Below are positions 1 through 64,000 of a stretch of 64,000 nucleotides of DNA, piece by piece. The notes beneath the pieces are model-generated. The model had not been told where the DNA came from, made no database searches, and saw nothing but the letters and a program-made list of their open reading frames with translations. The stretch lies in contig CALMNW010000014.1 in assembly GCA_937872095.1 (NCBI GenBank), forward strand, positions 112,799 through 176,798. Direction: 5' to 3'. Position 1 is the first letter of the stretch; each line of letters opens with the position of its first letter. Origin of the DNA: an uncultured Verrucomicrobiota bacterium. Lineage in GTDB: Bacteria > Verrucomicrobiota > Kiritimatiellia > CAIQIC01 > Lenti-01. The translations under genes were made by a program, and so were the position numbers.

Positions 1-865
1 AATCCAGACCGTCCGCATTCACGAATTTCGGATCCGCATAGGTATTGCCGAACCAATTCGTGCTGCTGTTTTGCAGGTCGGCCAAGGCCTCGATGTCGGC
101 CGCCACGTTCAGCGTGAAGAATATGTTGCGGGAACCCGAATCAGGCAACCGCCCGGTCAGCAACGCCAGTTTGCCGATCGCGATGTTGCCCACGAATCCG
201 GTGACGCTGCCCGCGAGCCCCAGCCCATACGCCGTACCGATGGCGGATTGCGCCACGCAATTCTCGATGTAGTTCCCTCTGGGACTCGTATCCATGGCAA
301 ACGCCGACAGCGAGCTGGAAATGGCCACGCACCGCCGAAACGCGTTGCTGTTGGCGCCCACGCCCACGATGCGGATGGATTGCGAACTGTTCGAAATAGC
401 GTGAACGCCTTCCACTTCGCAGTAGGCCGCCTTGTTGATTTCCAAGCCGTAATTGCCCCCAATCATCCGGATGTCTTTAATGCGCAGGTAATTTCCGCGA
501 ACCGTGAAGAGCGCTCCGCCGCCCGAGAAGATCGTCCCGCCGTAGGCGAGATTGGTGCTGCCCTGGAAGGTGATGAGGTTTCCGGCCACGCCATTGATCG
601 TGTTGCTGATGACGACCGGCGCATTGGTACCCGTATCGATGTAGACGATATCCCCGGGCAGCATCGTGTTCGTCAACACGCTGGCCAACGTCAGCTTGGG
701 CAGATTCGTCGCCAAACCGGAATTGGCGTCGTTTCCCCCGGCAGACGTATAGACGTCTCCCAGCGTATTCGTGTCGTTGACATAGTAGATGGTCGCGAAA
801 CTCGGCCACGCGCCCCCCAGCGCAAGACACATTGCGACACCCAGAATCCAAATCCGCGATTTCAT
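1..865 (-). CDS. Secreted right-handed beta-helix repeat protein, C-terminus outside window (partial)
   Basis: ATG at 865-863 opens a minus-strand frame that stays open to position 1; checked by hand translation at both ends. N-terminus MKSRIWILGVAMCLALGGAWP is a signal peptide. Body shows N/G-rich parallel beta-helix-like repeats (IDTGTNAPVVISNTINGVAGNLITFQG..., RIKDIRMIGGNYGLEIN...). Absent from the ORF track because it runs off the window edge; the listed ORFs 71..925(+) and 477..986(-) are other frames. Confidence 0.55.
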   Translation of the reverse strand, partial: MKSRIWILGVAMCLALGGAWPSFATIYYVNDTNTLGDVYTSAGGNDANSGLATNLPKLTLASVLTNTMLPGDIVYIDTGTNAPVVISNTINGVAGNLITFQGSTNLAYGGTIFSGGGALFTVRGNYLRIKDIRMIGGNYGLEINKAAYCEVEGVHAISNSSQSIRIVGVGANSNAFRRCVAISSSLSAFAMDTSPRGNYIENCVAQSAIGTAYGLGLAGSVTGFVGNIAIGKLALLTGRLPDSGSRNIFFTLNVAADIEALADLQNSSTNWFGNTYADPKFVNADGLD

Positions 866-1317
866 ATCGTCCATCCTCGCACGGGAAGCCTTGCGAAAAC
901 CGGTTTTTCGCACACGCCGCCTTAATTAGAATATAATACGGACGCCCTCCTCTTGGCAAGTACTCTGGGGGGCTTTTTCGGGACAAAAAACCCCGTGAAT
1001 TCGGAACTCAAACCGCTGGCTCGGAGGGCCGGCCGGCAACGGCGTGCCGGCCCAGGGCCATTCCTAAAATGCCGCAGTTTATGCGGGATGTCGGAGGTTC
1101 CCAAGACGCGAAAAACTACCGGCAACCCGATCCGGTTTCCCCGCCCACCACCAAGGGGTCCCATAGAACGTTTTCGGATTTTTGTAGTCGCGCCCGCTGG
1201 GCGCGGGGCTGTTCCGGACATGTCCGGCCCCACCGGGGCCGGCTTCCACTGTCGCCAAAGACTACGGAGGACAAGACAGAAAATCGAAATAGGCTCCAAG
1301 CTCCCGAACAAATGCGT

Positions 1318-2454
1318 TTATACGCGCGGGGGCGCCGATGGCTCCTCCCCGCCGCCCCTCAAACGACGGCCAAGGTCATGCATAACGCATTGCCGAACCG
1401 GCCGGTTAACAATTTCTGCCGGAAAATGCCGCCAGAGGATTTTTCTCGCCTGTCGGTAGACGTCCGGCAGTCCGCTCCAGTATGCGTCCACCGCCACCTT
1501 CACGATGACCGCGCGCGCATAGCGGGAATCGGCCGCCAGCAGTGGGTCGATGTCGCCCGCCTCCGGAGCGCCGCTTGAAAAGGCTTGCAGCCGTTCTTGC
1601 GCCGCGCTCCGGATGGCCATCCGCCCATATTCCGTCCCCCAAAAAGAACGCTTCCAGCAGATCCGTTCGGACATCAGCTGGGTCAGAGAGTGTTCGGGAG
1701 CCAATCGAGCCGCCCCGACCGAGCGTTGAATGAACGCGTCGACGTTGTTGTACCCATCCCTCTTCTTGGCCGAATAGTAATGCCAAATCGCGGCATCTTG
1801 CGCCGTTTCGGGCGCATGGACGATTTGCGCATTGTAGCGATGCGGCAGGATCGAACATGTGGCGGGGGCTTCCCAAATCGCCGAGTTCAAGGCCGGCTGG
1901 TCCCGGTAGTCTTGGCGCCGGCGATAGGATTCCAGCCATTTTTCATGCCAGAGCCGATAGAACCGGTGCGCGCCGTCCGATTCGGAAGCGTAGAGCGCGC
2001 CGCCGTTCACGTAGACCGACGGACTGGTGCTCCACCCCATTTGCTTCAGGATGGCCTGGTCGATCCCGCTGATCTGGTGGGCGTACATCCCCCGCGAATG
2101 GTTTGGCGCGCCGCCCACGTCTCCCGGCACGGAAAAAATGGCCGAGAGATCGTCGCGAATGACCGTGTCGCTGTCCAAATACAGATACGGCCCGTCGATC
2201 CGCGAGCGCAAACTGGTCTTGATGAATCGGTTGCGGAAAACGGGAGATTCCGACGGCGTCTCGACAACCAACCAATCGTCGACCTCGCCGAGTAGCGGAT
2301 CCTGCCCCTGCCGTAGCGCCTTGTCCGTCTCCGCATCGCACGCCACCACCGTCTGGACCCCCGGATTCGTTTGCCGCAACGACGCCACCGAAATCCGCGT
2401 CATGGCGGTGTAGATGTCCCGACCGGACGAAGTGACGACGTAAACGGTTTTCAT
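1318..2454 (-). CDS. Putative glycosyltransferase (GT-A-like, DxD-type motif YLDSD)
   Basis: 378-aa ORF, MKTVYVVTSSGRDIYTAMTRIS N-terminus typical of nucleotide-diphospho-sugar transferases; YLDSDTVI DxD-like motif. Family not resolved by eye. Confidence 0.55.
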   Translation of the reverse strand: MKTVYVVTSSGRDIYTAMTRISVASLRQTNPGVQTVVACDAETDKALRQGQDPLLGEVDDWLVVETPSESPVFRNRFIKTSLRSRIDGPYLYLDSDTVIRDDLSAIFSVPGDVGGAPNHSRGMYAHQISGIDQAILKQMGWSTSPSVYVNGGALYASESDGAHRFYRLWHEKWLESYRRRQDYRDQPALNSAIWEAPATCSILPHRYNAQIVHAPETAQDAAIWHYYSAKKRDGYNNVDAFIQRSVGAARLAPEHSLTQLMSERICWKRSFWGTEYGRMAIRSAAQERLQAFSSGAPEAGDIDPLLAADSRYARAVIVKVAVDAYWSGLPDVYRQARKILWRHFPAEIVNRPVRQCVMHDLGRRLRGGGEEPSAPPRV

Positions 2455-2494
2455 TGGCCGGCGGGGCAGCGCGTTGCGTGCGTTTCTGACGGGA

Positions 2495-3154
2495 TCATCG
2501 TTCCGGTTTCTTTTGGAAAAGAAGATTGAAATACAGGCCCGCCCAGCGCGGCAACCCGTGCGGGAAACATCTGAATCGCCGAAGGATAAATTGGTTGTGC
2601 GCCGCCCGCACTACCTGCCGATACGTGGTCACATGGTGTTCATTGATCCCGTGGTAGCCGATCAGATCGAACAGCGGAACCATCAAGCGATCGACCCGGG
2701 GCATGCCGATCAGCAACTGGCCGTCCGGCTGCAGCAGGCGCGCGCAGGCCGCCAAAGCCGTCGACGGATCCGCCACATGTTCGAAGATGGAGAAGGCGAC
2801 GATCAGGTCGAAGCGCTCCTCGCCGGCGCTGAACGAAGCGATATCCCCCTTGTGCAACTCGGCTTCGATGCCGAGGCCCCGCAAGATCTTCCCGGTTGCC
2901 TGCGGGTCGGAAGCAAGATCAACGCCGGCCACGTGCGGCGCCAGCGTGACGAGGGTGGGCATCAACAACCCGCTGCCATAGCCAATTTCAAGGATTCGCG
3001 CATACGGAGGGCGCAGCAGGGAAAGCCCGGATTCGATCCGGCGGCGATATAGCGCGCCAACAACCGGACGGTAGTAGAAATGAAGCGGATCGTCGTAGAC
3101 GTCGTTGGGCTGGAGAACTCCCTCCGGCGGCAAAAGCAGTTTCAAACGCGCCAT
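2495..3154 (-). CDS. Class I SAM-dependent methyltransferase
   Basis: GxGxG motif ILEIGYGSGLL followed by acidic D (VDLASD) and a FSIFEHV motif. ORF-track start 3313 trimmed to internal ATG at 3154 (MARLKLLLPP), which places about 56 aa before motif I and leaves a 22-nt gap to the upstream stop at 3177. Confidence 0.75.
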   Translation of the reverse strand: MARLKLLLPPEGVLQPNDVYDDPLHFYYRPVVGALYRRRIESGLSLLRPPYARILEIGYGSGLLMPTLVTLAPHVAGVDLASDPQATGKILRGLGIEAELHKGDIASFSAGEERFDLIVAFSIFEHVADPSTALAACARLLQPDGQLLIGMPRVDRLMVPLFDLIGYHGINEHHVTTYRQVVRAAHNQFILRRFRCFPHGLPRWAGLYFNLLFQKKPER

Positions 3155-3176
3155 TTGGATTTCCCTTTCACCGCCG

Positions 3177-5132
3177 TCACTGCTTTTTCCGTCCTCGCCC
3201 ATCGGCGGCATACGCGACCACTTGCGCCCGATAGACCAGCCGCGAGCCGGCCACCGGAGCCATGCGGCAATAGGCGATTCCGTCGCGAAGCATTGGATCC
3301 TCGAAAATGACATACGGAAAGAACCGTGCCCCCTCTTGCAGGCTCACCACGCCGCTGGCCAGCCACTCGCCGGGCTGAATCCCGCGAATCGCGGGATCTT
3401 CGACCGGACAACTCCCCCCGGTCTGCCGCTGGAAGTCGGCCCAGCGGATTTGGGGAATGCGGGTGGCGGCATCGTCGGAAACCACGTGCAGGATCGAACC
3501 CTTGTGAATGCGCACGGGCACGGTTTCGGGAGGGACATCCGCCCCCGCCGGGTCCGGTCTCCGAAATGCGCGATGCGTCTTGCCGACCGCCGGCATGCAG
3601 AGCATCAAGGCCAGCAAGACGACCGGCACGACATAGGCTTCACGATAGCGCGAAGCGCTCGGCGCGACGGGCGGCGCATCGCATCGCCGCAACCGCTCGA
3701 GACACCCTTTCATGCCGATGGCCAACACCCCGCCGGTCATGGCAACGGTCGCGGCAAACACTCGATAGCCGACGTCCACCAGAAACGGCAGGGAAAGAAC
3801 AATGCCGCCCAGCGCGGCCCCGAGAGCCACCAAGAGCCTGCGCCGGCCTTCATCTTTTTCATACGCCAGCATGACGAAAAAGTAGATGAACGGCATCAGG
3901 AAAACCGTCAGTTCAACCGGAAAAGGGTACCAAGGATAGAGGCGGGCAAAAGGATGGATCAGGATGTCGCGATACCCCTCGGCCAGAGAGACAAATAGCG
4001 CAAACGGTTTCTCCCGGAGTTCCTGGCGCACAAGCCCATAGATCATCCGGGATCGCTGCGAATCCGAGAGTTCCATGAGTTCCGGATGCTCGGTCTTGAC
4101 ATAATCCCAGCCCTTGTTGCCCTTGATGATTCCATAGAGCGTATACGAGAAATTGCCGCCCAGAACGCCGCCCGTCGGCGGACCGGCCAGTCGCAACTCC
4201 GCCATATTCAGCAGAAACGGAAGGGCGATCGCCCCGACGCAAAGCGCGACCATCGGGATGCTGTATGTACGGGGCGCAGCAAAAATCCGGCCGGCGGCGA
4301 GGGCCAGCGCCGGCAGCACGAACAGGGCGCCGGCCCGGAGGGTAAACGCCACGCCCAGCAGGCCAAGCCCCAGCGCAAATGCCCCCTTGCGGCGAGTAAA
4401 CGCGCCTTGCGCCAAAAGCAGAAACCCAAAATTGCCGAAACACAGTCCCGGAATTTCGGTCATCGTGGTAGGCGCGAACGGCAGGATGAAATACACCTGC
4501 AGCAACAACGCCAGAAGCGCAGCCACGATGCCAAAGTGGTTGAAGATCCAGCGGCAAAACAGATAGATCGACAGAATCAGGATCGCGACGTTCACCACGA
4601 TGACGGCCATCAGGTTCTGACCGGTCGCCAATAGCAGCAAGGCGTAGTAGTTGGCCACCATGGGCTTTCGGGCCGACCATTCATCCAAAAATCCATGTTC
4701 CAACAGATTCCTCGCCCCCTGGAGATACCCATACGCATCGCTTTGCGGGACGAATCCGGCAATCGAAAAACCGCCGGAGATTCCGCCACTCCAGATCTTG
4801 TACAGTTTGGCCCCCAATAGCATGGCCGTCAGGATCAAGAGCAGCCAGCCGACAACCGGGCTCCGATTGAGCATCTGCTTGCGCGAAACCAGTTCATAGA
4901 TGCCCAGGGCAACCAGCACAAGCGGAAAGGGCAACTGGAGGGATGAGCCTGCGGCGCTCGATGCGGCGGCCCACAGATACAGGGCCAACGCCACGCCGAA
5001 CCCGCCCCCCATGGCAACGGTGGCCCATCCGTCCGTTTCGAGGCGGGTCCTCGCCGTGCGCAGAAAGTCCATCATGGGCCGCGACAATCCGCACAAGACC
5101 AAGCCGGCAAGTTTTTCGGCAAGATCGCCCAA
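3177..5132 (-). CDS. Polytopic integral membrane protein, probable GT-C-type glycosyltransferase or polymerase-like protein
   Basis: 651 aa with more than 10 hydrophobic helices and a soluble C-terminal domain of about 150 aa. Lies in the glycan locus. Family not assigned. Confidence 0.65.
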   Translation of the reverse strand: MGDLAEKLAGLVLCGLSRPMMDFLRTARTRLETDGWATVAMGGGFGVALALYLWAAASSAAGSSLQLPFPLVLVALGIYELVSRKQMLNRSPVVGWLLLILTAMLLGAKLYKIWSGGISGGFSIAGFVPQSDAYGYLQGARNLLEHGFLDEWSARKPMVANYYALLLLATGQNLMAVIVVNVAILILSIYLFCRWIFNHFGIVAALLALLLQVYFILPFAPTTMTEIPGLCFGNFGFLLLAQGAFTRRKGAFALGLGLLGVAFTLRAGALFVLPALALAAGRIFAAPRTYSIPMVALCVGAIALPFLLNMAELRLAGPPTGGVLGGNFSYTLYGIIKGNKGWDYVKTEHPELMELSDSQRSRMIYGLVRQELREKPFALFVSLAEGYRDILIHPFARLYPWYPFPVELTVFLMPFIYFFVMLAYEKDEGRRRLLVALGAALGGIVLSLPFLVDVGYRVFAATVAMTGGVLAIGMKGCLERLRRCDAPPVAPSASRYREAYVVPVVLLALMLCMPAVGKTHRAFRRPDPAGADVPPETVPVRIHKGSILHVVSDDAATRIPQIRWADFQRQTGGSCPVEDPAIRGIQPGEWLASGVVSLQEGARFFPYVIFEDPMLRDGIAYCRMAPVAGSRLVYRAQVVAYAADGRGRKKQ

Positions 5133-5228
5133 TATGCATTTCTTCCGACAGAAGCCATTTTGAGCAGAATAATCCGTCGCCCAGATCCCGTCAAAAGAAA
5201 ACCATCCCGCCGGCCGGTTGCACGAATT

Positions 5229-6059
5229 TTACCCTCGCGCGGATGCCTTCCCCGCGATCGTTTCCGGGCGGGGGACATTTCGAACCAACGTGATCAGCGC
5301 AAACATGGCGGACCGTTTTCCAACCGGTCCGAGCGCCCGTTCCAGCACGCGACAAGGACGATAGGCCCATCCAGGGGCCAGCGACCGCAGCGACACGCCC
5401 CCCGACAGCAGATAGGCAAAGGGCATGAGCGGTTCGATCCGGGTCGGCGACCATTCGGGAAATTGCCGCTCAAACTTGGATCGGTCCCGGACAAACAGAA
5501 TCCACGGCAACGCGCCATTGGCCCCCGACAAGGGACCCTGATCCGGGAAACCCCATTGTTCCGCCTCCGGCCGAAACGGCTCGGAATGAAAATGCCCATA
5601 CACGAACCGAGACCACGGCGTCACCCATGGCTCGATCATTACGATTGCGCCGCCCGGGCGAACCACGCGGGCGGCTTCGGTGAAAAACCGTTCGGGCGTG
5701 CCGATGTGATGCAACACGTCGGTCATGACGATGGCCCGGAGCGAGCCGTCCGCGAAGGGCAATATCCCGGTCGCAGGCAAAACCCGATCCACCCCGGCGA
5801 CGGGCAGGACGTCGGTAGTAACCAAGCCGGGAATCCACTCCTTCATGAACCCCGCTCCGGAACCCAATTCGACCACGGGATCCGCTCCACTCGGCAAGTG
5901 GCGGCGGATCAGCCCATACCACTCCTCGTAGAGCTGGAACAGAAAGCGTTTGTTCCGGATGATGGCGCGGCGCCGTTCGGTCGTCTGCGGATCGTCCACG
6001 TCCATTCCGCGAGTCGCGGGATGCAGCAGCCAGCCGGAGATGCGAGCAGCCGCGCTCAT
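5229..6059 (-). CDS. Class I SAM-dependent methyltransferase
   Basis: Motif I VVELGSGAGF, post-II DGSLRAIVMTDVLHHI (Methyltransf_11-like). ORF-track start 6356 trimmed to ATG at 6059 (MSAAARISGW); the upstream 100 aa are Gly/Arg-rich low-complexity. Confidence 0.75.
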   Translation of the reverse strand: MSAAARISGWLLHPATRGMDVDDPQTTERRRAIIRNKRFLFQLYEEWYGLIRRHLPSGADPVVELGSGAGFMKEWIPGLVTTDVLPVAGVDRVLPATGILPFADGSLRAIVMTDVLHHIGTPERFFTEAARVVRPGGAIVMIEPWVTPWSRFVYGHFHSEPFRPEAEQWGFPDQGPLSGANGALPWILFVRDRSKFERQFPEWSPTRIEPLMPFAYLLSGGVSLRSLAPGWAYRPCRVLERALGPVGKRSAMFALITLVRNVPRPETIAGKASARG

Positions 6060-6467
6060 GCAAGCGAACTCCTCCGAGCAAGGCAGCTGGCCGACATGGA
6101 CGGCACCCTGCGGCACCGCCGTTGAGAATCGAATAGACTCATGTGCACACAGGTCAGCATGCCGAAACATCCCGGAATTATCAAGCGGCGCATCTGCGTT
6201 TCGCCGAGATATTCGACCATTGCGGCCCCTGTCGGCCGGGAAAATGCCCGCAGGGGCTTTGCCGTCCCCGCCGCCGCAAATTCCGCAACCCGGCCGGACG
6301 ATCCATGGTCGGCCCAGCACCCGTACCCTCTCCGGCCCGACTGGCGCAAGCGACACTCGACAAACAGGTTTTATGGGGTCATATTGGACGCCTTGTAAGC
6401 CTTGTAAACAAACCAGGACGGCCCCAAAGCTCTGTCACGCCAACGCCCACGACCCGGAACCCCACCA

Positions 6468-7940
6468 ATGAAGGAAGTCGCCATGCAGGACGAAGTCATT
6501 CCAGGGCCGTTGCCCGCCGCGCTCACCGAGCGGAAATCGTTTGTCGAACGAATCTACCAAGAGCAGTTGCCGACTCGCGAGCGGGCCGTAAACCGGGCCC
6601 GTTATTATTATTTCAATCTCAAGCGCCTGCTGAAGTTCATCGTCGAACCGGGACGGCGCGTGCTGCAGATCCATTGCGACATCGGCCATCTGCTGGATGC
6701 GGTGGCCCCCGCGCGCGGCCTCGGCATTCACCCCAGTGCCGGCCATTTGGAAATCGCCCGCAAGAATTATCCCGATCTGGAATTCAGGCAGATGGATGCC
6801 CACGACTTCGCCTGCGACGAGAAATTCGACTACGTCATGCTGTGCAACGCCATCGGAGACATCGTCGACGTCGAAGCCACCCTGCTGCGTTGCCAGAAAG
6901 TCATGGCCCCTGAATCGCGGCTGGTCTTGGTCTGGACCAACTACCTGTGGCAACCCGTCTTCAAACTGGCTGAACGAATCGGGCTCAAGAGCCGGCAACC
7001 CACGTTGAACTGGTTTAGCCCGTCCGACGTGGAAAATCTGCTCTCCCTCACCGGATTCGAACCCGTCAAAGAAAATCAAGCTCTGTTGCTGCCGGTCTAC
7101 GTTCCCTTCGTTTCCTGGTTCCTCAACTCGGTTCTGGCCCGCATCCCGCCGTTCCACCGGCTCTGCTACGTGAAAAGCCTGGTGGCCCGACCGGTGAAAA
7201 CCCCGAGAACCTTGGCGCAACCTCGAGTATCGGTCATCGTCCCATGCAAAAACGAAGTCGACAACATCCAAGCGGCGGTAGAACGGATCCCGGCGCTGGG
7301 CAGCCATACCGAAATTGTTTTCTGCGACGACAAATCGACCGATGGCACGGCTGAAAAAGTCCGCGAAATGCAACGATTGCATCCGGAAAAAGACATCAAG
7401 CTGGTTGAGGGCCCAGGCGTCTGCAAAAGCCTCAACGTGTGGGCCGGCTTCGACGCGGCACAGGGCGACGTCTTGATGATTCTGGATGCCGACCTGACTA
7501 CCTTGCCGGAGGAACTCCCCTATTTTTATGCGGCCATCGCGGAGGGACGGGGAGAATTCATCAACGGCTCTCGAATGGTTTATCCAATGGCGGAGGATGC
7601 CATGAAGCCCCTGAACGTGCTGGGCAACAAACTGTTCAGCCTGGCCTTCTCCTATTTGCTGGGCCAGCGCATCAAGGACACGCTCTGCGGCACCAAGGTT
7701 CTGTGGAAGAAAGATTACGAGCGCATGAAGGCCTTGCGCGGCACCTGGGGGGTCATGGATCGCTGGGGAGACTACGAACTGATCTTCGGCGCCGCGAAGT
7801 TGAACTTGAAAATCGTCGATCTCCCGGTGCACTACGTGGAACGGATCCACGGCGAGACCAAGATGACCAAGCGCTTCAAAAACGCCGCCGTCATGGCCCG
7901 CATGTGCTTGGCCGCACTGGTCCGACTGCGTTTCGCCTAG
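6468..7940 (+). CDS. Bifunctional fusion: N-terminal class I SAM methyltransferase domain plus C-terminal GT2 polyprenyl-phosphate-type glycosyltransferase
   Basis: N-terminal half carries RVLQIHCDIGHLLD (motif I-like) and LCNAIGDIVDVE. C-terminal half is canonical GT2 (VSVIVPCKNEVDNI, FCDDKSTDGT, ILDADL, C-terminal ETKMTKRFKNAAVMARMCL as in DPM1/ArnC/GtrB-like enzymes). Confidence 0.85.
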   Translation: MKEVAMQDEVIPGPLPAALTERKSFVERIYQEQLPTRERAVNRARYYYFNLKRLLKFIVEPGRRVLQIHCDIGHLLDAVAPARGLGIHPSAGHLEIARKNYPDLEFRQMDAHDFACDEKFDYVMLCNAIGDIVDVEATLLRCQKVMAPESRLVLVWTNYLWQPVFKLAERIGLKSRQPTLNWFSPSDVENLLSLTGFEPVKENQALLLPVYVPFVSWFLNSVLARIPPFHRLCYVKSLVARPVKTPRTLAQPRVSVIVPCKNEVDNIQAAVERIPALGSHTEIVFCDDKSTDGTAEKVREMQRLHPEKDIKLVEGPGVCKSLNVWAGFDAAQGDVLMILDADLTTLPEELPYFYAAIAEGRGEFINGSRMVYPMAEDAMKPLNVLGNKLFSLAFSYLLGQRIKDTLCGTKVLWKKDYERMKALRGTWGVMDRWGDYELIFGAAKLNLKIVDLPVHYVERIHGETKMTKRFKNAAVMARMCLAALVRLRFA

Positions 7941-8021
7941 CTTGGATGATCCAGACAAGGCGGCCTCGCGCGCATGAGACCGCCGCGAACGCCGGCTCAA
8001 CAAACGGCGACGGCGCGTGTT

Positions 8022-9473
8022 TTATGTCCGTCGAGAACCGCCAAATCCACTCCGGATTCCGTGGATGACCGGCCACGCCAGGCTGCGTACGCGATCGCGC
8101 CAATAATGGCCAGGCCGGCATGGCAGGAGGCCGAAGCGCTGCCGCGCGAGATCGAATTGCGCCAGGACCACGACGTTGCGGATGGCGCCGGTCGCCTTCG
8201 CCCCCCGGTAGCTCTTCCAATGGCGATAAAGCCGATTCCATGCGGGGGCGAAGAGAAAGCCCAGCTTGTACAATTCGCCGTTGAAGGCATGCGCCTCCAG
8301 GCGTTCGGCCAACTCGTTCCGGCACCAGCGCTCGTAATCGTGGTAGTCCGTCAGCAGTTCGGGATCCGTTTCTTTCGTCGTCCCATCGGGCGCCACTCCG
8401 GTGCGCGCCCAGGGCAGGCTGTACAACCGGGCGTCCAGCTGCTTGAACGCCTGCGCATAGATCGCGCCGTCGCGCATGAACGGGCACAAGCCCCACATGA
8501 ACCCGACGACCGGATCGCTGGTGAACGCTTGATGGAACCCCGTGAACACCCGGATCCGGTCCATGGCGTGGCCGATCCATCGCCGCATGTAGTTTTCCTG
8601 CTGGTGATGCTCCCATTTGATGCAATCCGGACCGTCCGCGACCAAGGCCCAGGACGAAGCGATGTCTTCCCGCGCTTGGCGGAAGCACTCCTCTTCGAGA
8701 AACGGGTGGATCAATTGCGCGTTGTTCTGCAGACGAGGGCCCTGCAGGTTCAGCAGGTGGACCCCGCTGAATTCCGCCCGGCCGATGCTGTCCCCATAGC
8801 TCGCGGCAATGACCAGATCGTCTTTCGCGGCATGTTCGAACCAGTTCATCGCGTGCAGATGGGTGCCCGCGATCTCCGCCCCGCCCCAGGTCGCCATGCA
8901 TTCGACGTTTTTCCAGGTCCAATCGGCGCCATAGGGAACGTGGACGAAGTCCCAGCCGAATCCTTCCGCGAGCCGGCGCGCATACTGGACGTCCCGGCTC
9001 TTTTCGAAGCCCCAGGAGACCACCACGATTTCGGCGCGGATCTGCTGCCGCGCCCGATGCAGCACCCCCGCGACCATGCGGCTGTCGTAGCCGCCGGTCA
9101 GCAGCAGGTATACTTTTTTGCGGGAACCGATGGCCTCGAGGAGTTCCGCCTCCAGCAGGCGGCACAGTTCCCGGGCGGCCTCGGCGGGATCCATGTGCGC
9201 GAGTCCGTGCGGAATCGGCGGCAGGCGCGCAATCGTCCCGTCCTCCATCAGTTCCGCGCGCCACGGCATTTTTTTGACGGAGGGGACCAGCGTCCGCATG
9301 CCGCACATGTGATGGAAATTGAAGATTTCCAGGATGCCGACCGGATCCACGATCCGCTCGGCCGGCGGCACGGCCAGAATCGCTTCTTCGGCCGTCAAAT
9401 AGACCCGCTGGGGTTGCGCGTTCCCGATGAAATAGGGAGAGACGTTCCCGAAATTCGCCGTCCTGCAAATCAT
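8022..9473 (-). CDS. Asparagine synthetase-like amidotransferase, PP-loop ATP pyrophosphatase domain only (WbpS/AsnB-like)
   Basis: PP-loop YLLLTGGYDSRMVAGV (SGGxDS-type) about 120 aa from the N-terminus. No class-II glutaminase (N-terminal Cys) domain is present. Overlapped by long spurious ORFs 7974..9944(+) and 7891..9468(-). Confidence 0.8.
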   Translation of the reverse strand: MICRTANFGNVSPYFIGNAQPQRVYLTAEEAILAVPPAERIVDPVGILEIFNFHHMCGMRTLVPSVKKMPWRAELMEDGTIARLPPIPHGLAHMDPAEAARELCRLLEAELLEAIGSRKKVYLLLTGGYDSRMVAGVLHRARQQIRAEIVVVSWGFEKSRDVQYARRLAEGFGWDFVHVPYGADWTWKNVECMATWGGAEIAGTHLHAMNWFEHAAKDDLVIAASYGDSIGRAEFSGVHLLNLQGPRLQNNAQLIHPFLEEECFRQAREDIASSWALVADGPDCIKWEHHQQENYMRRWIGHAMDRIRVFTGFHQAFTSDPVVGFMWGLCPFMRDGAIYAQAFKQLDARLYSLPWARTGVAPDGTTKETDPELLTDYHDYERWCRNELAERLEAHAFNGELYKLGFLFAPAWNRLYRHWKSYRGAKATGAIRNVVVLAQFDLARQRFGLLPCRPGHYWRDRVRSLAWPVIHGIRSGFGGSRRT

Positions 9474-9522
9474 GCTGGGCTCCGCCTCGTCTTTGCCGCG
9501 CTGGAAGGGCCGGCAGCCATGT

Positions 9523-10287
9523 TCAGGCGAAACTCCGGCCCAACGTCCGCCGCAAGATTTTTCCGACCCGCCGCTTCCAGCGCAGCCACCACGGCGACGG
9601 CACGAGAACCGTCAATTCGCCGCGCCGGAGCACGGTGTACTGGGGATAGCGCTCCTGCAACAACCACCAGACCTGGGCGTTGTCCTCGACGAAACAAACG
9701 CAGCGTTTGGCGAGGAACGGCTGGATGCTCGCGAAAGACCGCAGGATGGACGCTTCGGAATGCAACCCGTCGTCGACGTAGACGTCGATCCGGTCCCCGC
9801 CCAGCAGACGCCGCAGCTTCTCCGTTTCGTCGATCAGCTGGTCGTACTCGTGCAGTTCGGGGTCGCCTCCGGGAAAGGCCCCGCGCGCTTTCAGTGCCGG
9901 CAGATTTTCCCGGACGTGGGACAAATCGATGTCCAGCCCGATGACCCGGCCGCCGGGAAACAGCTCCGACCACAGGGCGAGTCCCGTGCCCCGCAAGATC
10001 CCCGCTTCGACCAAGACGATTCTCCGCCCCGAACGAACGAACGGAGCCAAGTGCTCCGCGTAGCTGGGAGCGTATCCATGCACGGACATCCGATCCCCGC
10101 CGATCATGCCCCCCCGTTCCAGTTCTTCCGGCGAGCGCGGATCCAGCGGACTCACCGTTTTGCGGGGAATCCCCTTGTGAAACCCGCCATAATGGTCTTC
10201 CGTTCGAACGAGCCACTCGCCCAGTTCGCGGCAAGAAGCCGCCGGTTCGACGCTTGTCGTATCGTCACTCATTTCTTGTCCATGCAT
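9523..10287 (-). CDS. Class I SAM-dependent methyltransferase (CmcI/TylF-like fold)
   Basis: RIVLVEAGILRGTGL (motif I), GLDIDLSH, YVDDGLHSE. ORF-track start at 10299 is a TTG; the first ATG is at 10287. The stop of the upstream gene (10300-10302) abuts it. Confidence 0.75.
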   Translation of the reverse strand: MHGQEMSDDTTSVEPAASCRELGEWLVRTEDHYGGFHKGIPRKTVSPLDPRSPEELERGGMIGGDRMSVHGYAPSYAEHLAPFVRSGRRIVLVEAGILRGTGLALWSELFPGGRVIGLDIDLSHVRENLPALKARGAFPGGDPELHEYDQLIDETEKLRRLLGGDRIDVYVDDGLHSEASILRSFASIQPFLAKRCVCFVEDNAQVWWLLQERYPQYTVLRRGELTVLVPSPWWLRWKRRVGKILRRTLGRSFA

Positions 10288-10299
10288 TTGCCCAACCAA

Positions 10300-11073
10300 T
10301 CAGGCTTTTATGGTCAATCGCGCACTGATATCGACGATGGCCCAAAACGGTTTACGCCCAGTGAAGTATTCATCGACCGCTTTTTTGCATCCCTTCCAAT
10401 AACCAAGGTCATCGATAATACATATGCCGCCAGAAGAAAGCTTAGGCCAAAACGTTTGCAATTCCTTCTTGGTGGAACTGTACCAATCCGTATCCAATCG
10501 CAAAACGGCCAAGGATTCGATGCTGTCGGTGACCGCGGAGCGGCCCGGCACCAGGGTATCCTCAACCGGACCTTTGACGAACTGAACGGATGAAGACATG
10601 AGGCCGGCTTGATCGAAATTCGCCCGCACCTCTTCGAGAGAAGCATAGCACCAGGCGTTGTGATCTTCGCGGCGGTCCGCTTCAAATCGCCCTTTCGCAT
10701 GGAACCCATCTTCAAAGCGAAGGTCGGAATCGTCCGGTTCCGTCATGCCGGCAAAAGTGTCATACAAGATGACCTTGCGCCCGGGATCGCACGCTTTGAA
10801 GACATAGGCGGCCAACAGGGCATGTCCCCCGCGCCACACGCCGCATTCCACAAAATCCCCGGGTATGCCCTGCTCAACGGCATATCGACAGGCCAGAATC
10901 GTCGTGTACAAGTTTTCGACTCCGCACATGGTCAGTCGATTGCCGCGCACATATTTGACCATTTCCGCGTCCTGCTCGCTGAATTCGGCGGGTTTGAAAA
11001 AGGGCTTGGGAGCCGGACTGGGCGGCGGGCATGCGAACATGCGTTTCAACCGTCCCTTCATTCGATTCAACAT
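10300..11073 (-). CDS. TylF/MycF-family (macrocin-type) sugar O-methyltransferase
   Basis: Family signatures VECGVWRGG and LRLDTDWYSSTK; ATG at 11073 with an RBS-like spacer after the wzt stop. Confidence 0.85.
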   Translation of the reverse strand: MLNRMKGRLKRMFACPPPSPAPKPFFKPAEFSEQDAEMVKYVRGNRLTMCGVENLYTTILACRYAVEQGIPGDFVECGVWRGGHALLAAYVFKACDPGRKVILYDTFAGMTEPDDSDLRFEDGFHAKGRFEADRREDHNAWCYASLEEVRANFDQAGLMSSSVQFVKGPVEDTLVPGRSAVTDSIESLAVLRLDTDWYSSTKKELQTFWPKLSSGGICIIDDLGYWKGCKKAVDEYFTGRKPFWAIVDISARLTIKA

Positions 11074-11082
11074 GATCAGCTC

Positions 11083-12348
11083 CTAGTCGGCATGAAGGGT
11101 GGACTTGACCGACAGGTGCACGCTGCCGGTCGAATTTTCCGGAGGAGCAACCTTGAGTTTGATCCTGCGTTTCCAGTCGTACAACTCGGTGAAATCCGGA
11201 TTCCAAAAAATCACGCTGAATAAAATCGTCGGGTACGTGAAGGGCATGGCGGCGACATCCAGAAAAACAGTGCCCCGGCTGCCCTTTTTGCCGCAGACGC
11301 GGAGCTGTTCGTCCCCGCGATGTTGATGGAGTATCCCGCTCCGGTCGCTAACGGTCAATTCCAGGAAGGAATCCAAATCCTCGTCGGTCCCCTTGACATA
11401 GCCTACCGCCACCCGCAAGGAATCGCCCGTGCGGATCGTGTCGCACTTTTTCCCTTCGTCGTTGATGAAATCCACGGATACGATTTGAATGCGACCGGAA
11501 CCCGCGATTTCCCCTTCCACGCCCTGTTCCCGGTCGGGCAATCGGGCCGACGTTTCGATCGCCATGTCGTTTCCATATCGCGTCACGACCGCATCCGTCT
11601 TTCCGTCGAACAGGATTTGACCGCGATTTAAATACAAGGCTCGATCGCAATAGCGGGAGATATTGAGCATGTTGTGGGAAACCATGATGAAGGCCGTCCC
11701 CTTGGCGCGCAAAGTGCCGAGGCGATTCAGGCACTTCGCCTGAAAATTCATGTCCCCCACGGCCAACACTTCGTCCAGCAGCATGATGTCGGGACTCAAC
11801 GAGGATGCCACGGAGAACCCCAACCGCACGGCCATGCCGGAACTGTAGTTCTGCACGGGGGTGTCCATGAACTCGCCGATCTCGGCAAAATCGATGATCT
11901 CGTCCATCTTGGCGTCGATTTCCCGCTTGGAGAGGCCCAAAACCGAGGCGTTGACGTAGATGTTCTCCCGCCCGGTCAGGATGGGATTGAAGCCCGCGCC
12001 GAGGGCGATGAGCGCCCCGACCCGCCCCCGCATCTCGATCCGGCCCGAGTCGGGCTTGATCAGGCCGTTGAGCATCTTGAGGAGCGTGGTCTTGCCCGCC
12101 CCGTTCCGGCCGATCAGCCCGACGCTTTCCCCGCGTTTTAGTTCGAAGCTGACATCCTTGACCGCCCAGAATTCCTTGGGCCGAAGCCCGCCATGCCCCC
12201 CGTGTCGCCGCCCGAGCAATTCGTTGCCGATGTCTTTCAACCCGTAGAAAAGCGACTTCTTCAGGCTAAGACAGAACTTTTTCGAAACGCCTTCGACCCG
12301 GACCAGGACGTCGGAATCGGAATTCGAATTGTTTTCCGAGCTCTTCAT
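11083..12348 (-). CDS. wzt: Polysaccharide ABC transporter ATP-binding protein Wzt (TagH-like) with C-terminal substrate-binding extension
   Basis: Walker A GRNGAGKTT, ABC signature YSSGMAVRLGF, Walker B MLLDEVLAVGD, H-loop SHN. About 160 aa after the NBD look like a jelly-roll carbohydrate-binding domain, as in Wzt proteins that recognise capped O-polysaccharide termini. Confidence 0.9.
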   Translation of the reverse strand: MKSSENNSNSDSDVLVRVEGVSKKFCLSLKKSLFYGLKDIGNELLGRRHGGHGGLRPKEFWAVKDVSFELKRGESVGLIGRNGAGKTTLLKMLNGLIKPDSGRIEMRGRVGALIALGAGFNPILTGRENIYVNASVLGLSKREIDAKMDEIIDFAEIGEFMDTPVQNYSSGMAVRLGFSVASSLSPDIMLLDEVLAVGDMNFQAKCLNRLGTLRAKGTAFIMVSHNMLNISRYCDRALYLNRGQILFDGKTDAVVTRYGNDMAIETSARLPDREQGVEGEIAGSGRIQIVSVDFINDEGKKCDTIRTGDSLRVAVGYVKGTDEDLDSFLELTVSDRSGILHQHRGDEQLRVCGKKGSRGTVFLDVAAMPFTYPTILFSVIFWNPDFTELYDWKRRIKLKVAPPENSTGSVHLSVKSTLHAD

Positions 12349-12429
12349 ATTTCGGTCAGAATGATCAAGATCGGCTGGATTTACAAGATTGAACCGCCGG
12401 GCGCGCGCCGGGCGAAATCGTTCGCTTCG

Positions 12430-13275
12430 TCACGCCGACATCCGCTCGATCAAAATCGGCATGGACAGCCGGTAGCCGACCCAGGAAACGAACAGCAGTC
12501 CAAGCGCGGCCAGATTGACGCCGATGAACGTGGCCACGAATTCCGGCGATTGCCCCGTCAGCCAAGCCCGGGCGTTGAGAATCAGCGGAGTGACGGGATT
12601 CAGGACGAAGATCTTGGCCACCAGCCCGCCCCCTTGCGGCATCGGAAACACGACGGGGGTCACGTACATCAGGAACTGCATCACCATCGGCAAGGCACGC
12701 CCCACGTCGCTGTAGAGCATGCCCATCGGAGTGATGAACAGCCCGATGGCGGTTCCCGTCAGGATGATGGCAAACACGCCGACCGGGAACATGAGCAACC
12801 CCCAGCCGGGATTCACTTTGAAAAACGGCAACACGCACAACAGCAGCGCGATCTTGATCGAGGCGTTGAACAGCGTCCGGTAGATGCCTGCCAGCAACAG
12901 CGCCTCCCGCGGAAAATTCAATTTGGCCAGCATGCCGCGGGCCGCATTCGTCTGCCCCATCGGCGCGTTGATCGAATCCATGAAAATGGCCCAAAGCATC
13001 GTTCCGGCAAAGACATAGACCGGATACGGGATGGGCGTCTCCTGGATGGCCACGATGCCGGAACCATTCAGGAACAACCACACCATCGTGTTGGCCAACG
13101 GCAAAATCAGCGCCCACAGGATGCCGAGGAAGGATTGGCGGTATTGCGCGCTGACGTCGCGCACCGTCAGGCGCCAAGCCAATTCGCGCCCGGCCCACAG
13201 ATCCTTCGCCATGGCTTTCGCCATGACGAACGGATTCGCCAGCGACGAGTCGGGAGTGTAGATGGTCGTTTTCAT
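12430..13275 (-). CDS. wzm: ABC-2 type polysaccharide exporter permease Wzm
   Basis: 281 aa with 6 TM helices, ABC-2 family layout, immediately upstream of and co-directional with wzt. Confidence 0.9.
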   Translation of the reverse strand: MKTTIYTPDSSLANPFVMAKAMAKDLWAGRELAWRLTVRDVSAQYRQSFLGILWALILPLANTMVWLFLNGSGIVAIQETPIPYPVYVFAGTMLWAIFMDSINAPMGQTNAARGMLAKLNFPREALLLAGIYRTLFNASIKIALLLCVLPFFKVNPGWGLLMFPVGVFAIILTGTAIGLFITPMGMLYSDVGRALPMVMQFLMYVTPVVFPMPQGGGLVAKIFVLNPVTPLILNARAWLTGQSPEFVATFIGVNLAALGLLFVSWVGYRLSMPILIERMSA

Positions 13276-13403
13276 GGATGGGTCCAGTTCCTATACCCCA
13301 TGCCGTCTTTCAGTCCAAGGTTTTTCGGCCCAACGACTCCAAGCAAACCCCTTTCCCGCGCCCGACTCGAATCCGCGCGGTCATTGCGCTCGATGCCCGC
13401 GGC

Positions 13404-14546
13404 CTACTTTTTCCATCTGGCTTCGAACCGACCCGTCCAGGCATCCCCTGCGGCTTGCAGCAAGGCCGCGTTCACCCCCCAAAACGCTCCCAGCAACCCC
13501 AACAGACGCGAAGAAATCCGCTTTCCACCCCAAAAGGCCATGAAACTGACGAAAATTGCGCCCAAAGCCCCTAAAAACGACATCTGGAGCCACTTTGGGC
13601 CATCCCAAGCCAGCCAACCCATTGAAAAATAGGCCAAAACAACGAAAAATGGGGTCAAAAGCCTTAAAAACTTGTGCGAAACCCATTGAAACCAGATCGG
13701 ATTGGCTAAAATGGAGTAAATTTGGGGCTCCAAGTGTCCCATTTGCCAAATTCCGGCCAACGTTCGGCGTTTTCTGAGCCCTTCTTGGCCAAAATGGGCC
13801 GTCGGAAGGTCGAAAACGCGCGCGGAAGGCTCGAAAAGGCAGCGAAACCCCTTCAAAACGGCTCTCATGGGGATCAACACGTCGTCCACCAGCGTATTTT
13901 CCGGAATGGGACCCGCCAGCTCGCTCCGAATGGCATAGAACGCCCCGGTGGCGCCGGGAACCGCCCAGTGGCGGCTCTCGCAGAGCCGGATGAATTTCTC
14001 GTATCCCCAATAGGATTCCGCCCCTTTTTGCGCGCCGCCGTCTGCCGACTCGTACACGAGCGCCCCCGAGACCGCACCGACCCGCTCATCCGCGAAATTT
14101 TCCAGAAGCCGGGAAATCGCGCCGGCCTCCACCCGCTGCCGGGCATCCATCAGGACGAAAACGGGTTGGTCGGCTTTCGCCATCAGGTCGTTCAGCACCG
14201 CGGCCTTGCCGCGCTGGCGCTCGAGTTCGAGGAGCTGGACGAGCGCGCCATTTTCCGCCCGATCCAAAACGCCGCGGACCTGCGCCGACGTTCCATCCGT
14301 GCAGCCGTCGAGTCCGATCCAGATTTCGCGAATGGGTTCGGTCTGCGCCAGATCCAGCAGGTTTTCCACTTTGCGCGGCAAGGTCTCCGCTTCGTCGTGC
14401 GCGGCGATCAGCACCGCCGCCCCGCCCGCGAAGGGCCCCTTCTTCACGGGCCGGCCTCGGATCCGCGACAGCAGCCAGATCAACGCCGGATAACCCGCGT
14501 AGACGTAGCCCAACAAGAGGACCCCTATGGCGAAAACCCATCGCAT
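13404..14546 (-). CDS. GT2 family glycosyltransferase with C-terminal transmembrane helices
   Basis: GT-A GT2 core (AAVLIAAHDEAETL, LDGCTDGT, LMDARQ DxD-like, QGLRKRRTLAGIWQ QxxRW-like) followed by 3-4 TM helices. Confidence 0.85.
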   Translation of the reverse strand: MRWVFAIGVLLLGYVYAGYPALIWLLSRIRGRPVKKGPFAGGAAVLIAAHDEAETLPRKVENLLDLAQTEPIREIWIGLDGCTDGTSAQVRGVLDRAENGALVQLLELERQRGKAAVLNDLMAKADQPVFVLMDARQRVEAGAISRLLENFADERVGAVSGALVYESADGGAQKGAESYWGYEKFIRLCESRHWAVPGATGAFYAIRSELAGPIPENTLVDDVLIPMRAVLKGFRCLFEPSARVFDLPTAHFGQEGLRKRRTLAGIWQMGHLEPQIYSILANPIWFQWVSHKFLRLLTPFFVVLAYFSMGWLAWDGPKWLQMSFLGALGAIFVSFMAFWGGKRISSRLLGLLGAFWGVNAALLQAAGDAWTGRFEARWKK

Positions 14547-14608
14547 GGCACTTCAGTACCTGAATTTTCCGGACGATTCAATCCGGCGGTTCGGCCGCGC
14601 GGATCCGG

Positions 14609-15571
14609 TTACGGCTTCGGACCGGCGGATTCGTCCGCCGGAGCGGCCGGCTCGACGACCTCCGCGATCGCCTCGGGACTTTGGTTGATTTCCGTATAGA
14701 TGCGCCAGACGTATTCGCCCAGCACGCCCATCATGATGAACCCGCACCCCTGGAAAAACCCCACCAGCGACACGATCGTGGCGTAGCCCGGCACGGGAAT
14801 GATGCCCAACGCCTTGGCCACGAAAATGAACGCCACGTACAGAAAACAGACGAACGCCAGCCCGAAGCCCAACAGGGTCATCAGCCGCATCGGCTTGACC
14901 GAAAACCCCACGGTCGAATCGATGAAATAATTCACCTTCTTCCGGAACGTCCATTTCGATTTGCCGTAGGGCCGGTTTTCCCGGTGGTAGGACAAGAGCG
15001 TGGCCGGCACGCCCAGCGACCAGGCAAACAAGGACAGATTCTTGTTGTGCCCGCAGCGGAGCATGTGCGGCAGGAACAGGCGGTCCATGATCGCCATGTC
15101 GAACCCGCCGATCGGAAAATCCTTCATGACCAGCGCCCGGACGAGCCGATAGTTGAGCCAGGCGAAAAACTTGGTCAACGGCGGGTCCTCCCGCGAAGCC
15201 CGGGTCCGCACCACGAAGCGGCTGCCCGCCAGCCAGGCAGCCACCATTTCCGGCAGCAGTCCGGGCGGATCCTGCAGGTCCGCCGCCAAGAAGGTGAAGC
15301 AATCCCCCTTCACGTGGGCGAAGCCCGTCTTGATGGCCGCCATCGATCCGCGGTTGGCCAAATGGTTGACGACCACCGTTCCGGGCCGGCGGCGCTGGAT
15401 TTCCCGCAGACGGTCGAGGGAGGCGTCGCCGGACGCGTCGTTCACGAAGATGAGCTGCAGGTCCACTCCCCGCTCCGCCAATTCCTTTTCCACCCGGTCC
15501 AATTCGTCCGCCAGGGGAATGAGCGAGTCCTGGTTGTAGTAGACCGGCACGACGATGGAGAGCGTGGGCAT
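14609..15571 (-). CDS. GT2 polyprenyl-phosphate glycosyltransferase (ArnC/GtrB/DPM-synthase-like) with two C-terminal TM helices
   Basis: LSIVVPVYYNQDSL, FVNDASGD, LAADLQDPP, KSKWTFRKKVNYFIDSTVGFSVKPMRLMTLLGF; ATG at 15571. Confidence 0.88.
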   Translation of the reverse strand: MPTLSIVVPVYYNQDSLIPLADELDRVEKELAERGVDLQLIFVNDASGDASLDRLREIQRRRPGTVVVNHLANRGSMAAIKTGFAHVKGDCFTFLAADLQDPPGLLPEMVAAWLAGSRFVVRTRASREDPPLTKFFAWLNYRLVRALVMKDFPIGGFDMAIMDRLFLPHMLRCGHNKNLSLFAWSLGVPATLLSYHRENRPYGKSKWTFRKKVNYFIDSTVGFSVKPMRLMTLLGFGLAFVCFLYVAFIFVAKALGIIPVPGYATIVSLVGFFQGCGFIMMGVLGEYVWRIYTEINQSPEAIAEVVEPAAPADESAGPKP

Positions 15572-15574
15572 CGT

Positions 15575-16681
15575 TTATCCTCGGGTTGAGATGACGGCTT
15601 GCACGGCGGCGGCGACGGCTTCCGGCGCGGCGAGATGGGGCCCGATCGGCAGGCTGAGTTCTTCCGCCGCGATTCGTTCCGCCACGGGAAAGTCGCCCGC
15701 CTGGCGCCCCTGGTGCGCATAGGCCCCCGACAGATGGGGCGGAATCGGATAATGGATCTGGGTGTGAATGCCGTTGGCTTCCAACCGGGCCTGCAGGCCG
15801 TCGCGATCTTTCGCCAACAGAGGAAAGAGATGCCAGATCGGTTCCGCGTCTTTCGCCACGGCGGGCAACTGGATGCCCTCCAGACCCCGCAACCGTTCGC
15901 GATAGGCTGCCGCGATCTGGACCCGCCGCCGGTTCCATTCGTCCAGATGCTTGAGCTTCACCGACAGAAAAGCGGCCTGCAGGGGATCCAGGCGCGAATT
16001 CAAGCCCAACACCTCGTGCTGGTACTTGCGATCCGACCCGTAGTTGCGCAGGCGGCGCAAACGCGCGGCCAGGGCTTCGTCGCCGGTCGTCACCGCGCCG
16101 CCGTCGCCGAAGGCCCCCAGATTTTTGCCGGGATAGAAACTGAAGCCCGCCAAATCTCCCCAGGTTCCGGTGCGGCGCCCCCGGTAGCGGGCGCCGTGGG
16201 CCTGCGCGGCGTCTTCCACGACGACGAGACGATGGCGGCGCGCCACCGCGAGGATGGCGTCCATGTCCGCCGGTTGCCCGTAGAGATGCACCGGCATAAT
16301 CGCTTTGGTCCGGGGCGTGAGGGCCGCCTCGATCCGCGCGGCATCCAGATTGTAGGTGTCCGCCCGGACGTCCACGGGCACGGGCACGGCCCCCGCGTGG
16401 CTGACGGCCAGCCACGTGGCGATGAACGTCATCGCCGGAACGATCACTTCGTCGCCCGGTCCGATGCCCGCCGCCAGCAGCGCCAACGTCAGCGCATCCA
16501 GGCCGTTGGCGACGCACACGCAATGCCGTACGCCGCAATACGCCGCGAATTCCGCCTCGAAGCGCTCGACCTCTTCGCCCAAAATATACCACCCGCTGGC
16601 CATCACCCGCCGATAGGCCGCGTCGAGGTCCTCCTGCAGTTCGGTATAGGCCGGGAGCAATTCCAGAAAGGGAACGTTCAC
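15575..16681 (-). CDS. DegT/DnrJ/EryC1/StrS-family PLP-dependent sugar aminotransferase (FdtB/QdtB-like)
   Basis: N-terminus VNVPFLEL..., [34 protein letters not shown] (PLP-Lys region). The ORF-track N-terminal extension is Arg-rich. True start is GTG at 16681, overlapping the upstream stop as GTGA. Confidence 0.88.
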
Positions 16682-17103
16682 GCCTGGGCCTTCCGGGTTG
16701 CCGCGATGAAATCGTCGTAGCGGCGGTAATAATCCGCTTCGTCGAAATATTCCGAAGCCAGCACGAGACAGACCGAGCCGGACGAGAAGTTGTCGATGGT
16801 CCGCCAAATCATCGGGCAGAGATAAAGCCCGTGGTAGGACCGATTGAGGTGATAGGTCTTCTTCTCGAACCCATCGTCCAAATGGATGTCGAAACTGCCC
16901 GACATGGCCACCACGAGCTGGTGCAGCTGCTTGTGCGCATGCCCCGCCCGCTCGGCGCCGCCGGGCACGTCGTAGAGATAGTAGACCCGCTTGATGTCGA
17001 ACGGCAAATGGCGGCCGCCCTCGATGAAAGTCAAATTGCCGCGCGGTTCGCGGACGATCGGCAGATCGACGATGCGCACGTTCTGCATTGGATTCGAGCT
17101 CAT
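16678..17103 (-). CDS. Cupin-type dTDP/NDP-4-keto-6-deoxyhexose 3,4-ketoisomerase (FdtA/QdtA/WxcM C-terminal-domain-like)
   Basis: [19 protein letters not shown]..., [18 protein letters not shown]. The 389-aa track ORF is about 250 aa of Arg-rich wrong-frame read-through plus this 141-aa domain starting at ATG 17103, which has a GGAAAGGGAAGGG RBS-like stretch upstream. Confidence 0.75.
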
Positions 17104-17126
17104 TCCAAACCCTTCCCTTTCCGGCG

Positions 17127-17771
17127 TCAGGAATATGGCCGATCCGTCAGCCGGGGCTCCCGCACGCATTCCAGTTCCGAAACGTGGCCGGACACGCGGG
17201 CGGGGTTGCCCACGACCACCGCTCCGGGCGGCACGTCCCGCGTGACGACGCTGCCCGCCCCGACCAGCGCCCCTGCGCCGATGGTCACGAGCGGCAATAT
17301 CGTGGCGTTGACCCCGATCTGCGCCCCCTTTTTGATTGTCGGCCCCTTCATGCACTCCCGGGAATGGGCGCAGCCCGGATGGAGATCGTTGGCGATCATG
17401 ACGCCCGGCGCCAGAAACACGTCGTCCTCCAAGATCGTGAATTGGGCCACGTAGACGTTGTGGTGGATCTTGACCCGGTGGCCGATCGTGCAGCCGTAGT
17501 CGACCGCGGAATTCGACCACAGCGAAAAATCGTCTCCGATGGCGTTTTCTTCCCGGATGATGGCGTTGTGGCCGACGTTGAGGCGCGCGCCGATCTGGGA
17601 TCCGGCATAGATCACCGAACCCGACCGGACGACGGCTCCGGGTCCGATCCGCAAGTTCAATCGGGCGATGCGGCGCTCGGGCAGGCAACCGATCCGCGCC
17701 GAATCGGCGCAGTCGATGTCGCTCGCGATCTGGAGCAGGTCGCCGTCGACGATCCCTGTTCTGTCCTTCAC
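17127..17771 (-). CDS. Left-handed beta-helix (hexapeptide-repeat) sugar N-acetyltransferase (FdtC/WbpD/PglD-like)
   Basis: Hexapeptide repeats ([22 protein letters not shown]..., [63 protein letters not shown]). Start uncertain: GTG at 17771 with a GAGGAAA RBS-like stretch chosen; the track start 18200 adds an implausible Arg/Pro-rich 140 aa. Confidence 0.7.
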
Positions 17772-17948
17772 CCTGATTTCCTCGTTTCTTCGCGGAACCC
17801 TGCCGGCGGCGGCGAAAAACGGCCCGCCGCGGCGGCCGAACCGCCATTTCGATCTCGGAAAGTATGCAAGAGGGAGCAACGCCCTGTCAATCAAGGACCG
17901 ATTGCGGGCACGGAACGGATTTGCCTTTATGTGGCGCGGCGTTTTTGA

Positions 17949-18965
17949 TTGATTGAGCCGGAGATGCACCGCTCCCCGTCTATCCTCACCAATCTGGCCT
18001 TCCAGCAGAGCCGAATCTGGCAAGAAGCGGTCGCCACCATCTGCCGGCCCGGCGAATCGCCGGATCGTCTGGGCGCTTTGCGGCAGGGAATCCGGCTCCT
18101 GCTCCGGCGGCGGCGTTTCGACGTGGTCGTGACGATGGGCCCGCGCCCTTCCCTGGCGTATGGCCTGCTCTGCGGACTTCTCCGCCGGCCCGCCCGGCAC
18201 GTCATGACCGAGGTGTTTCTGGACGAAGCCCGTCCCGCTTGCCCGTCTTGGCGCCTCAAAACGGCCTTGTTCCGCTGGGTGGCCCAGCGCGCGCTGGGCA
18301 TCTTGACGAACAGCACGGCCGAGGTGGGGCTCATCGCCGAGCGGTTCGGGATCCCCGCGGCCAACCTGCGTTTCGTTCCGATGTATACCACGCTCCCCCA
18401 GCCCGGCAGGCGGGAACCAAACGACGGCAGCGTCGTTTCCATCGGACGCACGCGGCGCGATCTGGACGTTTTGGTCGCGGCGGCGCGGCGGATTTCCGCC
18501 CGCGTCGTCGTGGTGGCCGGCCGGCGGGAAACTTTACCCGCCGATTTGCCGCCCAACGTGGAGGTGTTCCGCGAAATCCCGCTCGCCCAAACCCATGAAC
18601 TGCTGGCCCAGGCGGCCGTGGCCGTGGCGCCTTTGCTGCCGGCGGAAAGATCCACCGGCCAAGTCTTCATCTTCGAGGCCATCGCCATGGGCAAACCCGT
18701 GGTCGCGACCCGGAGCATCGGTACCGTCGACTACATCCGCGACGGCGAGAACGGCGTGCTGGTCGAACCGGGCGACGCCGCCGCCCTGGCCGATGCCGTC
18801 GAACGGCTGCTCCGCGATCCCGCCCTGGCCCGGCGCCTGGCGACGAACGCGCTGGACGAATGCCTGTCTTCCTGGCTGCCGGACCATCATGCCCAGCGAA
18901 TGCTCACGGCCATCGGCGAGCTGTGGTCGGCCAGCCGCGCGGCAAGGAATTCACCGGCGCCATGA
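17949..18965 (+). CDS. GT4 family (GT-B fold) glycosyltransferase
   Basis: C-terminal GT-B signature FIFEAIAMGKPVVATRSIGTVDYIRDGENGVLVEPGDAAALADAVERLL (EX7E). Exact start (17949 vs ATG 17964) uncertain. Confidence 0.8.
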   Translation: MIEPEMHRSPSILTNLAFQQSRIWQEAVATICRPGESPDRLGALRQGIRLLLRRRRFDVVVTMGPRPSLAYGLLCGLLRRPARHVMTEVFLDEARPACPSWRLKTALFRWVAQRALGILTNSTAEVGLIAERFGIPAANLRFVPMYTTLPQPGRREPNDGSVVSIGRTRRDLDVLVAAARRISARVVVVAGRRETLPADLPPNVEVFREIPLAQTHELLAQAAVAVAPLLPAERSTGQVFIFEAIAMGKPVVATRSIGTVDYIRDGENGVLVEPGDAAALADAVERLLRDPALARRLATNALDECLSSWLPDHHAQRMLTAIGELWSASRAARNSPAP

Positions 18966-20944
18966 CGACGGCCGCCTCAACCGTAAAGCGACTGGCCGGC
19001 TGGATCCAGACCTGCGGCGTCTTTTTCATGGCCGCGGGCCTGCTGCTGGCATGGAGCGCCGCCGGCTTCGTTTTTCTCCGCGGCTGGTCCCATTTTTCCC
19101 CGTGGGTCTTCGCCGGCTTTTTCGCCTATGCGCCCGTCGCCGGCTTCGCCGTCTTCGCCTTGCGCTGGATCGACTGGAAGGGCGGCACCAAGCTCTTTTT
19201 GCCGATCTTGCTGGGCGCATCTCTCGCCATCCAGATCGGCGTCGTCGTTTCGACGAATCCCGACTGGACCGGCAGCATCGATGCCGGACTCTTCCGGCAT
19301 TTTCTGGATCGCCTCGCCGAAAAAGGCTATGCGCCCGAAACCCTCCAGAAGCTCAGCCGGTTTTACGATTATCCGCTGTGGACGCGACGCGCGGCCCCGC
19401 TGCATTTGGTCCTGCGGATCTGGAGCGGCCCCCATTTCGTCCGCGCCATGCAGGCGACTCAGGCTCTGCTGCTGACGCTGTCGCTGGCCTTGACCTGGCG
19501 CTTGGCGTTCCTGTTGTTCGGGCGCCGGGTCGCCTTCTGGGCAAGTTCCCTGCAGTTCGTCATGCCGTACCAATGGATGGCCTGCCTGGACATGAACCAC
19601 CACGTCACCGGCGTTTTCTATTATCTCTGCGCCTTGTGGATCTTGGCGGAATGGTTCCGCCCCCGCCCCCCCGCCGGGTGGCGGACCTGGGGCTTGGCCC
19701 TCGGCGCAGGCCTTTTGCTGCCGCTGATGGGCTTGGGCGGCTACATGGACAAAATCTACGCCGTCTCCGTTTTCTTGACCTTGGCGTTCCTCCGCATCGG
19801 CGGAAAACTGAATGCCCGGCAAACGCTCCGCGCGACCATCGGCCTGCTGGTGTGGCCCGTGTTGGCCGGCGCCATCCTCTTGGCGCCCTTGGCCCGGCGC
19901 ATCGACGAAAGCAACATGCACCGGCTCGCTTCGCCCTTGGGCTACGTCGGCAGCGGCTGGGCGCCGGAAAGCGGCGGGGAATATTCCGGCACCTGCGTCC
20001 AGCTCGACGTCCTGACCCCGCTCGAAAACAAGAATTCCGCGCTCGGTTCCCTGCTGGCCTCGCACGCCGCGTACCGTCCCGAGGCCATCGCGTTCCGCCT
20101 GTTGCCCGCCAAAATCGTCAAATTCTTCCTCTTGGGATACGCGTCCGGCTCCGAAGAACTGCTGGCCCAGAACGACGCCCGCGCGGCGGCGGATCTGGCC
20201 AAGGGCGCCCGCACCGCTTTTTTGCTCGGCGCGCTGCCCCTCATGGCGTGGGGCGCGATGCTGCTGTTGCCCCTGCTGGGAGGGCTGAAACGGTTTTACT
20301 TCATCCTGCCCTGCGTGCTCTTCAGCGGCGGCATCGTCGCGCTGTGGGAAATCTCCCCGCGCTACTCCGGATACGTCCAGCCCTTCCTGTTCATGCTAGC
20401 CGCCCTGCCCCTGGCGTGGACGTCCCGGCGGCAACGCCTGCTGCGGGCGGCGAGACGGCCCGCCCTCGCGGCGTTTATCACGTGCTTCGCGGCGTTCGCC
20501 CTCGCGGTCGGAGGCCTCTACGGGGCGCGGCCATGGCTCCGGCGGCAGGCGTTCGAGGACGTGCGGAAATGGACCGTTGCAAACGGACGGGAAAAAGCCG
20601 TTTCTCCAGCGCGGGCGCCGCTCGAACTCCTCCTGCTTCCCGACGGCGAGAGCGGAAACCCGATTTGGGGACCGGTCCAATTCCCTCCGGCCCCCGACCG
20701 GCCGGGACAAATGCGTTTCTATGCGCTGGCGGACGACGATTCGCCCCGGCCTCCTCCGGGCGCTCGGTTGGTGACGGACTACGCAACGGCCGACGGACGA
20801 CTCGTCCAGACGAATTCTTTCCCCGGGTTCGTGCAATTCGACTACCCCCCCGGCCTGGCGGGATCCTTGACGTGGCGAACCATTCCCCCGCTGCCGACCC
20901 CGCTCCGGATCGGCTACGTTTCTTTTGCGGACGGAAAGCGCTGA
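18962..20944 (+). CDS. Polytopic integral membrane protein (GT-C-like glycosyltransferase or polymerase candidate)
   Basis: About 660 aa with many TM helices and a soluble C-terminal domain. ORF-track start 18860 trimmed to ATG 18962 ([14 protein letters not shown]), which overlaps the upstream stop as ATGA. Confidence 0.7.
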
Positions 20945-21053
20945 GTTCCTTTCTCGTTTTCTGCTATTGCCCGTCTGGCGGCCTTTGGATAGAGTGACCC
21001 CCTTTGAACGACGTGGCGGAACGCCCGCCGAAGACCGCAGAGGAGAGCGCCAG

Positions 21054-21926
21054 ATGGAACAGATCAAACTCGGCCTGCCGAAGGGCAGCTTGCAGGACAG
21101 CACGTTCGCGTTGATGAGGAAAGCCGGCTGGAATTTCAAGGTCGGCTCCCGGTCCTACGTGCCCACGGTGGACGACCCCGCCATCGCCGCGCGCCTCATC
21201 CGTCCCCAGGAAATCGCCCGCTACGTCGAGCTCGGCCTGCTCGATGCCGGCCTCACCGGCTACGACTGGATCTACGAAAACGGCGCCGACGTCGTCGAAG
21301 TCGCCGAACTGTGCTACTCCAAGGCCACGAGCAATCCCGTCCGCTGGGTGGTCGCCGTCCCCAACGATTCCCCCATCCAGAGCGCGCAGGACCTCCAAGG
21401 CAAGCGCATCGCCACCGAAGCCGTCGGCCTCACCAAACGCTATCTCGCCGACCACGGCGTCACCGCCGAGATCGAATTCTCCTGGGGCGCCACGGAAGTC
21501 AAGGCCCCCGAGCTCGTCGACGCCATCGTCGAACTCACGGAAACCGGCTCCTCCCTGCGCGCCAACCAGCTGCGCATCGTGGACACGGTCCTGACCTCCA
21601 CCACCCGCCTCATCGCCAACAAGGATGCGTGGGCGAACCAGGAAAAGCGGGCCAAAATCGAGCAAATGGCCATGCTGCTCATCGGCGCGCTCAACGCCGA
21701 AAACAAGGTGCTGATCAAGATGAACGCCAAGAAGGGCGACGTCGCCTCCATCTGCGGCGTGCTGCCGGCCCTGCACGCCCCCACCGTCAATCCGCTCGGC
21801 GATCCGAGCTGGGTCGCCATCGAAACCGTCGTGGACGAATCCATCGTCCGCGAGATCATTCCGCAGCTCAAGGCCGCCGGCGCCTCCGGCATTATTGAAC
21901 TTGCATTGAACAAAGTAGTGCCGTAA
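21054..21926 (+). CDS. hisG: ATP phosphoribosyltransferase (long form)
   Basis: [15 protein letters not shown]..., [14 protein letters not shown]..., C-terminal regulatory domain present. Track start 20925 trimmed to ATG 21054. Confidence 0.92.
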
Positions 21927-21962
21927 AACCGTCCGGCATCGTTATATCAGGAGGATGAAAGC

Positions 21963-22052
21963 ATGGGTTCCGTCAAAAAGAAACGCCGCTTGAAGATGGC
22001 CAAGCACAAACGCCGTAAACGTCTGCGCGCCGACCGTCACAAGAAGAAATAG
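21963..22052 (+). CDS. Small basic ribosomal protein bS22-like (29 aa)
   Basis: ATG preceded by AGGAGG at -8. Encodes MGSVKKKRRLKMAKHKRRKRLRADRHKKK, closely resembling mycobacterial bS22 ([23 protein letters not shown]...). Hand-translated codon by codon, TAG at 22050-22052. Below the ORF-track length cutoff. Confidence 0.7.
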   Translation: MGSVKKKRRLKMAKHKRRKRLRADRHKKK

Positions 22053-22082
22053 GGGGAGCGCCCCGACAACGGGCACGCCATC

Positions 22083-24008
22083 ATGCGCGGCTTTGGCCAA
22101 TGGCGGTTTTTGCTCGGCCTCGCTCTCTTCGGCGTCGCGGCCGGATGCCGCTCGCTGCCTAGCCCTTCGTCCTTGCTGGACGGAGGGCTCGTTTCGTCTC
22201 CCGATTCGCTCCCGCCGGACCAGGCCCAGGCCGCGCAGGCCCACGCCCTCTATTCGATCGGCATCCACCACGAACTCGCCGACGAATACGCCTTGGCGTA
22301 CGACGCCTATCGGAAAGCCGCCGCGCTCGATTCCGGCAACGAACGGCTCGTGCTGCGCATGGCGTCCACCCTCGTGCTCCAGCGCAAGACCGAAGAAGCC
22401 CTGCGGACCGTCGAGGAATTCCTCCAGCGCCATCCGGATTCCGAAAGCGCGCTGCTGTGGCTCGCCACCTTCTACGGCAGCACGGGCGACCGGGACCGCG
22501 TCGTCGAGCTCTTCCGCCAAATGACGCGCCGGTTCCCGGCCAAGCCTCTCGGCTGGCTGCAGCTGGCCTCCGCCACGGCCCGCGCCGGCGACACCAACGC
22601 CGTCGAGAAAATCCTCCAGGAAGGCCTGGCCAAGGCCAAGCCGCCCACCGCCCTTCGGCAGGAACTCGTCCGCATCCAGCTCGCGCGCCTGCAGGCGGCC
22701 ACGGATCCCGGCGCGCAACAGGAAGCCCGCCGCCAGGCCATCGCCCTCTTGCGGCAAGTGGCCGAGGAAATTCCCGGCGATACCGACACGCTCTATGCCT
22801 TGGGCGACTTGCTCGCGAACGACGGCCAGCTCGAAGAAGCCATCCGCACCTACGAGAAGATCGCGCGGATCCAGCCCGGCGAGCAGCAGGTCAAATCGCG
22901 CCTCGCCAAGACGTTCCTGGCCATGGACGACCAGCCCAAGGCCATCGCCGTCCTCGAAACCCTGGCCCAAAAACAAAAAGACGACGTCGACGTCCACTAT
23001 TACCTCGCCGAACTCTATCTGCAGGCCGGCGATTTCACCAACGCCCTCGCCCACTTCCGCATCGCGGCCGACGCCTCTCCCGGCGACCCCGCCCCGTGGA
23101 TCAAGCTCGCCGCCCTCCAGAGCGAAACGAACGAAGACCAGGCCGTCGCCACGCTGACCGAAGCGCTCGAGAACATGCCCGCCAACCCCAAGATCCTCGA
23201 GGTCTTCGCTCTCGTCCGCATGCAGCAGAAGCGGTTCAGCGAAGCCGCCGCCCTTTTGCAGCAGGTCTACGACGCCACGATCGCGAAGGATCCCGAGGCC
23301 CTTCCCTCCCACCTCTTCTACTACAACTACGCCGTCGCCTGCACCCATCTGCGCCGCACCAAGGACGCGGCCCGCTGGCTCCACGGCGCCGTCGAGCAGG
23401 AACCCGCCCTCCTGGACCTCTACATGCAGCGCATCCTGACCGGCACCAAAACCCTCCAGAAAAGCGCCGTCGCCGTGCTCCGCGCCCTTGCGGACATCCC
23501 CAGCACCGAATCCGCCGCCATCCGCGCCCACCTGGCCAATCTGTATCTCGCGCAGGACAAGCCCGCTTCCGCCGTCCGGGAATTCGAGGCCGCCGCAGCC
23601 ATCGTCGCGAACGAACCTTTGCAGGCCGCCGTGCTCAGTCCCCGCTTCTATTTTTGGTTCGGCGTCGCTCTCGACCAAACCAAGCACACGGAACGCGCCA
23701 TCGAGATGTTCGAGACCTGCCTCGCGAACGATCCGGAATTCGCCGACGCCCTCAACTACCTCGCCTATCTTTGGGCCGTGCGCGGCGAACGCCTCGACGA
23801 AGCCCTGCGCCACGCCCAGACCGCCCTCTCCCTCGATCCCCAGAACTCCGCTTATCTCGACACCCTCGGCTGGATCTACTACCAGCAGGGCCGCTACGAA
23901 GAAGCGCTCTCGTTCCTCCGGCAGGCCGACGCTCTCCGTCCCAACGATCCCGAAATCCTCGACCACATCGAGAAGACGGTGGAAAAACTCGGGACCGCGG
24001 CCCCCTGA
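22083..24008 (+). CDS. TPR-repeat lipoprotein
   Basis: Signal peptide plus lipobox (LFGVAAGC). About 14 TPR-like repeats (AxxxYxxG periodicity, many Ala/Leu/Glu). The 734-aa antisense ORF 21942..24146 is an artefact. Confidence 0.85.
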   Translation: MRGFGQWRFLLGLALFGVAAGCRSLPSPSSLLDGGLVSSPDSLPPDQAQAAQAHALYSIGIHHELADEYALAYDAYRKAAALDSGNERLVLRMASTLVLQRKTEEALRTVEEFLQRHPDSESALLWLATFYGSTGDRDRVVELFRQMTRRFPAKPLGWLQLASATARAGDTNAVEKILQEGLAKAKPPTALRQELVRIQLARLQAATDPGAQQEARRQAIALLRQVAEEIPGDTDTLYALGDLLANDGQLEEAIRTYEKIARIQPGEQQVKSRLAKTFLAMDDQPKAIAVLETLAQKQKDDVDVHYYLAELYLQAGDFTNALAHFRIAADASPGDPAPWIKLAALQSETNEDQAVATLTEALENMPANPKILEVFALVRMQQKRFSEAAALLQQVYDATIAKDPEALPSHLFYYNYAVACTHLRRTKDAARWLHGAVEQEPALLDLYMQRILTGTKTLQKSAVAVLRALADIPSTESAAIRAHLANLYLAQDKPASAVREFEAAAAIVANEPLQAAVLSPRFYFWFGVALDQTKHTERAIEMFETCLANDPEFADALNYLAYLWAVRGERLDEALRHAQTALSLDPQNSAYLDTLGWIYYQQGRYEEALSFLRQADALRPNDPEILDHIEKTVEKLGTAAP

Positions 24009-24039
24009 ACCGTCGCTCGTGAACTTCCCGGCTGTCCAC

Positions 24040-24085
24040 TTGATGATTGGATGTTGAATATTGGACATTGGATATTGAGATTTTC
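24040..24085 (+). promoter_or_regulatory. AT-rich putative promoter with triple ATTGGA direct repeats upstream of the NTase-kinase gene
   Basis: GATTGGATGTTGAATATTGGACATTGGATATTGAGATTTT is strongly AT-rich against a 65% GC background, about 45-90 nt upstream of the ATG at 24130. Confidence 0.35.
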
Positions 24086-24129
24086 GCCCCGCCTTGCCAC
24101 CACGGCCCCCGCCCGCTAATCTCTCCTCC

Positions 24130-25845
24130 ATGCGCGCGCCCCGCAAAGCCTACATTCTCGCCGCCGGTCTCGGCACGCGCCTGCGTCCCCTCACGCTCGA
24201 AACCCCCAAGCCCATGCTCCCTCTCTGGGACCGGCCCATGCTCGCCCGCAGCCTGGAAATGCTCGCGGCCTGGGGCGTCCGCGACGTCCTGATCAATCTC
24301 CACCACGCTCCCGGCCCCATCCTGCGCTATCTCGCCGGCCAGCCGTTTCCGCAACTGCGCATTTCCGCCGTGTTCGAACCCGTCATTCTCGGCACCGGCG
24401 GCGCCCTGCGCAACGCACGGTGGTTCGTCGACCAACCGTTCTGGCTCCTCAACGCCGACGTCGCCGCCGATCTCGATCCCGCGCCGCTGCTCCGCGCCTG
24501 GCGCGAACGGAAACCCCTCGCCGCCTGCTGGCTCACCGAAGACGCCGGCCCCAAAACCGTGCGCTGCGAACAAGGCGTCATCCGGAATTTCCACGACCCG
24601 CGCCAAGGCCACGCCACCTTTTGCGGGCTGCAACTGCTCGACAAGCGCATCCTGCCGTTCATCGCCCCGGACGGTTTCGACACGATCATCGCCGCCTACC
24701 GCCGCGCGCAAAAACGGGGCCACCGCATCGCCGGCGTCTTCGTCCCCGGCTCGTTCTGGGCGGACATCGGCACCCCCGCCCAATACGTCCAGGCCCACCG
24801 CGACGTCGCCGCGCGCGTCGGCCGCGCCGGACAGAACTTCGTCCTGCCGGCGGCCGCCGTTCTCGCTCCGCGCGAACGCACGTTGCTGCGCGCGGCGGAA
24901 TCCCTGCCGGTCGAAGTTCTGCCGCCCCGCGGTTCGAGCCGCGAGTTCTTCCACCTGCACGGCGAACCCGGTCCGTCGGCAATTGTTTGCAAACAATTGC
25001 AATCGGGCGGCGTCCTCATCCGCTGGTCGCCCGAGCGGCCCGACAACCGGCTCTATGCCCGCCACACGCGGTTTCTGGCCTCCCTCGGCATTCCCGTCCC
25101 CCGCCTGCTGCTCGATGCCCCGCGCGATCATTTCCTCGCCATCGAAGATCTCGGCCCCAAAACTCTCGAAACCCGCCTGCCGCGCCTGAGGGTCGCCGGC
25201 ACCCGCCGGATCTATCGCCGTTTGCTCGATGTCCTCCTGCGGATGCACCGCCACGGCCTCCCCGCCGCGCGCAAGGCCCGCCTGCCCCTCATGCCCGGCT
25301 TCGACGCCAAGCTCTACGCCTGGGAACACGCCTATTTCATCGACCACGTCCTGCGCGAACGCCTGCGCCTTCCGGACAAGCAGATCGCGGCCGTCGCCGC
25401 CGAACTGCGCTCCGTCGCGCGCCTGCTCGCCGCTTCCCCGCAGGCCTTGATCCATCGCGACCTGCAATCGAGCAACGTCCTGTTTCGCGGTTCGCAACCC
25501 GTATGGATCGATTACCAGGGCATGCGCCGCGGCCCGGCCGCCTACGACCTGGCCAGTCTGCTCTGCGATCCCTACGCCGATCTCCCCGCCCCCCTTCAGC
25601 AAAGCCTCCTGCGCCAGTATGCCCGCCGCCACCCTCAAGGCGCGGCCATCGCGGCGGCATTTCCCGCCGCCGCCATCCAACGCTTGTGCCAAGCCCTCGG
25701 CGCCTACGCCGTGCTCTCGCAAAAACCCGGCATGGCGCATTTCGCGCGGCATATCCCCGTCGCCGCCCGCCAGTTGCTCCGCGCCCTCCGCGCGCACCCC
25801 CTGCCCGCGCTCGCCGCCGCCGCCCGCCGGCTCGCGCGCGGCTGA
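24130..25845 (+). CDS. Bifunctional sugar-1-phosphate nucleotidyltransferase / APH-fold kinase (MurU-AmgK-like or LicC-LicA-like fusion)
   Basis: N-terminus KAYILAAGLGTRLRPLT (NTase G-loop) and GTGGAL. C-terminal half has the APH/choline-kinase fold with catalytic HRDLQSSNVLF and IDYQGM (DxxG-like). Track start 24094 trimmed to ATG 24130. Confidence 0.8.
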   Translation: MRAPRKAYILAAGLGTRLRPLTLETPKPMLPLWDRPMLARSLEMLAAWGVRDVLINLHHAPGPILRYLAGQPFPQLRISAVFEPVILGTGGALRNARWFVDQPFWLLNADVAADLDPAPLLRAWRERKPLAACWLTEDAGPKTVRCEQGVIRNFHDPRQGHATFCGLQLLDKRILPFIAPDGFDTIIAAYRRAQKRGHRIAGVFVPGSFWADIGTPAQYVQAHRDVAARVGRAGQNFVLPAAAVLAPRERTLLRAAESLPVEVLPPRGSSREFFHLHGEPGPSAIVCKQLQSGGVLIRWSPERPDNRLYARHTRFLASLGIPVPRLLLDAPRDHFLAIEDLGPKTLETRLPRLRVAGTRRIYRRLLDVLLRMHRHGLPAARKARLPLMPGFDAKLYAWEHAYFIDHVLRERLRLPDKQIAAVAAELRSVARLLAASPQALIHRDLQSSNVLFRGSQPVWIDYQGMRRGPAAYDLASLLCDPYADLPAPLQQSLLRQYARRHPQGAAIAAAFPAAAIQRLCQALGAYAVLSQKPGMAHFARHIPVAARQLLRALRAHPLPALAAAARRLARG

Positions 25846-25846
25846 C

Positions 25847-26317
25847 CTAGACCTGCGCGAACAGCACGACGTCGTTCCGGCCGTACTTCTGCGCGCATTT
25901 CGGACAGGTCGTGTAGAAGAACAGAAACCGCCGGACGGTCTTTCCCCGGTTCGCCACCCGGCGCTTCAGATCCGCGATCCACTTCGGGATGTCGCGATAC
26001 GACCCTTCGTAGGCCTGCGCCAGAAACGTCCCCGCGATCGTCGCCATGGTCAGGCCGGGCACGTCTTTGGCCACCTCCAGATACAGATCCGATCCCCAGA
26101 GCGAATTCTCATCCGACAGCACGAGCATGTTCGGCGATTCCGCGCCGGCCGCCCGGATCGCCGCCATGTTGCGAACCATCACCGCGCCGAAGTTCAGCGG
26201 AATGCGCAGGAAGCTGCGCACGCGGTCCTTCGCGAATTTCTTCCCGTCGAGCGTGATCCACCGTTCCTGCCACGGGGCCGGATCGAACTTCGGACAGCAT
26301 TCTTTTTCGTCGTTCAT
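25847..26317 (-). CDS. Hypothetical protein with paired Cys motifs (CCPKF ... TCPKC)
   Basis: 156-aa ORF with an ATG start, no competing frame with any motif, and a compact fit between neighbours. No family recognised. Confidence 0.5.
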   Translation of the reverse strand: MNDEKECCPKFDPAPWQERWITLDGKKFAKDRVRSFLRIPLNFGAVMVRNMAAIRAAGAESPNMLVLSDENSLWGSDLYLEVAKDVPGLTMATIAGTFLAQAYEGSYRDIPKWIADLKRRVANRGKTVRRFLFFYTTCPKCAQKYGRNDVVLFAQV

Positions 26318-26329
26318 GGTCCGCTCCCG

Positions 26330-26740
26330 CTAGATTTTCCGGTACGTCGTCGGCTGGAAGTTGTCCGCCATCGTCCAGGTCGCGGCCGCGCAGTCCGCCA
26401 CGCGGAACACGTGCAGCAGGCCGTAGCCGTGTTGCGCGACCCACGGCTGCATGAACGGGCGCGCCGCCACGATCTCTTTCTTCAGGTCCAAATCGTCCAC
26501 GACCTGCACCGTGCCCGACACCCGGATCTGCAAATCGGGACTGTTGAAGCACGCCTCCGCCGGCGCGCCGTTCTGCACCTGCTTGGCCAGCGCCTTGCCG
26601 GTGCCCGTATGGAACAGCAGTCCCTGCTCGTCGGCCCGGTACATCATCATGCCGCGGACTCGCGGCTTGCCGTCTTCCAGCGTCGCCAAATGGCACAGGG
26701 GGTGTTCGTTGAGAAAGGTCCGGATCTCGGCGTTCGTCAT
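26330..26740 (-). CDS. Pyridoxamine 5'-phosphate oxidase-like FMN-binding split-barrel protein
   Basis: MTNAEIRTFLNEHPLCHLATLEDGKPRVRGMMMY... resembles the PNPOx-like/general-stress-protein-26 family. Track start 26938 trimmed to ATG 26740, which has a GGAG RBS; the upstream 66 aa read through the repeat array. Confidence 0.65.
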   Translation of the reverse strand: MTNAEIRTFLNEHPLCHLATLEDGKPRVRGMMMYRADEQGLLFHTGTGKALAKQVQNGAPAEACFNSPDLQIRVSGTVQVVDDLDLKKEIVAARPFMQPWVAQHGYGLLHVFRVADCAAATWTMADNFQPTTYRKI

Positions 26741-26844
26741 GGAAATCTCCTTGGTTGCGGATCGAATCCTACGCCCGCCCCTTTCGCCCCGCCAAGCCTT
26801 TCTTCGCCCCCCCGCCGGGAATCGCAGTTCATGTCCGACGTCCC

Positions 26845-26950
26845 GGTTTTCCACGCTACGTAAAAACTTTTGGGGATTTTTCCACGCTACGTAAAAACTT
26901 CGATGGATTTTTCCACAGTGTGGAAAAATATTTTCCACGGCGTGGAAAAA
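26845..26950. repeat. Intergenic array of four TTTTCCAC(G/A) direct repeats at 31/31/22-bp spacing; two are perfect palindromes TTTTCCAC-N3-GTGGAAAA
   Basis: Two 23-bp units TTTTCCACGCTACGTAAAAACTT at 26847-26869 and 26878-26900 (31-bp period), then TTTTTCCACAGTGTGGAAAAA (about 26907-26927) and TTTTCCACGGCGTGGAAAAA (about 26931-26950). Lies 107-210 nt upstream of the PNPOx-like gene start and just past the recD2 stop. Confidence 0.7.
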
Positions 26951-26980
26951 CCGCAGGCCGCGATTCCCCGCCTCGGGGAC

Positions 26981-29215
26981 TCAGGCCGTTCCGAACGCCT
27001 CGCGCAACCGCTTGCGCAGCGTCGTGTTGCGGCGGCCGGCTTCGGCGTTGCGCACCGCGAGTCCCACGGCCTTTTCCGTGCCGACGAGCACCACCAGCTT
27101 CTTGCCGCGCGTGATCCCCGTGTAGAGCAGGTTGCGCTGCAGCATGACGTAGTGCTGCGTGTGCAGCGGCAGCACCACGCACGGATATTCGCTGCCCTGG
27201 CTCTTGTGCACCGTCACCGCGTAGGCCGGCGTCAGCTCGTCCAGTTCCTGGAAATCGTAGGCCACCTTGCGGTCGTCGAAGCGCACGACGAGTTCCTGCT
27301 CGTCCAGGTCCACCTTCACGACCAGGCCGATGTCGCCGTTGAAGACGTCCTTGTCGTAGTCGTTCTCCGTCTGCATGACGCGGTCGCCTTCGCGGAACTT
27401 CCACCCGAAGCGCTCGACGTCGGTCCCGCGCGGATTAAGCGCGGCCTGCATCGCCGCGTTCAGGTTGCGCGCGCCCAGCTCGCCCTTTTGCATCGGCGTC
27501 AAGATCTGCACGTCGTTCATCGGGTCGAACCGAAACCGCCGCGGAATGGCCTCGCACACCAGCTTGCGGATCAGCTCCACGCCGCGCTCCGGCGTTTCCG
27601 CCTTCACGAAGAAGAAATCCCCGCCGCCGGCCATGCTGTCGTCCTTGTCCGGCAGTTCGGGCATCTGGCCCGAATTGACCCGGTGCGCGTTGCGAACGAT
27701 CCGGCTGCCCGCGTCCTGGCGGAAGATTTCCGTCAGGCGGTAGACCGGCAGCGTGCCGGATTCGATGATGTCGCGCAAAACGCAGCCGGGGCCCACGGAC
27801 GGCAGCTGGTCGACGTCGCCCACCAGCACCAGCAGCCCGTTCCGCGGTACCGCGCGGAAAAGATGCACGGCGAGCTGGACGTCGATCATGCTCGTTTCGT
27901 CCACGATCAGCGCATCGGTTTCGAGCGGGTTGCGCACGTCGTGGCGGAACTTGCCGGTACCCGGCTCGAAGGCCAGCATCCGGTGGATGGTCTTGGCTTC
28001 CATCCCGGACAGCTCCGCCAGGCGCTTGGCCGCGCGGCCCGTCGGCGCGCACAGCATCAGGCGCAGCTTTTTCGCCGCGAGGACTTTCACCAACGAGCGC
28101 ACGAGCGTGGTCTTGCCCACCCCCGGCCCGCCCGTGATCACCAGCACCTTGTGGCGGAACGCCCCGAAAAAGGCCTGCTTCTGCCCCTCGGCCAGCGTCA
28201 TGCCAAGCTGCTTCTGCACCCACTCCGCGGCCGCCGGCAAATCGATTTTCGGGCACGGATGCGCCCCCTGGGCGATCTCCGCCAGGCGCCCCGCCACCTC
28301 GCGCTCGTCGCGATCCAGCACGGCCAGATACACCCACGGCTCGTTGTCCTCGCCGCTGCCGACGGTCAGCGCGCCGTTCTCTATTTCGGTCCGCAGCGCT
28401 TCTTCCATCGTCCCGAGCGGAATGCCCAGCATCTCCGCGGACTTGGCCAGCAGATCGTCGCGCGGATAGGCGCAGTGCCCCTGGTTCGACAGCTCCAGCA
28501 GGACGTAGGTCAGCCCCGCCCGCGCCCGCAGCACGGATTCCTTCTCGATCCCGAGCTTTTCCGCGATCTGGTCGGCGATCTTGAATCCGATGCCGTGGAT
28601 GTCGCGCGCGAGGCAGTACGGATCCAGGCGCACCTTGGCGATGGCCTGGTCGCCGTAGACCTTGTAGATGCGGAACGCGCGGCCCGTGCTCACGCCGTTC
28701 GCGAACAAAAAGCTCATGATCTCGCGGATGGTCTTCTGCGCCTTCCACGATTCCTTGATCTGCTGGCGGCGCAGCTTCCCGATGCCGTCCACCCGTTCCA
28801 GTTCCGCCGAGCGGTTTTCGATGACGTCCAGCACGCCCAGGCCGAACGCGTCCACCAGCTTCTTCGCGTAGACCGGCCCGATGCCCTTGATGAGCCCCGA
28901 ACCGAGGAATTTTTCGATGCCTTCGAGGGAATCGGGCACGACGGCCTCGAGGTGTTCGGCCAGGAACTGCCGGCCGTGCTTGCGGTCGATGTTCCACTTG
29001 CCCCGGGCCTTGATCCATTCCCCCACGTTGATCCGCGGCACTTTGCCGACCACGGCGACGGTCTCGCGGAAACCCCGCGCCTTCACCTTCAGGACGCAGA
29101 ACCCCGTTTCCTCGCTGTGGAACGTGATCAGCTCGACCAGCCCCTCGAGCGCTTCTTCTTTCGCCGGATCTGGAACCGACGTCCTGCGCGCGCCCTGTTC
29201 CCCGCTTCCGCGCAT
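26981..29215 (-). CDS. recD2: RecD2-type ATP-dependent DNA helicase (RecD/TraA family)
   Basis: Walker A ITGGPGVGKTT, motif II LIVDETSMID, Ia CAPTGRAAKRL, C-terminal VTVHKSQGSEYPCVVL and LLYTGITRGKK. N-terminal region like RecD2 of Deinococcus-type enzymes. Confidence 0.92.
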   Translation of the reverse strand: MRGSGEQGARRTSVPDPAKEEALEGLVELITFHSEETGFCVLKVKARGFRETVAVVGKVPRINVGEWIKARGKWNIDRKHGRQFLAEHLEAVVPDSLEGIEKFLGSGLIKGIGPVYAKKLVDAFGLGVLDVIENRSAELERVDGIGKLRRQQIKESWKAQKTIREIMSFLFANGVSTGRAFRIYKVYGDQAIAKVRLDPYCLARDIHGIGFKIADQIAEKLGIEKESVLRARAGLTYVLLELSNQGHCAYPRDDLLAKSAEMLGIPLGTMEEALRTEIENGALTVGSGEDNEPWVYLAVLDRDEREVAGRLAEIAQGAHPCPKIDLPAAAEWVQKQLGMTLAEGQKQAFFGAFRHKVLVITGGPGVGKTTLVRSLVKVLAAKKLRLMLCAPTGRAAKRLAELSGMEAKTIHRMLAFEPGTGKFRHDVRNPLETDALIVDETSMIDVQLAVHLFRAVPRNGLLVLVGDVDQLPSVGPGCVLRDIIESGTLPVYRLTEIFRQDAGSRIVRNAHRVNSGQMPELPDKDDSMAGGGDFFFVKAETPERGVELIRKLVCEAIPRRFRFDPMNDVQILTPMQKGELGARNLNAAMQAALNPRGTDVERFGWKFREGDRVMQTENDYDKDVFNGDIGLVVKVDLDEQELVVRFDDRKVAYDFQELDELTPAYAVTVHKSQGSEYPCVVLPLHTQHYVMLQRNLLYTGITRGKKLVVLVGTEKAVGLAVRNAEAGRRNTTLRKRLREAFGTA

Positions 29216-29228
29216 GGCGCCCCGGAAC

Positions 29229-30437
29229 CTAGCCCACCTTGATCTGGGCGAAGCCGCGCTTGCCGCTGCGGATGACGACGCCGTCCCGCGGTTCGATCTC
29301 CAGGCGGAAATCGGCCACCTTGTCGTCGCCGATCTTCACGGCGCCGGCCTGCACCAGGCGGCGGGCTTCGCTCGTGCTCGGCGCCAGCCCGGCCTTGACC
29401 ATCAGGTTCAGGATGCCGATCTTTTCCGCGGGCACAACCACTTCGGGAATGTCCGCCGGCAGCTGGTTCTGCGAAAACACGCGCGCGAATTCCGCGCTGG
29501 CCTCGGCGCCGGCGGCGTCTCCGTGGAACTTCGCCACGATGCGCCGGCCGAGTTCGTCCTTCACGTCGCGCGGATGCCGCGCGCCCGAAGCCACCGCCGC
29601 CTTCAGGACCGCGATCTCTTCTTCCGGCAGGCACAGCACGAGCGAGAAATAGCGCCACATCAGGTCGTCGCTCACGCTCATCGTCTTGCCGAAGGTATCC
29701 TTCGGCGTGTCGTTGACGGCGATGTAGTTGCCGAGGCTCTTGCTCATCTTGTTGACGCCGTCGAGGCCTTCCAGCAGCGGCATCGTCAGTACGATCTGCG
29801 GCTCCTGGCCGTGGACCTTCTGGATCTCGCGGCCGAGCAGCAGGTTGAAGAGCTGGTCGGTGCCGCCGATCTCGACGTCCGCCCGCACCATCACGGAATC
29901 GTACGCCTGCACCAGCGGATACAGGAATTCCACCAGCGAGATCGGCTGGTTCGCCGCGTAGCGCTTGGAGAAATCGTCGCGCGCCAGCAGCTGCGCCACC
30001 GTCACGTGCGCGCTCAGCCGGATCACCTTGTCGAACGTCATCGGCCCGAACCATTCGGAGTTGAAGTGCACTTCGGTGCGCGCCGGGTCCAGGATCTTGA
30101 ACATCTGGTCCTGATAGCTCTTGGCGTTCTCCAGCACCTGCTCGCGGGAAAGCTGGGGACGCGTCGCGGACTTGCCCGACGGATCGCCGATCATGCCCGT
30201 GAAGTCGCCGATGATGAAGACCACCGTATGGCCGCAGTCCTGGAAATCGCGAAGCTTGTTCAGCGCCACGCAATGGCCCAGGTGCAGATCCGGCGCCGAC
30301 GGATCCGCACCCATCTTGATGCGCAACGGCTTGTTCTCCGCGATGGACTTCGCCAAGCGGGTTTTCAGTTCTTCCGCGCTGTGGAGATCCACCCGGCGCG
30401 CGGTGATTTTCGCGAATTGCTGTTCGAGCGTCATCAT
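29229..30437 (-). CDS. tyrS: Tyrosine--tRNA ligase
   Basis: HIGH motif (PDLHLGHCV), KMSKS, C-terminal S4-like domain. Confidence 0.95.
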   Translation of the reverse strand: MMTLEQQFAKITARRVDLHSAEELKTRLAKSIAENKPLRIKMGADPSAPDLHLGHCVALNKLRDFQDCGHTVVFIIGDFTGMIGDPSGKSATRPQLSREQVLENAKSYQDQMFKILDPARTEVHFNSEWFGPMTFDKVIRLSAHVTVAQLLARDDFSKRYAANQPISLVEFLYPLVQAYDSVMVRADVEIGGTDQLFNLLLGREIQKVHGQEPQIVLTMPLLEGLDGVNKMSKSLGNYIAVNDTPKDTFGKTMSVSDDLMWRYFSLVLCLPEEEIAVLKAAVASGARHPRDVKDELGRRIVAKFHGDAAGAEASAEFARVFSQNQLPADIPEVVVPAEKIGILNLMVKAGLAPSTSEARRLVQAGAVKIGDDKVADFRLEIEPRDGVVIRSGKRGFAQIKVG

Positions 30438-30444
30438 GGGGCGG

Positions 30445-31461
30445 CTACTCGACTTCCACGTTCCAGCCGTGCGCGTCCGGCAGCTCGCCGTACTGGATGC
30501 CCTGCACCGCGCTGTACAGCTTCTGCAGCACCGGGCCGCAGCCGGTTTCGGGACCGGTCTTGTAGACCTTCCCCGCCCGTTCGATCTGGCACACCGGCGT
30601 CACCACCACGGCGGTGCCGCACGCGGCCACTTCGGCAAAGTTCGTCACTTCGTCGAACGCCACGGGCCGCACCTCCACCGGGATGCCGGCGTCCTTGGCC
30701 AGCTGCTGCAGCGTCAGGTTCGTGATGCTGGGCAGGATGGACGGGGACTTCGTCGTCACGTAGGTGCCGTCTTTGGTGATCGCCAGGAAGTTGCTCGTCG
30801 CAAACTCGTCGATCCACTTGTGCTCCTTGGCGTCGAGATAGAGCTCCACGGGGTAGCCCATCTTCTTCGCCAACTGATGCGGATAGAGTCCGGCGACGTA
30901 GTTGCCGCCGATCTTGATGTTCCCGGTGCCCTGGGGCGCCGCGCGGTCGTACTCGTCGAACACGACGGCTTTCACCGCCTGCAGGCCGCCCTTGTAGTAG
31001 GCGCCCACGGGCGTCACCAGCACCAGGAACGTGTATTCGTCCGCCGGGGCCACGCCGATCTGTTCGCCGCTGCCGAACAGCAGCGGCCGCACGTACATCG
31101 AGCCACCCGTTCCGTAGGGCGGCACGAACTCGAGATTGGCCTTCACCACGCGCTTGCACGCGTCCACGAACATCTCCGTCGGCACTTCGGCCATGCAAGT
31201 CCGCCGCGCCGTGGCTTGCATCCGCTTCGCGTTTTCTTCCGGCCGAAACAGGCTCACCTGGCCGTCCTTGCGCCGGAAGGCCTTGAGCCCCTCGAACGCC
31301 GCCTGGCCGTAGTGCAGCGCCGTCGCGGCGATATGGATCGGCATATAGGGCGACGTCACCAGTTCGCCGCCGTCCCATTTGCCGTCTTTCCACACGTAGC
31401 GCACGTGGCAGTTCGTGTCCATGTACGCAAAACCCAGGCTCTTCCAGTCGATGTTCTTCAT
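30445..31461 (-). CDS. ilvE: Branched-chain amino acid aminotransferase
   Basis: Fold-type IV PLP signatures (EGLKAFR, GTGGSMYVRP, VTPVCQIERAGKVY). Confidence 0.93.
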   Translation of the reverse strand: MKNIDWKSLGFAYMDTNCHVRYVWKDGKWDGGELVTSPYMPIHIAATALHYGQAAFEGLKAFRRKDGQVSLFRPEENAKRMQATARRTCMAEVPTEMFVDACKRVVKANLEFVPPYGTGGSMYVRPLLFGSGEQIGVAPADEYTFLVLVTPVGAYYKGGLQAVKAVVFDEYDRAAPQGTGNIKIGGNYVAGLYPHQLAKKMGYPVELYLDAKEHKWIDEFATSNFLAITKDGTYVTTKSPSILPSITNLTLQQLAKDAGIPVEVRPVAFDEVTNFAEVAACGTAVVVTPVCQIERAGKVYKTGPETGCGPVLQKLYSAVQGIQYGELPDAHGWNVEVE

Positions 31462-31474
31462 GTCCGTATTCCTC

Positions 31475-32638
31475 TCAAAATCCTCTCAGGCTCCGCGCCG
31501 TCGCGGGGCTCGTCAGCAAATCCTGCGCCACGCGGCGCGCGATCGCCTCGATCTCGTCGTCCGACAAGATGCCGGCCGCGGCGGCCGCCGACGCCGGGGC
31601 CGCCGACACGCCGCTGGGCTTGACGTTGGCGGGCACGCCCATGGCCGCCGCCTGGCACATCGTCACCGCCGCCACGCCGACGATGTCGTCGGCGCTGCAG
31701 CCGCGCGACAGGTCGTTCAGCGGCTTGGCCAAACCCTGCAGGATCGGGCCCAGCGCGATCGCGCCTCCCAGCCGTTCTACCAGCTTCACCGAAATGTTGC
31801 CGGCCTGCAGGTCGGGGAACACCAGGATGTTGGCCGCGCCCTTCAACGGACTGTCCGGCGCCTTCTGCGCCGCCACGTGCGGCACGATCGCCGCATCCGT
31901 CTGCAATTCGCCGTCCACCACCATCTCGGGGTCGAACTTCGCGGCCAGCCCTTTCGCGATCTGGGTGGCCTTGGCCACCTTGTCCACCAGCTCGTGCTTG
32001 GCGCTGCCGCGCGTCGAAAAGCTCAGCATCGCGACCCGCGGCGGCGTGCCGATCAGCGCCCGGTGCGTCTGGGCCGTCGACATCGCGATTTCCGCGAGCT
32101 GTTCCGCCGTCGGATTCGGGTTCACGCCGCAATCCGCGAACAGCATCGTGTTCTCGCCCGCGATCGTCGGCGCCTTCAGCCGCAACAAAAAGCAGCTGCT
32201 GGCGGTCTGGATGCCCGGCGCCGTGCCCACGCAGTGGAACGCCGCCCGCAGCATGTCCGGCGTCGAAGCGATGCTGCCGGCCACCATGCCCGAGGCATAG
32301 CCCGTCTCGATCATGATGGCGCCGACGTACAGGCGGCTCTTCATGGCTTGGCGAGCCTGTTCCTCGGTCATGCCCTTGGCGGCCCGCTTGCGATGGTAGG
32401 CCGCCACCAGCTCGTCGAAACAAGGCGGAGCCGTCGGATCGATGACCTCGAAGCCGGACGACGTCACGCCCGCGGCCGCGCAAGCCTGCTGCGCTTCGGC
32501 CGGCGTGGCCAGCACGGACACGCGCGCGAACCCGCGGCGCGCGATTTCCGCCGCCGCCTTCATCACGCGCGGGTCCTGGCCTTCCGGCAACACCACGCTG
32601 CCGCCGTATCTTTTGGCACGCTGGATCAACAATTCCAT
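31475..32638 (-). CDS. pta: Phosphate acetyltransferase / phosphotransacylase family protein with C-terminal Ala-rich extension
   Basis: PTA_PTB domain ([43 protein letters not shown]) plus about 60 aa of extra C-terminal sequence. Confidence 0.82.
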
Positions 32639-32711
32639 AAAGGCGGCATGCTAATCTTCCCTCCGCGCCCCGTCCAGCAAAACCAGCCAATCCCCCCGTC
32701 CCGCCAGCGGG

Positions 32712-33866
32712 TTACTTCAATTCGTCCAGCAGCGCCAGCAAGGCGTTCCGGCTGGCGGCGGCACCGTAGCGCTCTACGCACCGCGCGCGCGCCCGCTCGC
32801 CCATCTCGCGCGCGGCCGGCGGATCGGTAAAAATCGCCTCCAACGCCTGCGCCACGGCGTCCGGACGCCCCGGCGCAACCAGATGGCCGCAATCCGCCAG
32901 CACTTCCGGCAGATCGGACACGGCGCTGGCTACGATCGGCTTGCCCATCGCCATGGCTTCGAACACCTTGCACGGCATCTGACTGCGCGCCATCACGCCG
33001 TCGGTCAGCGGCACGATCAGCGCGTCGCCCAAGCCCAAATAGAGCGGCATGTCGCGATGGATCCGCTGCGTGCTCGCGGCATCCGTCGCCGGGCACCGGA
33101 TGAATCGGCCGTACTCGGGATGATGCATCAGTTCGCGCACATAGTCGTCCTGCGGGCCGAGAATCAGAATCCGCGCCGCCACTCCTTCCAGACGCGCCAG
33201 GGCCGCGGCATACGCTTCGAGCCCTTTGTGCGGCCGCGCCACGCCGCCGAACACCAACAGCTTTTCATCCTGCAAGCCCAATTCATGCTTCAGCGCCGCG
33301 ACCGCCGCCGGATCCTGCGGCCGGAACCGGTCCGTATCCACGCCCACATGGAATATCCGGCAACCGAACTTGCGTTCGAGGAAACGCGTGGTACCCAGCC
33401 GCACGTCGCACTTCGGCAAGAGCCGCTCCACCCGCGGCACGTAGACGTCGTCGCCGGGATGCATCCAGTCCCGGCTCCAATGCCCCAGCCGTTCGCCGAA
33501 GCTCCACGAGGCGGACGTCGCGCCGTCCCATTCGTCCAGATACGCCACCACGCGGCAGCCCCGCTCCCGCTTGGCGCGCAGCGCCGCCGGCAAGGTGGTG
33601 CCGAACGCCTTCATCGAGATGACGACGTCGCCCCGGATCGCGCGAGACAACTTGCGGACTTCGCGGAAATACTCCGGAAAGCGATAGATCTTCGGACAGT
33701 CCACGGCGCGATAGGCGAATTCGCCGGAATACATCGCGTTGGCCCCGCCCCACAGGCGCGGACCGACGATTTCGACTTCGTGTTCGCCGACGATGTACTT
33801 CGCGAAGCGCGCGGCGATGCCGACGATGGGCCAGCCCAGATCCGGCACGAGAAACGTCACCTTCAC
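32712..33866 (-). CDS. GT4 family (GT-B) glycosyltransferase
   Basis: C-terminal KVFEAMAMGKPIVASAVSDLPEVLADCGHLV (EX7E). The 789-aa track ORF is about 405 aa of Arg/Gly-rich wrong-frame sequence plus this domain; the true start GTG 33866 (VKVTFLVPDLGW) overlaps the upstream stop as GTGA. Confidence 0.8.
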   Translation of the reverse strand: MKVTFLVPDLGWPIVGIAARFAKYIVGEHEVEIVGPRLWGGANAMYSGEFAYRAVDCPKIYRFPEYFREVRKLSRAIRGDVVISMKAFGTTLPAALRAKRERGCRVVAYLDEWDGATSASWSFGERLGHWSRDWMHPGDDVYVPRVERLLPKCDVRLGTTRFLERKFGCRIFHVGVDTDRFRPQDPAAVAALKHELGLQDEKLLVFGGVARPHKGLEAYAAALARLEGVAARILILGPQDDYVRELMHHPEYGRFIRCPATDAASTQRIHRDMPLYLGLGDALIVPLTDGVMARSQMPCKVFEAMAMGKPIVASAVSDLPEVLADCGHLVAPGRPDAVAQALEAIFTDPPAAREMGERARARCVERYGAAASRNALLALLDELK

Positions 33867-35143
33867 GACGGCTTCTCCCGCAGGGCCTGCGCCAGCGCCC
33901 GACCGCCCGCGAAGGCGCGATCGGACCAGATGTATTCCCAAGAACCAAACAAGCCGGTCGTCTCGATGCCGCGGCCGCGCAGCCAATCGCGCACGTGCCG
34001 AACCGCCGCCGCGCGGTCCAGATCGGAGACCACGTAGGAGCGCGAATAGTGCCGGATTTCCGCGGCTATCACCGCGGACGCCGGGAATTTCAGCAGCCGG
34101 CCCAGATCGGCCATGGCTTTCTCCAGCAGCGCCTCCTCGTTTGGCCGTGCCGACTGCGGCAGGAAGACTTCGGCCTGGATGGGTGTCCGGCCAATGCACT
34201 CGCCCGACAACGAAAACGGGAACGAGACGCGCGATATTTCGATGTCCGGATCGTAGACGTAGAACCAGTTCGCCGGGCTCAGGGTTTCGCGCTCCACGAC
34301 GAGGTTCACGCAGTACTGCCGCAAAGCGCGCAGTTTCGCCGCCGCCGCGCGCACGTCGGCCGTGGCGTCGGGAATCATCTCGGCCAGTTCCGGCAGCGGG
34401 ATCGTCGAAACAAGCGCGTCGTAGCCTTCTTCCGTCCCGTCCGCGAACGTCACGGTCCGTTGGGCGGCATCCACCCGCGCGGCCCGCTTGTTCAGGCGCA
34501 CGTCCACGCCGTCGGCCAGATGCGCCAGCATCGCGAAGAATCCGCCGCGGCGCGGATAGCGGAACGTGCGGAACACCGCCTGTTTTTCCTCCACGGCCCC
34601 CTGGGCGCCGGCGACGATGTTCGCCACCTGCGACGGCAACAGGCGTCCGCCCAGCCAATCGGTCGCCAGTTCGGCCATCGGCACGTGCCAATATTTCGCC
34701 GTGTAGAGGCGATAGAAGTTTTCGAGCAGGAAATCGCCGTACTGGAACCGGCACCATTCCTCGTAGTTTTTCGGCTCGCGCCCGCGGTATTTCTCCTGCG
34801 CCGCGAGGAAATCCGCCAGCGCGGCCTCGCGGTCGGCTTTCGGCAGATCGAACAGATGGTTCTGAACGGGATAGGCGAACCAGCGGCCCGCCTTGTGGTT
34901 CAGCACGGTGCTTTTCGTCATCTCGTGCAGCGGCGCCGCCGCGGTCACGAGTTTCAGCCAGGTTTCGTCCTGCGAATGGCAAATGTGCGCGCCGCGGTCG
35001 AACCAGGCTCCGCCGAATTCGTGCGACCGCGCATGCCCGCCGGGCTCGCCGTCGGCCTCGAACACCCGGCAGCCCGGCCAATGCCGCGCAAAACCCAGTC
35101 CGGCCAGCCCCGCCCCCAATACGACCACGTGGCGCTCGCTCAT
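33863..35143 (-). CDS. FAD/NAD(P)-binding oxidoreductase (amine-oxidase / UDP-galactopyranose-mutase-like superfamily)
   Basis: Rossmann dinucleotide motif VVVLGAGLAGLGFA about 10 aa from the start, then FEADGEPGGHARS. Track start trimmed to ATG 35143 (MSERHVVVLG), AGGAGA RBS; ATGA overlap with the SDR gene stop. Confidence 0.7.
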   Translation of the reverse strand: MSERHVVVLGAGLAGLGFARHWPGCRVFEADGEPGGHARSHEFGGAWFDRGAHICHSQDETWLKLVTAAAPLHEMTKSTVLNHKAGRWFAYPVQNHLFDLPKADREAALADFLAAQEKYRGREPKNYEEWCRFQYGDFLLENFYRLYTAKYWHVPMAELATDWLGGRLLPSQVANIVAGAQGAVEEKQAVFRTFRYPRRGGFFAMLAHLADGVDVRLNKRAARVDAAQRTVTFADGTEEGYDALVSTIPLPELAEMIPDATADVRAAAAKLRALRQYCVNLVVERETLSPANWFYVYDPDIEISRVSFPFSLSGECIGRTPIQAEVFLPQSARPNEEALLEKAMADLGRLLKFPASAVIAAEIRHYSRSYVVSDLDRAAAVRHVRDWLRGRGIETTGLFGSWEYIWSDRAFAGGRALAQALREKPS

Positions 35144-36045
35144 GGAACCGTCTCCTGGCACAACGCGTCGATGCCCTGCTCCCACGAGATCCGCGCGCGC
35201 CAGCCGAATCGATCGGCGGCCGCCGAGGAATCGGCGTACTGCTCTTGCGGTTCGTCCGGGCGCATGGGCCGCGCCCCGAACCGGAACAATTCTTGGGCGT
35301 TCGTCTGGACGGCCATGCGCTCCAAGACGTCGCGCAGCCGCACCGGTTCGCCCCGGCCCAGATTGCAGACGGAAAAAGCCGGCTTCACGTCCGGCAAGCC
35401 CAGCGCGGCCGCCGCAATGCCCGCCGCCACGTCGTCCACGTGGACGAAATCGCGGAATTGAAGACCCTCGGAAAAATCGCCCGGCGTCCGCTCCCGCGCG
35501 CAGCGCAGCGCGTACGGAATCGCCATGTTGCCCCCCTGCCCCGGGCCATAGACGACGAACGGCCGCAACCAAACGGCCTGCCGCCCCGCGCCGCGCGCCC
35601 AGACTTCCAGCGCCCGGCCCGCCGCATGCTTGGCCTGTCCGTAAGCGGACAATTTCACGCCCGGCGCCATGTCCTCGCGCAACCGGCCTTCAAGCTCTCC
35701 GTACTCCTCGGCGCTGCCCAGCCCCACGACGCCCGTCAGTCCTCTCTGCCCCAGCAGCCGCGCAAACGTCCGCAAGGACTCCTGCTGAGCGTCCGCATTG
35801 CCCCGGTCGAGGCTCCAGGCCAAATGGACCAAAAGCCAATCCCCGGCGAAAGCCGGCATTTCGCGGTCCAGATCCACTTGACGATATGCGACGCCGGACG
35901 GCCAGCCGCCCGGATCCGGAACGCGATCGAGCGCGAGCGTTTTCACCCCCGCTTGCGCCAGCCGCGCCACCACCCGCCGCCCGATAAAGCCCGCGGCCCC
36001 GGTCACCGCCACGATCCGCGGAAAGCTGGACAACGTTTCCGTCAT
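35140..36045 (-). CDS. NAD-dependent nucleotide-sugar epimerase/reductase (extended SDR)
   Basis: IVAVTGAAGFIGRRV (GxxGxxG), catalytic YGQAK (YxxxK). Track start trimmed to ATG 36045 (MTETLSSFPRIVAV); ATGA overlap with the upstream stop. Confidence 0.8.
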   Translation of the reverse strand: MTETLSSFPRIVAVTGAAGFIGRRVVARLAQAGVKTLALDRVPDPGGWPSGVAYRQVDLDREMPAFAGDWLLVHLAWSLDRGNADAQQESLRTFARLLGQRGLTGVVGLGSAEEYGELEGRLREDMAPGVKLSAYGQAKHAAGRALEVWARGAGRQAVWLRPFVVYGPGQGGNMAIPYALRCARERTPGDFSEGLQFRDFVHVDDVAAGIAAAALGLPDVKPAFSVCNLGRGEPVRLRDVLERMAVQTNAQELFRFGARPMRPDEPQEQYADSSAAADRFGWRARISWEQGIDALCQETVP

Positions 36046-37811
36046 GGGTTGATTTCCGCCGACCAGATCCGCTGGTCTGAAAATTCGGCGTCCAGAGACA
36101 GGTCGTTCGTCGTTTGTATCCCGAGACGGCCCAGATGAATCCACATGGCTTCCGCAAACCGCGGGTTGGGATTCGAGGTTTCCAGAACGAAGATGCGCCG
36201 AGGACCCTGGCCCCGCCAACTCCAATTCAAATCATCGGCTCCGCAGCGATGCGCGTAATACTGGTGGACGATCTGGGCATTGTCCAAGAGGATTTCATCG
36301 CGGGGCGAAGCGTGATCGGCCAAATATCGCGCGACTTGCGGAGTGTCGGGAAAGCTGTATCCGCCCGTGGAATCCATCGTCTGGCGGGGATTGGCGCGCA
36401 CCAGGTTGCAAGCTCCGGCGCCGACCAAGATCCATGCCGCCAGCCAGACAAGCGGACGGGCTCGCCGCGGCCCCGTTGCGCGGACAACCGCGTGGGCGAA
36501 CCCCGCGGAGATCGCGCCGCAGAGAACGATCGACAAATACATCCACATCGGAGTCACCCCCCACAGCGGATATCTCCGGTTCAGCATCAAGGAAACGAGG
36601 CAAATGCCCGCCAGCAATATGGGCAAGGGCACTTTTGTATTTTCGATTTTTTTCCAGAAAGCAAGATAGTACCCGGCCGACAGCGCCAGCACCGCGACCG
36701 CGGCGCCTGGCAAGTAGAGCGAATTATAGCGTCCGTAGGCCCAGAGCTGCTCGGGGAGTTCCCGAATAAACGACGCCCACGCCAAGGGCCGCACCCATTC
36801 GTTGGCCAGCAGCCATTTCGGTCCCAAGATCAACAGCATCGGGGCGTAACCGATCGCGGCAATTCCAAATCCGGCGAGCACGGACCCGATGAAAAGATAC
36901 AGATGAACTGGATTCAGCCGTCCGTGTCGGTGAAGCGCGCAGGCGTAGAAGGACGCCCAAACCAGTCCGGAAGCGACGAAAAGAACGGCCACCGGCACCG
37001 CCACGAGCCCCAGGCCGATGGCCCCTGCATTCGCGATGGCCGCCAGCCCAGATCCCCGGCGCAACAGGAAATAGGTGGATAGCTGAGACGTCAGGCCGCA
37101 ACAGGCGACCATGGTGTAGCCGCGAGCATTCGTGGACATGTCCACGAACGGCAGGCTGACGCACAGCCACGCCAACGCAAGGATCGCCGCCTCGCGGGAA
37201 TACGTCAGGCGCGCATAGACGTAGGTCAACGGCAAACACAACAGCCCAGCCAACAGGGCCGGCAAGCGAACCACCCATTCCCGATCGCCGCCCAACAACA
37301 TGCTGATCCGCACGAGCAACGTGTTCAGAAGGTGGTTGTTGGGCATGGTATAGTTGGCGAGACCGATGTACCAAGGCGAACTGGCATACAACGTGACGGT
37401 CGTGGCCTCGTCAAACCTCATCGGCTGGTTGACGTACCAAAGGCGCAGGCCGACGCCGATCGACAGCAAAACGACGATCCCCGCATATTCGAGCGGCGTG
37501 GTTTGGCACAGTTTGGCTTGCAGGCCGTTGGCGACGTCGCTCCATTCATGGCGGATCCGCCGATAGAACCAAAGCATCCACCGGTGCAGGCCGCGCCCCC
37601 AGCATGCGACTCCGAGCAAGATGGCGCTCAGCGATCCGCCCACGACGATCAAGACCTTGCGAAAAACGGGGACGAACGAATCGCTGATCGCCCCCCGCGG
37701 AGAAAGGGCGCCGCCGATCACCTGCACCCAGCGGTCCGGAAATGCCGCGACGCCGAAACCCGCGCCGGCGAGCAACAGGAACGCCAACGCAATTTTCAGG
37801 GCATTTCGCAT
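36042..37811 (-). CDS. GT-C fold membrane glycosyltransferase (ArnT/PMT_2-like)
   Basis: More than 10 TM helices; conserved first-loop acidic motif NQPMRFDEATTV (DE motif of ArnT/PMT families). Track start trimmed to ATG 37811 (MRNALKIALAFLLLAG). Confidence 0.7.
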   Translation of the reverse strand: MRNALKIALAFLLLAGAGFGVAAFPDRWVQVIGGALSPRGAISDSFVPVFRKVLIVVGGSLSAILLGVACWGRGLHRWMLWFYRRIRHEWSDVANGLQAKLCQTTPLEYAGIVVLLSIGVGLRLWYVNQPMRFDEATTVTLYASSPWYIGLANYTMPNNHLLNTLLVRISMLLGGDREWVVRLPALLAGLLCLPLTYVYARLTYSREAAILALAWLCVSLPFVDMSTNARGYTMVACCGLTSQLSTYFLLRRGSGLAAIANAGAIGLGLVAVPVAVLFVASGLVWASFYACALHRHGRLNPVHLYLFIGSVLAGFGIAAIGYAPMLLILGPKWLLANEWVRPLAWASFIRELPEQLWAYGRYNSLYLPGAAVAVLALSAGYYLAFWKKIENTKVPLPILLAGICLVSLMLNRRYPLWGVTPMWMYLSIVLCGAISAGFAHAVVRATGPRRARPLVWLAAWILVGAGACNLVRANPRQTMDSTGGYSFPDTPQVARYLADHASPRDEILLDNAQIVHQYYAHRCGADDLNWSWRGQGPRRIFVLETSNPNPRFAEAMWIHLGRLGIQTTNDLSLDAEFSDQRIWSAEINP

Positions 37812-37917
37812 CGGCCGCCCTTTGTCACGTCGGATCGGTCTCGGAGGTCTGGCCAAATTGGTCGGTCCGCAAGCAAGGTGGCCACTCAAAAGCAGGTGGA
37901 TTCCGCGGAAAACGACG

Positions 37918-38700
37918 TCATCCCGCCCAAGGGGCCTGGCCCGATTCGTAGATTTTCTCGAGGTTTTCGCGGTCGCGCAGGGTGTCCATGCAACCCCAGA
38001 AACCCTCGTGGCGGAAGGCGAACAACTGGCCGTCCGCCGCGAGCTGCGTCAGCGGCCGGGATTCCAAGCTCAGGTTTTCGTCCGCCGGCAAGCGCGCGAT
38101 GAAATCCTTTTGGAAGAAGAAGAACCCGCCGTTGATGTAGTCGTTGTGGAGTTTTTCCTTCTCGCGGAAGGCGACGACCTGACCATCCGGCCCCAGTTCC
38201 ATCATGCCGAACCGGGACGGCGGATGGACCGCGGTCATGGTGCCGATCTTGCCGTGCGCGCGGTGGAAGGCCAGTTCCGCGTCCAAATCGACGTCGCTCA
38301 AGCCGTCCCCGTAGGTCAGGCCGAACGTCGGCGCGTCGACGTATTTCGCCGCGCGCAGGATGCGGGTGGCGGTCAGGCTGTGTTCGCCGGTTTCCGCCAG
38401 CACGATGTCCCATTCGCCGGCCGGGCCGGTTTCGTATTCCACCTTGCCGCCGGCATGTAGACGAACGGACGACGTGCGCTCGCGCACGTTCAGGAAGTAC
38501 TCCTTGATGATTTCGCCCTTGTAGCCGAGGCAGACGATGAACTTCCGGAACCCGAAGCGACTGTAATATTGCATCAGGTGCAGGAGGATCGGCTTGCCGC
38601 CGATGGCGACCATCGGCTTCGGGACCTCGCGGGTTTCCTCCATGAGGCGCGTGCCGCGGCCGCCGGCCAGGATCATGATCGGAACGTCTTTGTTCTGCAT
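37918..38700 (-). CDS. rfbF: Glucose-1-phosphate cytidylyltransferase
   Basis: PIMILAGGRGTRL plus C-terminal GFWGCMDTLRDRENLEKIYESGQAPW characteristic of RfbF. Track start trimmed to ATG 38700 (MQNKDVP) with an AGGAGA RBS. Confidence 0.9.
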   Translation of the reverse strand: MQNKDVPIMILAGGRGTRLMEETREVPKPMVAIGGKPILLHLMQYYSRFGFRKFIVCLGYKGEIIKEYFLNVRERTSSVRLHAGGKVEYETGPAGEWDIVLAETGEHSLTATRILRAAKYVDAPTFGLTYGDGLSDVDLDAELAFHRAHGKIGTMTAVHPPSRFGMMELGPDGQVVAFREKEKLHNDYINGGFFFFQKDFIARLPADENLSLESRPLTQLAADGQLFAFRHEGFWGCMDTLRDRENLEKIYESGQAPWAG

Positions 38701-38713
38701 GGTCGGATCTCCT

Positions 38714-39805
38714 TCAGATTCCCGTTTCGTACGCCTCGATTTCGGCGTCCAGGAAGCGCCGCACGGCCTCGGCCTCCTTCGCCTCCAGCATCGCCCGATA
38801 CCCCTCGGCGGTGCGCCGCACGGCCGTTTCGAAACCCCACTTCGGCCGCCACCCGAGGCGCGCGGCGGCCTTGTCGATGGCCAATTGAAGCAGATGCGCC
38901 TCGTGGGGATTCGCGGGATTGGGTTCGGCCTCCCAGGCCGCGCCGGCGCCCCACGCTCGGCAGAAGAGATCCGCCAGATCGCCCACGGTGCGCGCGTCGG
39001 CGGAAGCGGGTCCGAAGTTCCAGCTCTCCGCGACGGCCCCACCCTGCTCCAGCAGGGCCTGGCCCAGCCGCAGATAACCGCCCAGCGGTTCCAGCACGTG
39101 CTGCCACGGACGAACCGCGCGGGGATTGCGCACGGACAACTTCTTCCCCGCGCGAAAAGCCCGCACGGCGTCCGGCACGATGCGATCCGCCGCCCAATCG
39201 CCCGGACCGATCACGTTGCCCGCGCGCGCGGTGGCCAAATGGATTTTCCCGCCGGCCGCGAAAAACGCGGCGCGGTAGGACGCCGCGACGAGTTCCTCGC
39301 AGCCTTTCGAGGCGCTATAGGGATCGTGGCCGCCCATGGGGTCCTCCTCCCGATAAGCGTAGTCCTCTTCGCGGTTTTCGTAGCATTTGTCGCTGGTCAC
39401 CACGACGACGGCACAAGGCTGGCCGGCCCGACGCACGGCATCGAGCACGTTCGCCGCCCCGCGCACGTTCACGTCGAAGGTCTCGACGGGATCCACATAG
39501 GATCGGCGCACCAGGGCCTGCGCCGCCAGATGGAAGACGACTTGCGGCGCGAAATCGCGCGCCAGGGTCGCCATCCGTTCCGCATCCCGGATCTCCACCG
39601 TCTCGTGGCGGAAAAGCTGTTCCAGTTTGGCGCGGACAAAAGGCCCCTCCTCGCTTTCCGGCTCCAACCCGATGCCGAGCACGTCTGCGCCCAACCGGCG
39701 CAGCCAGAACGCCAGCCACGACCCCTTGAACCCCGTGTCGCCCGTCAGCCAAACCCGTTTGCCGCGAAAGGCGGCGCCGAAATTGAGTTGGTGCTCTTCT
39801 CTCAT
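38714..39805 (-). CDS. rfbG: CDP-glucose 4,6-dehydratase
   Basis: FRGKRVWLTGDTGFKGSWLAFWL N-terminus and YSASK catalytic motif, matching RfbG/DdhB. Confidence 0.9.
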   Translation of the reverse strand: MREEHQLNFGAAFRGKRVWLTGDTGFKGSWLAFWLRRLGADVLGIGLEPESEEGPFVRAKLEQLFRHETVEIRDAERMATLARDFAPQVVFHLAAQALVRRSYVDPVETFDVNVRGAANVLDAVRRAGQPCAVVVVTSDKCYENREEDYAYREEDPMGGHDPYSASKGCEELVAASYRAAFFAAGGKIHLATARAGNVIGPGDWAADRIVPDAVRAFRAGKKLSVRNPRAVRPWQHVLEPLGGYLRLGQALLEQGGAVAESWNFGPASADARTVGDLADLFCRAWGAGAAWEAEPNPANPHEAHLLQLAIDKAAARLGWRPKWGFETAVRRTAEGYRAMLEAKEAEAVRRFLDAEIEAYETGI

Positions 39806-39837
39806 CGTGCTAGCATCATACCGTAATTTTTCGGATT

Positions 39838-40782
39838 ATGAAGAAAATCCTGATGATCTTGACCAGCCATCGGCTGGACTGCTTCAAACTGTGCATGGAC
39901 ATGCTGATCCATGGAGGCTCCATCCGGCGTTTCGATCGGGTGGTTCTGCTGTTGAACGGCGTGAAGGGCCGGCATCTTCGCTACGTTCGGCGGCTCATGG
40001 CCGCTCATCCCGACCTTCCCTGGGACGCGATTTCCGGCCCCCGGGGCCGCGGCTGGCTCATTTCCAACCTCCAAAACGATTGCGTCCGGCGCTATCCCGA
40101 TTCCCTCTATTTCAAGATCGATGAAGACACGTTTGTTTCCGCCGATTGGGATCGGATCCTGGCAGAAGCGTACGACGCGCACCGCGATCGGCCCGACCTC
40201 TCCCTGGTCACGGCCACCATTCCCAACAACGGCCTGGGGTGCTGGCAACTGCTGAATCTGTTTCCCGAAATCCGCGCCGCTTTTCATAAGCTCCCCCTCG
40301 CCGCCCCGCACACGTCCGCCGCCGACGGGCCGGTCTGGTACTATCCCCATCTCGCCGAATGGATGATCCGGCAATTCCTGAATCTGGACGACGCCAACCG
40401 CCGGGTCCGCAACCAGACCGGCGAGAAATGGGTTCCCTACCACGCCCGCTTCAGCATCAACTGCATTTGTTACGATTACCGCCATTGGCAGGAAATCGGC
40501 GGCGTGCAGGAGCAGGACGAGGTGGGCTGGGGCAAATGGATCGCCGAAAACCGAAAGTTGGTCGTCCTCGCCACGCATGCGGTGGTCCACCACTACACGT
40601 TTTTCAACCAACAGGATTGGCTGGACCGTTCCCCCCTGCTGGAAGACATCCGCGCCGCCAACGTTCCGACCACGGCATGGGAGCGCTCGTCCATGGGCCG
40701 CGCCCTGCCCCGCGCCAATCGCATCCTCCGCCAACTCCCCTCCGTTATCCGGCGCCGCCTGGCCCATGCGCCGCCCGGCTAG
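39838..40782 (+). CDS. Hypothetical protein, possible glycosyltransferase-like
   Basis: 314-aa ORF starting MKKILMILTSHRLDC; divergent from rfbG with only 32 bp between starts. No family assigned. Confidence 0.5.
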   Translation: MKKILMILTSHRLDCFKLCMDMLIHGGSIRRFDRVVLLLNGVKGRHLRYVRRLMAAHPDLPWDAISGPRGRGWLISNLQNDCVRRYPDSLYFKIDEDTFVSADWDRILAEAYDAHRDRPDLSLVTATIPNNGLGCWQLLNLFPEIRAAFHKLPLAAPHTSAADGPVWYYPHLAEWMIRQFLNLDDANRRVRNQTGEKWVPYHARFSINCICYDYRHWQEIGGVQEQDEVGWGKWIAENRKLVVLATHAVVHHYTFFNQQDWLDRSPLLEDIRAANVPTTAWERSSMGRALPRANRILRQLPSVIRRRLAHAPPG

Positions 40783-40793
40783 ACCCGCCGGGG

Positions 40794-41720
40794 TCACCCC
40801 CGCTCGAGCAAATGGGCATCGATCCAATTTAGGATCTCGGGGTTCGTCGTCTCGTCGAACTTCCGCGCCATGAGATATTCGGTCTCTTGCAGCACGTTCC
40901 GATCATCCATCGTCAGCACCGCGGGCCGAATCGGCTTGGTCCAGTCGCAATATTGCAGGTGGGTGCCGGTCACTTTGGAACGCCAGGTGCTTGACGATCC
41001 AATGATGGACTGCACGAAATACTCGTCCAGAACGAACGTGTATTTATGGTGCCGAAAAACCTCCGGATGTTGCCGGTGGAACCGCAACACGTATTCCGCC
41101 GCCTGCGGCGTCATGCTCCAGAACGCATGCCCGAAATAATCGGTTATGCAAGACGGCCCTTTGCGCGGCAACGGGAATTTCCATTTCAAGATCGCGTTCA
41201 ACGCCCTGGATTTCAACGTGTTCCCCGAATCGTCGCCGGGATATTCGCGCCAGCCTTTGTCGAAGGGCAGCCACCGCGGGGTGTGCCAGTGGTATTTATC
41301 GATCCGGAACCGGCCGCCATCGGGCCAGGACGCGACGGGAGGAGGGATGCATTCCATCACGCACCGGTCGCCCAGGGCCTCGAAATACGCGACGATCTGC
41401 CGGACGGGCTTGATGGGATAGCACTGTCCGCTGATTTGATAGATGTGGTCCGGCACTTCGTCCATCTGCAGGGCGAATTCCAAGGCGCTCAAGCTGGAAA
41501 GCACGAGGCCGGGACCGCACCAGGTGCCGTCCTGCCGCGGGACGATCCAATAGTAGGGAACGTCCGAAGGCAATTTGGCCAGTTCGCGCTTGAAGGCACG
41601 GAAATCGGAGTTTCGATCGATGGTCAGCAAAAAGCAGCTTTCCTTCGTCGCCAGCCGCGACATCAACCGCCGCACCTGGGCCGGATTCTTATGCGCCTTC
41701 AACAGATAGGCCAGTTTCAT
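40794..41720 (-). CDS. GT14-family (core-2/I-branching-type) beta-1,6-N-acetylglucosaminyltransferase-like protein
   Basis: MKLAYLLKAHKNPAQVRRLMSRL N-terminus and overall Branch-domain layout typical of bacterial GT14 members. Confidence 0.7.
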   Translation of the reverse strand: MKLAYLLKAHKNPAQVRRLMSRLATKESCFLLTIDRNSDFRAFKRELAKLPSDVPYYWIVPRQDGTWCGPGLVLSSLSALEFALQMDEVPDHIYQISGQCYPIKPVRQIVAYFEALGDRCVMECIPPPVASWPDGGRFRIDKYHWHTPRWLPFDKGWREYPGDDSGNTLKSRALNAILKWKFPLPRKGPSCITDYFGHAFWSMTPQAAEYVLRFHRQHPEVFRHHKYTFVLDEYFVQSIIGSSSTWRSKVTGTHLQYCDWTKPIRPAVLTMDDRNVLQETEYLMARKFDETTNPEILNWIDAHLLERG

Positions 41721-41747
41721 TTGTCTCCGCAGCGATCCGGCATCGGT

Positions 41748-42893
41748 TTAGCCGCAAACAACATCCTGTTTCAGCACTTCGAATTTCTCCAGCGCCGTGC
41801 TGACGGTGTTTTCCATGTCGAGATAGGCGTAGGCGCCGAGGCGGCCGCCGAAAACCACGTGGGGGACCTGTTCGGATTCGGCCTTGTACTTCGCCCGGAT
41901 GGCCAAGTCCGCGTCGTTGCGCACCGGATAATACACGTCGTCGCCGGGACGGGGCGCATAGGAGTATTCCCGGAAGACCACGGTCCGTTCGAACGTCCGC
42001 TCGGGCGTGAAATGCTTGAATTCGTGCGTCCGCGTGTACGGCACGTCCCCGTCGCACTCGTTCATCACGGACGTGCCCTGGAAATCCGCCACGCCCGGCA
42101 GCAATTTTTCGAACCGGACCGAACGCCAGCCCAAGCGACCGTGCCGATAGTCGAAAAACTGGTCGATCGGCCCCGAGTAAACCAGTAAGTCGTGGGCCGG
42201 CAGCGCGCCCCGAACGTCGAAATAGTCCGTGTTCAGGCGGATTTCGATATTGGGATGCCGCAGCATGTTCCAAAACAAGGCGCCGTAGCCAGCGACGGGA
42301 ATGCCTTGCCAGCGATCGTTGTAATAGCCCACGCCGTAGGTGTAGCGCACCGGCAGCCGAGTGATGATGTAGGCGGGGAGTTCCGTCGCCTTCACGCCCC
42401 AGTGCTTTTCCGTGTATTCCTTTACAAACGCCTCGTAGAGCGGACGTCCGACCAAAGAAAGGGCCTTTTCCTCGAGATTGCGGGGCTTGTCGATCCCCTC
42501 TTTCGCGACTTCCGCCGCGACCCAGACTTGCGCCTCGGCCGGCGACAACCGGCGGCCCAGAAGCAGGTTGATGGCGGCCAAGCCGAACGGCAGAGGATAG
42601 ACCTTGCCCTTGCGCGTGGCCCAAACCGTATGCCGATAATCGTTGAACGACGTGAATCGGTTCAGGTATTTCCAGCCTTGTTCGTGCGAAGTGTGGAAGA
42701 TATGCGGACCGTAGGTGTGCACTTCCACGCCGGTGTCGGGATCCGGGCAGGACCAACAGTTTCCGCCCACGTGGCTTCGTTTTTCCAGCAGCAAGACTCG
42801 CCAACCCAACTCGTTGGCAAATCGCTCCGCCATCACCGAGCCATAAAAGCCGGCCCCCACGATGACCACGGTCTTGGTTCCCTTGTTTTCCAT
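41748..42893 (-). CDS. glf: UDP-galactopyranose mutase
   Basis: VVIVGAGFYGSVMA FAD motif, YGPHIFHT, GRLGAYAYLDMENTV. Start at ATG 42893 (MENKGTK). Confidence 0.93.
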   Translation of the reverse strand: MENKGTKTVVIVGAGFYGSVMAERFANELGWRVLLLEKRSHVGGNCWSCPDPDTGVEVHTYGPHIFHTSHEQGWKYLNRFTSFNDYRHTVWATRKGKVYPLPFGLAAINLLLGRRLSPAEAQVWVAAEVAKEGIDKPRNLEEKALSLVGRPLYEAFVKEYTEKHWGVKATELPAYIITRLPVRYTYGVGYYNDRWQGIPVAGYGALFWNMLRHPNIEIRLNTDYFDVRGALPAHDLLVYSGPIDQFFDYRHGRLGWRSVRFEKLLPGVADFQGTSVMNECDGDVPYTRTHEFKHFTPERTFERTVVFREYSYAPRPGDDVYYPVRNDADLAIRAKYKAESEQVPHVVFGGRLGAYAYLDMENTVSTALEKFEVLKQDVVCG

Positions 42894-43033
42894 GTGAAAT
42901 TCCAAATTGCTTGCCCATCATAGACGAAATAGACCTCCATGCAAGCCCGGGAGCGGCCCTTAGATCGCCTGGCGGCAGCCGGTTTTCCCCGCTTGCCGGG
43001 GGCGCAGGGCTTCGCTACTCTGGGCAGGCAAGC

Positions 43034-45055
43034 ATGAGTGCCGCTTCCATCCGAATCCAGCGCTTCGCCGTATGTTGGGCGCTGATGGGCCTCGGGGCGC
43101 CGGCCTTGCTGCGCGCCCAAGCCCCGACTCCGGGATCGAACGAGGCGGCGCCGATGGGCGCCACGGTCCAGGGTCAAGGCGCGGCGCGCCACGTGGTTTT
43201 TCGCACCTGGGCTCCGAACGCTTCCCGAGTGGCCGTGAGCGGCGATTTCAACGGCTGGAAAGAAGAGCCCATGCAGAAAGAGGCAAGTCGCCCCGGCCAT
43301 TGGGTGCTCGACAGCCGCCAGGCCCGTCCGGGCGACGCCTATCAGTTCGCGATCGACGGGTTGCGACGGCGCGATCCGCGCGCGCGCGCCGTGGACATGG
43401 GCGCCAACAAATCCTTTATTCTGGATCCTCGGACCTATGCGTGGGGTCCGGCGGACGGCTGGAAGATGCCGGCGAAGGAAGACCTGGTGATGTACGAAAT
43501 GCATCTGGGCACCTTTGCAAGCGGCATTCCGGGCAACGGGCCGCTGTTCGAGCGGGCGACCAAGCGCCTGCCCTATTTGAAGGCGCTCGGCATCAACTGC
43601 ATCCAGCTCATGCCCGTAAACGAGTTTCCCGGGGAACGATCATGGGGCTACAATCCCGGCGATCTTTTCGCCGTCGAATCTTCCTATGGCGGCGGCGACG
43701 CCTTCCGGTATTTCATCCGCGCCTGCCACACCAACGGCATCGCCGTGGTGCTGGACATCGTCCACAACCACTATGGACCGAGCGACATCGCCGTCTGGCA
43801 GTACGACCAGCGCCTGCCGGAAACCGATGGCGGCATCTATTTCTATCCCGACGAAGACCGCCGCCTCACCGAATGGGGCCCCCGGCCCGATTACGGCAAA
43901 CCGGAAGTCCGGGCGTTCATCGTGGATGCCGTCAAAACGTTCCTGACGGAATACCGGCTGGACGGGTTCCGGTGGGATTCCGTCCACAATATCCGCTACT
44001 ACCTCAACGGCGAGCGCTCCAATCCCGACGGCGACCGCACGCTGGCCGAAGCCAACGACTGGATGCGCAAGAATCGGCCCGACGCGCTGCGCATCGCCGA
44101 AGACCATGCGTTCGACGGCGGCGGAGTCGGATTCGACGCGCAGTGGAATTCCGCTTTCCAGGCGACGCTGTCCGCCTTGGTCCGCGGCGGCGACGCCCAG
44201 CGGAATCTGGAGCTGTTCGCGGCCGAACTGGAGCATCTCGACGGCATGAATTGGGTGAACTTCGCCGAATGCCACGATTCCGCCGGCGATCTCAACCAGC
44301 ACCACCGCCTGCCCGCCTATATCGACCCTGCCACGCCCGACAGCCTGAGGGCCCGGGCGTTGGCGCTGCTGGCCAACGGCATTGCCCTGACCGTTCCGGG
44401 CTATCCCATGATGCTGCAGGGATTCGAAATGCACGAAGTGGAAGATTTCAGCGACAACCGGCCGTTGCCTTGGGCCCGTGCGCAAAGCACCCACTCGGGG
44501 CTGGTGCGCGCCAACGCCGAACTGATCCGCCTGCGCCGCGATATGAAAGGAACCACGCCGGGATTGAAGGGCCCCGAGCTGGACGTGCTCCATTGCGACA
44601 ACGACGCCCAAGTCATCGCCTACAGCCGCCAGCAGGCCGGAGCGCCTCGAGACCGCGCCACGATGGTGGTGATCAATCTGTCCGGCGCGCCCCTGAAGCA
44701 ATATGGCGTACGTTTTCCGGCTTCCGGCGCGTGGTACTGCCACTACAATTCCGGGTCGGCGGCCTATGCGAAGGATTTCGACAACGTCGGGCCCAAGCCC
44801 GGCGTCGGGTTCGTCTTGCCGCCGGGGCAAACCACCCTGCCGCTCGACGTCAGCCGCTATTCGATGCTGGTTTTCTCCAAAACGGCGCCGCCTCAGGTCA
44901 CCTCCCTGACCAAGGCGGCCCCCGCCAAAGAAATTCCCGCGACCGCCAAGACCGAGATTTCCCCGTCTATCCGCAAAATCGAGGATTACGTCGAGGAAGT
45001 TCTGGAGCCCTTCCCCTATCTGCCCGTCCCGTTGCCGGCCGAGTGGAAGCCCTGA
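43034..45055 (+). CDS. Secreted GH13 alpha-amylase-family enzyme with N-terminal CBM48 (TreZ/branching-enzyme-like)
   Basis: Signal peptide (MSAASIRIQRFAVCWALMGLGAPALLRAQA). CBM48 (VFRTWAPNASRVAVSGDFNGW). GH13 regions I DIVHNHYGP, II GFRWDSV, III IAEDHAF, IV FAECHDS. Track start trimmed to ATG 43034. Confidence 0.88.
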   Translation: MSAASIRIQRFAVCWALMGLGAPALLRAQAPTPGSNEAAPMGATVQGQGAARHVVFRTWAPNASRVAVSGDFNGWKEEPMQKEASRPGHWVLDSRQARPGDAYQFAIDGLRRRDPRARAVDMGANKSFILDPRTYAWGPADGWKMPAKEDLVMYEMHLGTFASGIPGNGPLFERATKRLPYLKALGINCIQLMPVNEFPGERSWGYNPGDLFAVESSYGGGDAFRYFIRACHTNGIAVVLDIVHNHYGPSDIAVWQYDQRLPETDGGIYFYPDEDRRLTEWGPRPDYGKPEVRAFIVDAVKTFLTEYRLDGFRWDSVHNIRYYLNGERSNPDGDRTLAEANDWMRKNRPDALRIAEDHAFDGGGVGFDAQWNSAFQATLSALVRGGDAQRNLELFAAELEHLDGMNWVNFAECHDSAGDLNQHHRLPAYIDPATPDSLRARALALLANGIALTVPGYPMMLQGFEMHEVEDFSDNRPLPWARAQSTHSGLVRANAELIRLRRDMKGTTPGLKGPELDVLHCDNDAQVIAYSRQQAGAPRDRATMVVINLSGAPLKQYGVRFPASGAWYCHYNSGSAAYAKDFDNVGPKPGVGFVLPPGQTTLPLDVSRYSMLVFSKTAPPQVTSLTKAAPAKEIPATAKTEISPSIRKIEDYVEEVLEPFPYLPVPLPAEWKP

Positions 45056-45114
45056 CCGGGAATTCAAGCGATATTTCCTTTGCAAAAACGGTTTACGCCC
45101 AGTAAGCTGGAGAC

Positions 45115-48100
45115 ATGAAAATCCGCCGCGCATTGCCCCTGCTTTCCTTGTGTTTGCTCTTGGCCGATTCGGCGGGCGCGCAATCCGCGCGCAGCGGCGT
45201 GGGTGCCGTTCCGTATGCCGATGCCGGCGGCACGGGTGTGACGTTCCGTACTTGGGCGCCCAATGCATCCGCCGTCGCCGTTCGGGGCGCTTTCAACGGC
45301 TGGGGCACCACCGCGCTCGTTAAGGACATGCCAAGCGGAAGCTGGAATGGATACTGGTCGACAGACGTCTCCGGCGCCCGGTCGGGACAGGAATACAAAT
45401 TCACGTTGAACGGCACCTATAAAAAAGATCCGCGCGGGCAGCGCGTCGTCAATTCCGTCGGCAATTCCATCGTCTACGACCACGGCGCGTTCGACTGGGG
45501 CAGTTCCACCAACTTCAGCGCCATCTGGCGAAACGATCTGGTCATCTATGAAATGCATGCCGGCTCCTACAACGCGGAAGATTGGCTGCCCTCCACGTTC
45601 GACGAATGCATCGACAAGATCGCCTATCTGAAGGCGCTCGGCATTTCCGCCGTCGAACTCATGCCCGTCAACGAATTCCCCGGCGACCGCTCGTGGGGCT
45701 ACAATCCGAGCGATCTTTTCGCCATCGAGTCGTCCCACGGCGGCCCCGACGCCCTCAAACGGTTCGTCAAAGCGTGCCACGAGAACGGCATCGCCGTCAT
45801 CGTGGACGTCGTCCACAACCACTATGGTCCCTCCGATCTCGGCGACGGCATGTGGCAATACGACGGCTGGTCCAGCGGCGGCTACGGCGGCATCTATTTC
45901 TACAACGACTGGAAAGCGTCCACCGATTGGGGCTCGACCCGTCCCGACTACGGCCGCAGCGAGGTCAAGGATTTCATCCAGGCGCAAATCCAGATGTTCG
46001 TCGAGGACTACCACGTCGACGGCTTCCGCTGGGATTCCGTCTACAACATCCGCAACTGCAGCGGCACGTGGAATCCAGATGGCAGCGCCATGTTGGCGCA
46101 GGTCAACAATTGGTTGATCGCCAACCACCCCGACGTGTTCCGCATCGCGGAAGACCATGCCTTCGACACCGACGTCGGCTTCGAAGCCCAGTGGGACCAC
46201 GACTTCCTGAGCAACGTCCGCTATCTCGCCACGGCCGGCAGCGATTCCGACCGCAACATGAACACGCTCGCCTACTTCCTCGGCAGCGGCGGATTCGACC
46301 GCGTGGTCTATGTCGAAAGCCACGACAGCTGCGGAGATCTCAACAGCAAGCATCGCCTGCCCTACGACGTCGATTCCGGAAGCCCGGAAGGGTATTGGGC
46401 CAAAAAACGCTCTCTGCTGGTCAACGCCATCGCGCTGGTTTCCTCCGGCATTCCCATGATCTTCGAGGGATCCGAAATGCACGAGTGGTACACCTTCTCG
46501 AACAACCAGGCCCTGCGCTGGTCCCAGACCAACGCGAACGCCGGCATCGTGAACGCCTACGCCGATCTGATCCATCTGCGCCGGAACGCCTATGGCAATA
46601 CCGCGGCCCTCAAAGATCCCTACAACGTCGACGTCCACCACGTGAACAACACCGCCAAGGTCGTCGGCATGAAGAGAGGCAACCTGCTGTTCGCCATCAA
46701 CTGTTCGGCCACCGTCCGCAACGGGTATTCGATGGCCTTCCCCTCTTCCGGTACCTGGTACTGTCTCTACAATTCGGACCGGCAAGCCTACGACTCCGCG
46801 TTTGGCGACGTCGGACCGGCCGTCGGCGGAACCGTCGTAGCGGACGGCAGCGCCAACGCCTCCCTCGATCTCGGCGCCTATTCCCTGCAAATCTACGCCC
46901 AGACGCCGATCCCCGAAGAATCCGCCGCCACCTTCGATCCGGCGATTCCGTCCAACTGCGCGTCCATCGTCGCCATCACCTATTCGCCCGGCGACGGTCC
47001 CCTCCAGGGCGCCACGAATCTCGATGCCTATATCGGCCGCAACAATTGGCTGAATCCAACCAACGTCCCGATGACGGCCAACGGCAGCGACTGGACGCTG
47101 GACTACGCGATTCCCGACGACACCTGGGAAATCAACCTTTCCTTCACCGACGGCGCCGCCACCAACGCCCTCTGGGACAACAACGGCGGCGACAACTGGA
47201 CGGTGGCCGTCTTGAACTGCGGCGACCTCCCCGCCGACGTCGAACTGAGTCCCGCCGTTCCGCAGGGCTGCATTCCCGTGAAGATTTCCTACGAAATCAA
47301 CGGGGGCCCCCTCACCAACGGGGCCCCTCCTGTCTACGCTTATGTCGGCCGCAACGGCTGGCAAAATGCCCAACATATCGCCTTGACGAACGAATTCGAC
47401 GACACCTGGAGCGGATGGTATTCCATTCCCGACGACACCTGGGAAATCGACTATGTCTTCCATAACGCCTCCGACATCTGGGACAACAACGACTCGGAAG
47501 ACTGGCACGCCATCGTCAGCGCCTGCATCAACACCGAGCAACCCCAACTCGCCATCACCAACCCCATTCCCATCACCAACGTGGCCAACGAGATCGAAAG
47601 CCTGGCGCTGCAAGGAACCGCCAATCTCCTGACTGGGCATCTGCGCTGGACCAATACGCTCTCCGGGACCTCCGGCGCGATCGATTACGCCACCAACTGG
47701 AATGTCGCCTCCGTGCCATTGGCCGAAGGCGTGAACTTAATCCGCGTTTCCGGAACCAATTCCGCCGTCAATCCCAACGATGGCGCCGCCGATTCCCCGG
47801 CAAATCCCACCTATTCGGCTTCCCTGAGCTGGTTCGACGGCCAAAACGGCGGCAACCAGTTCAAAGCCTGGAGCATCAGCAGCGGAGCCACCGCGTCCCT
47901 GGCCGTTTCCAATCCCTATTGCAGCTTCGCTTCGAACGCCTACGCCTGGGCCCTGCAAGCCAGCGGCGGAGGATTCATCCAGGCCGTCCGCCCCTTCGCC
48001 GCCTCCCTGCAACCGGGCGACCAGGTTTCTGTCGTCTTCGAAACCGGCGGCATCGACAGTCCTGGTTCGGTCGGCGTCGCGTTCCACAACCGCTTCGAAC

Positions 48101-48687
48101 AACGTCTCGCGGAATTCTATTTCCAAGGGGGCTCGACCAACTACGTCGTCAACGACTTCTCCGAGCGCAATACCGGCATCCCGTGGAACTCCGAAGAGCC
48201 CCGCACCTGCACGTTCGAGTTGCTCGACGCCCTGACCTACCGCTTGACCGTCAACGGGCAGGCATTCGAAGGCACGTTTGCCGATGCCTCGGAGTATGCC
48301 GTTTCCTACGTCCGTTTCTGGAATTGGAACGCCGGCAGCGGGGATGACCACAAGGTTTTCATCGGCGATCTTTCCGTCGGCGGAGATCCCCTGCCCGTCC
48401 TGACCTACTCTTCCGAAATCGCCGTCAGCCGCGCGGCATCCCCCTTGCGCACCGTCCAATCGCTCCTCTCCACCGATGACGGGTTCGTGGCCACGGTAAA
48501 CAGCGTCGCGGGCCTCGCCGACAACGTCTGGAGCGCCAGTGTCCTGACCAACGGCGGCTGGAACTGGGCGCCGCTCCCCACCAACGAGTATGCCATCGTG
48601 CCTTCCAACAACACGGTTTCCATCATCTTGGCGCCCACGAACTTGCTGACGGTCATTTCCATCGGCAAGCCCGGCGGCGGCAATTGA
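45115..48687 (+). CDS. Secreted multidomain GH13 enzyme: CBM48 + GH13 catalytic domain + two CBM25/26-like starch-binding modules + about 400-aa uncharacterised C-terminal region
   Basis: Signal peptide MKIRRALPLLSLCLLLADSAGAQSA. Paralog of the preceding gene (LMPVNEFPGDRSWGYNPSDLFAIESS, VVHNHYGP, GFRWDSV, IAEDHAF, YVESHDS). Tandem modules with the WDNNGGDNW / WDNNDSEDW signature at about 47000-47240 and 47310-47530. Confidence 0.88.
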   Translation: MKIRRALPLLSLCLLLADSAGAQSARSGVGAVPYADAGGTGVTFRTWAPNASAVAVRGAFNGWGTTALVKDMPSGSWNGYWSTDVSGARSGQEYKFTLNGTYKKDPRGQRVVNSVGNSIVYDHGAFDWGSSTNFSAIWRNDLVIYEMHAGSYNAEDWLPSTFDECIDKIAYLKALGISAVELMPVNEFPGDRSWGYNPSDLFAIESSHGGPDALKRFVKACHENGIAVIVDVVHNHYGPSDLGDGMWQYDGWSSGGYGGIYFYNDWKASTDWGSTRPDYGRSEVKDFIQAQIQMFVEDYHVDGFRWDSVYNIRNCSGTWNPDGSAMLAQVNNWLIANHPDVFRIAEDHAFDTDVGFEAQWDHDFLSNVRYLATAGSDSDRNMNTLAYFLGSGGFDRVVYVESHDSCGDLNSKHRLPYDVDSGSPEGYWAKKRSLLVNAIALVSSGIPMIFEGSEMHEWYTFSNNQALRWSQTNANAGIVNAYADLIHLRRNAYGNTAALKDPYNVDVHHVNNTAKVVGMKRGNLLFAINCSATVRNGYSMAFPSSGTWYCLYNSDRQAYDSAFGDVGPAVGGTVVADGSANASLDLGAYSLQIYAQTPIPEESAATFDPAIPSNCASIVAITYSPGDGPLQGATNLDAYIGRNNWLNPTNVPMTANGSDWTLDYAIPDDTWEINLSFTDGAATNALWDNNGGDNWTVAVLNCGDLPADVELSPAVPQGCIPVKISYEINGGPLTNGAPPVYAYVGRNGWQNAQHIALTNEFDDTWSGWYSIPDDTWEIDYVFHNASDIWDNNDSEDWHAIVSACINTEQPQLAITNPIPITNVANEIESLALQGTANLLTGHLRWTNTLSGTSGAIDYATNWNVASVPLAEGVNLIRVSGTNSAVNPNDGAADSPANPTYSASLSWFDGQNGGNQFKAWSISSGATASLAVSNPYCSFASNAYAWALQASGGGFIQAVRPFAASLQPGDQVSVVFETGGIDSPGSVGVAFHNRFEQRLAEFYFQGGSTNYVVNDFSERNTGIPWNSEEPRTCTFELLDALTYRLTVNGQAFEGTFADASEYAVSYVRFWNWNAGSGDDHKVFIGDLSVGGDPLPVLTYSSEIAVSRAASPLRTVQSLLSTDDGFVATVNSVAGLADNVWSASVLTNGGWNWAPLPTNEYAIVPSNNTVSIILAPTNLLTVISIGKPGGGN

Positions 48688-48774
48688 CCCCCCTCTCCCG
48701 CCGAACGAATCGTTGCCCAAAATCGATATCGACAGCGCAAGGCCGCTAGGGTAGAAACGGGGACGATTCTCGCT

Positions 48775-48849
<75 letters not shown>

Positions 48850-48862
48850 TTTTCGCCATCGA

Positions 48863-49663
48863 ATGAATTGCATCATTTGGAATTCCGTCGTCGCCCTGTC
48901 TTTGGCCTGCTTCTTCCTGCCTCCTTCCCGCGCACAAGCGGTCTCCACCAATCTCACCTTCGCCGATGGCCAAATCGCCTGCGAATTGTCCTCGCAACGC
49001 GAAACCATTCCGGACCTGGTGCTCGCCACGTTGCCTGTCGCGATGGACGCCGCGCGGAAGGCCATTGGAACCCCGAACGAACCGGTGCGTCTTTCGATCC
49101 GCCTTCTGGAACCCCCGCCTTTCTACAAACGCCTCAAAACCATGTTCCAAGTCGAGGCGTATGCCGTTCAGGAGAACGATGAAATCCGACTGCATGCGGG
49201 CCATGATCCCCTGAAACTCGCCTTTCGCCTCGGCCACGAGCTTTCCCATTGGCTGGTCTACAAGCGGTATTCCGTTCGGCCGCCGCTCTGGTTGGACGAA
49301 GGTCTCGCCCAGATGGTCGCCGGCAGCGCCGCCGAAGCCTGCGCCCGCACCCACAAACAAGATCTCGAACGTCCGCGACCGCCCAAGCTCGATGAACACA
49401 TGTACAGTCTCGGCGAATTGATTGCCTTGCGGACCTATCCCAGGTCCGCAGCCTGTTCCGCCGCCTTCTACTGGCAAGCCGAAGCGCTCGTCGGCGCCAT
49501 CCACAAACGGCTGGGTCCCGCCGAGTTCGCCGTTTATCTTGGCCTGCTTTGCGCAGCCGACGCGCCGGCATGGGACATTCCCCTGCGCGAACGCTGGTAC
49601 TTCTCCGATTGGGACCTGAATTGGCTCGCGGAGCAAATCCGCCCCGGGCCAAACGGGAAATAA
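48863..49663 (+). CDS. Secreted hypothetical protein with HExxH zinc-metallopeptidase-like motif
   Basis: Signal peptide MNCIIWNSVVALSLACFFLPPSRAQA, then GHELSHW. The track ORF starts at 48797 inside the tRNA; trimmed to ATG 48863. Confidence 0.6.
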   Translation: MNCIIWNSVVALSLACFFLPPSRAQAVSTNLTFADGQIACELSSQRETIPDLVLATLPVAMDAARKAIGTPNEPVRLSIRLLEPPPFYKRLKTMFQVEAYAVQENDEIRLHAGHDPLKLAFRLGHELSHWLVYKRYSVRPPLWLDEGLAQMVAGSAAEACARTHKQDLERPRPPKLDEHMYSLGELIALRTYPRSAACSAAFYWQAEALVGAIHKRLGPAEFAVYLGLLCAADAPAWDIPLRERWYFSDWDLNWLAEQIRPGPNGK

Positions 49664-49679
49664 CGCCTCTCGCCTCCGC

Positions 49680-50960
49680 ATGACACCGATGCACTCCACC
49701 CAATCCGACGATCCCGAACGAGCCTGGCTGGTTGCCGCCACCCTTGGAGACGCGCCCCGGGCCGAGATCGAAGATTCCCTTCGCGAACTGCGCGCCTTGG
49801 CCGGCACCGCCCGCGCGGAGGTCGTCGGCGAAACGTTGTGCCGGTTGCGTGCCCTTCAGCCCGCGACCTACATCGGCCGGGGCAAGGCCCAGCAAATCGC
49901 CGCGGATCTTCAAGCCGCCGGAGCCAATCTCGTTATTTTCGACGACGATCTCACTCCCGCCCAAGGGCGATCCCTCGAAGAAATCTTCGGCATGCGCGTG
50001 GTGGACCGGACCCAGCTCATTCTCGACATCTTCGCCCAGCGCGCCCTGACGCTGGAAGGCCGCCTCCAGATCGAGCTGGCCCAACTCCATTACCTGATTC
50101 CCCGCCTGCGGGGGCTCTGGACGCATTTGGAGCGCCAAAAAGGCGGCATTGGACTTAAAGGCCCTGGCGAGAAGCAGTTGGAACTGGACCGCCGCCGCAT
50201 CGAGCAGCGCATCGGCCGCATCCGCGACCAGTTGCAGCTCGTGCGCCAGCGCCGGGCGGAGTTGCGCCGCGGGCGACGCCGGCATGGCTGGGCTTTGCTC
50301 ACGCTGGTCGGGTATACCAACGCCGGCAAATCGACGCTCTTGAATCGCCTGACAAATGCCGGCGTGCTGGCCGACGACCAGTTGTTCGCCACGCTCGATC
50401 CCACCACCCGCCAGATCCAATTGCCCAACCATCAATTGTGTTTGCTGACCGACACGGTGGGCTTTATCCGCAAGCTGCCCCACCACCTCGTGGAATCGTT
50501 CAAAGCCACCTTGGAAGAAGTAAACGAGGCCGACCTGCTCTTGCACGTCATCGACGCCTCCCAGCCGCGGGTAGACGAACAAATCGACGCCGTGGAGGCC
50601 GTCCTGCGCGAACTGGGGGCCCAGAACAAGCCCGTTTTGGCCGTATTCAACAAAACCGATCTGGACAAAGGACGCAACCAAGCCATACGGCTTGCCGACC
50701 GTTTCCGCCATTCGACGGCCATATCCGCCGCCACGGGCGAAGGAACCACCGCCCTTTGCCAGACCATCGCCGACCTGCTGCGCGACCGCGTCGCGCATCT
50801 GCATCTGAAGATCCCGGCCGGAGAGGGCAAAACCATCGCCGCCCTCCACGCCAACGGCAAGGTGCTGGCCCAGAAAGTGCGCGGGAAGCACCTGCATATC
50901 GAAGCCATCGTTTCGGCCTCCCATGCAGCCACGCTCGATCCCCGATGGATCGAGCGGTGA
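49680..50960 (+). CDS. hflX: GTPase HflX
   Basis: HflX N-terminal domain, G1 GYTNAGKST, G3 DTVGF, G4 NKTD. Confidence 0.92.
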   Translation: MTPMHSTQSDDPERAWLVAATLGDAPRAEIEDSLRELRALAGTARAEVVGETLCRLRALQPATYIGRGKAQQIAADLQAAGANLVIFDDDLTPAQGRSLEEIFGMRVVDRTQLILDIFAQRALTLEGRLQIELAQLHYLIPRLRGLWTHLERQKGGIGLKGPGEKQLELDRRRIEQRIGRIRDQLQLVRQRRAELRRGRRRHGWALLTLVGYTNAGKSTLLNRLTNAGVLADDQLFATLDPTTRQIQLPNHQLCLLTDTVGFIRKLPHHLVESFKATLEEVNEADLLLHVIDASQPRVDEQIDAVEAVLRELGAQNKPVLAVFNKTDLDKGRNQAIRLADRFRHSTAISAATGEGTTALCQTIADLLRDRVAHLHLKIPAGEGKTIAALHANGKVLAQKVRGKHLHIEAIVSASHAATLDPRWIER

Positions 50961-51100
50961 TTCCGGCTCCAGCCCGCCCCCCAAACCGGCCACGCACACC
51001 AGCCGCGGCCATACTCTTCTTGCTCGCCGGGAGCAGGTCTGGACATCCGGTCACCCGGCGTCCATCGCCGACGCCGCCGCGGGCGGAGAATGAATCGGGC

Positions 51101-54100
51101 CTAGTTGGTGCTTTGGGCCCCGGCCAAGACGGTTCCGCCGGTCAGATAGTTCACGGTCAAACCGGTTCCGTTGTATTCATAGATCTTCACGGCGTACCAT
51201 AATCCCGGATTGAGCCCCTGCAACAGGAAGGCACTGCCGGTTCCGTCGTAACAGATCTTGTTCCCGTCGCCCTTATCCAAGGCTTGCATGAAGTCCACGT
51301 TCACGCCTTCAGGCGCCACTCCATCCAAAGGCGTCCAAGTGGTCGTCGTTCCTTGTCGGACGACGACGATGCGCCGGGCGCCGTTGCCAGACGTCCAACT
51401 CATCCCGATTTGGGTGGCGCTGACGTTGGTAAAGATCAAGGAGTTCGCGTTCGCCGTCGGCTCATCCGCAAGATCGGGCAACGTCGGCGTGCCGGTCCAC
51501 CCCATCCACCGGGTCGGGAGCTGCGGATAGAAGTCGGTCGGGTAGTAATACCACGTCCAGCTGTTGCCCAGTCCGCCGTTCTTCGACACGATGACGATCA
51601 CGTCGTTGGGCTTGAAGTAGCCGCCGGGGACCAATCCGTTGTTGCTCACAAAGCGCCAAACGCTGTTGGTGTCGCAGTAGATGGTACTGCCTCTCAATAC
51701 GGATTTCGTCGTGGTGTCCAGCGTGTAGATTTCGTCGCTCTGGCCCCGGAGGCCCTTCGTGAATCCGCTGGAAACCAGGCGCATCTGGCTGGGATGGGCG
51801 GCCACGGGCAGACGCAGCGACACCACGTTGTACACCGGCGCGATCGGATCGTAGCGGTTACCGCAATGGATCACTTCGCTGAATCCGGCCGCGTTGGTCG
51901 GGACCTGCGCGATGGCCGACCAGATCATGGCCGGAACGCTGCTGGTCTTGGTGTAGTCCGTCCAGGCATTGGTGTTCACGTAGCCTTCCGGCAAGGGATC
52001 CGGCAGCGTGATCGAGAATCCGCGGCTGAAGAAGTCGTTGGACATCAGCATCGTGGTGACGTCGGTGCTGTCGTTCTCGCGGATCCATTGGCCGCTTTGG
52101 GTAAGGTAGAAGGCCTCGGCCAGCGGCGCGTTGGTTCCCCACGAGAAGAACTCGACCTTGGTGCCATCCAGCGCGCTGGCTCCGCCGGGGAAGCTTTCCA
52201 CGCCGCCGAACACGCCTTCGAACGTGTTGGTATACGGCACGCCGTGGAGCGAGACGAAGTTCTGGCCGGCCGACAACACGATGTTGTGGATGGCGTAGAC
52301 TTCCTCGCTGGCCAGCGGCCGTTGCGGGAGGACGACTGTTTCGTTGCTGATCACGGCTTCCCGGAAGGTCTTCCAGCGATCCTTGTAGGAGGCCCGGTAG
52401 AACCGGATGTCGCCGCGATCGCGGGCTTGGCCGCCGTCGTCCACGAACCAGTTGGAGCGGACGGTGCCGACCAGCTGCCACGTGTTGTTGGTGCTTTCCC
52501 GGAACGTGCTCGCATCCCAGTAGATCAGGTCGTAGTCCTTCGTGACGTTCGTATACACGCCATTGGTCTGGAAACCGGCCGCAAGCCAAGCCAGTCCGGC
52601 GGCGGTATCCACGTTGGTCCGGGTCAAAGAACCGGCCGACGGGAAAGCCGCCAGCGCATCGCTCTTCGGCAACGTCCAGCCGCGGGTCAGCGCGAACTTG
52701 ATGGTGTTGTTCGTCGCCCAGCTCGAGATGTTCGCCGGACCTTCGTTGCCGGCCCGGTCCACGCCCACGATCACGACGGCGTAGTCCTGATCGAAGTCGA
52801 GGTCGTACAGGCGGATCTTGTTTTGGGGCAGGTTGGTCAGCGCCAGATAGTTCGTGCCGGTGGCCGAGGGGTCGGAGATCGGCGTGTTCCAGGTCGCGCT
52901 GGGCCAGGTCCGGTAGGTTCCGGTGGCGATGAAGTTCGTATAGATGAACCCCGTGTCGGTGCTGCTCGGGTTGTCGTCCGAAGGCACGTCCATTGAATTG
53001 AATACGCCGTAGTAGATCTTGTAGGAACGCCACGGCGACAGGATGTCCCGCGGGACGGGTTCCGTCAGGCCCCACGACGGGTAGTTGGAATGGGTGGTGA
53101 GATCGGGGCCTACGTTGGCGGTATACCACTGCACGTCGAACTGCGTGGTGGGATCGTCCACCAGCTCGGTGGAAGCGCCCGTGGCATAGCCGATCGTGGC
53201 CACCGGCGTCGGCGGCGTCACGTCGTATGCGGTGTAGAATTCGACGGGGTCGCCGCCCATCCGGTCGTTGGCGCGGTTGTTGTCCGCGTCCACCGCGAAC
53301 AAGTAGCTGGGATTGGAGATGCCCTGATTGGCCGCCGTGGCGGTGAATCGCATCGACGGCAGGTTGGTTCCGATGTCCACGGACAGGCGGATGTCGTCCC
53401 AGTAGGTCGTATTGCCGCCGCCGTCGATCAGGGAGATCTTCAGCACTTCGGTTTCGTTGTCGCCGACCGCCACGGCGGGCGCGATCGAGAATGCCGTCCA
53501 CTCGTTTGTTTCAGGCAAGCTCAAGTTCTCCGTATCCGTCGGCGTGACCAGGTTGGTGGCCGCGAACGCCTCGATCCGGAAGGTGGCGCCGGCGACCGTA
53601 TCGCACCGGTACCAGCCGCTCACTCCCACGACCGGCGGGTTGGACGCGAGATTGCGGAACTCGATGAACTGGGACGCCGAGCCGCCATTGGCGGTCTTCA
53701 GGCAGTTGGTCCCTTCATACGGCTCGTTCGTATCGCCATATCGGCCCTGGAAATGGAAGAAGCTGTCGCCGTTGGTCGTCCAGCCGACGTCCCGCATTTC
53801 GAAGCCGTAGTTGGCCAGGGCGCCATTGGTGGCGGCCACGGCATACGGCATGCCGTAGGCGGCGCGGTTGCTGGGCGCCATCGAAGCGACGTCGTTCGTC
53901 GTCACGCGGTATTCGCCGATGCCGGTGAGGATGCGCTGCTTGGCGGTATAGTTCGTGCCCGGATCCTGATCCACGGCCACCGAATCGAAGGTGACGATGA
54001 ACTCGGGCTGGTTGGTCCACGGGGCGGTTTCGCGGGTCACCGAACCGACCGGCATGCCATTGACGCGAACGACGCCCACGGTGCTGGGCACGCCGAGGTC

Positions 54101-57100
54101 GTTGTCGACGATGTACAGCGCCAGATCGCCGGTCATCTGCAAGTCGTCGTAGGTGCGGTCGTCGTCGTAATCCCACACGCTGGAACTGCCGAGGTATTCG
54201 CCCAGCATCAGATTCGTGTAGGTCGGCCGCGGCAGGTCGGCCGTGAACGATCCGCCCAGCTCGTCCAGCACCTCGCCATCGACGAAGTTGGAAGCGAAGT
54301 TGAAGACCTGGTTGGTGACGAACACCCCGCCATCCGGCGCGTTCATCGAGAAGCGCGGGTGTTTGGTTGCGTCGGCGTTGTTGGTGGAACAAATGCCGCT
54401 GTCGCTGTCCCAGGTGTGGCCTTGCAGCGCGTACGTCCCGCTGGCGAACTCTTCGTCCGACACTTCGGTGACGCCGTTCGTATCGGAAACCACCTGGCGG
54501 AAGGTCAGGTTGTGGAGCGACCAATAGGTCCCGATTCCCGTGTTGTTGGTGGCGTTGTAGTAGCCGTGGATGCGGAATTGGGTGGTCTGGTCTGCCGGCA
54601 GAACGAACACGTTGGTCGGATAGTTCTGGGAGAAGGAGTACCACGTGTTCGTGACGATCGGACCGTTCGTGCTGCCCGAGAAGGTGTACGGGCCCTGCTG
54701 CCGGACCTGCACGTTGTCCACGAACTGGCGGATATAGAAGTACGTGGGAGCGTTGGTCGAGTTGAACCGCGATTGGAACGTGATGTTGGTCACGGCCATA
54801 TCGGCCTCCGGCACCATGCTGGCGGCCCAGTACTTGGTGTTGTAGTGCCAGGCGTTGGCGCGGATCGCGTAGGTTCCGCCGGTGGGACCGACTTCGAACA
54901 GATACGGGACCTTGTCCTCGCCGTTGAGCGTGCCGGTCTTCAGCACGTCGACTTCGACGCTGGAATCGGTCTTGGTCGCGATGGTTCCGTTGGTCTTGGT
55001 GAGGAAGAGCCACTGGGCGAGAATGCCCGAACGCGGCTGCATCGACGTCAAGGTCAGTTTCGGCCGGATCGTATCGTCGTCCAGCACGCGCATGCGGCCG
55101 AGGCTGCCGTTGAACCACAGGATGTCGCCGGCCCGGTCGAGGTCGGCGTCCGGAACGTCGATCGTCAGCGGAATGCCGGCGCCGGCGGCCGATTCCAGGA
55201 CCAGATCGGTGATGTCGGCCTTCGAGAACGCACCGGTAGCCGAACCGACGTTCCACCAGAGGGTCGATTCCTCGGACTTGCCGTCGTCCACCAGATTGGC
55301 TTTTCCGGCGTCGACCGTGCCGGTCATGCTGCCCATCCGCATGACGGCCTGGGCATCTTGGATGCCGCTGCCGGGGTCGTACACGTTGCCTTGGACCTGG
55401 ATCTGGTAGCCCGATTCCGCGATCTGCGCGTCCGTCATTTGCAATTCGTCGGGTACGCCGATCAATTGGATGTTGTCCATGCGGAAGGCGCCGTCGTTGC
55501 CGCCGTAGCCGGGACCGAGGACGAACTTCAGATAGACCTTGGCGGAACCTTTCGGAACCACGCCCGACAGATCGATATAGCGCAGCCGCCAATCGGTGGC
55601 ATCCGTCATGGTCCACGGCGGCCAGAGGGCATTGGTCTGGAAGGAGCCGTCGAGACCCGTCAACGACCACTGCACGGAAACGTTGGTGAAGCTGTGCGAT
55701 CCGCCCCGCTCCGCCCAGGACAGGGTGATGTCTTCGGCGGAAACCAGCGGCAGCTCGAACTGGACGTACGGCACGTTCGCCGTGCTGAAGCCCCAGGAAC
55801 CGATGGCTGCCATGTACAGTTCGCCCCGCACGGCCTGATCGAATCCGTCGAACATTTCGTTGACGGTCGTGCCGCCGGTGCCGACGTTGATCAGTTCATT
55901 CAGGTACAACGGCGTCCAGGTGATATAGGCGTTGGTCAGCAGGCTGCCCCACCAAGGAATCCGGGCGCCCTCGACGGTGCTGTTGGTGAAGCTCCAGGCC
56001 GTGAGCACCACGTCGCGGAGACCGTTGGTCAAGGCCATGTCCACATACGGATCCGTTCCGACCTTGACCGCCGTATTGGTGCCGGCCACCGGCGGATCCT
56101 CGTCGTCGTCGTACACGTTGAAGACGATGAAGCCGCCCAGACCGACGATGCGGTCGTAGGCGCCCGCCGTCGCGATGAAGTTCGTGAAGCCCACCAGGTA
56201 GTCGCTTTCCCAGACGCGATAGTCCCATTGGTTGGTGTTGACGTGTTCCGGGTAATACCAGGGCACTTCGGCATCTTCCGTGCGCTGCATGATGTAGCGG
56301 GCCGCCAGTTCCTCGCTCGGTCCGATGCCGCAGATGTCGATCCATTCGTTCGTGTTCGACATGCGGAACAAGCCCACCGGATCGTCGCCGCTGACCTGCA
56401 GCACGTCGTTGGTGCTCAGGATGTAGGACCTTCCTTCGGCCGTCAAGGCATCGACCATCTCTTGACGGGCCGAACTGTTTTCCGTCCCCGTCGTGCCTAG
56501 GAGTCCGCCGTTGACGATGGCCAAGGTCGTGCCGTGGTCCAGCCAGTAGGTCGTGTCGGACAGCCGGAAGATATGGGCCCATTTGACGTACTTGTCGGCC
56601 GGGGTCGTCTGGCTGGCGAGATAGTACTGGCTCAGGTCGATCGCGGCGCCGGTGCCGTTGTAGATTTCCACGTACTTGTCGTAGTTGTTGCCTTCGCCGA
56701 ATTCGCCGAAGAACAGATCGTCGGCTCCGCCCTGGTCGGACAAGACGATGGTGTTCGTTTCCTTCAGGCTGGTGGAGGTGATCCAGACGCGGGAGGTGTA
56801 GGTCGCCAGATCCACTTCGTTCGTCGGCAAGCGGTCGACGATGATGTTGGTGAAGAGCTGCCAGCCGCTGGAATAGGTGGTGTTGGACAGCACGATCTGG
56901 TTCGTCGGGTTGTAGAGATAAACGTTGGGATCCTGCAGGTCCAGCAGGTTGAACTCCGCTTCCGAGATCCGGGTGCGGTGGTAGACCTTGAAGGCGACCG
57001 GATAATTCGTGTCGGGCTGGGCCAACTGGCCGTCGGACACCCAGTTGGTGTTGTTGTCCAGATAGTAGTCGTACACCCGCGGATAGGTGAAGTTCAGCAC

Positions 57101-60100
57101 CTCGTCCCACGTGCCGCCCACGCGGATTTCGTCGAAATACACGTGGTCGAGCGACGATCCGCCCTCGGCGGCAATGCCCGCGGCGAGACGGATGCCGGTG
57201 ATGCTGGAAACGCTGATGGCGTCGTTGCTGTAGTAGGCGATCGGAGGCGCATCGGCGTAGTTTTCCGGAATGCCGTAGCCCTGGTCGCGGTGGAACGCCC
57301 ACATCCGGACCGTATGGTTCGCGGAATCCAGTTCGCCCACCATCATGTAATCCGCGAAGTGGTTCGCCTCGAGCGTATAGGTGTTGCCGGGCGGATTGGT
57401 CGTGGTGATCGTGGACGCCGTGTCCACTTCGTAGATGCCCGCGAGGTTGCCCGAACCCGCCGGTTTGCCGAAGAAGACCTCCTCGTTGGTCGCGCCGGTG
57501 CCGCTCATGAGCGAGACGCCGACGAACTTGTTCGCGCCGTCGAAGTCCGCCGTCTTGTAGTTCATCATGAAGGCCACGAACGTGCGGCCGCTGCGCGGCA
57601 CCGACAGGACGCGATGGATCTGGCCGGTCACCGGCACGTTGGAATTGTAGATCCACTGCAGCTTGTTGGCGTACGGCGTCGGGTAGCCGATGGTCCCGCT
57701 CAACAGGTTCGTGTCGTCCACGTTCAAGAAGACGCGGTCGTCGCCCTGCCAGGCGCCGCTCCAGCCCTGGCCGGTGGCCAGACCGTCCTGATTGAGCAGC
57801 GTGACGTTGTTGGTGTAGGCGAACTGGTCGCAGATTTCGCCGCGCTCATACATCGGCGTCGTGACCGGGTTGGTTGCCGGCGACGCATAGGCGGCGGAAT
57901 AGGTCGTGCCGGCCCGGCCGAACAGGCGGAAGTAGTTGGCCGAATTGGGCGGCACCACGAGTTCGAGGTGGCTGTCCGCACCGATGCTCCCCAGATAGGC
58001 CACCGTGGCGTTGCCATAGACGTCGTTGACCGCGAGGCTGGTCCCCTTCGCGATGCTGTTGCTGGCGATGGCGCCGTTGGTGGACCACAGCAGCGCCACG
58101 GCGGCCGCATCGTTCAGATCCCAATTGAGCACGACCATTTCGGGACCGTCGGCCGCCGCCGTGAAGTTGGTCGGACACGCCACGTAGGCCGCGATGCCGA
58201 ACGAATACTGGTTCGTGGTCTGCGTCCAATCGCCGGGACGATCCGTATCGTAATCCGTGCTGACGATCTGGAAGATGAACTGCTGATCGACCGAGTTCAG
58301 CAAGTTGCCGTCGACGGTGGCGGTCAGCGCGGCGAACTCGTTGCTGATCCCTTCCCCATCCACGTCGGGGGTCATCGTCATCGAGCCGGTGGCGATCACG
58401 GTGCCGTTGCTGATGAGCGACCACACGTTGCTGGACGCATAGACGCCGCTCGGGATATCGGCCACCAGGCCGGTCACGATCAGGCCGCCCGGCAGGAAGT
58501 CGTTGGTCGCGAAATTCATGCCGTCCACGTTGAACCCGCTGTGTTCGGGCCCCTCGTCGTCTTCGTCGATCACCGTGAAGTTGAGCAGCGAATTCGTCGC
58601 CGTTCCCAGGGTCAGGATCTTGACGTTGTCGATCGTCATGCGCTTGTTGCTGCTCGACTTGTTGGTGATGCCGATCACCACGTCGTTGCTGAACGTCAGG
58701 CCGGAGATCGCATAGGTGTAGATGGTGACGGTATCCGGCGGCATGGCGGTCACGGTGCCGACGACGGTGCCGTTGACCAGCACGTCGTAGTCGAAAGCGC
58801 CGGATTCGGAGAAGGGACGCTTGTAGTCGAAGGTGATCGACGTGCAGCCGTTGGTAAGCTGAGGCGAAACCAGATAGCCCAGCGGACCGACGGTGGGCGC
58901 CTTGCCGGTCAACGGCTGGTCCCAGCGGGTGGCCTTGAACAACCACTCGCCGAGATCGGCGTTGTCGACGGGCCACGTTCCCGCGCTGGGCAAGTAGGAC
59001 GAGCTGTTGCTGACCACGTTGTTGAAGGTTTCCACAAGTTCCTGGACGCCGCCGCCGAGCGTCCGGTAGTTGACGTCGTCGACCATCTGGATGCCGTTGG
59101 AACTGATGGAGGTGACGCGAGCGGTATAGACGCCCAGCGTGGCGGGATAGAACGGAGGCGGCACGCCGACGAAGATGGTGCAGACGTTCCCCTCGTTCGT
59201 CACGGCGACCGTGGCGGAGAGCGGCACGTTTTCGACCGCGAGCGTGCCGTCCGGATAGAGCAGGTCGAAGCTGGCGCCGTCGGGCCGCATGCCGGTGTAC
59301 TGGTAGATGGTGAAGCTGGCCGACAGCTCGCCGTGGGCCGCCGCGTGGTCGGTCACCTCGTTGGGCACCGCGAGGGTGTCTTCGATGGAGTAGTCGATGA
59401 TTTCCGGCGGCGTGGTTTCGGGGTCGTAGCAACTGCCGAGCAGCTGGACCGTCGCGTCCGGATCGTTGACGGAATCGTTGTGGATCGTCATCGTCCAGTC
59501 GAAATAGCCGCCGCCGGCCGGCGTGAAGTACACCGTGATGTTGAGCGATTCGCCCGCCGGGATCGACACCTGGTCGACGTCCGACTCGAAGAGGGCGTAG
59601 CCCGTTCCGGTGAATTCGATGTCGTCGATGTACAGCGCCATGTTGCCGCTGTTAGTCACCGTGACCGTCATGTTCGAGGTCATCCCCACCCCGACCTGGC
59701 CGAAGTCCAGCGTGTCCGGATCCACCTGGAGGTACGGCGCCAAGATGCGGAAGTAATACTGGTTCGACGCCACCAAGGTGTCGCCGACGTACTCCGGATC
59801 GAGGTCGGAGCCGACGAGGGCCAGCACGTAGTTGCCGCCCGGCAGCGACGCGCGCGCCACGGAGGTGGAGAGCGACAGGGCCGCGGACATGCCGTCGCCG
59901 TTGACGTTGGTGCCCGCCGGCAGATAGCCGGAAGCGATCACCGTGGTGCCGGTGCGGAGGACGTAGCGGTTGCTGGCAACGACGAGGCCGCTGTCGTAGT
60001 CCTGGATGTCCCAGACGATGGGCAAACCGTCCGCCGGCACGTCCGCGAGGAGGATGTCCGGCCCGGGCGAACCGCTCGAAGGTTCGACGCCGCCGACGTA

Positions 60101-63100
60101 GACGTTGACGATTTCGGGGCCTTCCACGTCGTCGTCGTCCACGGTGAAGTGCATCAGCTTGCCGAGCGAGCCTTCCATCTCGTGGAACCCGAGGTCATCG
60201 ATCGTGTCGATGGCGTAGGTGGCCCATTCCAGATCGTTGTAGACCGAAGCCGCGTTGGTCACCGAGATCAGGCGACGGCGGGTGGTGTCCTGATAGTAGT
60301 TGCCGCCGCTGGGACTGGCGCCGAAGGCGTCCACGGGAACTTCTTCGCCGATGCCCTTCATCAGGAAGATGGAATCGTCGCCGTTGAAGGAGCAGATGTT
60401 GTCGTTGGTCCAGTCCGCCACGGCCAGGATGCCGGCGGCCGCGCCGGAATTCGCGATCACGAAGGTGTCGCCCGGATTCAGGATCCGATCAGGCAGTTCT
60501 TCGTAATCCCCCCATGCGGTCGTGTTGTCCCGTTGGAGGCGGAAACCGTAGTTGGAGATCACCACCGGCACGCCGGTGCCGTTGAAGATTTCAACGGCCT
60601 TGTTGTTGCTGCTGCCCTCGACGTATTCGGTGATGATCAGGTCGTCGGCGACCGTCACGCCGTCGGCGGTATAGAGCGTCTGGGTGGCGCCGATCAGGTT
60701 GGAGGCCATCAGCGTCACCTGGAGCTGGTAGTTGGTGGACGGCGTGGCCGGCCAGTAGCCCGGATGGGCGGCGTCGGACAGCGTATAGGACAGGCCGTCG
60801 GACGACGTCCAGGTGTCGAAGGCCTCGTTCGTCAGGATGACGTCGCCATCGTCGTTGACGAGGTTGTAGGACGCGCTGAGGAGGCCGCGCACGTGGAAGA
60901 CCTCGGCGGAGACGGCGAACACGCCGGAGGTGATCATGGCGTCGTTCACCCACCGGTTCTGGCCGACGAAGTAGTTGGAGACCATCGGCCAGTTGGTGGA
61001 CACGGTCGGGATGCCGGTGCCGATGATCTGGATCGGGTACGGATTCACGCCCGAGTTGTTCGACACCACCAAGGTGGCGGTATAGTTGCTGGTTCCGGAA
61101 TTCGTCGGCCAGAACGTGACGGTGAAGCTGTTGCTTTCCAGATACGTGAGGATGTCGTCGAAGCGGTTCGTGCTGATCGTGAAGTAGCCCGCGTCGGTTC
61201 CGGAGATCGTGATGGACGGGTCGTTGGTCACGTACAGCGGGACGTTGTCGCCGCCGCTGTTGGCGATCCAGACCGTCAGGTTGCTGGAGAGCGTGGATTC
61301 CACGTCGCCGAAGTCCACCAGCGACGGCCACGGGATCAGGCCGGGCTGGCCGATCAGTTCGGGCCAGATGGACGACACGCGGATTTCGTCCCAGATCGCG
61401 CCGCCGAGCCAGCCGGAATCGCTGCCGCCCTTGAGTTCGATGGACGTGAACTGCGAAATGGCGCCCAGACCCGACCATTCCGCATCCCAAGTCGCGGGTT
61501 CCAGGTACGGGATGTTTTCGCCGCGGTAGAAGCACTTGGCGTAGGCGGTGTCGACGTCGAAGTCGTACTTGATCACCATCCAGTACCAGTTGTTGGTGTC
61601 GGCATTCCATTCGTTCATGGCATAGGTGCTGAGGGCGTTCGCGCCGCCGCGGCGGATGCTGAACAGATTGCTCGCGCCGTACACCTTGCCGAATTCCAGT
61701 TGGGTGTTGTCGCCGTCCATCAGGCCGATGGTCATGTACTTGTTGGCGCTATCCACGTCGCCGTACCGGTAAGCCACGATGGCGCCCACGAAGATCGTGC
61801 CGCTGTTGGTGGCGGTGATCGTGCGGCGCGCGGTGTTGTTGCCCGTGCCGTTGGCTTCCAGCACGGCGCGGTTGCCGACGACGGTCGGGTAGTTCGACTG
61901 GGTGACGCGGAACATGGGCTGGCCGGTCACGCCGTTGGTCTGCACGGTCCAGCCGTGGCCCGCCCCGGCGGTCGTCAGGCTCCAGCCGGCGGTCCACTGG
62001 TGGCCACCGGTCTTGTTGGAGAAGCTGCCGACGTTCAGGTCCACGTTCGTGTAGGAGAAGGTTTCCGAATACACGTTCGAGGGATACGGCATGGTGATCA
62101 ACGGGCTGCCGGGGATCAGGCCGTCCGAGTAGTACGGATACGGCAAGCCCAAGCCGTCGCCCTGGATGCTGTAGATCCGGTAGTGGTTGGTGGCGTTCGA
62201 CGGCACCACGTGTTCGCGGAAGCCGGCGGCGGGGCCCTTGTAGACGACCGTCGCGGTGTCGATGGCGTCGCCCTGCGCGTAATTGGTGCTGGGCCACGGG
62301 AACTGGGTGACCTGGGCGACCGTCGAATGGAGCACGAGGATGGGATCGCCGTTCGGGTTGCCCGCGACCGTGGACCGGGTCATTTCGCGACCGTCCAGCG
62401 CCAGAACCGCGGACGTCACGTTGCTGACGGGGGTCCGGAAGCCGACGGCCGGAGCGCTCCACACGCCGGTGCTTTCGCTGGTGTCGTTGGTGCCCACGAT
62501 CCAATAGTAGTAGGGCCAGCCCGGAACGGCGGTCGTGTCGTCGAAGGTCACGACGTCGGCGGAAACGGTGCCGACGCAATCGGCCGTGTTGGTGTCGTAG
62601 GACAGGCTGCGCCAGACGCCGTAGGCGGTCTCGCCGACGATGTCGTCCCAGGTCACGACGACCTTGTTCGTATAGGTGCCTTCGGTGGCCGCCACGTTCG
62701 TCACCGTGGCCAGCCGGCGATAGCCCGTGTCGTTGGTGCCCACGGCGCTGGAGCCGGCCCGGTTCGTCGCCGTCACCCAGTAGTAATAGAGCTGGCCGGG
62801 AACGGCCGTCGTGTCGTTCCAGTTCGTCGTGCTCATCCCGTTCGTATGGATGGCGCCGGCGTTCGTCGCGCTGGCGATGTCGTCCGAGGTCCAGCGCCAG
62901 ATCAGGTAGCCGGTTTCCGTCGACATGTCGCTCCAGTCCAGCGCCACGTGGTTGGTGCTGGTGCCGTCGGACGCCTGCAGATCCAGCTCCGGCGGCGGCG
63001 ACGGCGGGGTCACCGTCGTGATCACCGGCTCGGTGTCCGAATTCGCGCTGACGCAGCCGCCGTCGCTTTCCGCGCGCACGCGGTAGTAGTAGGTCGCGTC

Positions 63101-64000
63101 TTCGACCAGGCCCGTCACGATCTGGCTGGTGGCGGGACTCGCCACGTACAGGTCCTCGTACCCGTCCACGTAGCTCGAACCGATGGTCGCGCCCATCACC
63201 TTGACGTCGTCGATGACCCAGACTTCGGACGACGCGTTGTTGGTCGTGACGATCTTGAGGGCCAGCGAGGAAGCCGTGTCGGGGATGGAGATGCGCGCGG
63301 TGGCGTAGTTGTTCTCGTTGGAGCCGGACTGCGGCGCCGACACGCTGACGGGCGTGCCCGCGACGGTTTCCACGACGCCCGTGGCGGTGAAGCCCCAGCG
63401 CGCGTTGGCGGTGGCGGCGCCGGTGATTTCGACGTCCGGAACGACGGCGAAGGCCGCGCCGTTCACCGCCACGTAGATCTCCACCTTGTCGGTCAATTCC
63501 GCGCCGTTGGTGTTGTTGGTCGCGATGCTGGCCACGTGCACTTCCACGGTGCGGGACATGTAGCCCTCGAGGGACGAAGCGGCGAGCTGCAGCGTGCCGG
63601 CGCCGTTGCGGCGCTGCCACGAATAGCTGCCCGTCCGGATGCGGCCGGCCGTCGGATTGTCGGTCAGCGGATTCTCGTTCGAAACGTAGGCGTTGCCCAA
63701 GGTGATGGTCCAGTTGTCGCCCACGCCGCCTTCGAAGCCCTGGCCCAGGAACGTTTCCTGCGCGCCGGCGGAGCCGCCCGTGAAGTACGGGTTCATGCTG
63801 ACGTCGAGCCGGTAGCCGTTCGCGCCCTCCGAAGCCTCCCACCAGGCCACGAAGCTGTTGGTCGTGATGTTTTCGGCCGGCAGCACCTGCGGCGGCGGCG
63901 GCGGCGAGGTCGTGTCGTCGTCCGCCAAGCCGTCCGAGTAGCGGCCGTCGTAGTACGAGAACATCATGTAGTAGTAGTGCGTGCAGCTGACCAGACCCGT
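51101..64000 (-). CDS. Giant repeat-rich extracellular/surface protein (FN3, lamin-tail (LTD), ASH/choice-of-anchor-D Ig-like and ConA/LamG-like modules); N-terminus beyond window
   Basis: 4,288-aa ORF from the first Met at 63967. The frame remains open through position 64000 (hand-checked), so the protein is longer and its signal peptide unseen. FN3 signatures (YYYRVRA, YYYWVTATN, YYYWIVGTN); two LTD modules (LIITEYVEGSSNNKAVEIFNGTG about 60.4-60.65 kb; LFFGEFGEGNNYDKYVEIYNGTG about 56.5-56.7 kb); ASH-like FGQVGVGMTSNMTVTVTNSGNMALYI about 59.5-59.7 kb. S/T/N-rich throughout. The antisense 1,136-aa ORF 53090..56500 has no motifs. Confidence 0.85.
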   Translation of the reverse strand, partial: TGLVSCTHYYYMMFSYYDGRYSDGLADDDTTSPPPPPQVLPAENITTNSFVAWWEASEGANGYRLDVSMNPYFTGGSAGAQETFLGQGFEGGVGDNWTITLGNAYVSNENPLTDNPTAGRIRTGSYSWQRRNGAGTLQLAASSLEGYMSRTVEVHVASIATNNTNGAELTDKVEIYVAVNGAAFAVVPDVEITGAATANARWGFTATGVVETVAGTPVSVSAPQSGSNENNYATARISIPDTASSLALKIVTTNNASSEVWVIDDVKVMGATIGSSYVDGYEDLYVASPATSQIVTGLVEDATYYYRVRAESDGGCVSANSDTEPVITTVTPPSPPPELDLQASDGTSTNHVALDWSDMSTETGYLIWRWTSDDIASATNAGAIHTNGMSTTNWNDTTAVPGQLYYYWVTATNRAGSSAVGTNDTGYRRLATVTNVAATEGTYTNKVVVTWDDIVGETAYGVWRSLSYDTNTADCVGTVSADVVTFDDTTAVPGWPYYYWIVGTNDTSESTGVWSAPAVGFRTPVSNVTSAVLALDGREMTRSTVAGNPNGDPILVLHSTVAQVTQFPWPSTNYAQGDAIDTATVVYKGPAAGFREHVVPSNATNHYRIYSIQGDGLGLPYPYYSDGLIPGSPLITMPYPSNVYSETFSYTNVDLNVGSFSNKTGGHQWTAGWSLTTAGAGHGWTVQTNGVTGQPMFRVTQSNYPTVVGNRAVLEANGTGNNTARRTITATNSGTIFVGAIVAYRYGDVDSANKYMTIGLMDGDNTQLEFGKVYGASNLFSIRRGGANALSTYAMNEWNADTNNWYWMVIKYDFDVDTAYAKCFYRGENIPYLEPATWDAEWSGLGAISQFTSIELKGGSDSGWLGGAIWDEIRVSSIWPELIGQPGLIPWPSLVDFGDVESTLSSNLTVWIANSGGDNVPLYVTNDPSITISGTDAGYFTISTNRFDDILTYLESNSFTVTFWPTNSGTSNYTATLVVSNNSGVNPYPIQIIGTGIPTVSTNWPMVSNYFVGQNRWVNDAMITSGVFAVSAEVFHVRGLLSASYNLVNDDGDVILTNEAFDTWTSSDGLSYTLSDAAHPGYWPATPSTNYQLQVTLMASNLIGATQTLYTADGVTVADDLIITEYVEGSSNNKAVEIFNGTGVPVVISNYGFRLQRDNTTAWGDYEELPDRILNPGDTFVIANSGAAAGILAVADWTNDNICSFNGDDSIFLMKGIGEEVPVDAFGASPSGGNYYQDTTRRRLISVTNAASVYNDLEWATYAIDTIDDLGFHEMEGSLGKLMHFTVDDDDVEGPEIVNVYVGGVEPSSGSPGPDILLADVPADGLPIVWDIQDYDSGLVVASNRYVLRTGTTVIASGYLPAGTNVNGDGMSAALSLSTSVARASLPGGNYVLALVGSDLDPEYVGDTLVASNQYYFRILAPYLQVDPDTLDFGQVGVGMTSNMTVTVTNSGNMALYIDDIEFTGTGYALFESDVDQVSIPAGESLNITVYFTPAGGGYFDWTMTIHNDSVNDPDATVQLLGSCYDPETTPPEIIDYSIEDTLAVPNEVTDHAAAHGELSASFTIYQYTGMRPDGASFDLLYPDGTLAVENVPLSATVAVTNEGNVCTIFVGVPPPFYPATLGVYTARVTSISSNGIQMVDDVNYRTLGGGVQELVETFNNVVSNSSSYLPSAGTWPVDNADLGEWLFKATRWDQPLTGKAPTVGPLGYLVSPQLTNGCTSITFDYKRPFSESGAFDYDVLVNGTVVGTVTAMPPDTVTIYTYAISGLTFSNDVVIGITNKSSSNKRMTIDNVKILTLGTATNSLLNFTVIDEDDEGPEHSGFNVDGMNFATNDFLPGGLIVTGLVADIPSGVYASSNVWSLISNGTVIATGSMTMTPDVDGEGISNEFAALTATVDGNLLNSVDQQFIFQIVSTDYDTDRPGDWTQTTNQYSFGIAAYVACPTNFTAAADGPEMVVLNWDLNDAAAVALLWSTNGAIASNSIAKGTSLAVNDVYGNATVAYLGSIGADSHLELVVPPNSANYFRLFGRAGTTYSAAYASPATNPVTTPMYERGEICDQFAYTNNVTLLNQDGLATGQGWSGAWQGDDRVFLNVDDTNLLSGTIGYPTPYANKLQWIYNSNVPVTGQIHRVLSVPRSGRTFVAFMMNYKTADFDGANKFVGVSLMSGTGATNEEVFFGKPAGSGNLAGIYEVDTASTITTTNPPGNTYTLEANHFADYMMVGELDSANHTVRMWAFHRDQGYGIPENYADAPPIAYYSNDAISVSSITGIRLAAGIAAEGGSSLDHVYFDEIRVGGTWDEVLNFTYPRVYDYYLDNNTNWVSDGQLAQPDTNYPVAFKVYHRTRISEAEFNLLDLQDPNVYLYNPTNQIVLSNTTYSSGWQLFTNIIVDRLPTNEVDLATYTSRVWITSTSLKETNTIVLSDQGGADDLFFGEFGEGNNYDKYVEIYNGTGAAIDLSQYYLASQTTPADKYVKWAHIFRLSDTTYWLDHGTTLAIVNGGLLGTTGTENSSARQEMVDALTAEGRSYILSTNDVLQVSGDDPVGLFRMSNTNEWIDICGIGPSEELAARYIMQRTEDAEVPWYYPEHVNTNQWDYRVWESDYLVGFTNFIATAGAYDRIVGLGGFIVFNVYDDDEDPPVAGTNTAVKVGTDPYVDMALTNGLRDVVLTAWSFTNSTVEGARIPWWGSLLTNAYITWTPLYLNELINVGTGGTTVNEMFDGFDQAVRGELYMAAIGSWGFSTANVPYVQFELPLVSAEDITLSWAERGGSHSFTNVSVQWSLTGLDGSFQTNALWPPWTMTDATDWRLRYIDLSGVVPKGSAKVYLKFVLGPGYGGNDGAFRMDNIQLIGVPDELQMTDAQIAESGYQIQVQGNVYDPGSGIQDAQAVMRMGSMTGTVDAGKANLVDDGKSEESTLWWNVGSATGAFSKADITDLVLESAAGAGIPLTIDVPDADLDRAGDILWFNGSLGRMRVLDDDTIRPKLTLTSMQPRSGILAQWLFLTKTNGTIATKTDSSVEVDVLKTGTLNGEDKVPYLFEVGPTGGTYAIRANAWHYNTKYWAASMVPEADMAVTNITFQSRFNSTNAPTYFYIRQFVDNVQVRQQGPYTFSGSTNGPIVTNTWYSFSQNYPTNVFVLPADQTTQFRIHGYYNATNNTGIGTYWSLHNLTFRQVVSDTNGVTEVSDEEFASGTYALQGHTWDSDSGICSTNNADATKHPRFSMNAPDGGVFVTNQVFNFASNFVDGEVLDELGGSFTADLPRPTYTNLMLGEYLGSSSVWDYDDDRTYDDLQMTGDLALYIVDNDLGVPSTVGVVRVNGMPVGSVTRETAPWTNQPEFIVTFDSVAVDQDPGTNYTAKQRILTGIGEYRVTTNDVASMAPSNRAAYGMPYAVAATNGALANYGFEMRDVGWTTNGDSFFHFQGRYGDTNEPYEGTNCLKTANGGSASQFIEFRNLASNPPVVGVSGWYRCDTVAGATFRIEAFAATNLVTPTDTENLSLPETNEWTAFSIAPAVAVGDNETEVLKISLIDGGGNTTYWDDIRLSVDIGTNLPSMRFTATAANQGISNPSYLFAVDADNNRANDRMGGDPVEFYTAYDVTPPTPVATIGYATGASTELVDDPTTQFDVQWYTANVGPDLTTHSNYPSWGLTEPVPRDILSPWRSYKIYYGVFNSMDVPSDDNPSSTDTGFIYTNFIATGTYRTWPSATWNTPISDPSATGTNYLALTNLPQNKIRLYDLDFDQDYAVVIVGVDRAGNEGPANISSWATNNTIKFALTRGWTLPKSDALAAFPSAGSLTRTNVDTAAGLAWLAAGFQTNGVYTNVTKDYDLIYWDASTFRESTNNTWQLVGTVRSNWFVDDGGQARDRGDIRFYRASYKDRWKTFREAVISNETVVLPQRPLASEEVYAIHNIVLSAGQNFVSLHGVPYTNTFEGVFGGVESFPGGASALDGTKVEFFSWGTNAPLAEAFYLTQSGQWIRENDSTDVTTMLMSNDFFSRGFSITLPDPLPEGYVNTNAWTDYTKTSSVPAMIWSAIAQVPTNAAGFSEVIHCGNRYDPIAPVYNVVSLRLPVAAHPSQMRLVSSGFTKGLRGQSDEIYTLDTTTKSVLRGSTIYCDTNSVWRFVSNNGLVPGGYFKPNDVIVIVSKNGGLGNSWTWYYYPTDFYPQLPTRWMGWTGTPTLPDLADEPTANANSLIFTNVSATQIGMSWTSGNGARRIVVVRQGTTTTWTPLDGVAPEGVNVDFMQALDKGDGNKICYDGTGSAFLLQGLNPGLWYAVKIYEYNGTGLTVNYLTGGTVLAGAQSTN

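Follow-up and report, generated by a model that had tools for sequence, protein, structure and literature searches.

Capped O-polysaccharides that depend on an ABC transporter are known from E. coli O8/O9a, K. pneumoniae O3/O5/O7/O12 and A. aeolicus, and in A. aeolicus the 3-O-methyl cap is held by stacking with residue Trp362 of Wzt. The macrolide enzyme pairs TylE/TylF and MycE/MycF methylate adjacent hydroxyl groups on a terminal 6-deoxyhexose that is already in place, the former pair acting first at 2-O and then at 3-O. In the wxc O-antigen cluster of Xanthomonas campestris, a wzm/wzt rhamnan is combined with a Fuc3NAc side branch encoded by wxcK-L-M-N-O and proposed to be added after export (PMC12573098). 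The three-component logic of periplasmic glycosylation has likewise been described (PMC11127046), and we compared GtrA/GtrB/Gtr*, ArnC/ArnEF/ArnT and Citrobacter GT136 as its representatives.

The region considered here, part of a window of 64,000 nucleotides (the whole stretch of DNA that was analysed), is a genuine cell-surface glycan gene cluster on a 231.6-kb MAG contig of an uncultured PVC-group bacterium whose closest relatives are Kiritimatiellia and Verrucomicrobiota MAGs. GC3-frame analysis together with Pfam, NCBIfam and PDB searches confirmed the genes called in a first-pass annotation of the DNA, with revised starts for 3177-5075, 17964-18965 and 18962-20944; the genes are contiguous within 20 kb and separated by short gaps only. 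The locus is a mosaic in which the methyltransferase (MT) domains are split over at least two separate modules, so that the earlier interpretation, a single heavily O-methylated and capped glycan exported by the ABC route, is supported only in part. We suggest instead, with a probability of roughly 0.55, that this is a composite envelope-glycan locus combining three kinds of machinery. The exporter and the genes grouped with it are:

12430-13275, minus strand: Wzm, ABC-2 permease of the glycan exporter (Pfam ABC2_membrane; six hydrophobic segments)
11083-12348, minus strand: Wzt, NBD plus C-terminal carbohydrate-binding domain (CBD; aa 262-421, window 11086-11565); ABC_tran match
13404-14546, minus strand: membrane GT2 (Pfam Glycos_transf_2, Glyco_trans_2_3; one N-terminal and three C-terminal hydrophobic segments)
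17964-18965, plus strand: GT4 glycosyltransferase (Pfam Glyco_trans_1_4, Glycos_transf_1)
18962-20944, plus strand: TM694, 660-aa polytopic membrane protein, overlapping the GT4 stop by 4 bp
1318-2454, minus strand: GT8-like GT-A glycosyltransferase, a weak assignment (Pfam Glyco_transf_8 18.8 bits, below cut-off; LgtC E 0.059)
8022-9473, minus strand: AsnB-like PP-loop ATP-pyrophosphatase without glutaminase domain (Pfam Asn_synthase, aa 116-179 only)

The identification of Wzm and Wzt bears out ABC-transporter-dependent export, and the reported co-occurrence of GT2, GT4, GT-A and GT-C-like enzymes with this transporter likewise stands, the GT-A call at 1318-2454 being the weak one. The Wzt NBD matches that of A. 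aeolicus Wzt (E 6.6e-62) and carries Walker A (GRNGAGKT), signature (YSSGM), Walker B (IMLLDE) and H-loop motifs. The Wzm/Wzt core is common to Verrucomicrobiota relatives: Wzm orthologs of 77-79% identity adjoin wzt in L001, L003 and L012, and in L001 and L003 one also finds orthologs of the GT2 upstream of wzm (67%), of the GT4 (59-66%) and, beside the latter, of TM694 (42-48%). TM694 is thus conserved with the core; it has no Pfam or NCBIfam match, about 10 hydrophobic segments and the same loop layout as TM651 (see below). The GT2 resembles a minimal cellulose-synthase-like glycosyltransferase (PDB 6yv7, which we take to be PcManGT; E 8.5e-13). Orthologs of the GT8-like gene occur near wzt in L004 (37%) and L016 (34%) as well as near TM651 orthologs in L083 (46%) and L084 (49%). 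The AsnB-like gene, missing from the first-pass annotation, is the terminal gene of the wzm-wzt transcription unit; its NCBIfam alignment begins at model position 146, and its PDB matches are only weak.

The roughly 160 residues noted earlier after the Wzt NBD are indeed present (residues 262-421), and fold prediction yields the jelly-roll that had been anticipated for them: the model is a β-sandwich with a pLDDT of 89.9 for which the first 17 Foldseek matches in the PDB are without exception CBDs of Wzt (TM 0.64-0.73; among them 6o14, 8dky, 5hno and 2r5o), although sequence identity to the solved domains is only 13-16%. Judged by this model, the tail is a true CBD of the Wzt type. Against Pfam Wzt_C it scores 21.7 bits, short of the curated threshold of 30.4 bits, and the A1 profile finds the A. 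aeolicus CBD as its best PDB match with marginal similarity (E 0.019). One Trp is invariant across the family of this CBD and falls in the alignment on Trp362 of A. aeolicus (numbering offset verified against Thr346, Ala348, His350 and Met353-His355), so that the methyl-stacking residue of the capped systems is kept. The CBD is 32-37% identical to its closest relatives as compared with 57-65% for the full-length proteins, the pattern expected of a ligand-specific module. Export would be gated through this jelly-roll, which would bind a modified residue at the non-reducing terminus, and methylation of the chain end is probably what the pump checks for.

As in the capped systems, MT genes lie beside wzt:

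10300-11073, minus strand: TylF/MycF/NovP-family sugar O-MT (Pfam TylF, 137 bits)
9523-10299, minus strand: MycE/TylE-like sugar O-MT, catalytic domain only (PDB 3ssm, MycE, E 7.7e-6)

The first of these conserves the motifs ECGVWRGG and LRLDTDWYSST, and its PDB relatives are NovP, MycF, CalS11 and 5i10/4cdz, the last two annotated only as probable O-methyltransferases. The second matches TylE more weakly (8ia9, E 0.25), scores below cut-off in Pfam (Methyltransf_24, 19 bits) and comprises 258 residues versus 419 in MycE, lacking the N-terminal auxiliary domain of about 160 aa. A gap of 9 bp separates wzt from the TylF gene and one of 0 bp the TylF gene from its neighbour; the same order is repeated in a Binatia MAG (L004; 47% orthologs of each), and in L001 and L003, too, MT genes directly follow wzt. 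Since the MTs after wzt vary between relatives, a methyl cap is plausible, if unproven. The adjacency of genes from the same two families recalls the macrolide pairs, which however belong to polyketide clusters and not to a glycan locus. By this analogy the TylF-like and MycE/TylE-like enzymes are the likely cap makers and would most likely produce an O-methyl or di-O-methyl sugar terminus. In these small sugar O-MTs the locus differs from the capped systems, where WbdD/WbbB-type terminators are found: a terminator bearing a coiled-coil ruler or a kinase domain was not detected locally, the MT proteins all being of 219-276 aa and the fusion protein described below having no spare segment. Domain searches of the window likewise did not find an initiating enzyme of the WecA/WbaP type or WaaL.

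The second kind of machinery consists of genes of which the first-pass annotation contained neither the isomerase, aminotransferase and acetyltransferase nor the GtrB/ArnC nature of the glycosyltransferase:

14609-15571, minus strand: GtrB/ArnC-type polyprenyl-phosphate glycosyltransferase (GtrB 5ekp full-length, E 1.8e-40; ArnC E about 1e-33), a GT2 with two C-terminal TM helices
15575-16681, minus strand: DegT/FdtB-type sugar aminotransferase (Pfam DegT_DnrJ_EryC1, 422 bits), overlapping the FdtA gene by 4 bp
16678-17103, minus strand: FdtA/WxcM-C type dTDP-4-keto-6-deoxyhexose 3,4-ketoisomerase (Pfam FdtA, 184 bits)
17127-17771, minus strand: left-handed β-helix (LbH) N-acetyltransferase, FdtC/QdtC-like (Pfam Hexapep, 4 repeats; GTG start at 17771)

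RmlA/RmlB-like genes are located at 37918-39805. Isomerase, aminotransferase and acetyltransferase would together yield dTDP-3-acetamido-3,6-dideoxyhexose (Fuc3NAc or Qui3NAc), which the GtrB-type enzyme would load onto polyprenyl phosphate; these genes imply side-branching after export, with a GT-C enzyme attaching the sugar as has been proposed for the Xanthomonas wxcK-O region. The wxc cluster, too, combines Wzm/Wzt with enzymes for such a branch: an aminotransferase of the DegT type, an isomerase of the FdtA type, an acetyltransferase and a GT2. In contrast to wxc, (i) isomerase and acetyltransferase are separate genes and not fused as in WxcM, (ii) a GtrA-like WxcN/O homolog is absent, and (iii) the GT2 is explicitly of the GtrB type.

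The third kind, which we call module A, holds the MT domains at 2495-3154, at 5229-6059 and in the N-terminus of 6468-7940, three of five in all:

6468-7940, plus strand: fusion of an MT-like domain (aa 1-240) with a Dpm1/ArnC/GtrB-like GT2 (aa 250-490) (Pfam; NCBIfam, AglJ-like)
5229-6059, minus strand: MT2, class I SAM methyltransferase (Pfam Methyltransf_11, 39 bits)
3177-5075, minus strand: TM651, candidate GT-C-fold membrane glycosyltransferase, mostly without Pfam matches
2495-3154, minus strand: MT1, class I SAM methyltransferase (Pfam Methyltransf_23/11/25/12/31, with Methyltransf_23/11 above curated cut-offs)

The fusion anchors this module, its family being more than 50% identical across phyla; the GT2 domain has DPMS (5mlz), ArnC and GtrB as PDB relatives. 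Its MT-like domain exceeds the cut-offs of Methyltransf_23/25/11 only just, and in the glycine loop (R/H-C-[QED]-T-G) the first two glycines of GxGxG are missing in nearly all members, as is, in this clade, the acidic residue of β2; to judge from these motifs the domain may be non-catalytic. The count of five SAM MT domains given earlier hence holds for four with canonical signatures, the exception being this atypical loop. In the predicted model TM651 adopts a GT-C fold, with an overall pLDDT of only 61. Orthologs of MT2 (84%) and MT1 (80%, directly after that of TM651) are found in L084. Among 80 metagenome loci surveyed around the fusion, 72 have an observable flank; MT2 orthologs (39-55%) lie at most two genes away in 12 of these 72, immediately downstream in at least 9, and small MTs resembling MT1, MT2 or the fusion N-terminus do so in 33. 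At least three neighbouring genes are present in 60 loci, and in 32 of them a large polytopic protein is encoded no more than three genes from the fusion. The product of module A would be a further lipid-linked sugar donor, one that is probably methylated at the cytoplasmic face of the membrane and whose sugar TM651 may transfer outside the cytoplasm. Polyprenyl-phosphate sugar synthases (14609-15571 and the fusion GT2) accompanied by a GT-C-fold protein are reminiscent of the three-component systems. However, a GtrA/ArnEF-type flippase ORF was not found anywhere in the window, and in module A the synthase carries a fused MT-like domain and is accompanied by SAM methyltransferases.

Comparative genomics, envisaged in the first-pass annotation, separates these parts: the Wzm/Wzt core is kept in relatives, and module A is found again in other phyla as well as among housekeeping genes, even in one CPR bacterium, with no Wzm/Wzt within flanks of about 8-10 kb. 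With three of five MT domains in a module that recurs in this way, the view that all five act on a single ABC-exported polymer with a heavily O-methylated backbone and a methyl cap is not supported as stated. The contiguity of the genes speaks for it, as do the GT8-like gene linking both modules and the MT-rich character of L084, the nearest TM651 locus; we nonetheless consider it unlikely, because the fusion, MT2 and GT-C-like genes travel together, lie here on transcription units separate from wzm-wzt, and include a GT2 domain closer to lipid-phosphate sugar synthases than to polymerases. The MT density, described as well beyond that of typical clusters, is also less exceptional than thought, since 3-5 MTs per glycan locus recur among the environmental relatives examined. 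Another reading is that independent glycan gene sets were juxtaposed by chance and do not interact functionally, module A modifying some other acceptor (for instance lipid A/core, protein or peptidoglycan). Elsewhere module A does occur alone. The GT-C partners of module A are extremely diverse, some having TPR domains (TPR-bearing GT-C enzymes include protein-directed ones), and module A is absent from L001 and L003, the relatives that share the core. Yet modularity in glycan loci typically goes along with functional linkage, both sets are bridged by the GT8-like gene, and L085 groups the fusion with a large membrane protein, a DegT aminotransferase and a GtrB-like GT2, which renders chance doubtful.

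A different alternative concerns the cap: the CBD might read a non-methyl terminus, for example the 3-acetamido-3,6-dideoxyhexose, an acid sugar amidated by the AsnB-like protein or a Kdo-like residue, with the TylF/MycE-like enzymes methylating internal residues or nucleotide-sugar precursors. The Kdo-binding CBD of R. terrigena O12 matches our model as well as methyl-binding CBDs do, the TylF relative CalS11 uses TDP-rhamnose and not a finished glycan, and the AsnB-like gene shares the wzm-wzt operon. Against this stand the invariance of the Trp362 equivalent and the fact that MT genes, not Fdt genes, abut wzt both here and in L004, and we regard it as improbable. In the composite reading that we prefer, the polymer would be assembled in the cytoplasm by the membrane GT2, the GT4 and possibly the GT8-like enzyme prior to export by Wzm/Wzt; this polymer may or may not be the acceptor for the module A sugar.

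In the literature we found no published description of a fused MT-like/polyprenyl-phosphate sugar synthase partnered with SAM methyltransferases. Module A is a widespread putative membrane glycosylation system, and its combination of fusion, MT and GT-C proteins represents the most interesting lead to emerge from the locus.

Since the G+C content of the window (∼62%) renders raw ORF lists noisy, one reading frame was picked per region by third-position G+C, start codons were adjusted with the aid of orthologs and of stop/start codon overlaps, and domains were assigned with Pfam and NCBIfam. The coordinates and domain calls of the first-pass annotation proved correct, and the glycan region comprises four transcription units:

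17771 to 8022, minus strand: unit 1 (intergenic gaps of -4 to 128 bp), encoding in this order an LbH acetyltransferase, FdtA, a DegT aminotransferase, a GtrB-like GT2 (14609-15571), a membrane GT2, Wzm (12430-13275), Wzt (11083-12348), a TylF-like methyltransferase (MT; 10300-11073), a MycE-like MT (9523-10299) and an AsnB-like protein
6468-7940, plus strand: unit 2, a fusion of an MT-like domain with a GT2 domain
6059 to 1318, minus strand: unit 3, encoding MT2 (5229-6059), the membrane protein TM651 (3177-5075), MT1 (2495-3154) and a GT8-like glycosyltransferase
17964-20944, plus strand: unit 4, encoding a GT4 and then the 660-residue polytopic protein TM694 (18962-20944), the ATG of which overlaps the GT4 stop codon

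Units 2 and 3 are divergent, with a 408-bp spacer in between; the fusion together with MT2, TM651 and MT1 is referred to as module A. The gene content of the locus and the modular distribution of its gene sets are direct observations. As to what these genes accomplish, we favor (with a probability of roughly 0.55) a composite model of cap-gated Wzm/Wzt export, lipid-linked side-branching and delivery of a second sugar by module A. The locus is accordingly described as a variation on two known systems, here without a terminator of the ruler type, to which a conserved fusion/MT/GT-C module is added.

The exporter consists of an ABC-2 permease and a nucleotide-binding domain in which Walker A, signature, Walker B and H-loop are all present. 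That the C-terminal tail of Wzt (residues 262-421) is a carbohydrate-binding domain (CBD), as had been proposed from the sequence, is borne out by fold prediction: rather than being disordered or of another fold, the tail yields a confident all-β AlphaFold2 model (mean pLDDT 89.9; alignment of 40 sequences), and the 17 best PDB matches in Foldseek are exclusively CBDs of Wzt proteins, namely those of A. aeolicus, R. terrigena O12 and E. coli O9a (TM-scores 0.64-0.73; r.m.s.d. mostly 2.4-2.7 Å). The tail thus has the fold of a bona fide CBD. The Pfam family Wzt_C, carried by most full-length Wzt relatives covering >95% of the query, scores 21.7 bits on the window's Wzt, that is, under the cut-off of 30.4. 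With the profile of the 40-sequence alignment, the CBD of A. aeolicus is the best sequence match in the PDB; it is covered from end to end, at a marginal E-value of 0.019. The sole invariant residue of the tail family, a Trp (W392 of Wzt, motif ELYDW), is paired in this profile alignment with the Trp of ECYHW in the A. aeolicus domain. Once 251 is added to their numbers, residues 95, 97, 99 and 102-104 in the chain of the latter (T, A, H, M, D and H) agree with Thr346, Ala348, His350, Met353, Asp354 and His355 named in PMC9445017, so that the aligned A. aeolicus residue is Trp362, which stacks on the 3-O-methyl group of the ligand and the replacement of which (W362L) abolishes binding (PMC9445017).

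The best wzt loci in the genome-collection scan are from Verrucomicrobiota MAGs (top match 58%). Two of them, L001 and L003, share with the window a core composed of the TM694 ortholog and GT4, followed by DegT, the GtrB-like GT2, the membrane GT2 (67% identity), Wzm (78%) and Wzt (58-65%), with MT genes placed directly behind Wzt; in both loci the MTs come from other families than in the window, and the amino sugar is tailored by other enzymes. In the Binatia MAG locus L004, wzt, a TylF homolog (47%) and a MycE-like gene (47%) occur in the same order as in the window; behind them come ATP-grasp genes of the TupA type, an MT of the CmcI type and a GT8-like gene. The Wzt tail shares 32-37% identity with its closest relatives, compared with 57-65% for the same relatives over the full length. 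Such recurrence of MTs right after wzt, together with a tail diverging far faster than the protein as a whole, fits MTs that make the ligand of the CBD. A small four-helix-bundle protein of the bAvd/23S_rRNA_IVP type is encoded between wzm and wzt in L001 (9584-9988), the closest related locus, and immediately upstream of wzt in L002.

MT1 and MT2 are ordinary class I SAM MTs according to Pfam. The product of 10300-11073 matches Pfam TylF with 137 bits, and those relatives of known structure to which a function has been assigned (NovP, MycF, CalS11) are without exception sugar O-MTs, the top two PDB entries (5i10 and 4cdz) carrying only the annotation 'probable O-methyltransferase'; in the alignment with 5i10, GVWRGG matches, LRLDTDWYSST is placed opposite LRLDGDLYEST, and the D-x-D motif is aligned. 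The product of 9523-10299 stays under the Pfam thresholds and is matched over residues 73-212 by the catalytic domain of MycE (3ssm; E 7.7e-6) and weakly by TylE (E 0.25); comprising 258 residues, with a match that starts at MycE residue 199 of 419, it does without the auxiliary domain that MycE carries at its N-terminus. In the fusion, the N-terminal domain narrowly passes several MT profiles of Pfam and retains a fold-level match. The canonical E/DxGxGxG loop is absent from this domain: across 120 aligned family members the corresponding segment is R/H-C-[QED]-T-G, the first and second Gly of GxGxG being present in four and three members, respectively, and the acidic position of strand β2, which is Asp/Glu in 107 of the 120, is His in the window's fusion. 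Judged from sequence, the five SAM MT domains counted initially are hence better described as four canonical MTs plus one domain of MT fold, the activity of which is doubtful. Our assessment of MT density around wzt is an anecdotal comparison with five related loci.

In characterised capped systems the chain terminator is of the WbdD/WbbB type and carries a coiled-coil molecular ruler (PMC11231755). In contrast, domain accounting, the sole basis for this statement, revealed neither a ruler terminator nor a kinase domain among the locus proteins: the MT proteins comprise 219-276 residues and the fusion is wholly filled by its MT-like and GT2 domains, leaving no room for a coiled coil. The predicted CBD would gate export on a methylated terminus, and this terminus would be the product of the TylF-like and MycE-like enzymes.

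The gene inventory of the first-pass annotation has to be amended for the amino-sugar branch, where FdtA, the DegT aminotransferase, the LbH acetyltransferase and the GtrB nature of 14609-15571 were overlooked. FdtA (184 bits), DegT (422 bits) and the acetyltransferase (Hexapep) are recognized by Pfam and encoded together, and are predicted to form the standard route to a dTDP-3-acetamido-3,6-dideoxyhexose of galacto or gluco configuration. The product of 14609-15571 aligns with GtrB (5ekp) over residues 4-299 (E 1.8e-40) and with ArnC (E ∼1e-33), has two C-terminal transmembrane segments (233-251 and 255-273), and is accordingly identified as a GtrB-type enzyme. The Fdt genes and the adjoining GtrB-like GT2 point to a polyprenyl-phosphate-linked amino-sugar donor for post-export addition by a GT-C enzyme; the Fdt sugar would pass from the lipid carrier to the polymer after export. 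A search of the window for GtrA/ArnEF-type flippases (ORFs of 70-200 residues with at least three hydrophobic segments) was negative. The closest described analogue of this gene set is the Xanthomonas wxcK-L-M-N-O block, which serves to attach Fuc3NAc side branches to a Wzm/Wzt-exported rhamnan (PMC12573098); the three-component glycosylation logic is described in general form in PMC11127046.

A second sugar-gene block (35140-42905) encodes an epimerase, a PMT_2-type GT-C (36042-37889), an RmlA-like nucleotidyltransferase, a 4,6-dehydratase, a 314-residue unknown protein, a GT14 'Branch' enzyme and UDP-galactopyranose mutase. Its RmlA/RmlB-like genes are located at 37918-39805, 20 kb from the Fdt genes, for which the block is probably the source of dTDP-4-keto-6-deoxyglucose. 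Beside it, at 42911-48687 (plus strand), two adjacent α-amylase-family proteins with CBM48 are encoded, one of them with 1190 residues and an additional weak CBM53 match under the cut-off; the pair are glycogen/starch-type branching or debranching enzymes. The gene at 24094-25845 (plus strand) fuses a nucleotidyltransferase to an APH-type kinase domain and could encode a sugar-1-kinase/NDP-sugar pyrophosphorylase salvage enzyme. Finally, a giant ORF at 51101-63967 (minus strand; at least 4288 residues) continues past the end of the window and probably encodes a giant surface protein, its Pfam matches (Ig-like HYDIN/ASH/DUF1573, lamin-tail domain, fn3) being confined to one part; L001 likewise ends in a β-helix protein, of 5969 residues.

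TM651, the membrane protein of module A, has no Pfam match. Its AlphaFold2 model (pLDDT 61 overall, 70-90 in the membrane core) scored high Foldseek probabilities with GT-C enzymes alone, so that the protein is assigned a GT-C fold. This relationship is seen by fold comparison only: the TM651 family profile matched neither PDB sequences nor, in hhalign, the window's own PMT_2 protein. TM694 exhibits no similarity to TM651 in BLASTP and is not detected by the TM651 family HMM. Within 57 diverse family members, 53 lack any Pfam match and four match PMT_2, and D113 is invariant in the first extracytoplasmic loop (motif SDAxxYYxDAxRLLEG). A word-index search, which gave nine sequences, had made the family appear rare, a notion dismissed by an exhaustive HMM search, in which 2249 or more representatives (clustered at 50%) were recovered. 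Ten longer relatives (P0263, P0266-P0268, P0272, P0278, P0282, P0305, P0314 and P0350; 800-980 residues) possess an N-terminal extension of 200-350 residues and likewise have no Pfam match; a Rosetta-stone search for an MT or GT2 fused N-terminally to TM651 relatives thus failed to reveal such a domain.

The fusion family is >50% identical across phyla, from CPR bacteria to Kiritimatiellia; the best named match of the window's fusion is from Kiritimatiellia (80%), and both Deltaproteobacteria and Magasanikbacteria, a CPR lineage, harbor relatives as well. The GT2 half of the fusion is similar to DPMS, ArnC, GtrB and AglJ. Locus L084 preserves the order fusion, MT2 (84%), TM651 (66%) and MT1 (80%) and also has, a few genes beyond, a GT8-like gene (49%); a TM651 relative of 32% identity is found in the order fusion, MT, TM651 homolog, flanked by transhydrogenase and exonuclease genes. 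We collected 80 metagenome neighbourhoods of the fusion, 72 with an observable flank and 60 with at least three neighbouring genes. Within two genes of the fusion, an MT2 ortholog (at least 38% identity, most 49-55%) is present in 12 of the 72 loci and a small class I MT (like MT1, MT2 or the fusion N-terminus) in 33 of them, while a polytopic protein of at least 420 residues lies within three genes in 32 of the 60, several loci having three to five. Sequence diversity among these large partners is very high, and some bear C-terminal TPR repeats. In L145, L158, L152, L134 and L139, three to five large polytopic GT-C-like genes surround a single fusion gene, an arrangement suggesting that many transferases draw on a single synthase of a lipid-linked donor. 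In L085, L086 and L087 the neighbours of the fusion include small MTs and large membrane proteins, and flanks of 8-10 kb contain no Wzm/Wzt.

These neighbourhoods bear on the proposal that all five MT domains act on one capped, ABC-exported glycan. The underlying observation is confirmed, and its interpretation holds in part: given the recurrence of fusion, MT and GT-C across loci, three of the five domains, those of module A, are part of a self-contained unit with no specific tie to glycans exported by the ABC route, as it recurs without Wzm/Wzt in the flanks examined. In the composite model, module A would deliver a second sugar, possibly methylated, through TM651. It is possible, albeit rather doubtful, that the fusion, the SAM MT(s) and the Pfam-dark GT-C family constitute a phylum-spanning extracytoplasmic glycosylation system that, at this locus, would supply methylated residues to the ABC-exported polymer. 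The sugar would be methylated, or otherwise modified in a SAM-dependent manner, on the polyprenyl-phosphate carrier and then be transferred outside the cytoplasm, that is, in a 'methyl-sugar' variant of the three-component (GtrB/GT-C) paradigm. The literature searched yielded no description of an MT/GT2 fusion with a GT-C partner.

To our knowledge, the mechanism of cap-gated Wzm/Wzt export is known almost wholly from Proteobacteria and Aquifex, in which chain length is determined by a coiled-coil terminator. A locus from the PVC group with a CBD, no ruler and O-MTs of the TylF/MycE type would show another way of making the export signal. Of greater use is the highly conserved fusion with its MTs and a large family of GT-C fold, almost devoid of Pfam coverage; it offers a concrete candidate, amenable to testing, for a new route of glycosylation from lipid-linked donors, which would apply in many uncultured lineages.

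Follow-up and report, generated by a model that had tools for sequence, protein, structure and literature searches.

The gene at 6483..7940 (+) of the window (the whole 64-kb stretch of DNA analyzed) encoded a fusion of a methyltransferase (MT) fold with a glycosyltransferase (GT2) domain of the polyprenyl-phosphate glycosyltransferase (Pren-P GT) type. The reading to which we inclined, with modest confidence, was that of a lipid-sugar synthase that is active and whose MT fold serves, without catalysis, as an anchor or scaffold, methylation being carried out by the adjacent stand-alone MTs. The fusion is ancient, widely conserved, and uncharacterized, and its family is a widespread Pren-P GT architecture without transmembrane (TM) helices and with an N-terminal MT fold. 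Pren-P GTs such as ArnC, GtrB, and DPM1 supply lipid-linked sugars for the modification of LPS, teichoic acids, and glycoproteins.

Gene model and domain architecture

An uninterrupted ORF spanned 6468..7940 (+) (490 aa), and its GC1/2/3 of 0.61/0.38/0.76 was typical for coding sequence (the window had about 60% GC). A Shine-Dalgarno-like AAGGAAG at 6471-6477 was located 5 nt upstream of ATG 6483, and the database protein P0001 (485 aa, 100% identity to the fusion) began at the same ATG, so the product was likely the 485-aa protein of 6483..7940. The translation of an overlapping minus-strand ORF (522 aa) was implausible, and the promoter/terminator scan over 5900-8200 gave no signal exceeding shuffled expectation. 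The gene and its domains were delimited as follows:

6483..7940 (+), fusion gene, 485 aa plus stop; alternative upstream ATG 6468 giving 490 aa
6483..7202 (+), N-terminal class I MT-fold domain, residues 1-240
7215..7937 (+), GT-A/GT2 domain of the polyprenyl-phosphate glycosyltransferase type, residues 245-485

In the 490-aa ORF, Pfam Methyltransf_23, _25, and _11 matched residues ~50-200 above cut-offs (E about 1e-6 to 1e-7), Methyltransf_12 was slightly below cut-off on the N-terminal half, and Glycos_transf_2 matched residues 255-384 (E 4e-21). The AlphaFold2 (AF2) model was a single compact two-domain protein (pLDDT 91 and pTM 0.90). These Pfam matches, the AF2 model, and the full-length homologs, which numbered in the thousands (see below), agreed with the initial annotation that MT and GT2 were fused in a single polypeptide.

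Distribution and authenticity of the fusion family

The database search with the fusion protein gave >7,800 matches, the best 120 of which were all full-length (474-544 aa, 51-100% identical); one database relative, P0005, was 80% identical. The scan of species-level genomes disclosed full-length relatives (41-80% identity) in at least 595 of them, and the description of MT-GT fusions as uncommon was wrong for this family. The 80 loci kept from the genome scan covered >15 phyla and were nearly all from MAGs; nearly all lineages in which the family has turned up so far are uncultured, among them Kiritimatiellia, Acidobacteriota, Verrucomicrobiota, Nitrospirota, Omnitrophota, and CPR. Its members were named 'glycosyltransferase', 'SAM-dependent methyltransferase', or 'hypothetical protein' in current databases, and their annotation would improve. 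The full-text literature search found no paper describing the MT-GT2 fusion family; the literature matches to 'glycosyltransferase-methyltransferase' were unrelated fungal gene pairs.

A merger of two adjacent genes through a frameshift or assembly error, the artifact against which the initial annotation had cautioned, was left with practically no probability and was rejected on comparative evidence: the 474-544-aa architecture was common to the best 120 independent database clusters, the at least 595 genomes with relatives were separate assemblies, the domain-junction residues V234, A235, and R236 were kept among homologs, and AF2 joined both domains as one unit. Nothing was found in favor of such a merger, and the fusion was genuine.

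SAM site of the MT-fold domain

The N-terminal domain (N-domain) contained a complete and confidently modeled seven-stranded Rossmann-like MT fold, with the following sites:

6660..6695 (+), degenerate motif I, V60-L-Q-I-H64-C-D66-I-G68-H-L-L71, being (D/E)-x-G-x-G-x-G in canonical MTs
6729..6731 (+), His83 at the end-of-beta2 site, being Asp/Glu (SAM ribose ligand) in canonical MTs

Motif I was aligned with ILDLGCGTGQL of 3ccf and LLEVGAGTGYWL of 2gs9; in its core Q62-I-H64-C-D66-I-G68, His stood at G1 and Asp at G2, the third Gly alone was retained, and the acid preceding G1 was also replaced (Gln62). His83 was aligned with D of 3ccf (LGTD) and E of 2gs9 (VGVE). The intact SAM-binding GxGxG that the initial annotation had proposed to check was thus missing, motif I reading V-L-Q-I-H-C-D-I-G and the beta2 acid being His83. 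The 120 closest homologs had R84/H11/K10 at position 64, Q48/E34/D33 at position 66, G68 in 120/120, and E56/D51/H13 at position 83 (D/E in 107/120). The (H/Q/Y)-C-D-I-G-H form of motif I was clade-specific and conserved within the clade, and His at position 83 was confined to the fusion's clade, being present in 13/13 Kiritimatiellia-like relatives. The putative former SAM pocket displayed His64, Cys65, Asp66, His69, and His83 in this clade and Arg64 in most other relatives.

Relatives at 41-49% identity retained the canonical E-x-G-[CS]-G-x-G and D/E83, so the loss of the SAM motif in the fusion's lineage was derived. Given the eroded motif I and His83, the suggested coupling of glycosylation with methylation in a single enzyme was doubtful for the fusion itself, while it was plausible for these canonical relatives. 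As read from motifs alone, SAM binding has probably been lost, and the N-domain is probably inactive in methyl transfer; residues other than Gly are tolerated at G1/G2 by some active class I MTs (Tyr at G2 in COMT and Phe at G1 in C5-DNA MTs), and His83 could still hydrogen-bond the SAM ribose. Within the clade, the N-domain showed 70% identity versus 83% for GT2, and R32, D116, D129, R146, W156, W177, P204, P208, and N215 were kept in canonical and degenerate groups alike; as judged from residue conservation, the N-domain is not decaying and is retained under purifying selection.

Motifs of the GT2 domain

The GT-A fold of the C-terminal domain was nearest to the solved Pren-P GTs DPMS, ArnC, and GtrB, and the best sequence and structure matches of the GT2 domain were all Pren-P GTs (DPMS, ArnC, GtrB, and AglJ); Pfam and the closest structures bore out the previous assignment to the polyprenyl-phosphate (DPM1/GtrB/ArnC) type. 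NCBIfam scores were far under cut-off: 77 versus 325 bits for AglJ, 40 versus 529 bits for ArnC, and 52 versus 375 bits for Dol-P-hexose. Two motifs were delimited:

7485..7493 (+), DxD metal/nucleotide motif D335-A-D337 in ILDADLT, present in 120/120 homologs
7824..7865 (+), P448-V-H-Y-V-E-R454-I-H-G-E-T-K460-M motif, from profile alignment to IPVHHAEREFGESKY of ArnC

The GT2 DxD, unlike the SAM motif, was intact, and DADLT of the fusion was aligned with DADLQ of DPMS and ArnC; the Gln site corresponded to Thr339 (T99/A16/S5 among 120 homologs), with D335-A-D337-L invariant. In the D-A-D-L-Q motif of Pren-P GTs, the metal is held by the second Asp and the Gln (PMC12698845; bioRxiv 10.1101/2025.01.29.634835). 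R364 in N361-G-S-R364, also invariant among 120 homologs, was aligned with G-S-R of PfDPMS, and its equivalence to PfDPMS R117 depended on shifting the numbering of the PDB chain by 22 residues; the acceptor-phosphate arginine is universal, being R122 in GtrB, R128 in ArnC, and R117 in PfDPMS (PMC12698845; bioRxiv 10.1101/2025.01.29.634835). The profile alignment set LPVHYVERIHGETKM of the fusion against IPVHHAEREFGESKY of ArnC, with R454 aligned with ArnC R205 and PfDPMS R202, and R454, T459, K460, and M461 were invariant among 120 homologs. The role of ArnC R205 has been described, this position being a fully conserved arginine before JM2 in an R-x-x-G-x-S-K motif (bioRxiv 10.1101/2025.01.29.634835).

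Membrane attachment and comparison with known Pren-P GTs

The hydropathy scan of the whole protein gave no TM helix in the fusion and a sole hydrophobic segment:

7083..7139 (+), residues 201-219, LLLPVYVPFVSWFLNSVLA, mean Kyte-Doolittle 1.72 in the hydropathy scan

This segment was inserted between strands beta6 and beta7, the last two of the MT fold, and was also found in a stand-alone paralog; P204, P208, S211, N215, and P222 were invariant or nearly so among homologs. It was considered a candidate monotopic membrane anchor. Pren-P GTs of the DPMS/GtrB/ArnC kind are characterized by a pair of amphipathic juxtamembrane helices and, after these, 2-4 TM helices. Possible counterparts of juxtamembrane JM1 and JM2 in the AF2 model of the fusion are helices 376-393 and 464-483; no TM helices were found after the GT domain in this model or in the hydropathy scan, and the protein ended in the single helix 464-483. 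With the sole hydrophobic segment located in the N-domain, this domain would substitute for the C-terminal TM anchors of GtrB, ArnC, and DPMS.

Compared to the Pren-P GTs PfDPMS (5MLZ), ArnC (8VXH), GtrB (5EKP/9NYE), and AglJ, the fusion shared DxD, the G-S-R arginine, and the arginine and lysine of E-R-x-x-G-x-(S/T)-K, but it displayed (i) no C-terminal TM helices or C-terminal beta-hairpin, (ii) an extra 240-residue N-terminal MT fold, and (iii) DADLT instead of DADLQ. Eukaryotic DPM1 is a soluble Pren-P GT catalytic subunit without TM helices, anchored by DPM2/DPM3 (PMC12698845). The fusion resembled DPM1 in that its catalytic domain had no TM of its own and would need another element for membrane attachment. 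In the fusion, this element would be the MT-fold domain, present in cis, instead of small membrane proteins acting as separate subunits, and genes resembling DPM2 or DPM3 were not found.

Genetic context

The fusion adjoined a Wzm/Wzt ABC-transporter glycan locus, which also contained a full-length canonical ArnC-like enzyme (14609..15571). Its neighbors were as follows:

2495..3313 (-), 'MTb', stand-alone class I MT (Pfam Methyltransf_23/11/25) with intact G-Y-G-S-G
3177..5075 (-), putative partner, polytopic membrane glycosyltransferase of GT-C fold, 632 aa, ~10 TM, with a C-terminal beta-rich domain
5229..6059 (-), 'MTa', divergent stand-alone class I MT, 276 aa (Pfam Methyltransf_11), with intact G-S-G-A-G
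8022..9473 (-), convergent AsnB-like gene (PF00733)

The convergent AsnB-like gene and the divergent MT gene were both located as the initial annotation had placed them. MTb was just downstream of the GT-C gene, and its start was uncertain, with Met54 at 3154 avoiding the GT-C overlap. Stand-alone MTs were found beside the fusion in 45/84 loci (MTa family adjoining it in 32/84 and MTb family in 28/84), with median gaps of 73-112 bp and one to three MT genes linked. Such adjacent MTs occurred with 30/50 degenerate and 15/34 canonical fusions; this difference was neither significant nor convincing, and the idea that stand-alone MTs compensated for degenerate fusions was discarded.

The GT-C gene was 1.3 kb from the fusion, neither directly adjacent nor co-oriented in the window, and an ortholog of its product passed PMT_2. 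A protein with at least seven TM segments was found within 3 kb of the fusion in 48/84 loci, being directly adjacent in ~25; from these polytopic proteins 10 were sampled, including three that passed PMT_2, one with a weak PMT_2 match, one with DUF2079, and two with C-terminal TPR repeats. In pairwise BLASTP, the membrane protein of the window showed no significant similarity to the fusion-adjacent ones in the related loci L001 and L003, and clustering of 59 fusion-adjacent membrane proteins gave tiny groups only. Divergence among the GT-C proteins of different loci is too great for orthology to be demonstrated, and their relatedness is read from PMT_2/DUF2079 matches and fold.

In the Gtr and Arn systems, Pren-P GT genes are paired with GT-C enzymes, and the three-component systems GtrA/GtrB/Gtr*, ArnC/ArnE-F/ArnT, and Klebsiella gmlABC combine a synthase with a GT-C by an O-antigen-type locus, the ABC-transporter pathway included (PMC11127046). 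The fusion was similar in being a synthase with a GT-C gene near an ABC-transporter glycan locus, but it differed in its synthase architecture, in its linked MT genes, and in the lack of a detected GtrA-like flippase: by a crude hydropathy test, no 90-230-aa ORF with at least three hydrophobic segments, as expected for a GtrA/ArnEF-type flippase, was present in the 64-kb window. Because systems of a synthase plus GT-C are well known, the fusion was no surprise in its pathway logic.

Proposed role and alternative explanations

In the proposed pathway, the 485-aa product would be a cytoplasmic, membrane-peripheral enzyme, and its GT-A domain, from fold, motifs, and gene neighborhood, would convert a nucleotide sugar into a polyprenyl-phosphate-monosaccharide. 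The lipid-linked sugar would then be flipped by a putative flippase and used by the GT-C enzyme of 3177..5075 on an extracytoplasmic glycan, most plausibly the polysaccharide of the adjoining Wzm/Wzt locus. The GT-C neighbor and the recurrent polytopic proteins near relatives fit such a system, in which a GT-C enzyme and its lipid-linked donor operate next to a Wzm/Wzt locus. Points that told against this pathway were Thr339 at the DADLQ Gln site, the absence of a detected flippase gene from the window, and the GT-C gene being neither directly adjacent nor co-oriented. The N-domain would be the descendant of an active SAM MT, now a rigidly packed scaffold under selection, and any methylation in the pathway would fall to the MTs of 5229..6059 and 2495..3313.

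How the MT fold is used admitted other explanations. It could be a repurposed, SAM-independent module that anchors the Pren-P GT through the beta6-beta7 insertion, its remodeled pocket binding another ligand, a metal, or the lipid-sugar product and presenting it to the neighboring active MTs, which would yield methylated lipid-linked donors for GT-C enzymes; this was entertained with low confidence as a rather unlikely variant, and if true, it would mean that a pseudo-methyltransferase serves as a scaffold in the making of bacterial envelope glycans and is conserved across many uncultured phyla. A bifunctional enzyme, as suggested in the initial annotation, was an unlikely but serious contender: the variant pocket would bind SAM, and the sugar would be O-/N-methylated on the nucleotide sugar or the polyprenyl-phosphate-sugar, giving a methylated lipid-linked donor. 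The completeness and confident modeling of the class I fold, the invariance or near invariance of G68, D116, D129, and many further N-domain residues, and the purifying selection still acting on this domain were consistent with bifunctionality, as were the 41-49%-identical relatives with canonical motif and D/E83; the latter are, by their motifs, probably active, and the ancestral fusion thus plausibly coupled both reactions. Against it, three independent SAM-contact sites were altered together (G1 His, G2 Asp, and beta2 His), the pre-G1 acid was gone as well, and the intact stand-alone MTs nearby could provide methylation.

The remaining alternative concerned the acceptor of GT2. By analogy with WsaE and O-antigen modifiers, it might be a soluble, glycan-directed enzyme that acts in the cytoplasm on the ABC-transporter-dependent polysaccharide while this grows, adding a sugar at its end or as a side chain; the absence of TM helices and of the DADLQ Gln, the location among the several MTs of a Wzm/Wzt locus, and the canonical ArnC-like enzyme already present at 14609..15571 all spoke for it. 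We considered it improbable nonetheless, with the top structure and sequence matches all being Pren-P GTs, R364 and R454, hallmark arginines of Pren-P GTs, being invariant, and polytopic membrane proteins (the sampled ones often GT-C) recurring beside the gene across phyla.

Comparison with other MT-fold proteins

In WsaE, an MT is combined with rhamnosyltransferase domains that have the glycan chain as their substrate. WbdD joins a kinase to an MT and has a coiled-coil ruler (PMC11127046). The fusion was similar to WsaE/WbdD in having an MT domain in glycan biosynthesis at an ABC-transporter-dependent locus, but a WsaE/WbdD-type terminator was rejected because no supporting domain, profile, or structural similarity was found in the fusion; the likeness drawn by the initial annotation gave way to DPMS, ArnC, and GtrB as closest structures and to GT-C as genomic partner.

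METTL14 (with METTL3) and DNMT3L are inactive MT-fold partners with an eroded SAM site, kept for a structural/scaffolding role. These are eukaryotic partners of nucleic-acid MTs, whereas the MT fold of the fusion was joined to a glycosyltransferase, and the likeness is one of analogy. The intact and eroded SAM sites found within one orthologous family would constitute a natural series from catalytic domain to scaffold/anchor.

Reading frame and distribution of the fusion

The open frame 6468..7940 (+) ran for 490 codons without interruption in the window ORF and translation, and Pfam assigned roughly residues 50-200 of the 490-aa ORF to class I methyltransferase (MT) families (E ~1e-6 to 1e-7; Methyltransf_23, _25, and _11 above cut-offs and Methyltransf_12 just under) and residues 255-384 to Glycos_transf_2 (E 4e-21), bearing out the initial annotation of one polypeptide with MT and GT2 halves. 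Residues were numbered from the second ATG (6483), since the Shine-Dalgarno-like AAGGAAG (6471-6477) lay 5 nt upstream of it and the 485-aa database protein P0001 (100% identity) started there. The codon-position GC of 0.61/0.38/0.76 was typical for real genes in a ~60% GC window; an overlapping antisense ORF of 522 aa gave a low-complexity, implausible translation.

Among 5.8 billion protein clusters, the fusion had >7,800 matches; the best 120 were all full-length (474-544 aa; 51-100% identity), and their few source names were Kiritimatiellia (80% identity), Deltaproteobacteria, Thermodesulfobacteriota, and CPR Magasanikbacteria. When one genome per species was scanned, relatives turned up in at least 595 genomes, at odds with the earlier description of the fusion as uncommon. 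The best 80 of these loci, nearly all from MAGs and one from an archaeal MAG, covered Omnitrophota, Acidobacteriota, Verrucomicrobiota, Planctomycetota, Nitrospirota, Chloroflexota, Bacteroidota, Elusimicrobiota, Hydrogenedentota, Latescibacterota, and CPR. In the AlphaFold2 model, both halves formed one compact protein (pLDDT 91, pTM 0.90). A frameshift or merged-gene artefact was ruled out by the full-length homologs, the spread of relatives across genomes, and this compact model. The archaeal MAG contig JABHHN010000082.1 carried a full-length homolog at 10001-11383 (42% identity, canonical GCGTG motif), suggesting inter-domain transfer or mis-binning.

GT2 half

The following were invariant or nearly so in 120 homologs: D282-D283, D335-A-D337, N361-G-S-R364, D399-T-L-C-G-T-K405, W428-G-D-Y-E, H450-Y-x-E-R454, and T459-K-M; the GT2 DxD (D335-A-D337), whose state had been left for checking, was thus intact. 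Polyprenyl-phosphate glycosyltransferases (Pren-P GTs) are defined by the DADLQ metal motif together with two Arg residues, the first universally conserved (GtrB R122, ArnC R128, and Pyrococcus furiosus DPMS R117) and the second fully conserved (ArnC R205 and P. furiosus DPMS R202) (PMC12698845; bioRxiv 10.1101/2025.01.29.634835). Via G-S-R, R364 lined up with the first Arg (its equivalence to R117 depends on a 22-residue offset correction in PDB chain numbering), and via PVH-x-x-E-R-x-x-G-E-(S/T)-K, R454 lined up with the second. By most sequence and fold criteria, the fusion resembled DPMS, GtrB, and ArnC and would share their mode of action, but it differed from them in part of the DADLQ motif (Thr339 at the Gln position) and in TM helices, of which hydropathy and the AlphaFold2 model gave none, the C-terminus being a single helix (464-483).

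MT half

Compared to active class I SAM MTs, the N-terminal domain had the fold but departed from both sequence criteria. In place of the intact SAM-binding GxGxG that was to be verified, motif I read V-L-Q-I-H64-C-D66-I-G68, aligned with ILDLGCGTG and LLEVGAGTG of the MT structures 3ccf and 2gs9, respectively, and His83 occupied the acidic end-of-beta2 position (D in 3ccf and E in 2gs9). Of the 120 closest homologs, 105 had R/H/K at position 64, 115 had Q/E/D at position 66, and all had G68; at position 83, 107 had E/D and the other 13 had His. These 13 constituted the Kiritimatiellia-like clade, within which (H/Q/Y)-C-D-I-G-H-L-L and G-(L/I)-H were conserved. The N-domain alone had 1,941 matches (133 at E <= 1e-30) among 1.84 billion cluster representatives, including stand-alone and GT2-fused proteins, most with canonical E-x-G-[CS]-G-x-G plus D/E, and relatives with 41-49% identity in 84 genomic loci were mostly canonical in motif I, which argues that the loss of the canonical SAM motif is derived. 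Within the clade, identity was 70% for the MT-fold domain versus 83% for GT2, and R32, D116, D129, R146, W156, W177, P204, P208, N215, and P222 were common to the canonical and degenerate groups of relatives; this conservation argues that the domain is not decaying.

The MT-fold domain is probably a pseudo-enzyme. The main rival, that it still methylates, stays alive because an eroded motif is not proof of inactivity: in COMT the G2 residue is Tyr, and in C5-DNA MTs the G1 residue is Phe. Against continued methylation, four SAM-related positions (Q62, H64, D66, and H83) were altered together.

The only hydrophobic stretch of the fusion, residues 201-219 (mean hydropathy 1.72), lay inside a segment inserted between the final two MT-fold strands. 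A clear stand-alone paralog of the N-domain (224 aa; 30% identity over residues 41-236, E 4e-31), found at 13359-14033 (+) of CPR Magasanikbacteria locus L003, kept its GCGTG motif intact and shared this hydrophobic insertion (PFVSxFLN), which suggests from sequence that this MT subfamily is membrane-associated. In L003, this paralog was followed by a 564-aa, 9-TM protein.

Glycan locus and neighbours

The fusion lay inside a ~21 kb glycan locus, convergent to the AsnB-like PP-loop gene and divergent from MTa, as initially annotated.

Genes of the glycan locus
1318..2454 (-), GT8-like
2495..3313 (-), MTb
3177..5075 (-), polytopic membrane protein
5229..6059 (-), MTa
6483..7940 (+), fusion
8022..9473 (-), AsnB-like
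9523..10299 (-), MT-like (MT24-like protein)
10300..11073 (-), TylF-type O-methyltransferase
11083..12348 (-), Wzt (weak Wzt_C match, E 2e-4, below cut-off)
12430..13275 (-), Wzm
13404..14546 (-), GT2
14609..15571 (-), full-length ArnC/PgfS-like GT2 (NCBIfam E 2.7e-44 and 1.8e-35, below cut-offs)
15575..16807 (-), DegT aminotransferase
17127..18200 (-), hexapeptide acyltransferase
17949..18965 (+), GT4

For the AsnB-like protein, the match to asparagine synthase was confined to the PP-loop synthetase part (PF00733, residues 116-179; LLLTGGYDSR motif), and no glutaminase domain was detectable; the protein may act on a sugar acid as an amidotransferase or adenylating enzyme. Wzm and Wzt constituted an ABC-transporter glycan export pair, and the TylF-type and MT24-like proteins directly downstream on the minus strand were candidate enzymes for a non-reducing-end methylation that Wzt would recognise. 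The ArnC/PgfS-like GT, DegT, and acyltransferase looked like an Arn-like branch for a lipid-linked N-acylated amino sugar, which gives the locus two candidate lipid-sugar synthases. At the locus edge, a 694-aa protein (18860-20944, +) with ~8 hydrophobic segments and no Pfam/NCBIfam match could be another GT-C, polymerase, or ligase.

Recurrent families from clustering of ORFs near the fusion (84 loci)
MTa family, 32/84
MTb family, 28/84
MTa or MTb, 45/84
NAD-dependent epimerase/dehydratase, 28/84
FkbM-type MT, 17/84
ArnC-like GT2 (family of 14609..15571), 17/84
B12-radical SAM enzymes, 8/84

MTa/MTb genes were mostly directly downstream of the fusion on the same strand (median gaps 73-112 bp). 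Proteins with >=7 TM segments and >=380 aa lay within 3 kb in 48 of the 84 loci, immediately adjoining in ~25; BLAST clustering failed to group these too divergent neighbours. Among 10 sampled, three passed PMT_2 and one matched it weakly, one had DUF2079, two had C-terminal TPR repeats, one had a CBM, and two had no match.

With fold, conserved catalytic motifs, and gene linkage observed, the best-supported role of the fusion was a variant of the 'lipid-phosphate-sugar synthase plus GT-C' scheme of extracytoplasmic glycan modification, reviewed in PMC11127046 together with a similar three-component pathway in Klebsiella, where ABC-transporter-dependent processes make the O-polysaccharides. 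The GT2 would load a sugar onto a lipid acceptor, the lipid-linked sugar would be flipped and passed to a final acceptor, and the MT-fold domain would be inactive and serve as an anchor; no GtrA-like flippase gene was detected within the 64-kb window. This pathway logic is ordinary, while the architecture is widespread and uncharacterised: neither a curated family nor a solved structure nor a published description of it was found, and homologs were named 'glycosyltransferase', 'SAM-dependent methyltransferase', or 'hypothetical protein'.

Other genes in the window

A second glycan-related cluster was located at 36042-42905, in which UDP-galactopyranose mutase implied galactofuranose-containing glycans.

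Genes of the second cluster
36042..37889 (-), PMT_2 GT-C
37918..39042 (-), nucleotidyltransferase
40794..41720 (-), GT14 'Branch' enzyme
41748..42905 (-), UDP-galactopyranose mutase

A 583-aa fusion of nucleotidyltransferase and APH-type kinase domains (24094-25845, +) may be a bifunctional sugar kinase/nucleotidyltransferase of a salvage or activation pathway. A giant ORF at 51101-63967 (-; 4,288 aa, very high GC3 of 0.89) matched Pfam only at about residues 1100-1515 (Lamin-tail [LTD] and HYDIN/ASH-type Ig-like domains), with no match in its remainder. At 42911-48687 (+), two alpha-amylase/CBM48 genes lay in tandem (714 aa and 1,190 aa), and the 1,190-aa protein also matched the CBM53 starch-binding module below threshold.

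Follow-up and report, generated by a model that had tools for sequence, protein, structure and literature searches.

A phased palindrome array beside recD2 is very probably one copy of a dispersed, clade-specific repeat family in Kiritimatiellia genomes

The BIME/REP (PU) clusters of the Enterobacteria and the REP super-families are composed of short imperfect palindromes, about 20–40 bp in length, that are dispersed and mostly extragenic, and REP super-families carry a GTAG or CGTC tetranucleotide at one palindrome end (PMC3733652). Such repeats form tandem clusters with fixed-length linkers and mosaic modules, their presence and copy number differ from one close relative to the next, occasional copies lie inside genes, and they are candidate sites for host DNA-binding proteins. 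The Rickettsia palindromic elements (RPE) are single elements of 100–150 bp, located in frame in coding genes and translated. DnaA boxes are found in clusters in AT-rich intergenic DNA at oriC, datA, DARS and the B. subtilis DBCs. The specificity of DnaA is conserved across bacteria, and head-to-head DnaA boxes are a feature of the E. coli DARS. The ARG boxes of ArgR and the NrdR boxes are palindromes of 16–19 bp, spaced about 21 or about 31–32 bp centre to centre with the dimers on one helix face, and these operators precede a defined regulon only.

The repeats described here are present between recD2 and a PNPOx_N-family gene in the window, the whole 64 kb stretch of DNA that was analysed, and at many other loci. 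Their closest known kind is the REP/BIME type of interspersed palindromic repeat, with which they share the traits listed above other than the terminal tetranucleotide, with RPE-like in-frame copies that are translated, as in a YfhO-family gene and the amidohydrolase gene of locus L015. They differ from BIME/REP in having units of 19 bp with T4/A4 ends, periods of 22 and 31 bp that are whole helical turns, no RAYT association seen, and an 8-mer core that is conserved over about 30 species and not species-specific. Judged on the letters of the units, membership of a described REP super-family fails on the terminal GTAG/CGTC tag; the unit ends are TTTT/AAAA, and GTAG is confined to the loop of some ACGT-core units. 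Unlike RPE, the arrays are of tandem units and are mostly intergenic. With DnaA-box clusters they have in common the half-site TTTTCCACA, which is on consensus, the clustering and the AT-rich intergenic DNA, but they occur dozens of times per genome, alternate strictly, have 59% of their half-sites off consensus, lack origin genes nearby and include intragenic copies. In contrast to the ArgR and NrdR operators, the family has no functional theme or promoter preference. To our knowledge no counterpart combines 19-bp units and a helical register of 22/31 bp with a DnaA-box-like core conserved over many species. Full-text literature searches gave no description of the motif, nor of palindromic repeats in Kiritimatiellia or Verrucomicrobia, returning only the DnaA box of cyanobacterial origins, which is TTTTCCACA (PMC4674748), and the REP survey (PMC3733652).

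The features of the recD2/PNPOx locus in the window are as follows.

26330–26740, minus strand: PNPOx_N-family gene, 136 aa, the downstream neighbour of the array; the gene start is 106 bp beyond the array.
26747–26752, minus strand: SD sequence AAGGAG of the PNPOx gene, conserved together with the promoter in the window, L120 and L157.
26766–26795, minus strand: putative sigma-70-type promoter of the PNPOx-like gene, with −35 TTGGCG (26790–26795), an 18-nt spacer and −10 TAGGAT (26766–26771).
26847–26877, no strand assigned: unit 1, a 31-bp B-type unit, TTTTCCAC-GCT-ACGTAAAA-ACTTTTGGGGAT.
26878–26908, no strand assigned: unit 2, the second 31-bp B-type hybrid, 87% identical to unit 1 over 31 nt.
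26909–26927, no strand assigned: unit 3, an A-type perfect 9-1-9 palindrome, TTTTCCACA-G-TGTGGAAAA.
26931–26949, no strand assigned: unit 4, an A-type perfect 9-1-9 palindrome, TTTTCCACG-G-CGTGGAAAA, starting 22 bp after unit 3.
26966–26978, minus strand: GC-rich hairpin CCCCG-AGG-CGGGG (minus-strand reading), 3 nt past the recD2 stop.
26981–29215, minus strand: recD2, 744 aa, with its stop codon 31 bp from the array.

Four 20-nt units were identified by reading the sequence and with a repeat finder, at 26847–26866, 26878–26897, 26909–26928 and 26931–26950, and the letters of the array from 26847 to 26950 are TTTTCCACGCTACGTAAAAACTTTTGGGGAT / TTTTCCACGCTACGTAAAAACTTCGATGGAT / TTTTCCACAGTGTGGAAAAATA / TTTTCCACGGCGTGGAAAAA. 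The start-to-start spacings are 31, 31 and 22 bp. This bears out the sequence-only reading, which had described direct and inverted repeats with 31-bp phasing flanked by PNPOx-like and recD2 genes; the neighbours are indeed a PNPOx_N-family gene and RecD2. It had also recognised two perfect palindromes, here units 3 and 4, although the gap between the 8-mers, which it gave as 3 or 4 nt, is 3 nt in both. An identical 23-mer, TTTTCCACGCTACGTAAAAACTT, is present in units 1 and 2 as part of their longer 31-nt direct repeats. The right half of each is ACGTAAAA, a second core variant and not a degenerate ATGGAAAA. In unit 1, a hybrid, a CCAC half-site is joined to an ACGT half-site, the latter reading TTTTACGT on the minus strand; the unit is homologous both to the TTTTCCACGCTATGGAAAACTTTTT units of L097, L074, L019 and L016 and to the TTTTACGT...ACGTAAAA units of L114, L150, L155 and L062.

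The array stands out from the window in composition and in motif content. Its GC content is 38%, against 63% for the window, as expected from the earlier description of an AT-rich array in GC-rich DNA. A total of 10 copies of TTTTCCAC are found in the window, where 1.75 ± 1.18 are expected and none of 100 shuffles reaches 10; six of these copies are inside the array and the four outside arrays are spread over 64 kb. With as many as 3 mismatches allowed, the window contains four copies of the 19-mer palindrome (0.19 expected), every one of them within the array. Each unit can be folded as a 7–8-bp stem with a 3–5-nt loop. The two strands of the array are of equal folding strength, at −57.8 and −53.0 kcal/mol (z = −3.8 and −3.5 against shuffles). 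Two terminator-like structures are called on the minus strand of the array, a chance level given the 1.3 called in shuffles; A-U pairs make up half of their stems, and the run of U is contributed by the next unit. A scan against Rfam gave nothing at the gathering threshold, the best match being a miRNA hairpin model at 31 bits where 63 are needed.

Several other kinds of element were considered for the array and rejected. A CRISPR array is ruled out, the repeats being 19 bp and the linkers 3 or 12 bp, where CRISPR have repeats of 23–50 bp and unique spacers of similar length. A 19-nt inverted repeat of 79% identity at 26807–26825 and 26960–26978, of the kind that would bound a MITE with terminal inverted repeats, is judged to be a chance occurrence because the recD2 hairpin forms its right arm and no other array is flanked by anything comparable. 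The motif is too rare outside the arrays (4 copies in 64 kb) to be an uptake-signal sequence. Curvature due to A-tracts would be an unlikely cause of the phasing; the A and T tracts within a unit are 7 and 15 bp apart and so out of phase.

A search for exact matches of TTTTCCACNNNGTGGAAAA across 185,579 species genomes found at least 113 loci. About 85 of the matches listed are in some 30 high-GC MAGs labelled Verrucomicrobiota, Kiritimatiellia/-ae, Lentisphaerae, Opitutia or similar, with at least 11 loci in assembly SABN01, at least 9 in CAYMTY01 and at least 6 each in MWEZ01 and CAZECJ01. The palindromes in the PVC-labelled loci are mostly in tandem, for example at 800, 822, 852 and 874 in L050 and with five in L078, and among the matches listed all of the multi-palindrome loci belong to this group. 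About 28 other listed loci, from other phyla, have a single palindrome each. Two single-match loci, L042 and L111 of Rothia, adjoin dnaA and are genuine origin-side DnaA boxes. Among 2.9 million viral contigs the pattern was matched 28 times, always singly and never as an array, which therefore provides no phage or operator lead.

The RecD2 of the window is 91–96% identical to a series of MAG proteins, those with a name being from 'Kiritimatiellia bacterium'. An exact-sequence look-up with the PNPOx protein had no matches, which means that the genome of the window is itself absent from the collection. CAZECJ01, a 95% RecD2 relative of the window, carries several arrays. In the array-rich MAG MWEZ01, with a RecD2 85% identical to that of the window, an 8-unit array is located between orthologs of the window genes 42911–45055 and 45115–48687, which in the window are separated by a gap of 60 bp. 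Eleven arrays lie no more than about 100 bp from the end of a contig and L167 starts inside an array, as would be expected since repeats break short-read assemblies. The window array is thus very probably one copy of a dispersed, clade-specific mosaic repeat family.

The anatomy of the family was determined from 89 high-GC loci (645 kb), taking as units palindromes with no more than 4 mismatches. These loci contain 333 units, of which 132 are perfect and 101 have one mismatch. There are 190 start-to-start distances between neighbours of up to 130 bp, with 76 at 21–23 bp, 99 at 30–32 bp, 8 at 41–43 bp and 7 elsewhere, and the most frequent exact spacings are 22 bp (73 cases) and 31 bp (70 cases). 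Spacings of 22, 31 and 42 bp are approximately 2, 3 and 4 turns of B-DNA. The linkers vary in sequence and are constant in length to ±1. It is also conceivable, against a protein-site reading of the units, that the fixed spacings are the lengths of two inherited modules and not a selected register.

Two types of unit account for these periods. The A unit is symmetric, TTTTCCAC-RSY-GTGGAAAA, and with a 3-nt linker has a period of 22 bp. The B unit is asymmetric, TTTTCCAC-RCN-ATGGAAAA-ACTTT-N4-5-GAT, has a period of 31 bp and may run in either direction. Window units 1 and 2 are of this type, comparable to the TTTTCCACGCTATGGAAAACTTTTT units mentioned above. In a rarer core variant, to which the right halves of window units 1 and 2 belong, ACGT replaces CCAC/GTGG. 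Symmetric TTTTACGT-NNN-ACGTAAAA units with the ACTTT extension and a 31-bp period are present in L114/L115, L150, L155 and L062, and CCAC/ACGT hybrids in the window, L120 and L157. Symmetric ACGT/ACGT units number five in the 8-mer census, with three more in L155. ACGT and CCAC units are found together in single arrays in the window, L120, L157 and L062. An ACGT/ACGT palindrome beside CCAC units is more easily understood through hairpin pairing than through one protein specificity, an observation against the protein-site reading. Arrays have from 1 to 8 detectable units, head to tail and in either orientation, and some are interleaved with partner modules, either a GC hairpin TCCCGC-N4-6-GCGGGA or a conserved module of about 105 bp common to four MAGs.

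Gene calls in the MAG loci were made with our crude GC3-based ORF picker and the context statistics are therefore approximate. On this basis arrays are present in 38 of 264 co-directional gene pairs (14%), 18 of 98 convergent pairs (18%) and 13 of 83 divergent pairs (16%), with a chi-square p of 0.65. Sites of a promoter-bound regulon would be scarce in convergent regions and terminators scarce in divergent ones, and neither bias is present. The orientation of asymmetric units relative to the sense strand is 29:33, and that of the centre base 34:24. The 150 flanking ORFs match 159 Pfam families with no common theme, the largest groups (4 members) being orthologs, and neither all-against-all BLAST nor bulk Pfam assignment identified a recurrent array-side gene, such as a transposase or regulator, other than in orthologous contexts. 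RAYT (IS200/IS605-like) tyrosine transposases are not among the 25 commonest Pfam families of the 150 flanking ORFs; one DDE transposase was seen. At least nine pairs of arrays are in orthologous positions in different species. Many arrays start 2–60 bp past a stop codon. Of the 88 stop-adjacent sides, 40 are no more than 60 bp from the stop codon, a REP-like placement that speaks against the protein-site reading, although convergent regions show no excess of arrays over divergent ones.

Arrays are also found within coding sequences. A YfhO-family gene for a membrane protein contains an in-frame array in at least three genomes (L050, L112 and P0121). Identity between the L050 and L112 ORFs is 72% throughout, before as well as after the array, and their sole long gap, of 35 aa, equals the 105-bp module. 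The 8-mer core is unchanged at these orthologous sites although the flanking proteins are 72% identical. The third intragenic copy is translated through in the NCBI protein P0121 ('...VFHTVEKHFPQHGKK...'), while the YfhO-family orthologs P0124 and P0122 are without the insert. In L015 the Amidohydro_1 domain match runs across an array. The repeat family therefore exists, is dispersed, is blind to gene function and transcription context, has in-frame copies, and gains and loses whole units rapidly.

At the recD2/PNPOx locus itself, relatives with 91–96% identical RecD2 have 4, 3, 2, 1.5 or 0 units. L120, a 95% relative, has the order recD2, array, PNPOx with three units; relative to the window, unit 4 is missing through a clean indel of one unit (23 bp), and one half-site shows a GTGG to ACGT change. 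L157, in which PNPOx is 78% identical, has the same layout as L120. Two ACGT-core units directly follow recD2 in L114/L115, where a convergent glycosyltransferase gene comes next and PNPOx is not present, and 1.5 ACGT units follow recD2 in L150, where the contig stops 152 bp past the gene and before the next gene. There is no array after recD2 in L151 (CAZECJ01) or L121; in L121 PNPOx and the gene before it overlap, leaving no spacer at all upstream of PNPOx. In L155 (PNPOx 83% identical) three ACGT units are located between a LacI-family gene and PNPOx, while in L156 and L158 (78–79%) recD2 is followed by PNPOx without an array. The array is therefore upstream of PNPOx in four of seven close orthologs, those without it being L121, L156 and L158. 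An ACGT unit is present in L062, where PNPOx is absent. Arrays were found neither at the more distant RecD2 orthologs L116–L119 and L152–L154 nor at PNPOx homologs of 52–58% identity. To judge from this turnover in unit number and the retention with either neighbour in relatives, the array is old at the recD2/PNPOx junction, is fast-evolving and stays with either neighbour after rearrangement.

A GC hairpin is found at the equivalent place in L120, L121, L151 and L157, with or without an array after it, and the one at 26966–26978 in the window probably belongs to recD2 itself, as its 3' hairpin. On the other side, the array begins 51 bp upstream of the putative PNPOx −35. This promoter is proposed from conservation, both hexamers being unchanged in L120 and L157 with differences in the spacer; a consensus promoter scan called no promoter, the PNPOx candidate included. 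In the window the array occupies the stretch that separates the recD2 hairpin from the putative PNPOx promoter, where it is unlikely to serve a dedicated regulatory function. A local effect of the array on the PNPOx promoter may nevertheless exist, because L155 keeps the array upstream of PNPOx without recD2 beside it.

The sequence-only reading had favoured a multi-site operator for a dimeric regulator of the PNPOx-like gene at 26330–26740. The anatomy does resemble the multi-site binding by a dimeric protein that it proposed, as the palindromes are phased on one face and the phasing holds in about 180 pairs elsewhere. The position relative to a conserved putative −35, the arrays upstream of PNPOx in four orthologs, including L155 beside a LacI-family gene, and the concentration of ACGT-core units at this locus across relatives are also as an operator would have them. 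Assignment of the array to PNPOx regulation is nonetheless very improbable. Arrays of this type have unrelated neighbours at over 85 loci, distributed over some 30 genomes, lie between convergent genes (18 arrays) as often as between divergent ones, and are found inside ORFs; the flanking genes match 159 Pfam families with no shared function. The arrays after recD2 in L114/L115 and L150, the ACGT unit of L062 and the three PNPOx orthologs without an array point the same way. The likeness to DnaA boxes leads to two further explanations. That the array is the chromosomal oriC is almost certainly wrong, as had been argued from the sequence. AT-richness and clustered DnaA-box-like motifs would suit an origin, but oriC is excluded because such arrays are multi-copy and not unique sites, the window has no dnaA, dnaN, parAB or other origin-marker gene, GC skew is negative throughout 26–27 kb with no switch at 26.8 kb, and the array is missing in relatives with 91–95% identical RecD2; in addition, the flanks are GC-rich and offer no AT-rich unwinding stretch beside the array. 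The sole sign change of GC skew in the window is at about 51 kb, at the start of a giant minus-strand ORF. The arrays could alternatively be DnaA-box clusters acting as datA- or DARS-like titration or remodelling sites across the chromosome. The earlier match to the consensus TTWTNCACA holds for two of the eight half-sites of the window array, both in unit 3, with the rest off consensus, which does not exceed the chance level of the window. Across the family 214 of 518 half-sites (41%) match; the commonest, TTTTCCACA (213 of 518), is consensus-grade, while TTTTCCACG (149) and TTTTCCATN (about 104) are off consensus. Canonical DnaA, if present in these bacteria, should bind many units, the palindrome pattern recovered true dnaA-side boxes in the two Rothia genomes, and the conserved specificity of DnaA would account for one 8-mer across about 30 species. 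The remaining 59% of half-sites miss the stringent consensus, however, the strict head-to-head/tail-to-tail alternation is unlike known DnaA oligomerisation arrays, and dozens of arrays per genome with in-frame copies are unlike datA or DARS, so that such clusters would seem improbable. Signatures of dnaA were sought in all loci and found solely in the two Rothia loci; neither dnaA nor dnaN is near the PVC arrays.

Of a different nature is the suggestion that the palindromes function as RNA or single-stranded DNA stem-loops, for protection of mRNA 3' ends, for attenuation or as the substrate of a RAYT-type enzyme, the arrays being selfish or mildly useful repeats as are the E. coli BIMEs. This is considered rather unlikely, and it is compatible with the units also being protein sites. 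Stems of 7–8 bp with 3–5-nt loops and folding of the window array far above shuffles would be expected of such elements, and the change from CCAC/GTGG to ACGT/ACGT keeps complementarity. By our reading the hybrid units of the window, L120 and L157 pair well solely in the recD2-sense strand, with two G-U pairs in the window. Starts close past stop codons fit as well, and whole-unit indels, mosaic modules, in-frame intragenic copies and assembly breaks are traits of the REP/RPE type (PMC3733652). Against this, there is no orientation bias to transcription, divergent regions, which are without 3' ends, are occupied equally often, and the terminator scan is no better than shuffles. The terminal GTAG/CGTC tag is absent, as are tyrosine transposases from the top families of the flanking ORFs. 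Linker length is fixed to ±1 nt despite variable sequence, which hairpins do not need. The C-to-T change that disrupts the top pair is found on one side alone in 88 units, which combine a CCAC and a CCAT half, and in the compensated CCAT/CCAT form in 6, a 15-fold difference. This imbalance suggests that it is the sequence rather than the pairing that is conserved. The same is indicated by the half-sites being kept over about 30 species and at the 72%-identity orthologous sites, which mere complementarity would not require. Palindrome positions 9 (R) and 11 (Y) flank the 1-nt centre, are therefore unpairable in a hairpin, and vary independently (AT 44, AC 30, GT 29, GC 14).

The explanation preferred here is that each unit is a site in duplex DNA recognised by a dimeric, sequence-specific protein, the half-sites being TTTTCCACR with centres 11 bp apart. 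That distance would fit the geometry of a helix-turn-helix dimer. The 22/31/42-bp register would set all of the dimers on one helix face, and it is proposed that an array with its dimers so placed nucleates a cooperative nucleoprotein complex. Such a complex would be a chromosome-structuring or roadblock-type element and not a gene-specific switch. The duplex protein-site mechanism, with the units as candidate sites, is given about as much credence as doubt; membership of the dispersed family and this mechanism, taken jointly, are regarded as on balance slightly probable. An unlikely but more specific form of the protein-site explanation is that the arrays are the binding platform of a conserved chromosome-level protein, which might be DnaA, in distributed titration or reactivation, or an undescribed PVC nucleoid-associated dimer. 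The platform would consist of one-faced nucleoprotein filaments in the 22/31/42-bp register at about 50–100 sites per genome, and would offer hundreds of consensus-grade boxes if the protein is DnaA.

As an operator upstream of a gene the array would be ordinary; its interest is as a repeat family. The arrays break short-read MAG assemblies, can be mistaken for origins or operators, and add translated peptides to some proteins. If the family is as it appears, Kiritimatiellia genomes hold an abundant interspersed repeat for which a description was not found. The exact helical phasing and the core shared by many species provide a handle on whether it is a protein platform or a hairpin element, and the phasing makes this question directly testable. 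Were the platform explanation true, the arrays would represent a lineage-specific chromosome-organising system that tolerates translation inside genes. The family also bears on chromosome organisation and DnaA buffering in the poorly studied PVC group.

The 8-unit array of the array-rich MAG MWEZ01 (locus L003, 2645-2902), together with about 1 kb, separates two alpha-amylase-family genes that are orthologs of window genes (71% and 59% identity). The window counterparts of these genes lie only 60 bp apart (45055-45115), and L003 2645-2902 and window 45055-45115 form a filled-site and empty-site pair.

The downstream side of recD2 was compared in the window and in the related loci L114, L116, L118, L120, L121, L151, and L152. 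Synteny breaks 3' of recD2, even where RecD2 is 91-96% identical; the next gene at this level of identity is PNPOx with a PF20603 hydrolase, a convergent GT4 glycosyltransferase, an AdoHcy-hydrolase-like gene, or an MBOAT gene. Among relatives with 85-89% RecD2 identity, it encodes a 2525-aa GH18 protein, a convergent IAT_beta protein, or is the NTP-transferase/APH gene. The recD2-PNPOx spacers of two array-less relatives, L156 (~640-670) and L158 (~2880-2910), carry a single perfect 26-bp palindrome, GGCCACCTTTTTATAAAAAGGTGGCC, which has the ingredients of the array, CCAC/GTGG and a T/A-tract, in inverted order. The window array itself is flanked by a 19 nt inverted repeat of 79% complementarity (26807-26825 / 26960-26978), the right arm of which overlaps the recD2 3' hairpin; this was judged to be a chance occurrence in GC-rich DNA.

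Arrays are also found in frame within continuous ORFs. In three genomes the ORF holding the array encodes a YfhO-family membrane protein, in one an amidohydrolase. The peptide segments that they contribute include VFH(S/T/G)VEK, FPQ(R/H)GK, and FSTVWK. The YfhO-family proteins P0124 and P0122 are orthologs without the array insert.

Intragenic arrays
L050 800-892, YfhO-family ORF
L112 3819-4016, YfhO-family ORF
P0121, YfhO-family protein
L015 4921-5013, amidohydrolase

Four different MAGs have a conserved module of ~105 bp (77-81% identity) inside or next to their arrays; it reads in order ...TTGCCGCT...GCGCTATAGACCTCGCGTTCGCC...GGCTCGGGCTCGGCACTCGGCTA. The L112 copy makes up 35 in-frame codons of the YfhO-family ORF. 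The window has no copy of this module, for which a small RNA, a MITE, and a further mosaic module are possible identities.

Copies of the ~105-bp module
L052 2008-2115
L112 3836-3942, reverse strand
L109 4582-4690
L031 2833-2937

Two other short motifs occur near arrays. A GC-rich hairpin module, TCCCGC-N4-6-GCGGGA, directly abuts the T run of an array unit; in one orientation, the combination of hairpin and T run resembles a canonical intrinsic terminator. The heptamer GAACCC(C/T), in tandem and in 2-3 copies, is found repeatedly across several MAGs and is a second short dispersed motif. Commonly these tandems sit some tens of bp away from an array or immediately 5' of a start codon; in L039 one precedes trpA.

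TCCCGC-N4-6-GCGGGA hairpins
L003 ~2715-2735
L006 ~3555-3575
L078 ~562-585 and ~730-752
L094 ~3140-3165

GAACCC(C/T) tandems
L014 1134
L034 1406
L039 174 and 1496
L044 702
L089 5820
L093 3174

In many MAGs, arrays are located no more than about 100 bp from contig ends (L002, L009, L012, L025, L026, L041, L045, L093, L099, L101, and L167), and the L167 contig begins within an array unit. The array family evidently breaks up short-read assemblies and evidently causes adjoining genes to be called as truncated proteins.

A giant ORF at window 51101-63967 (reverse strand, >4289 aa) continues past the window end; a test of 1000 of its residues (60968-63967) gave no Pfam match. Precisely where this ORF has its 3' (low-coordinate) end, the GC skew of the window switches sign; the minimum of the cumulative skew near 51 kb therefore reflects gene composition and is no evidence of an origin. 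Two Rothia genomes have one copy of a perfect array-type palindrome about 1 kb from dnaA (L042 3826 and L111 4045), which probably represents two true oriC DnaA boxes placed head to head. The Rothia palindrome is a positive control, showing that elsewhere this motif can serve as a DnaA site.
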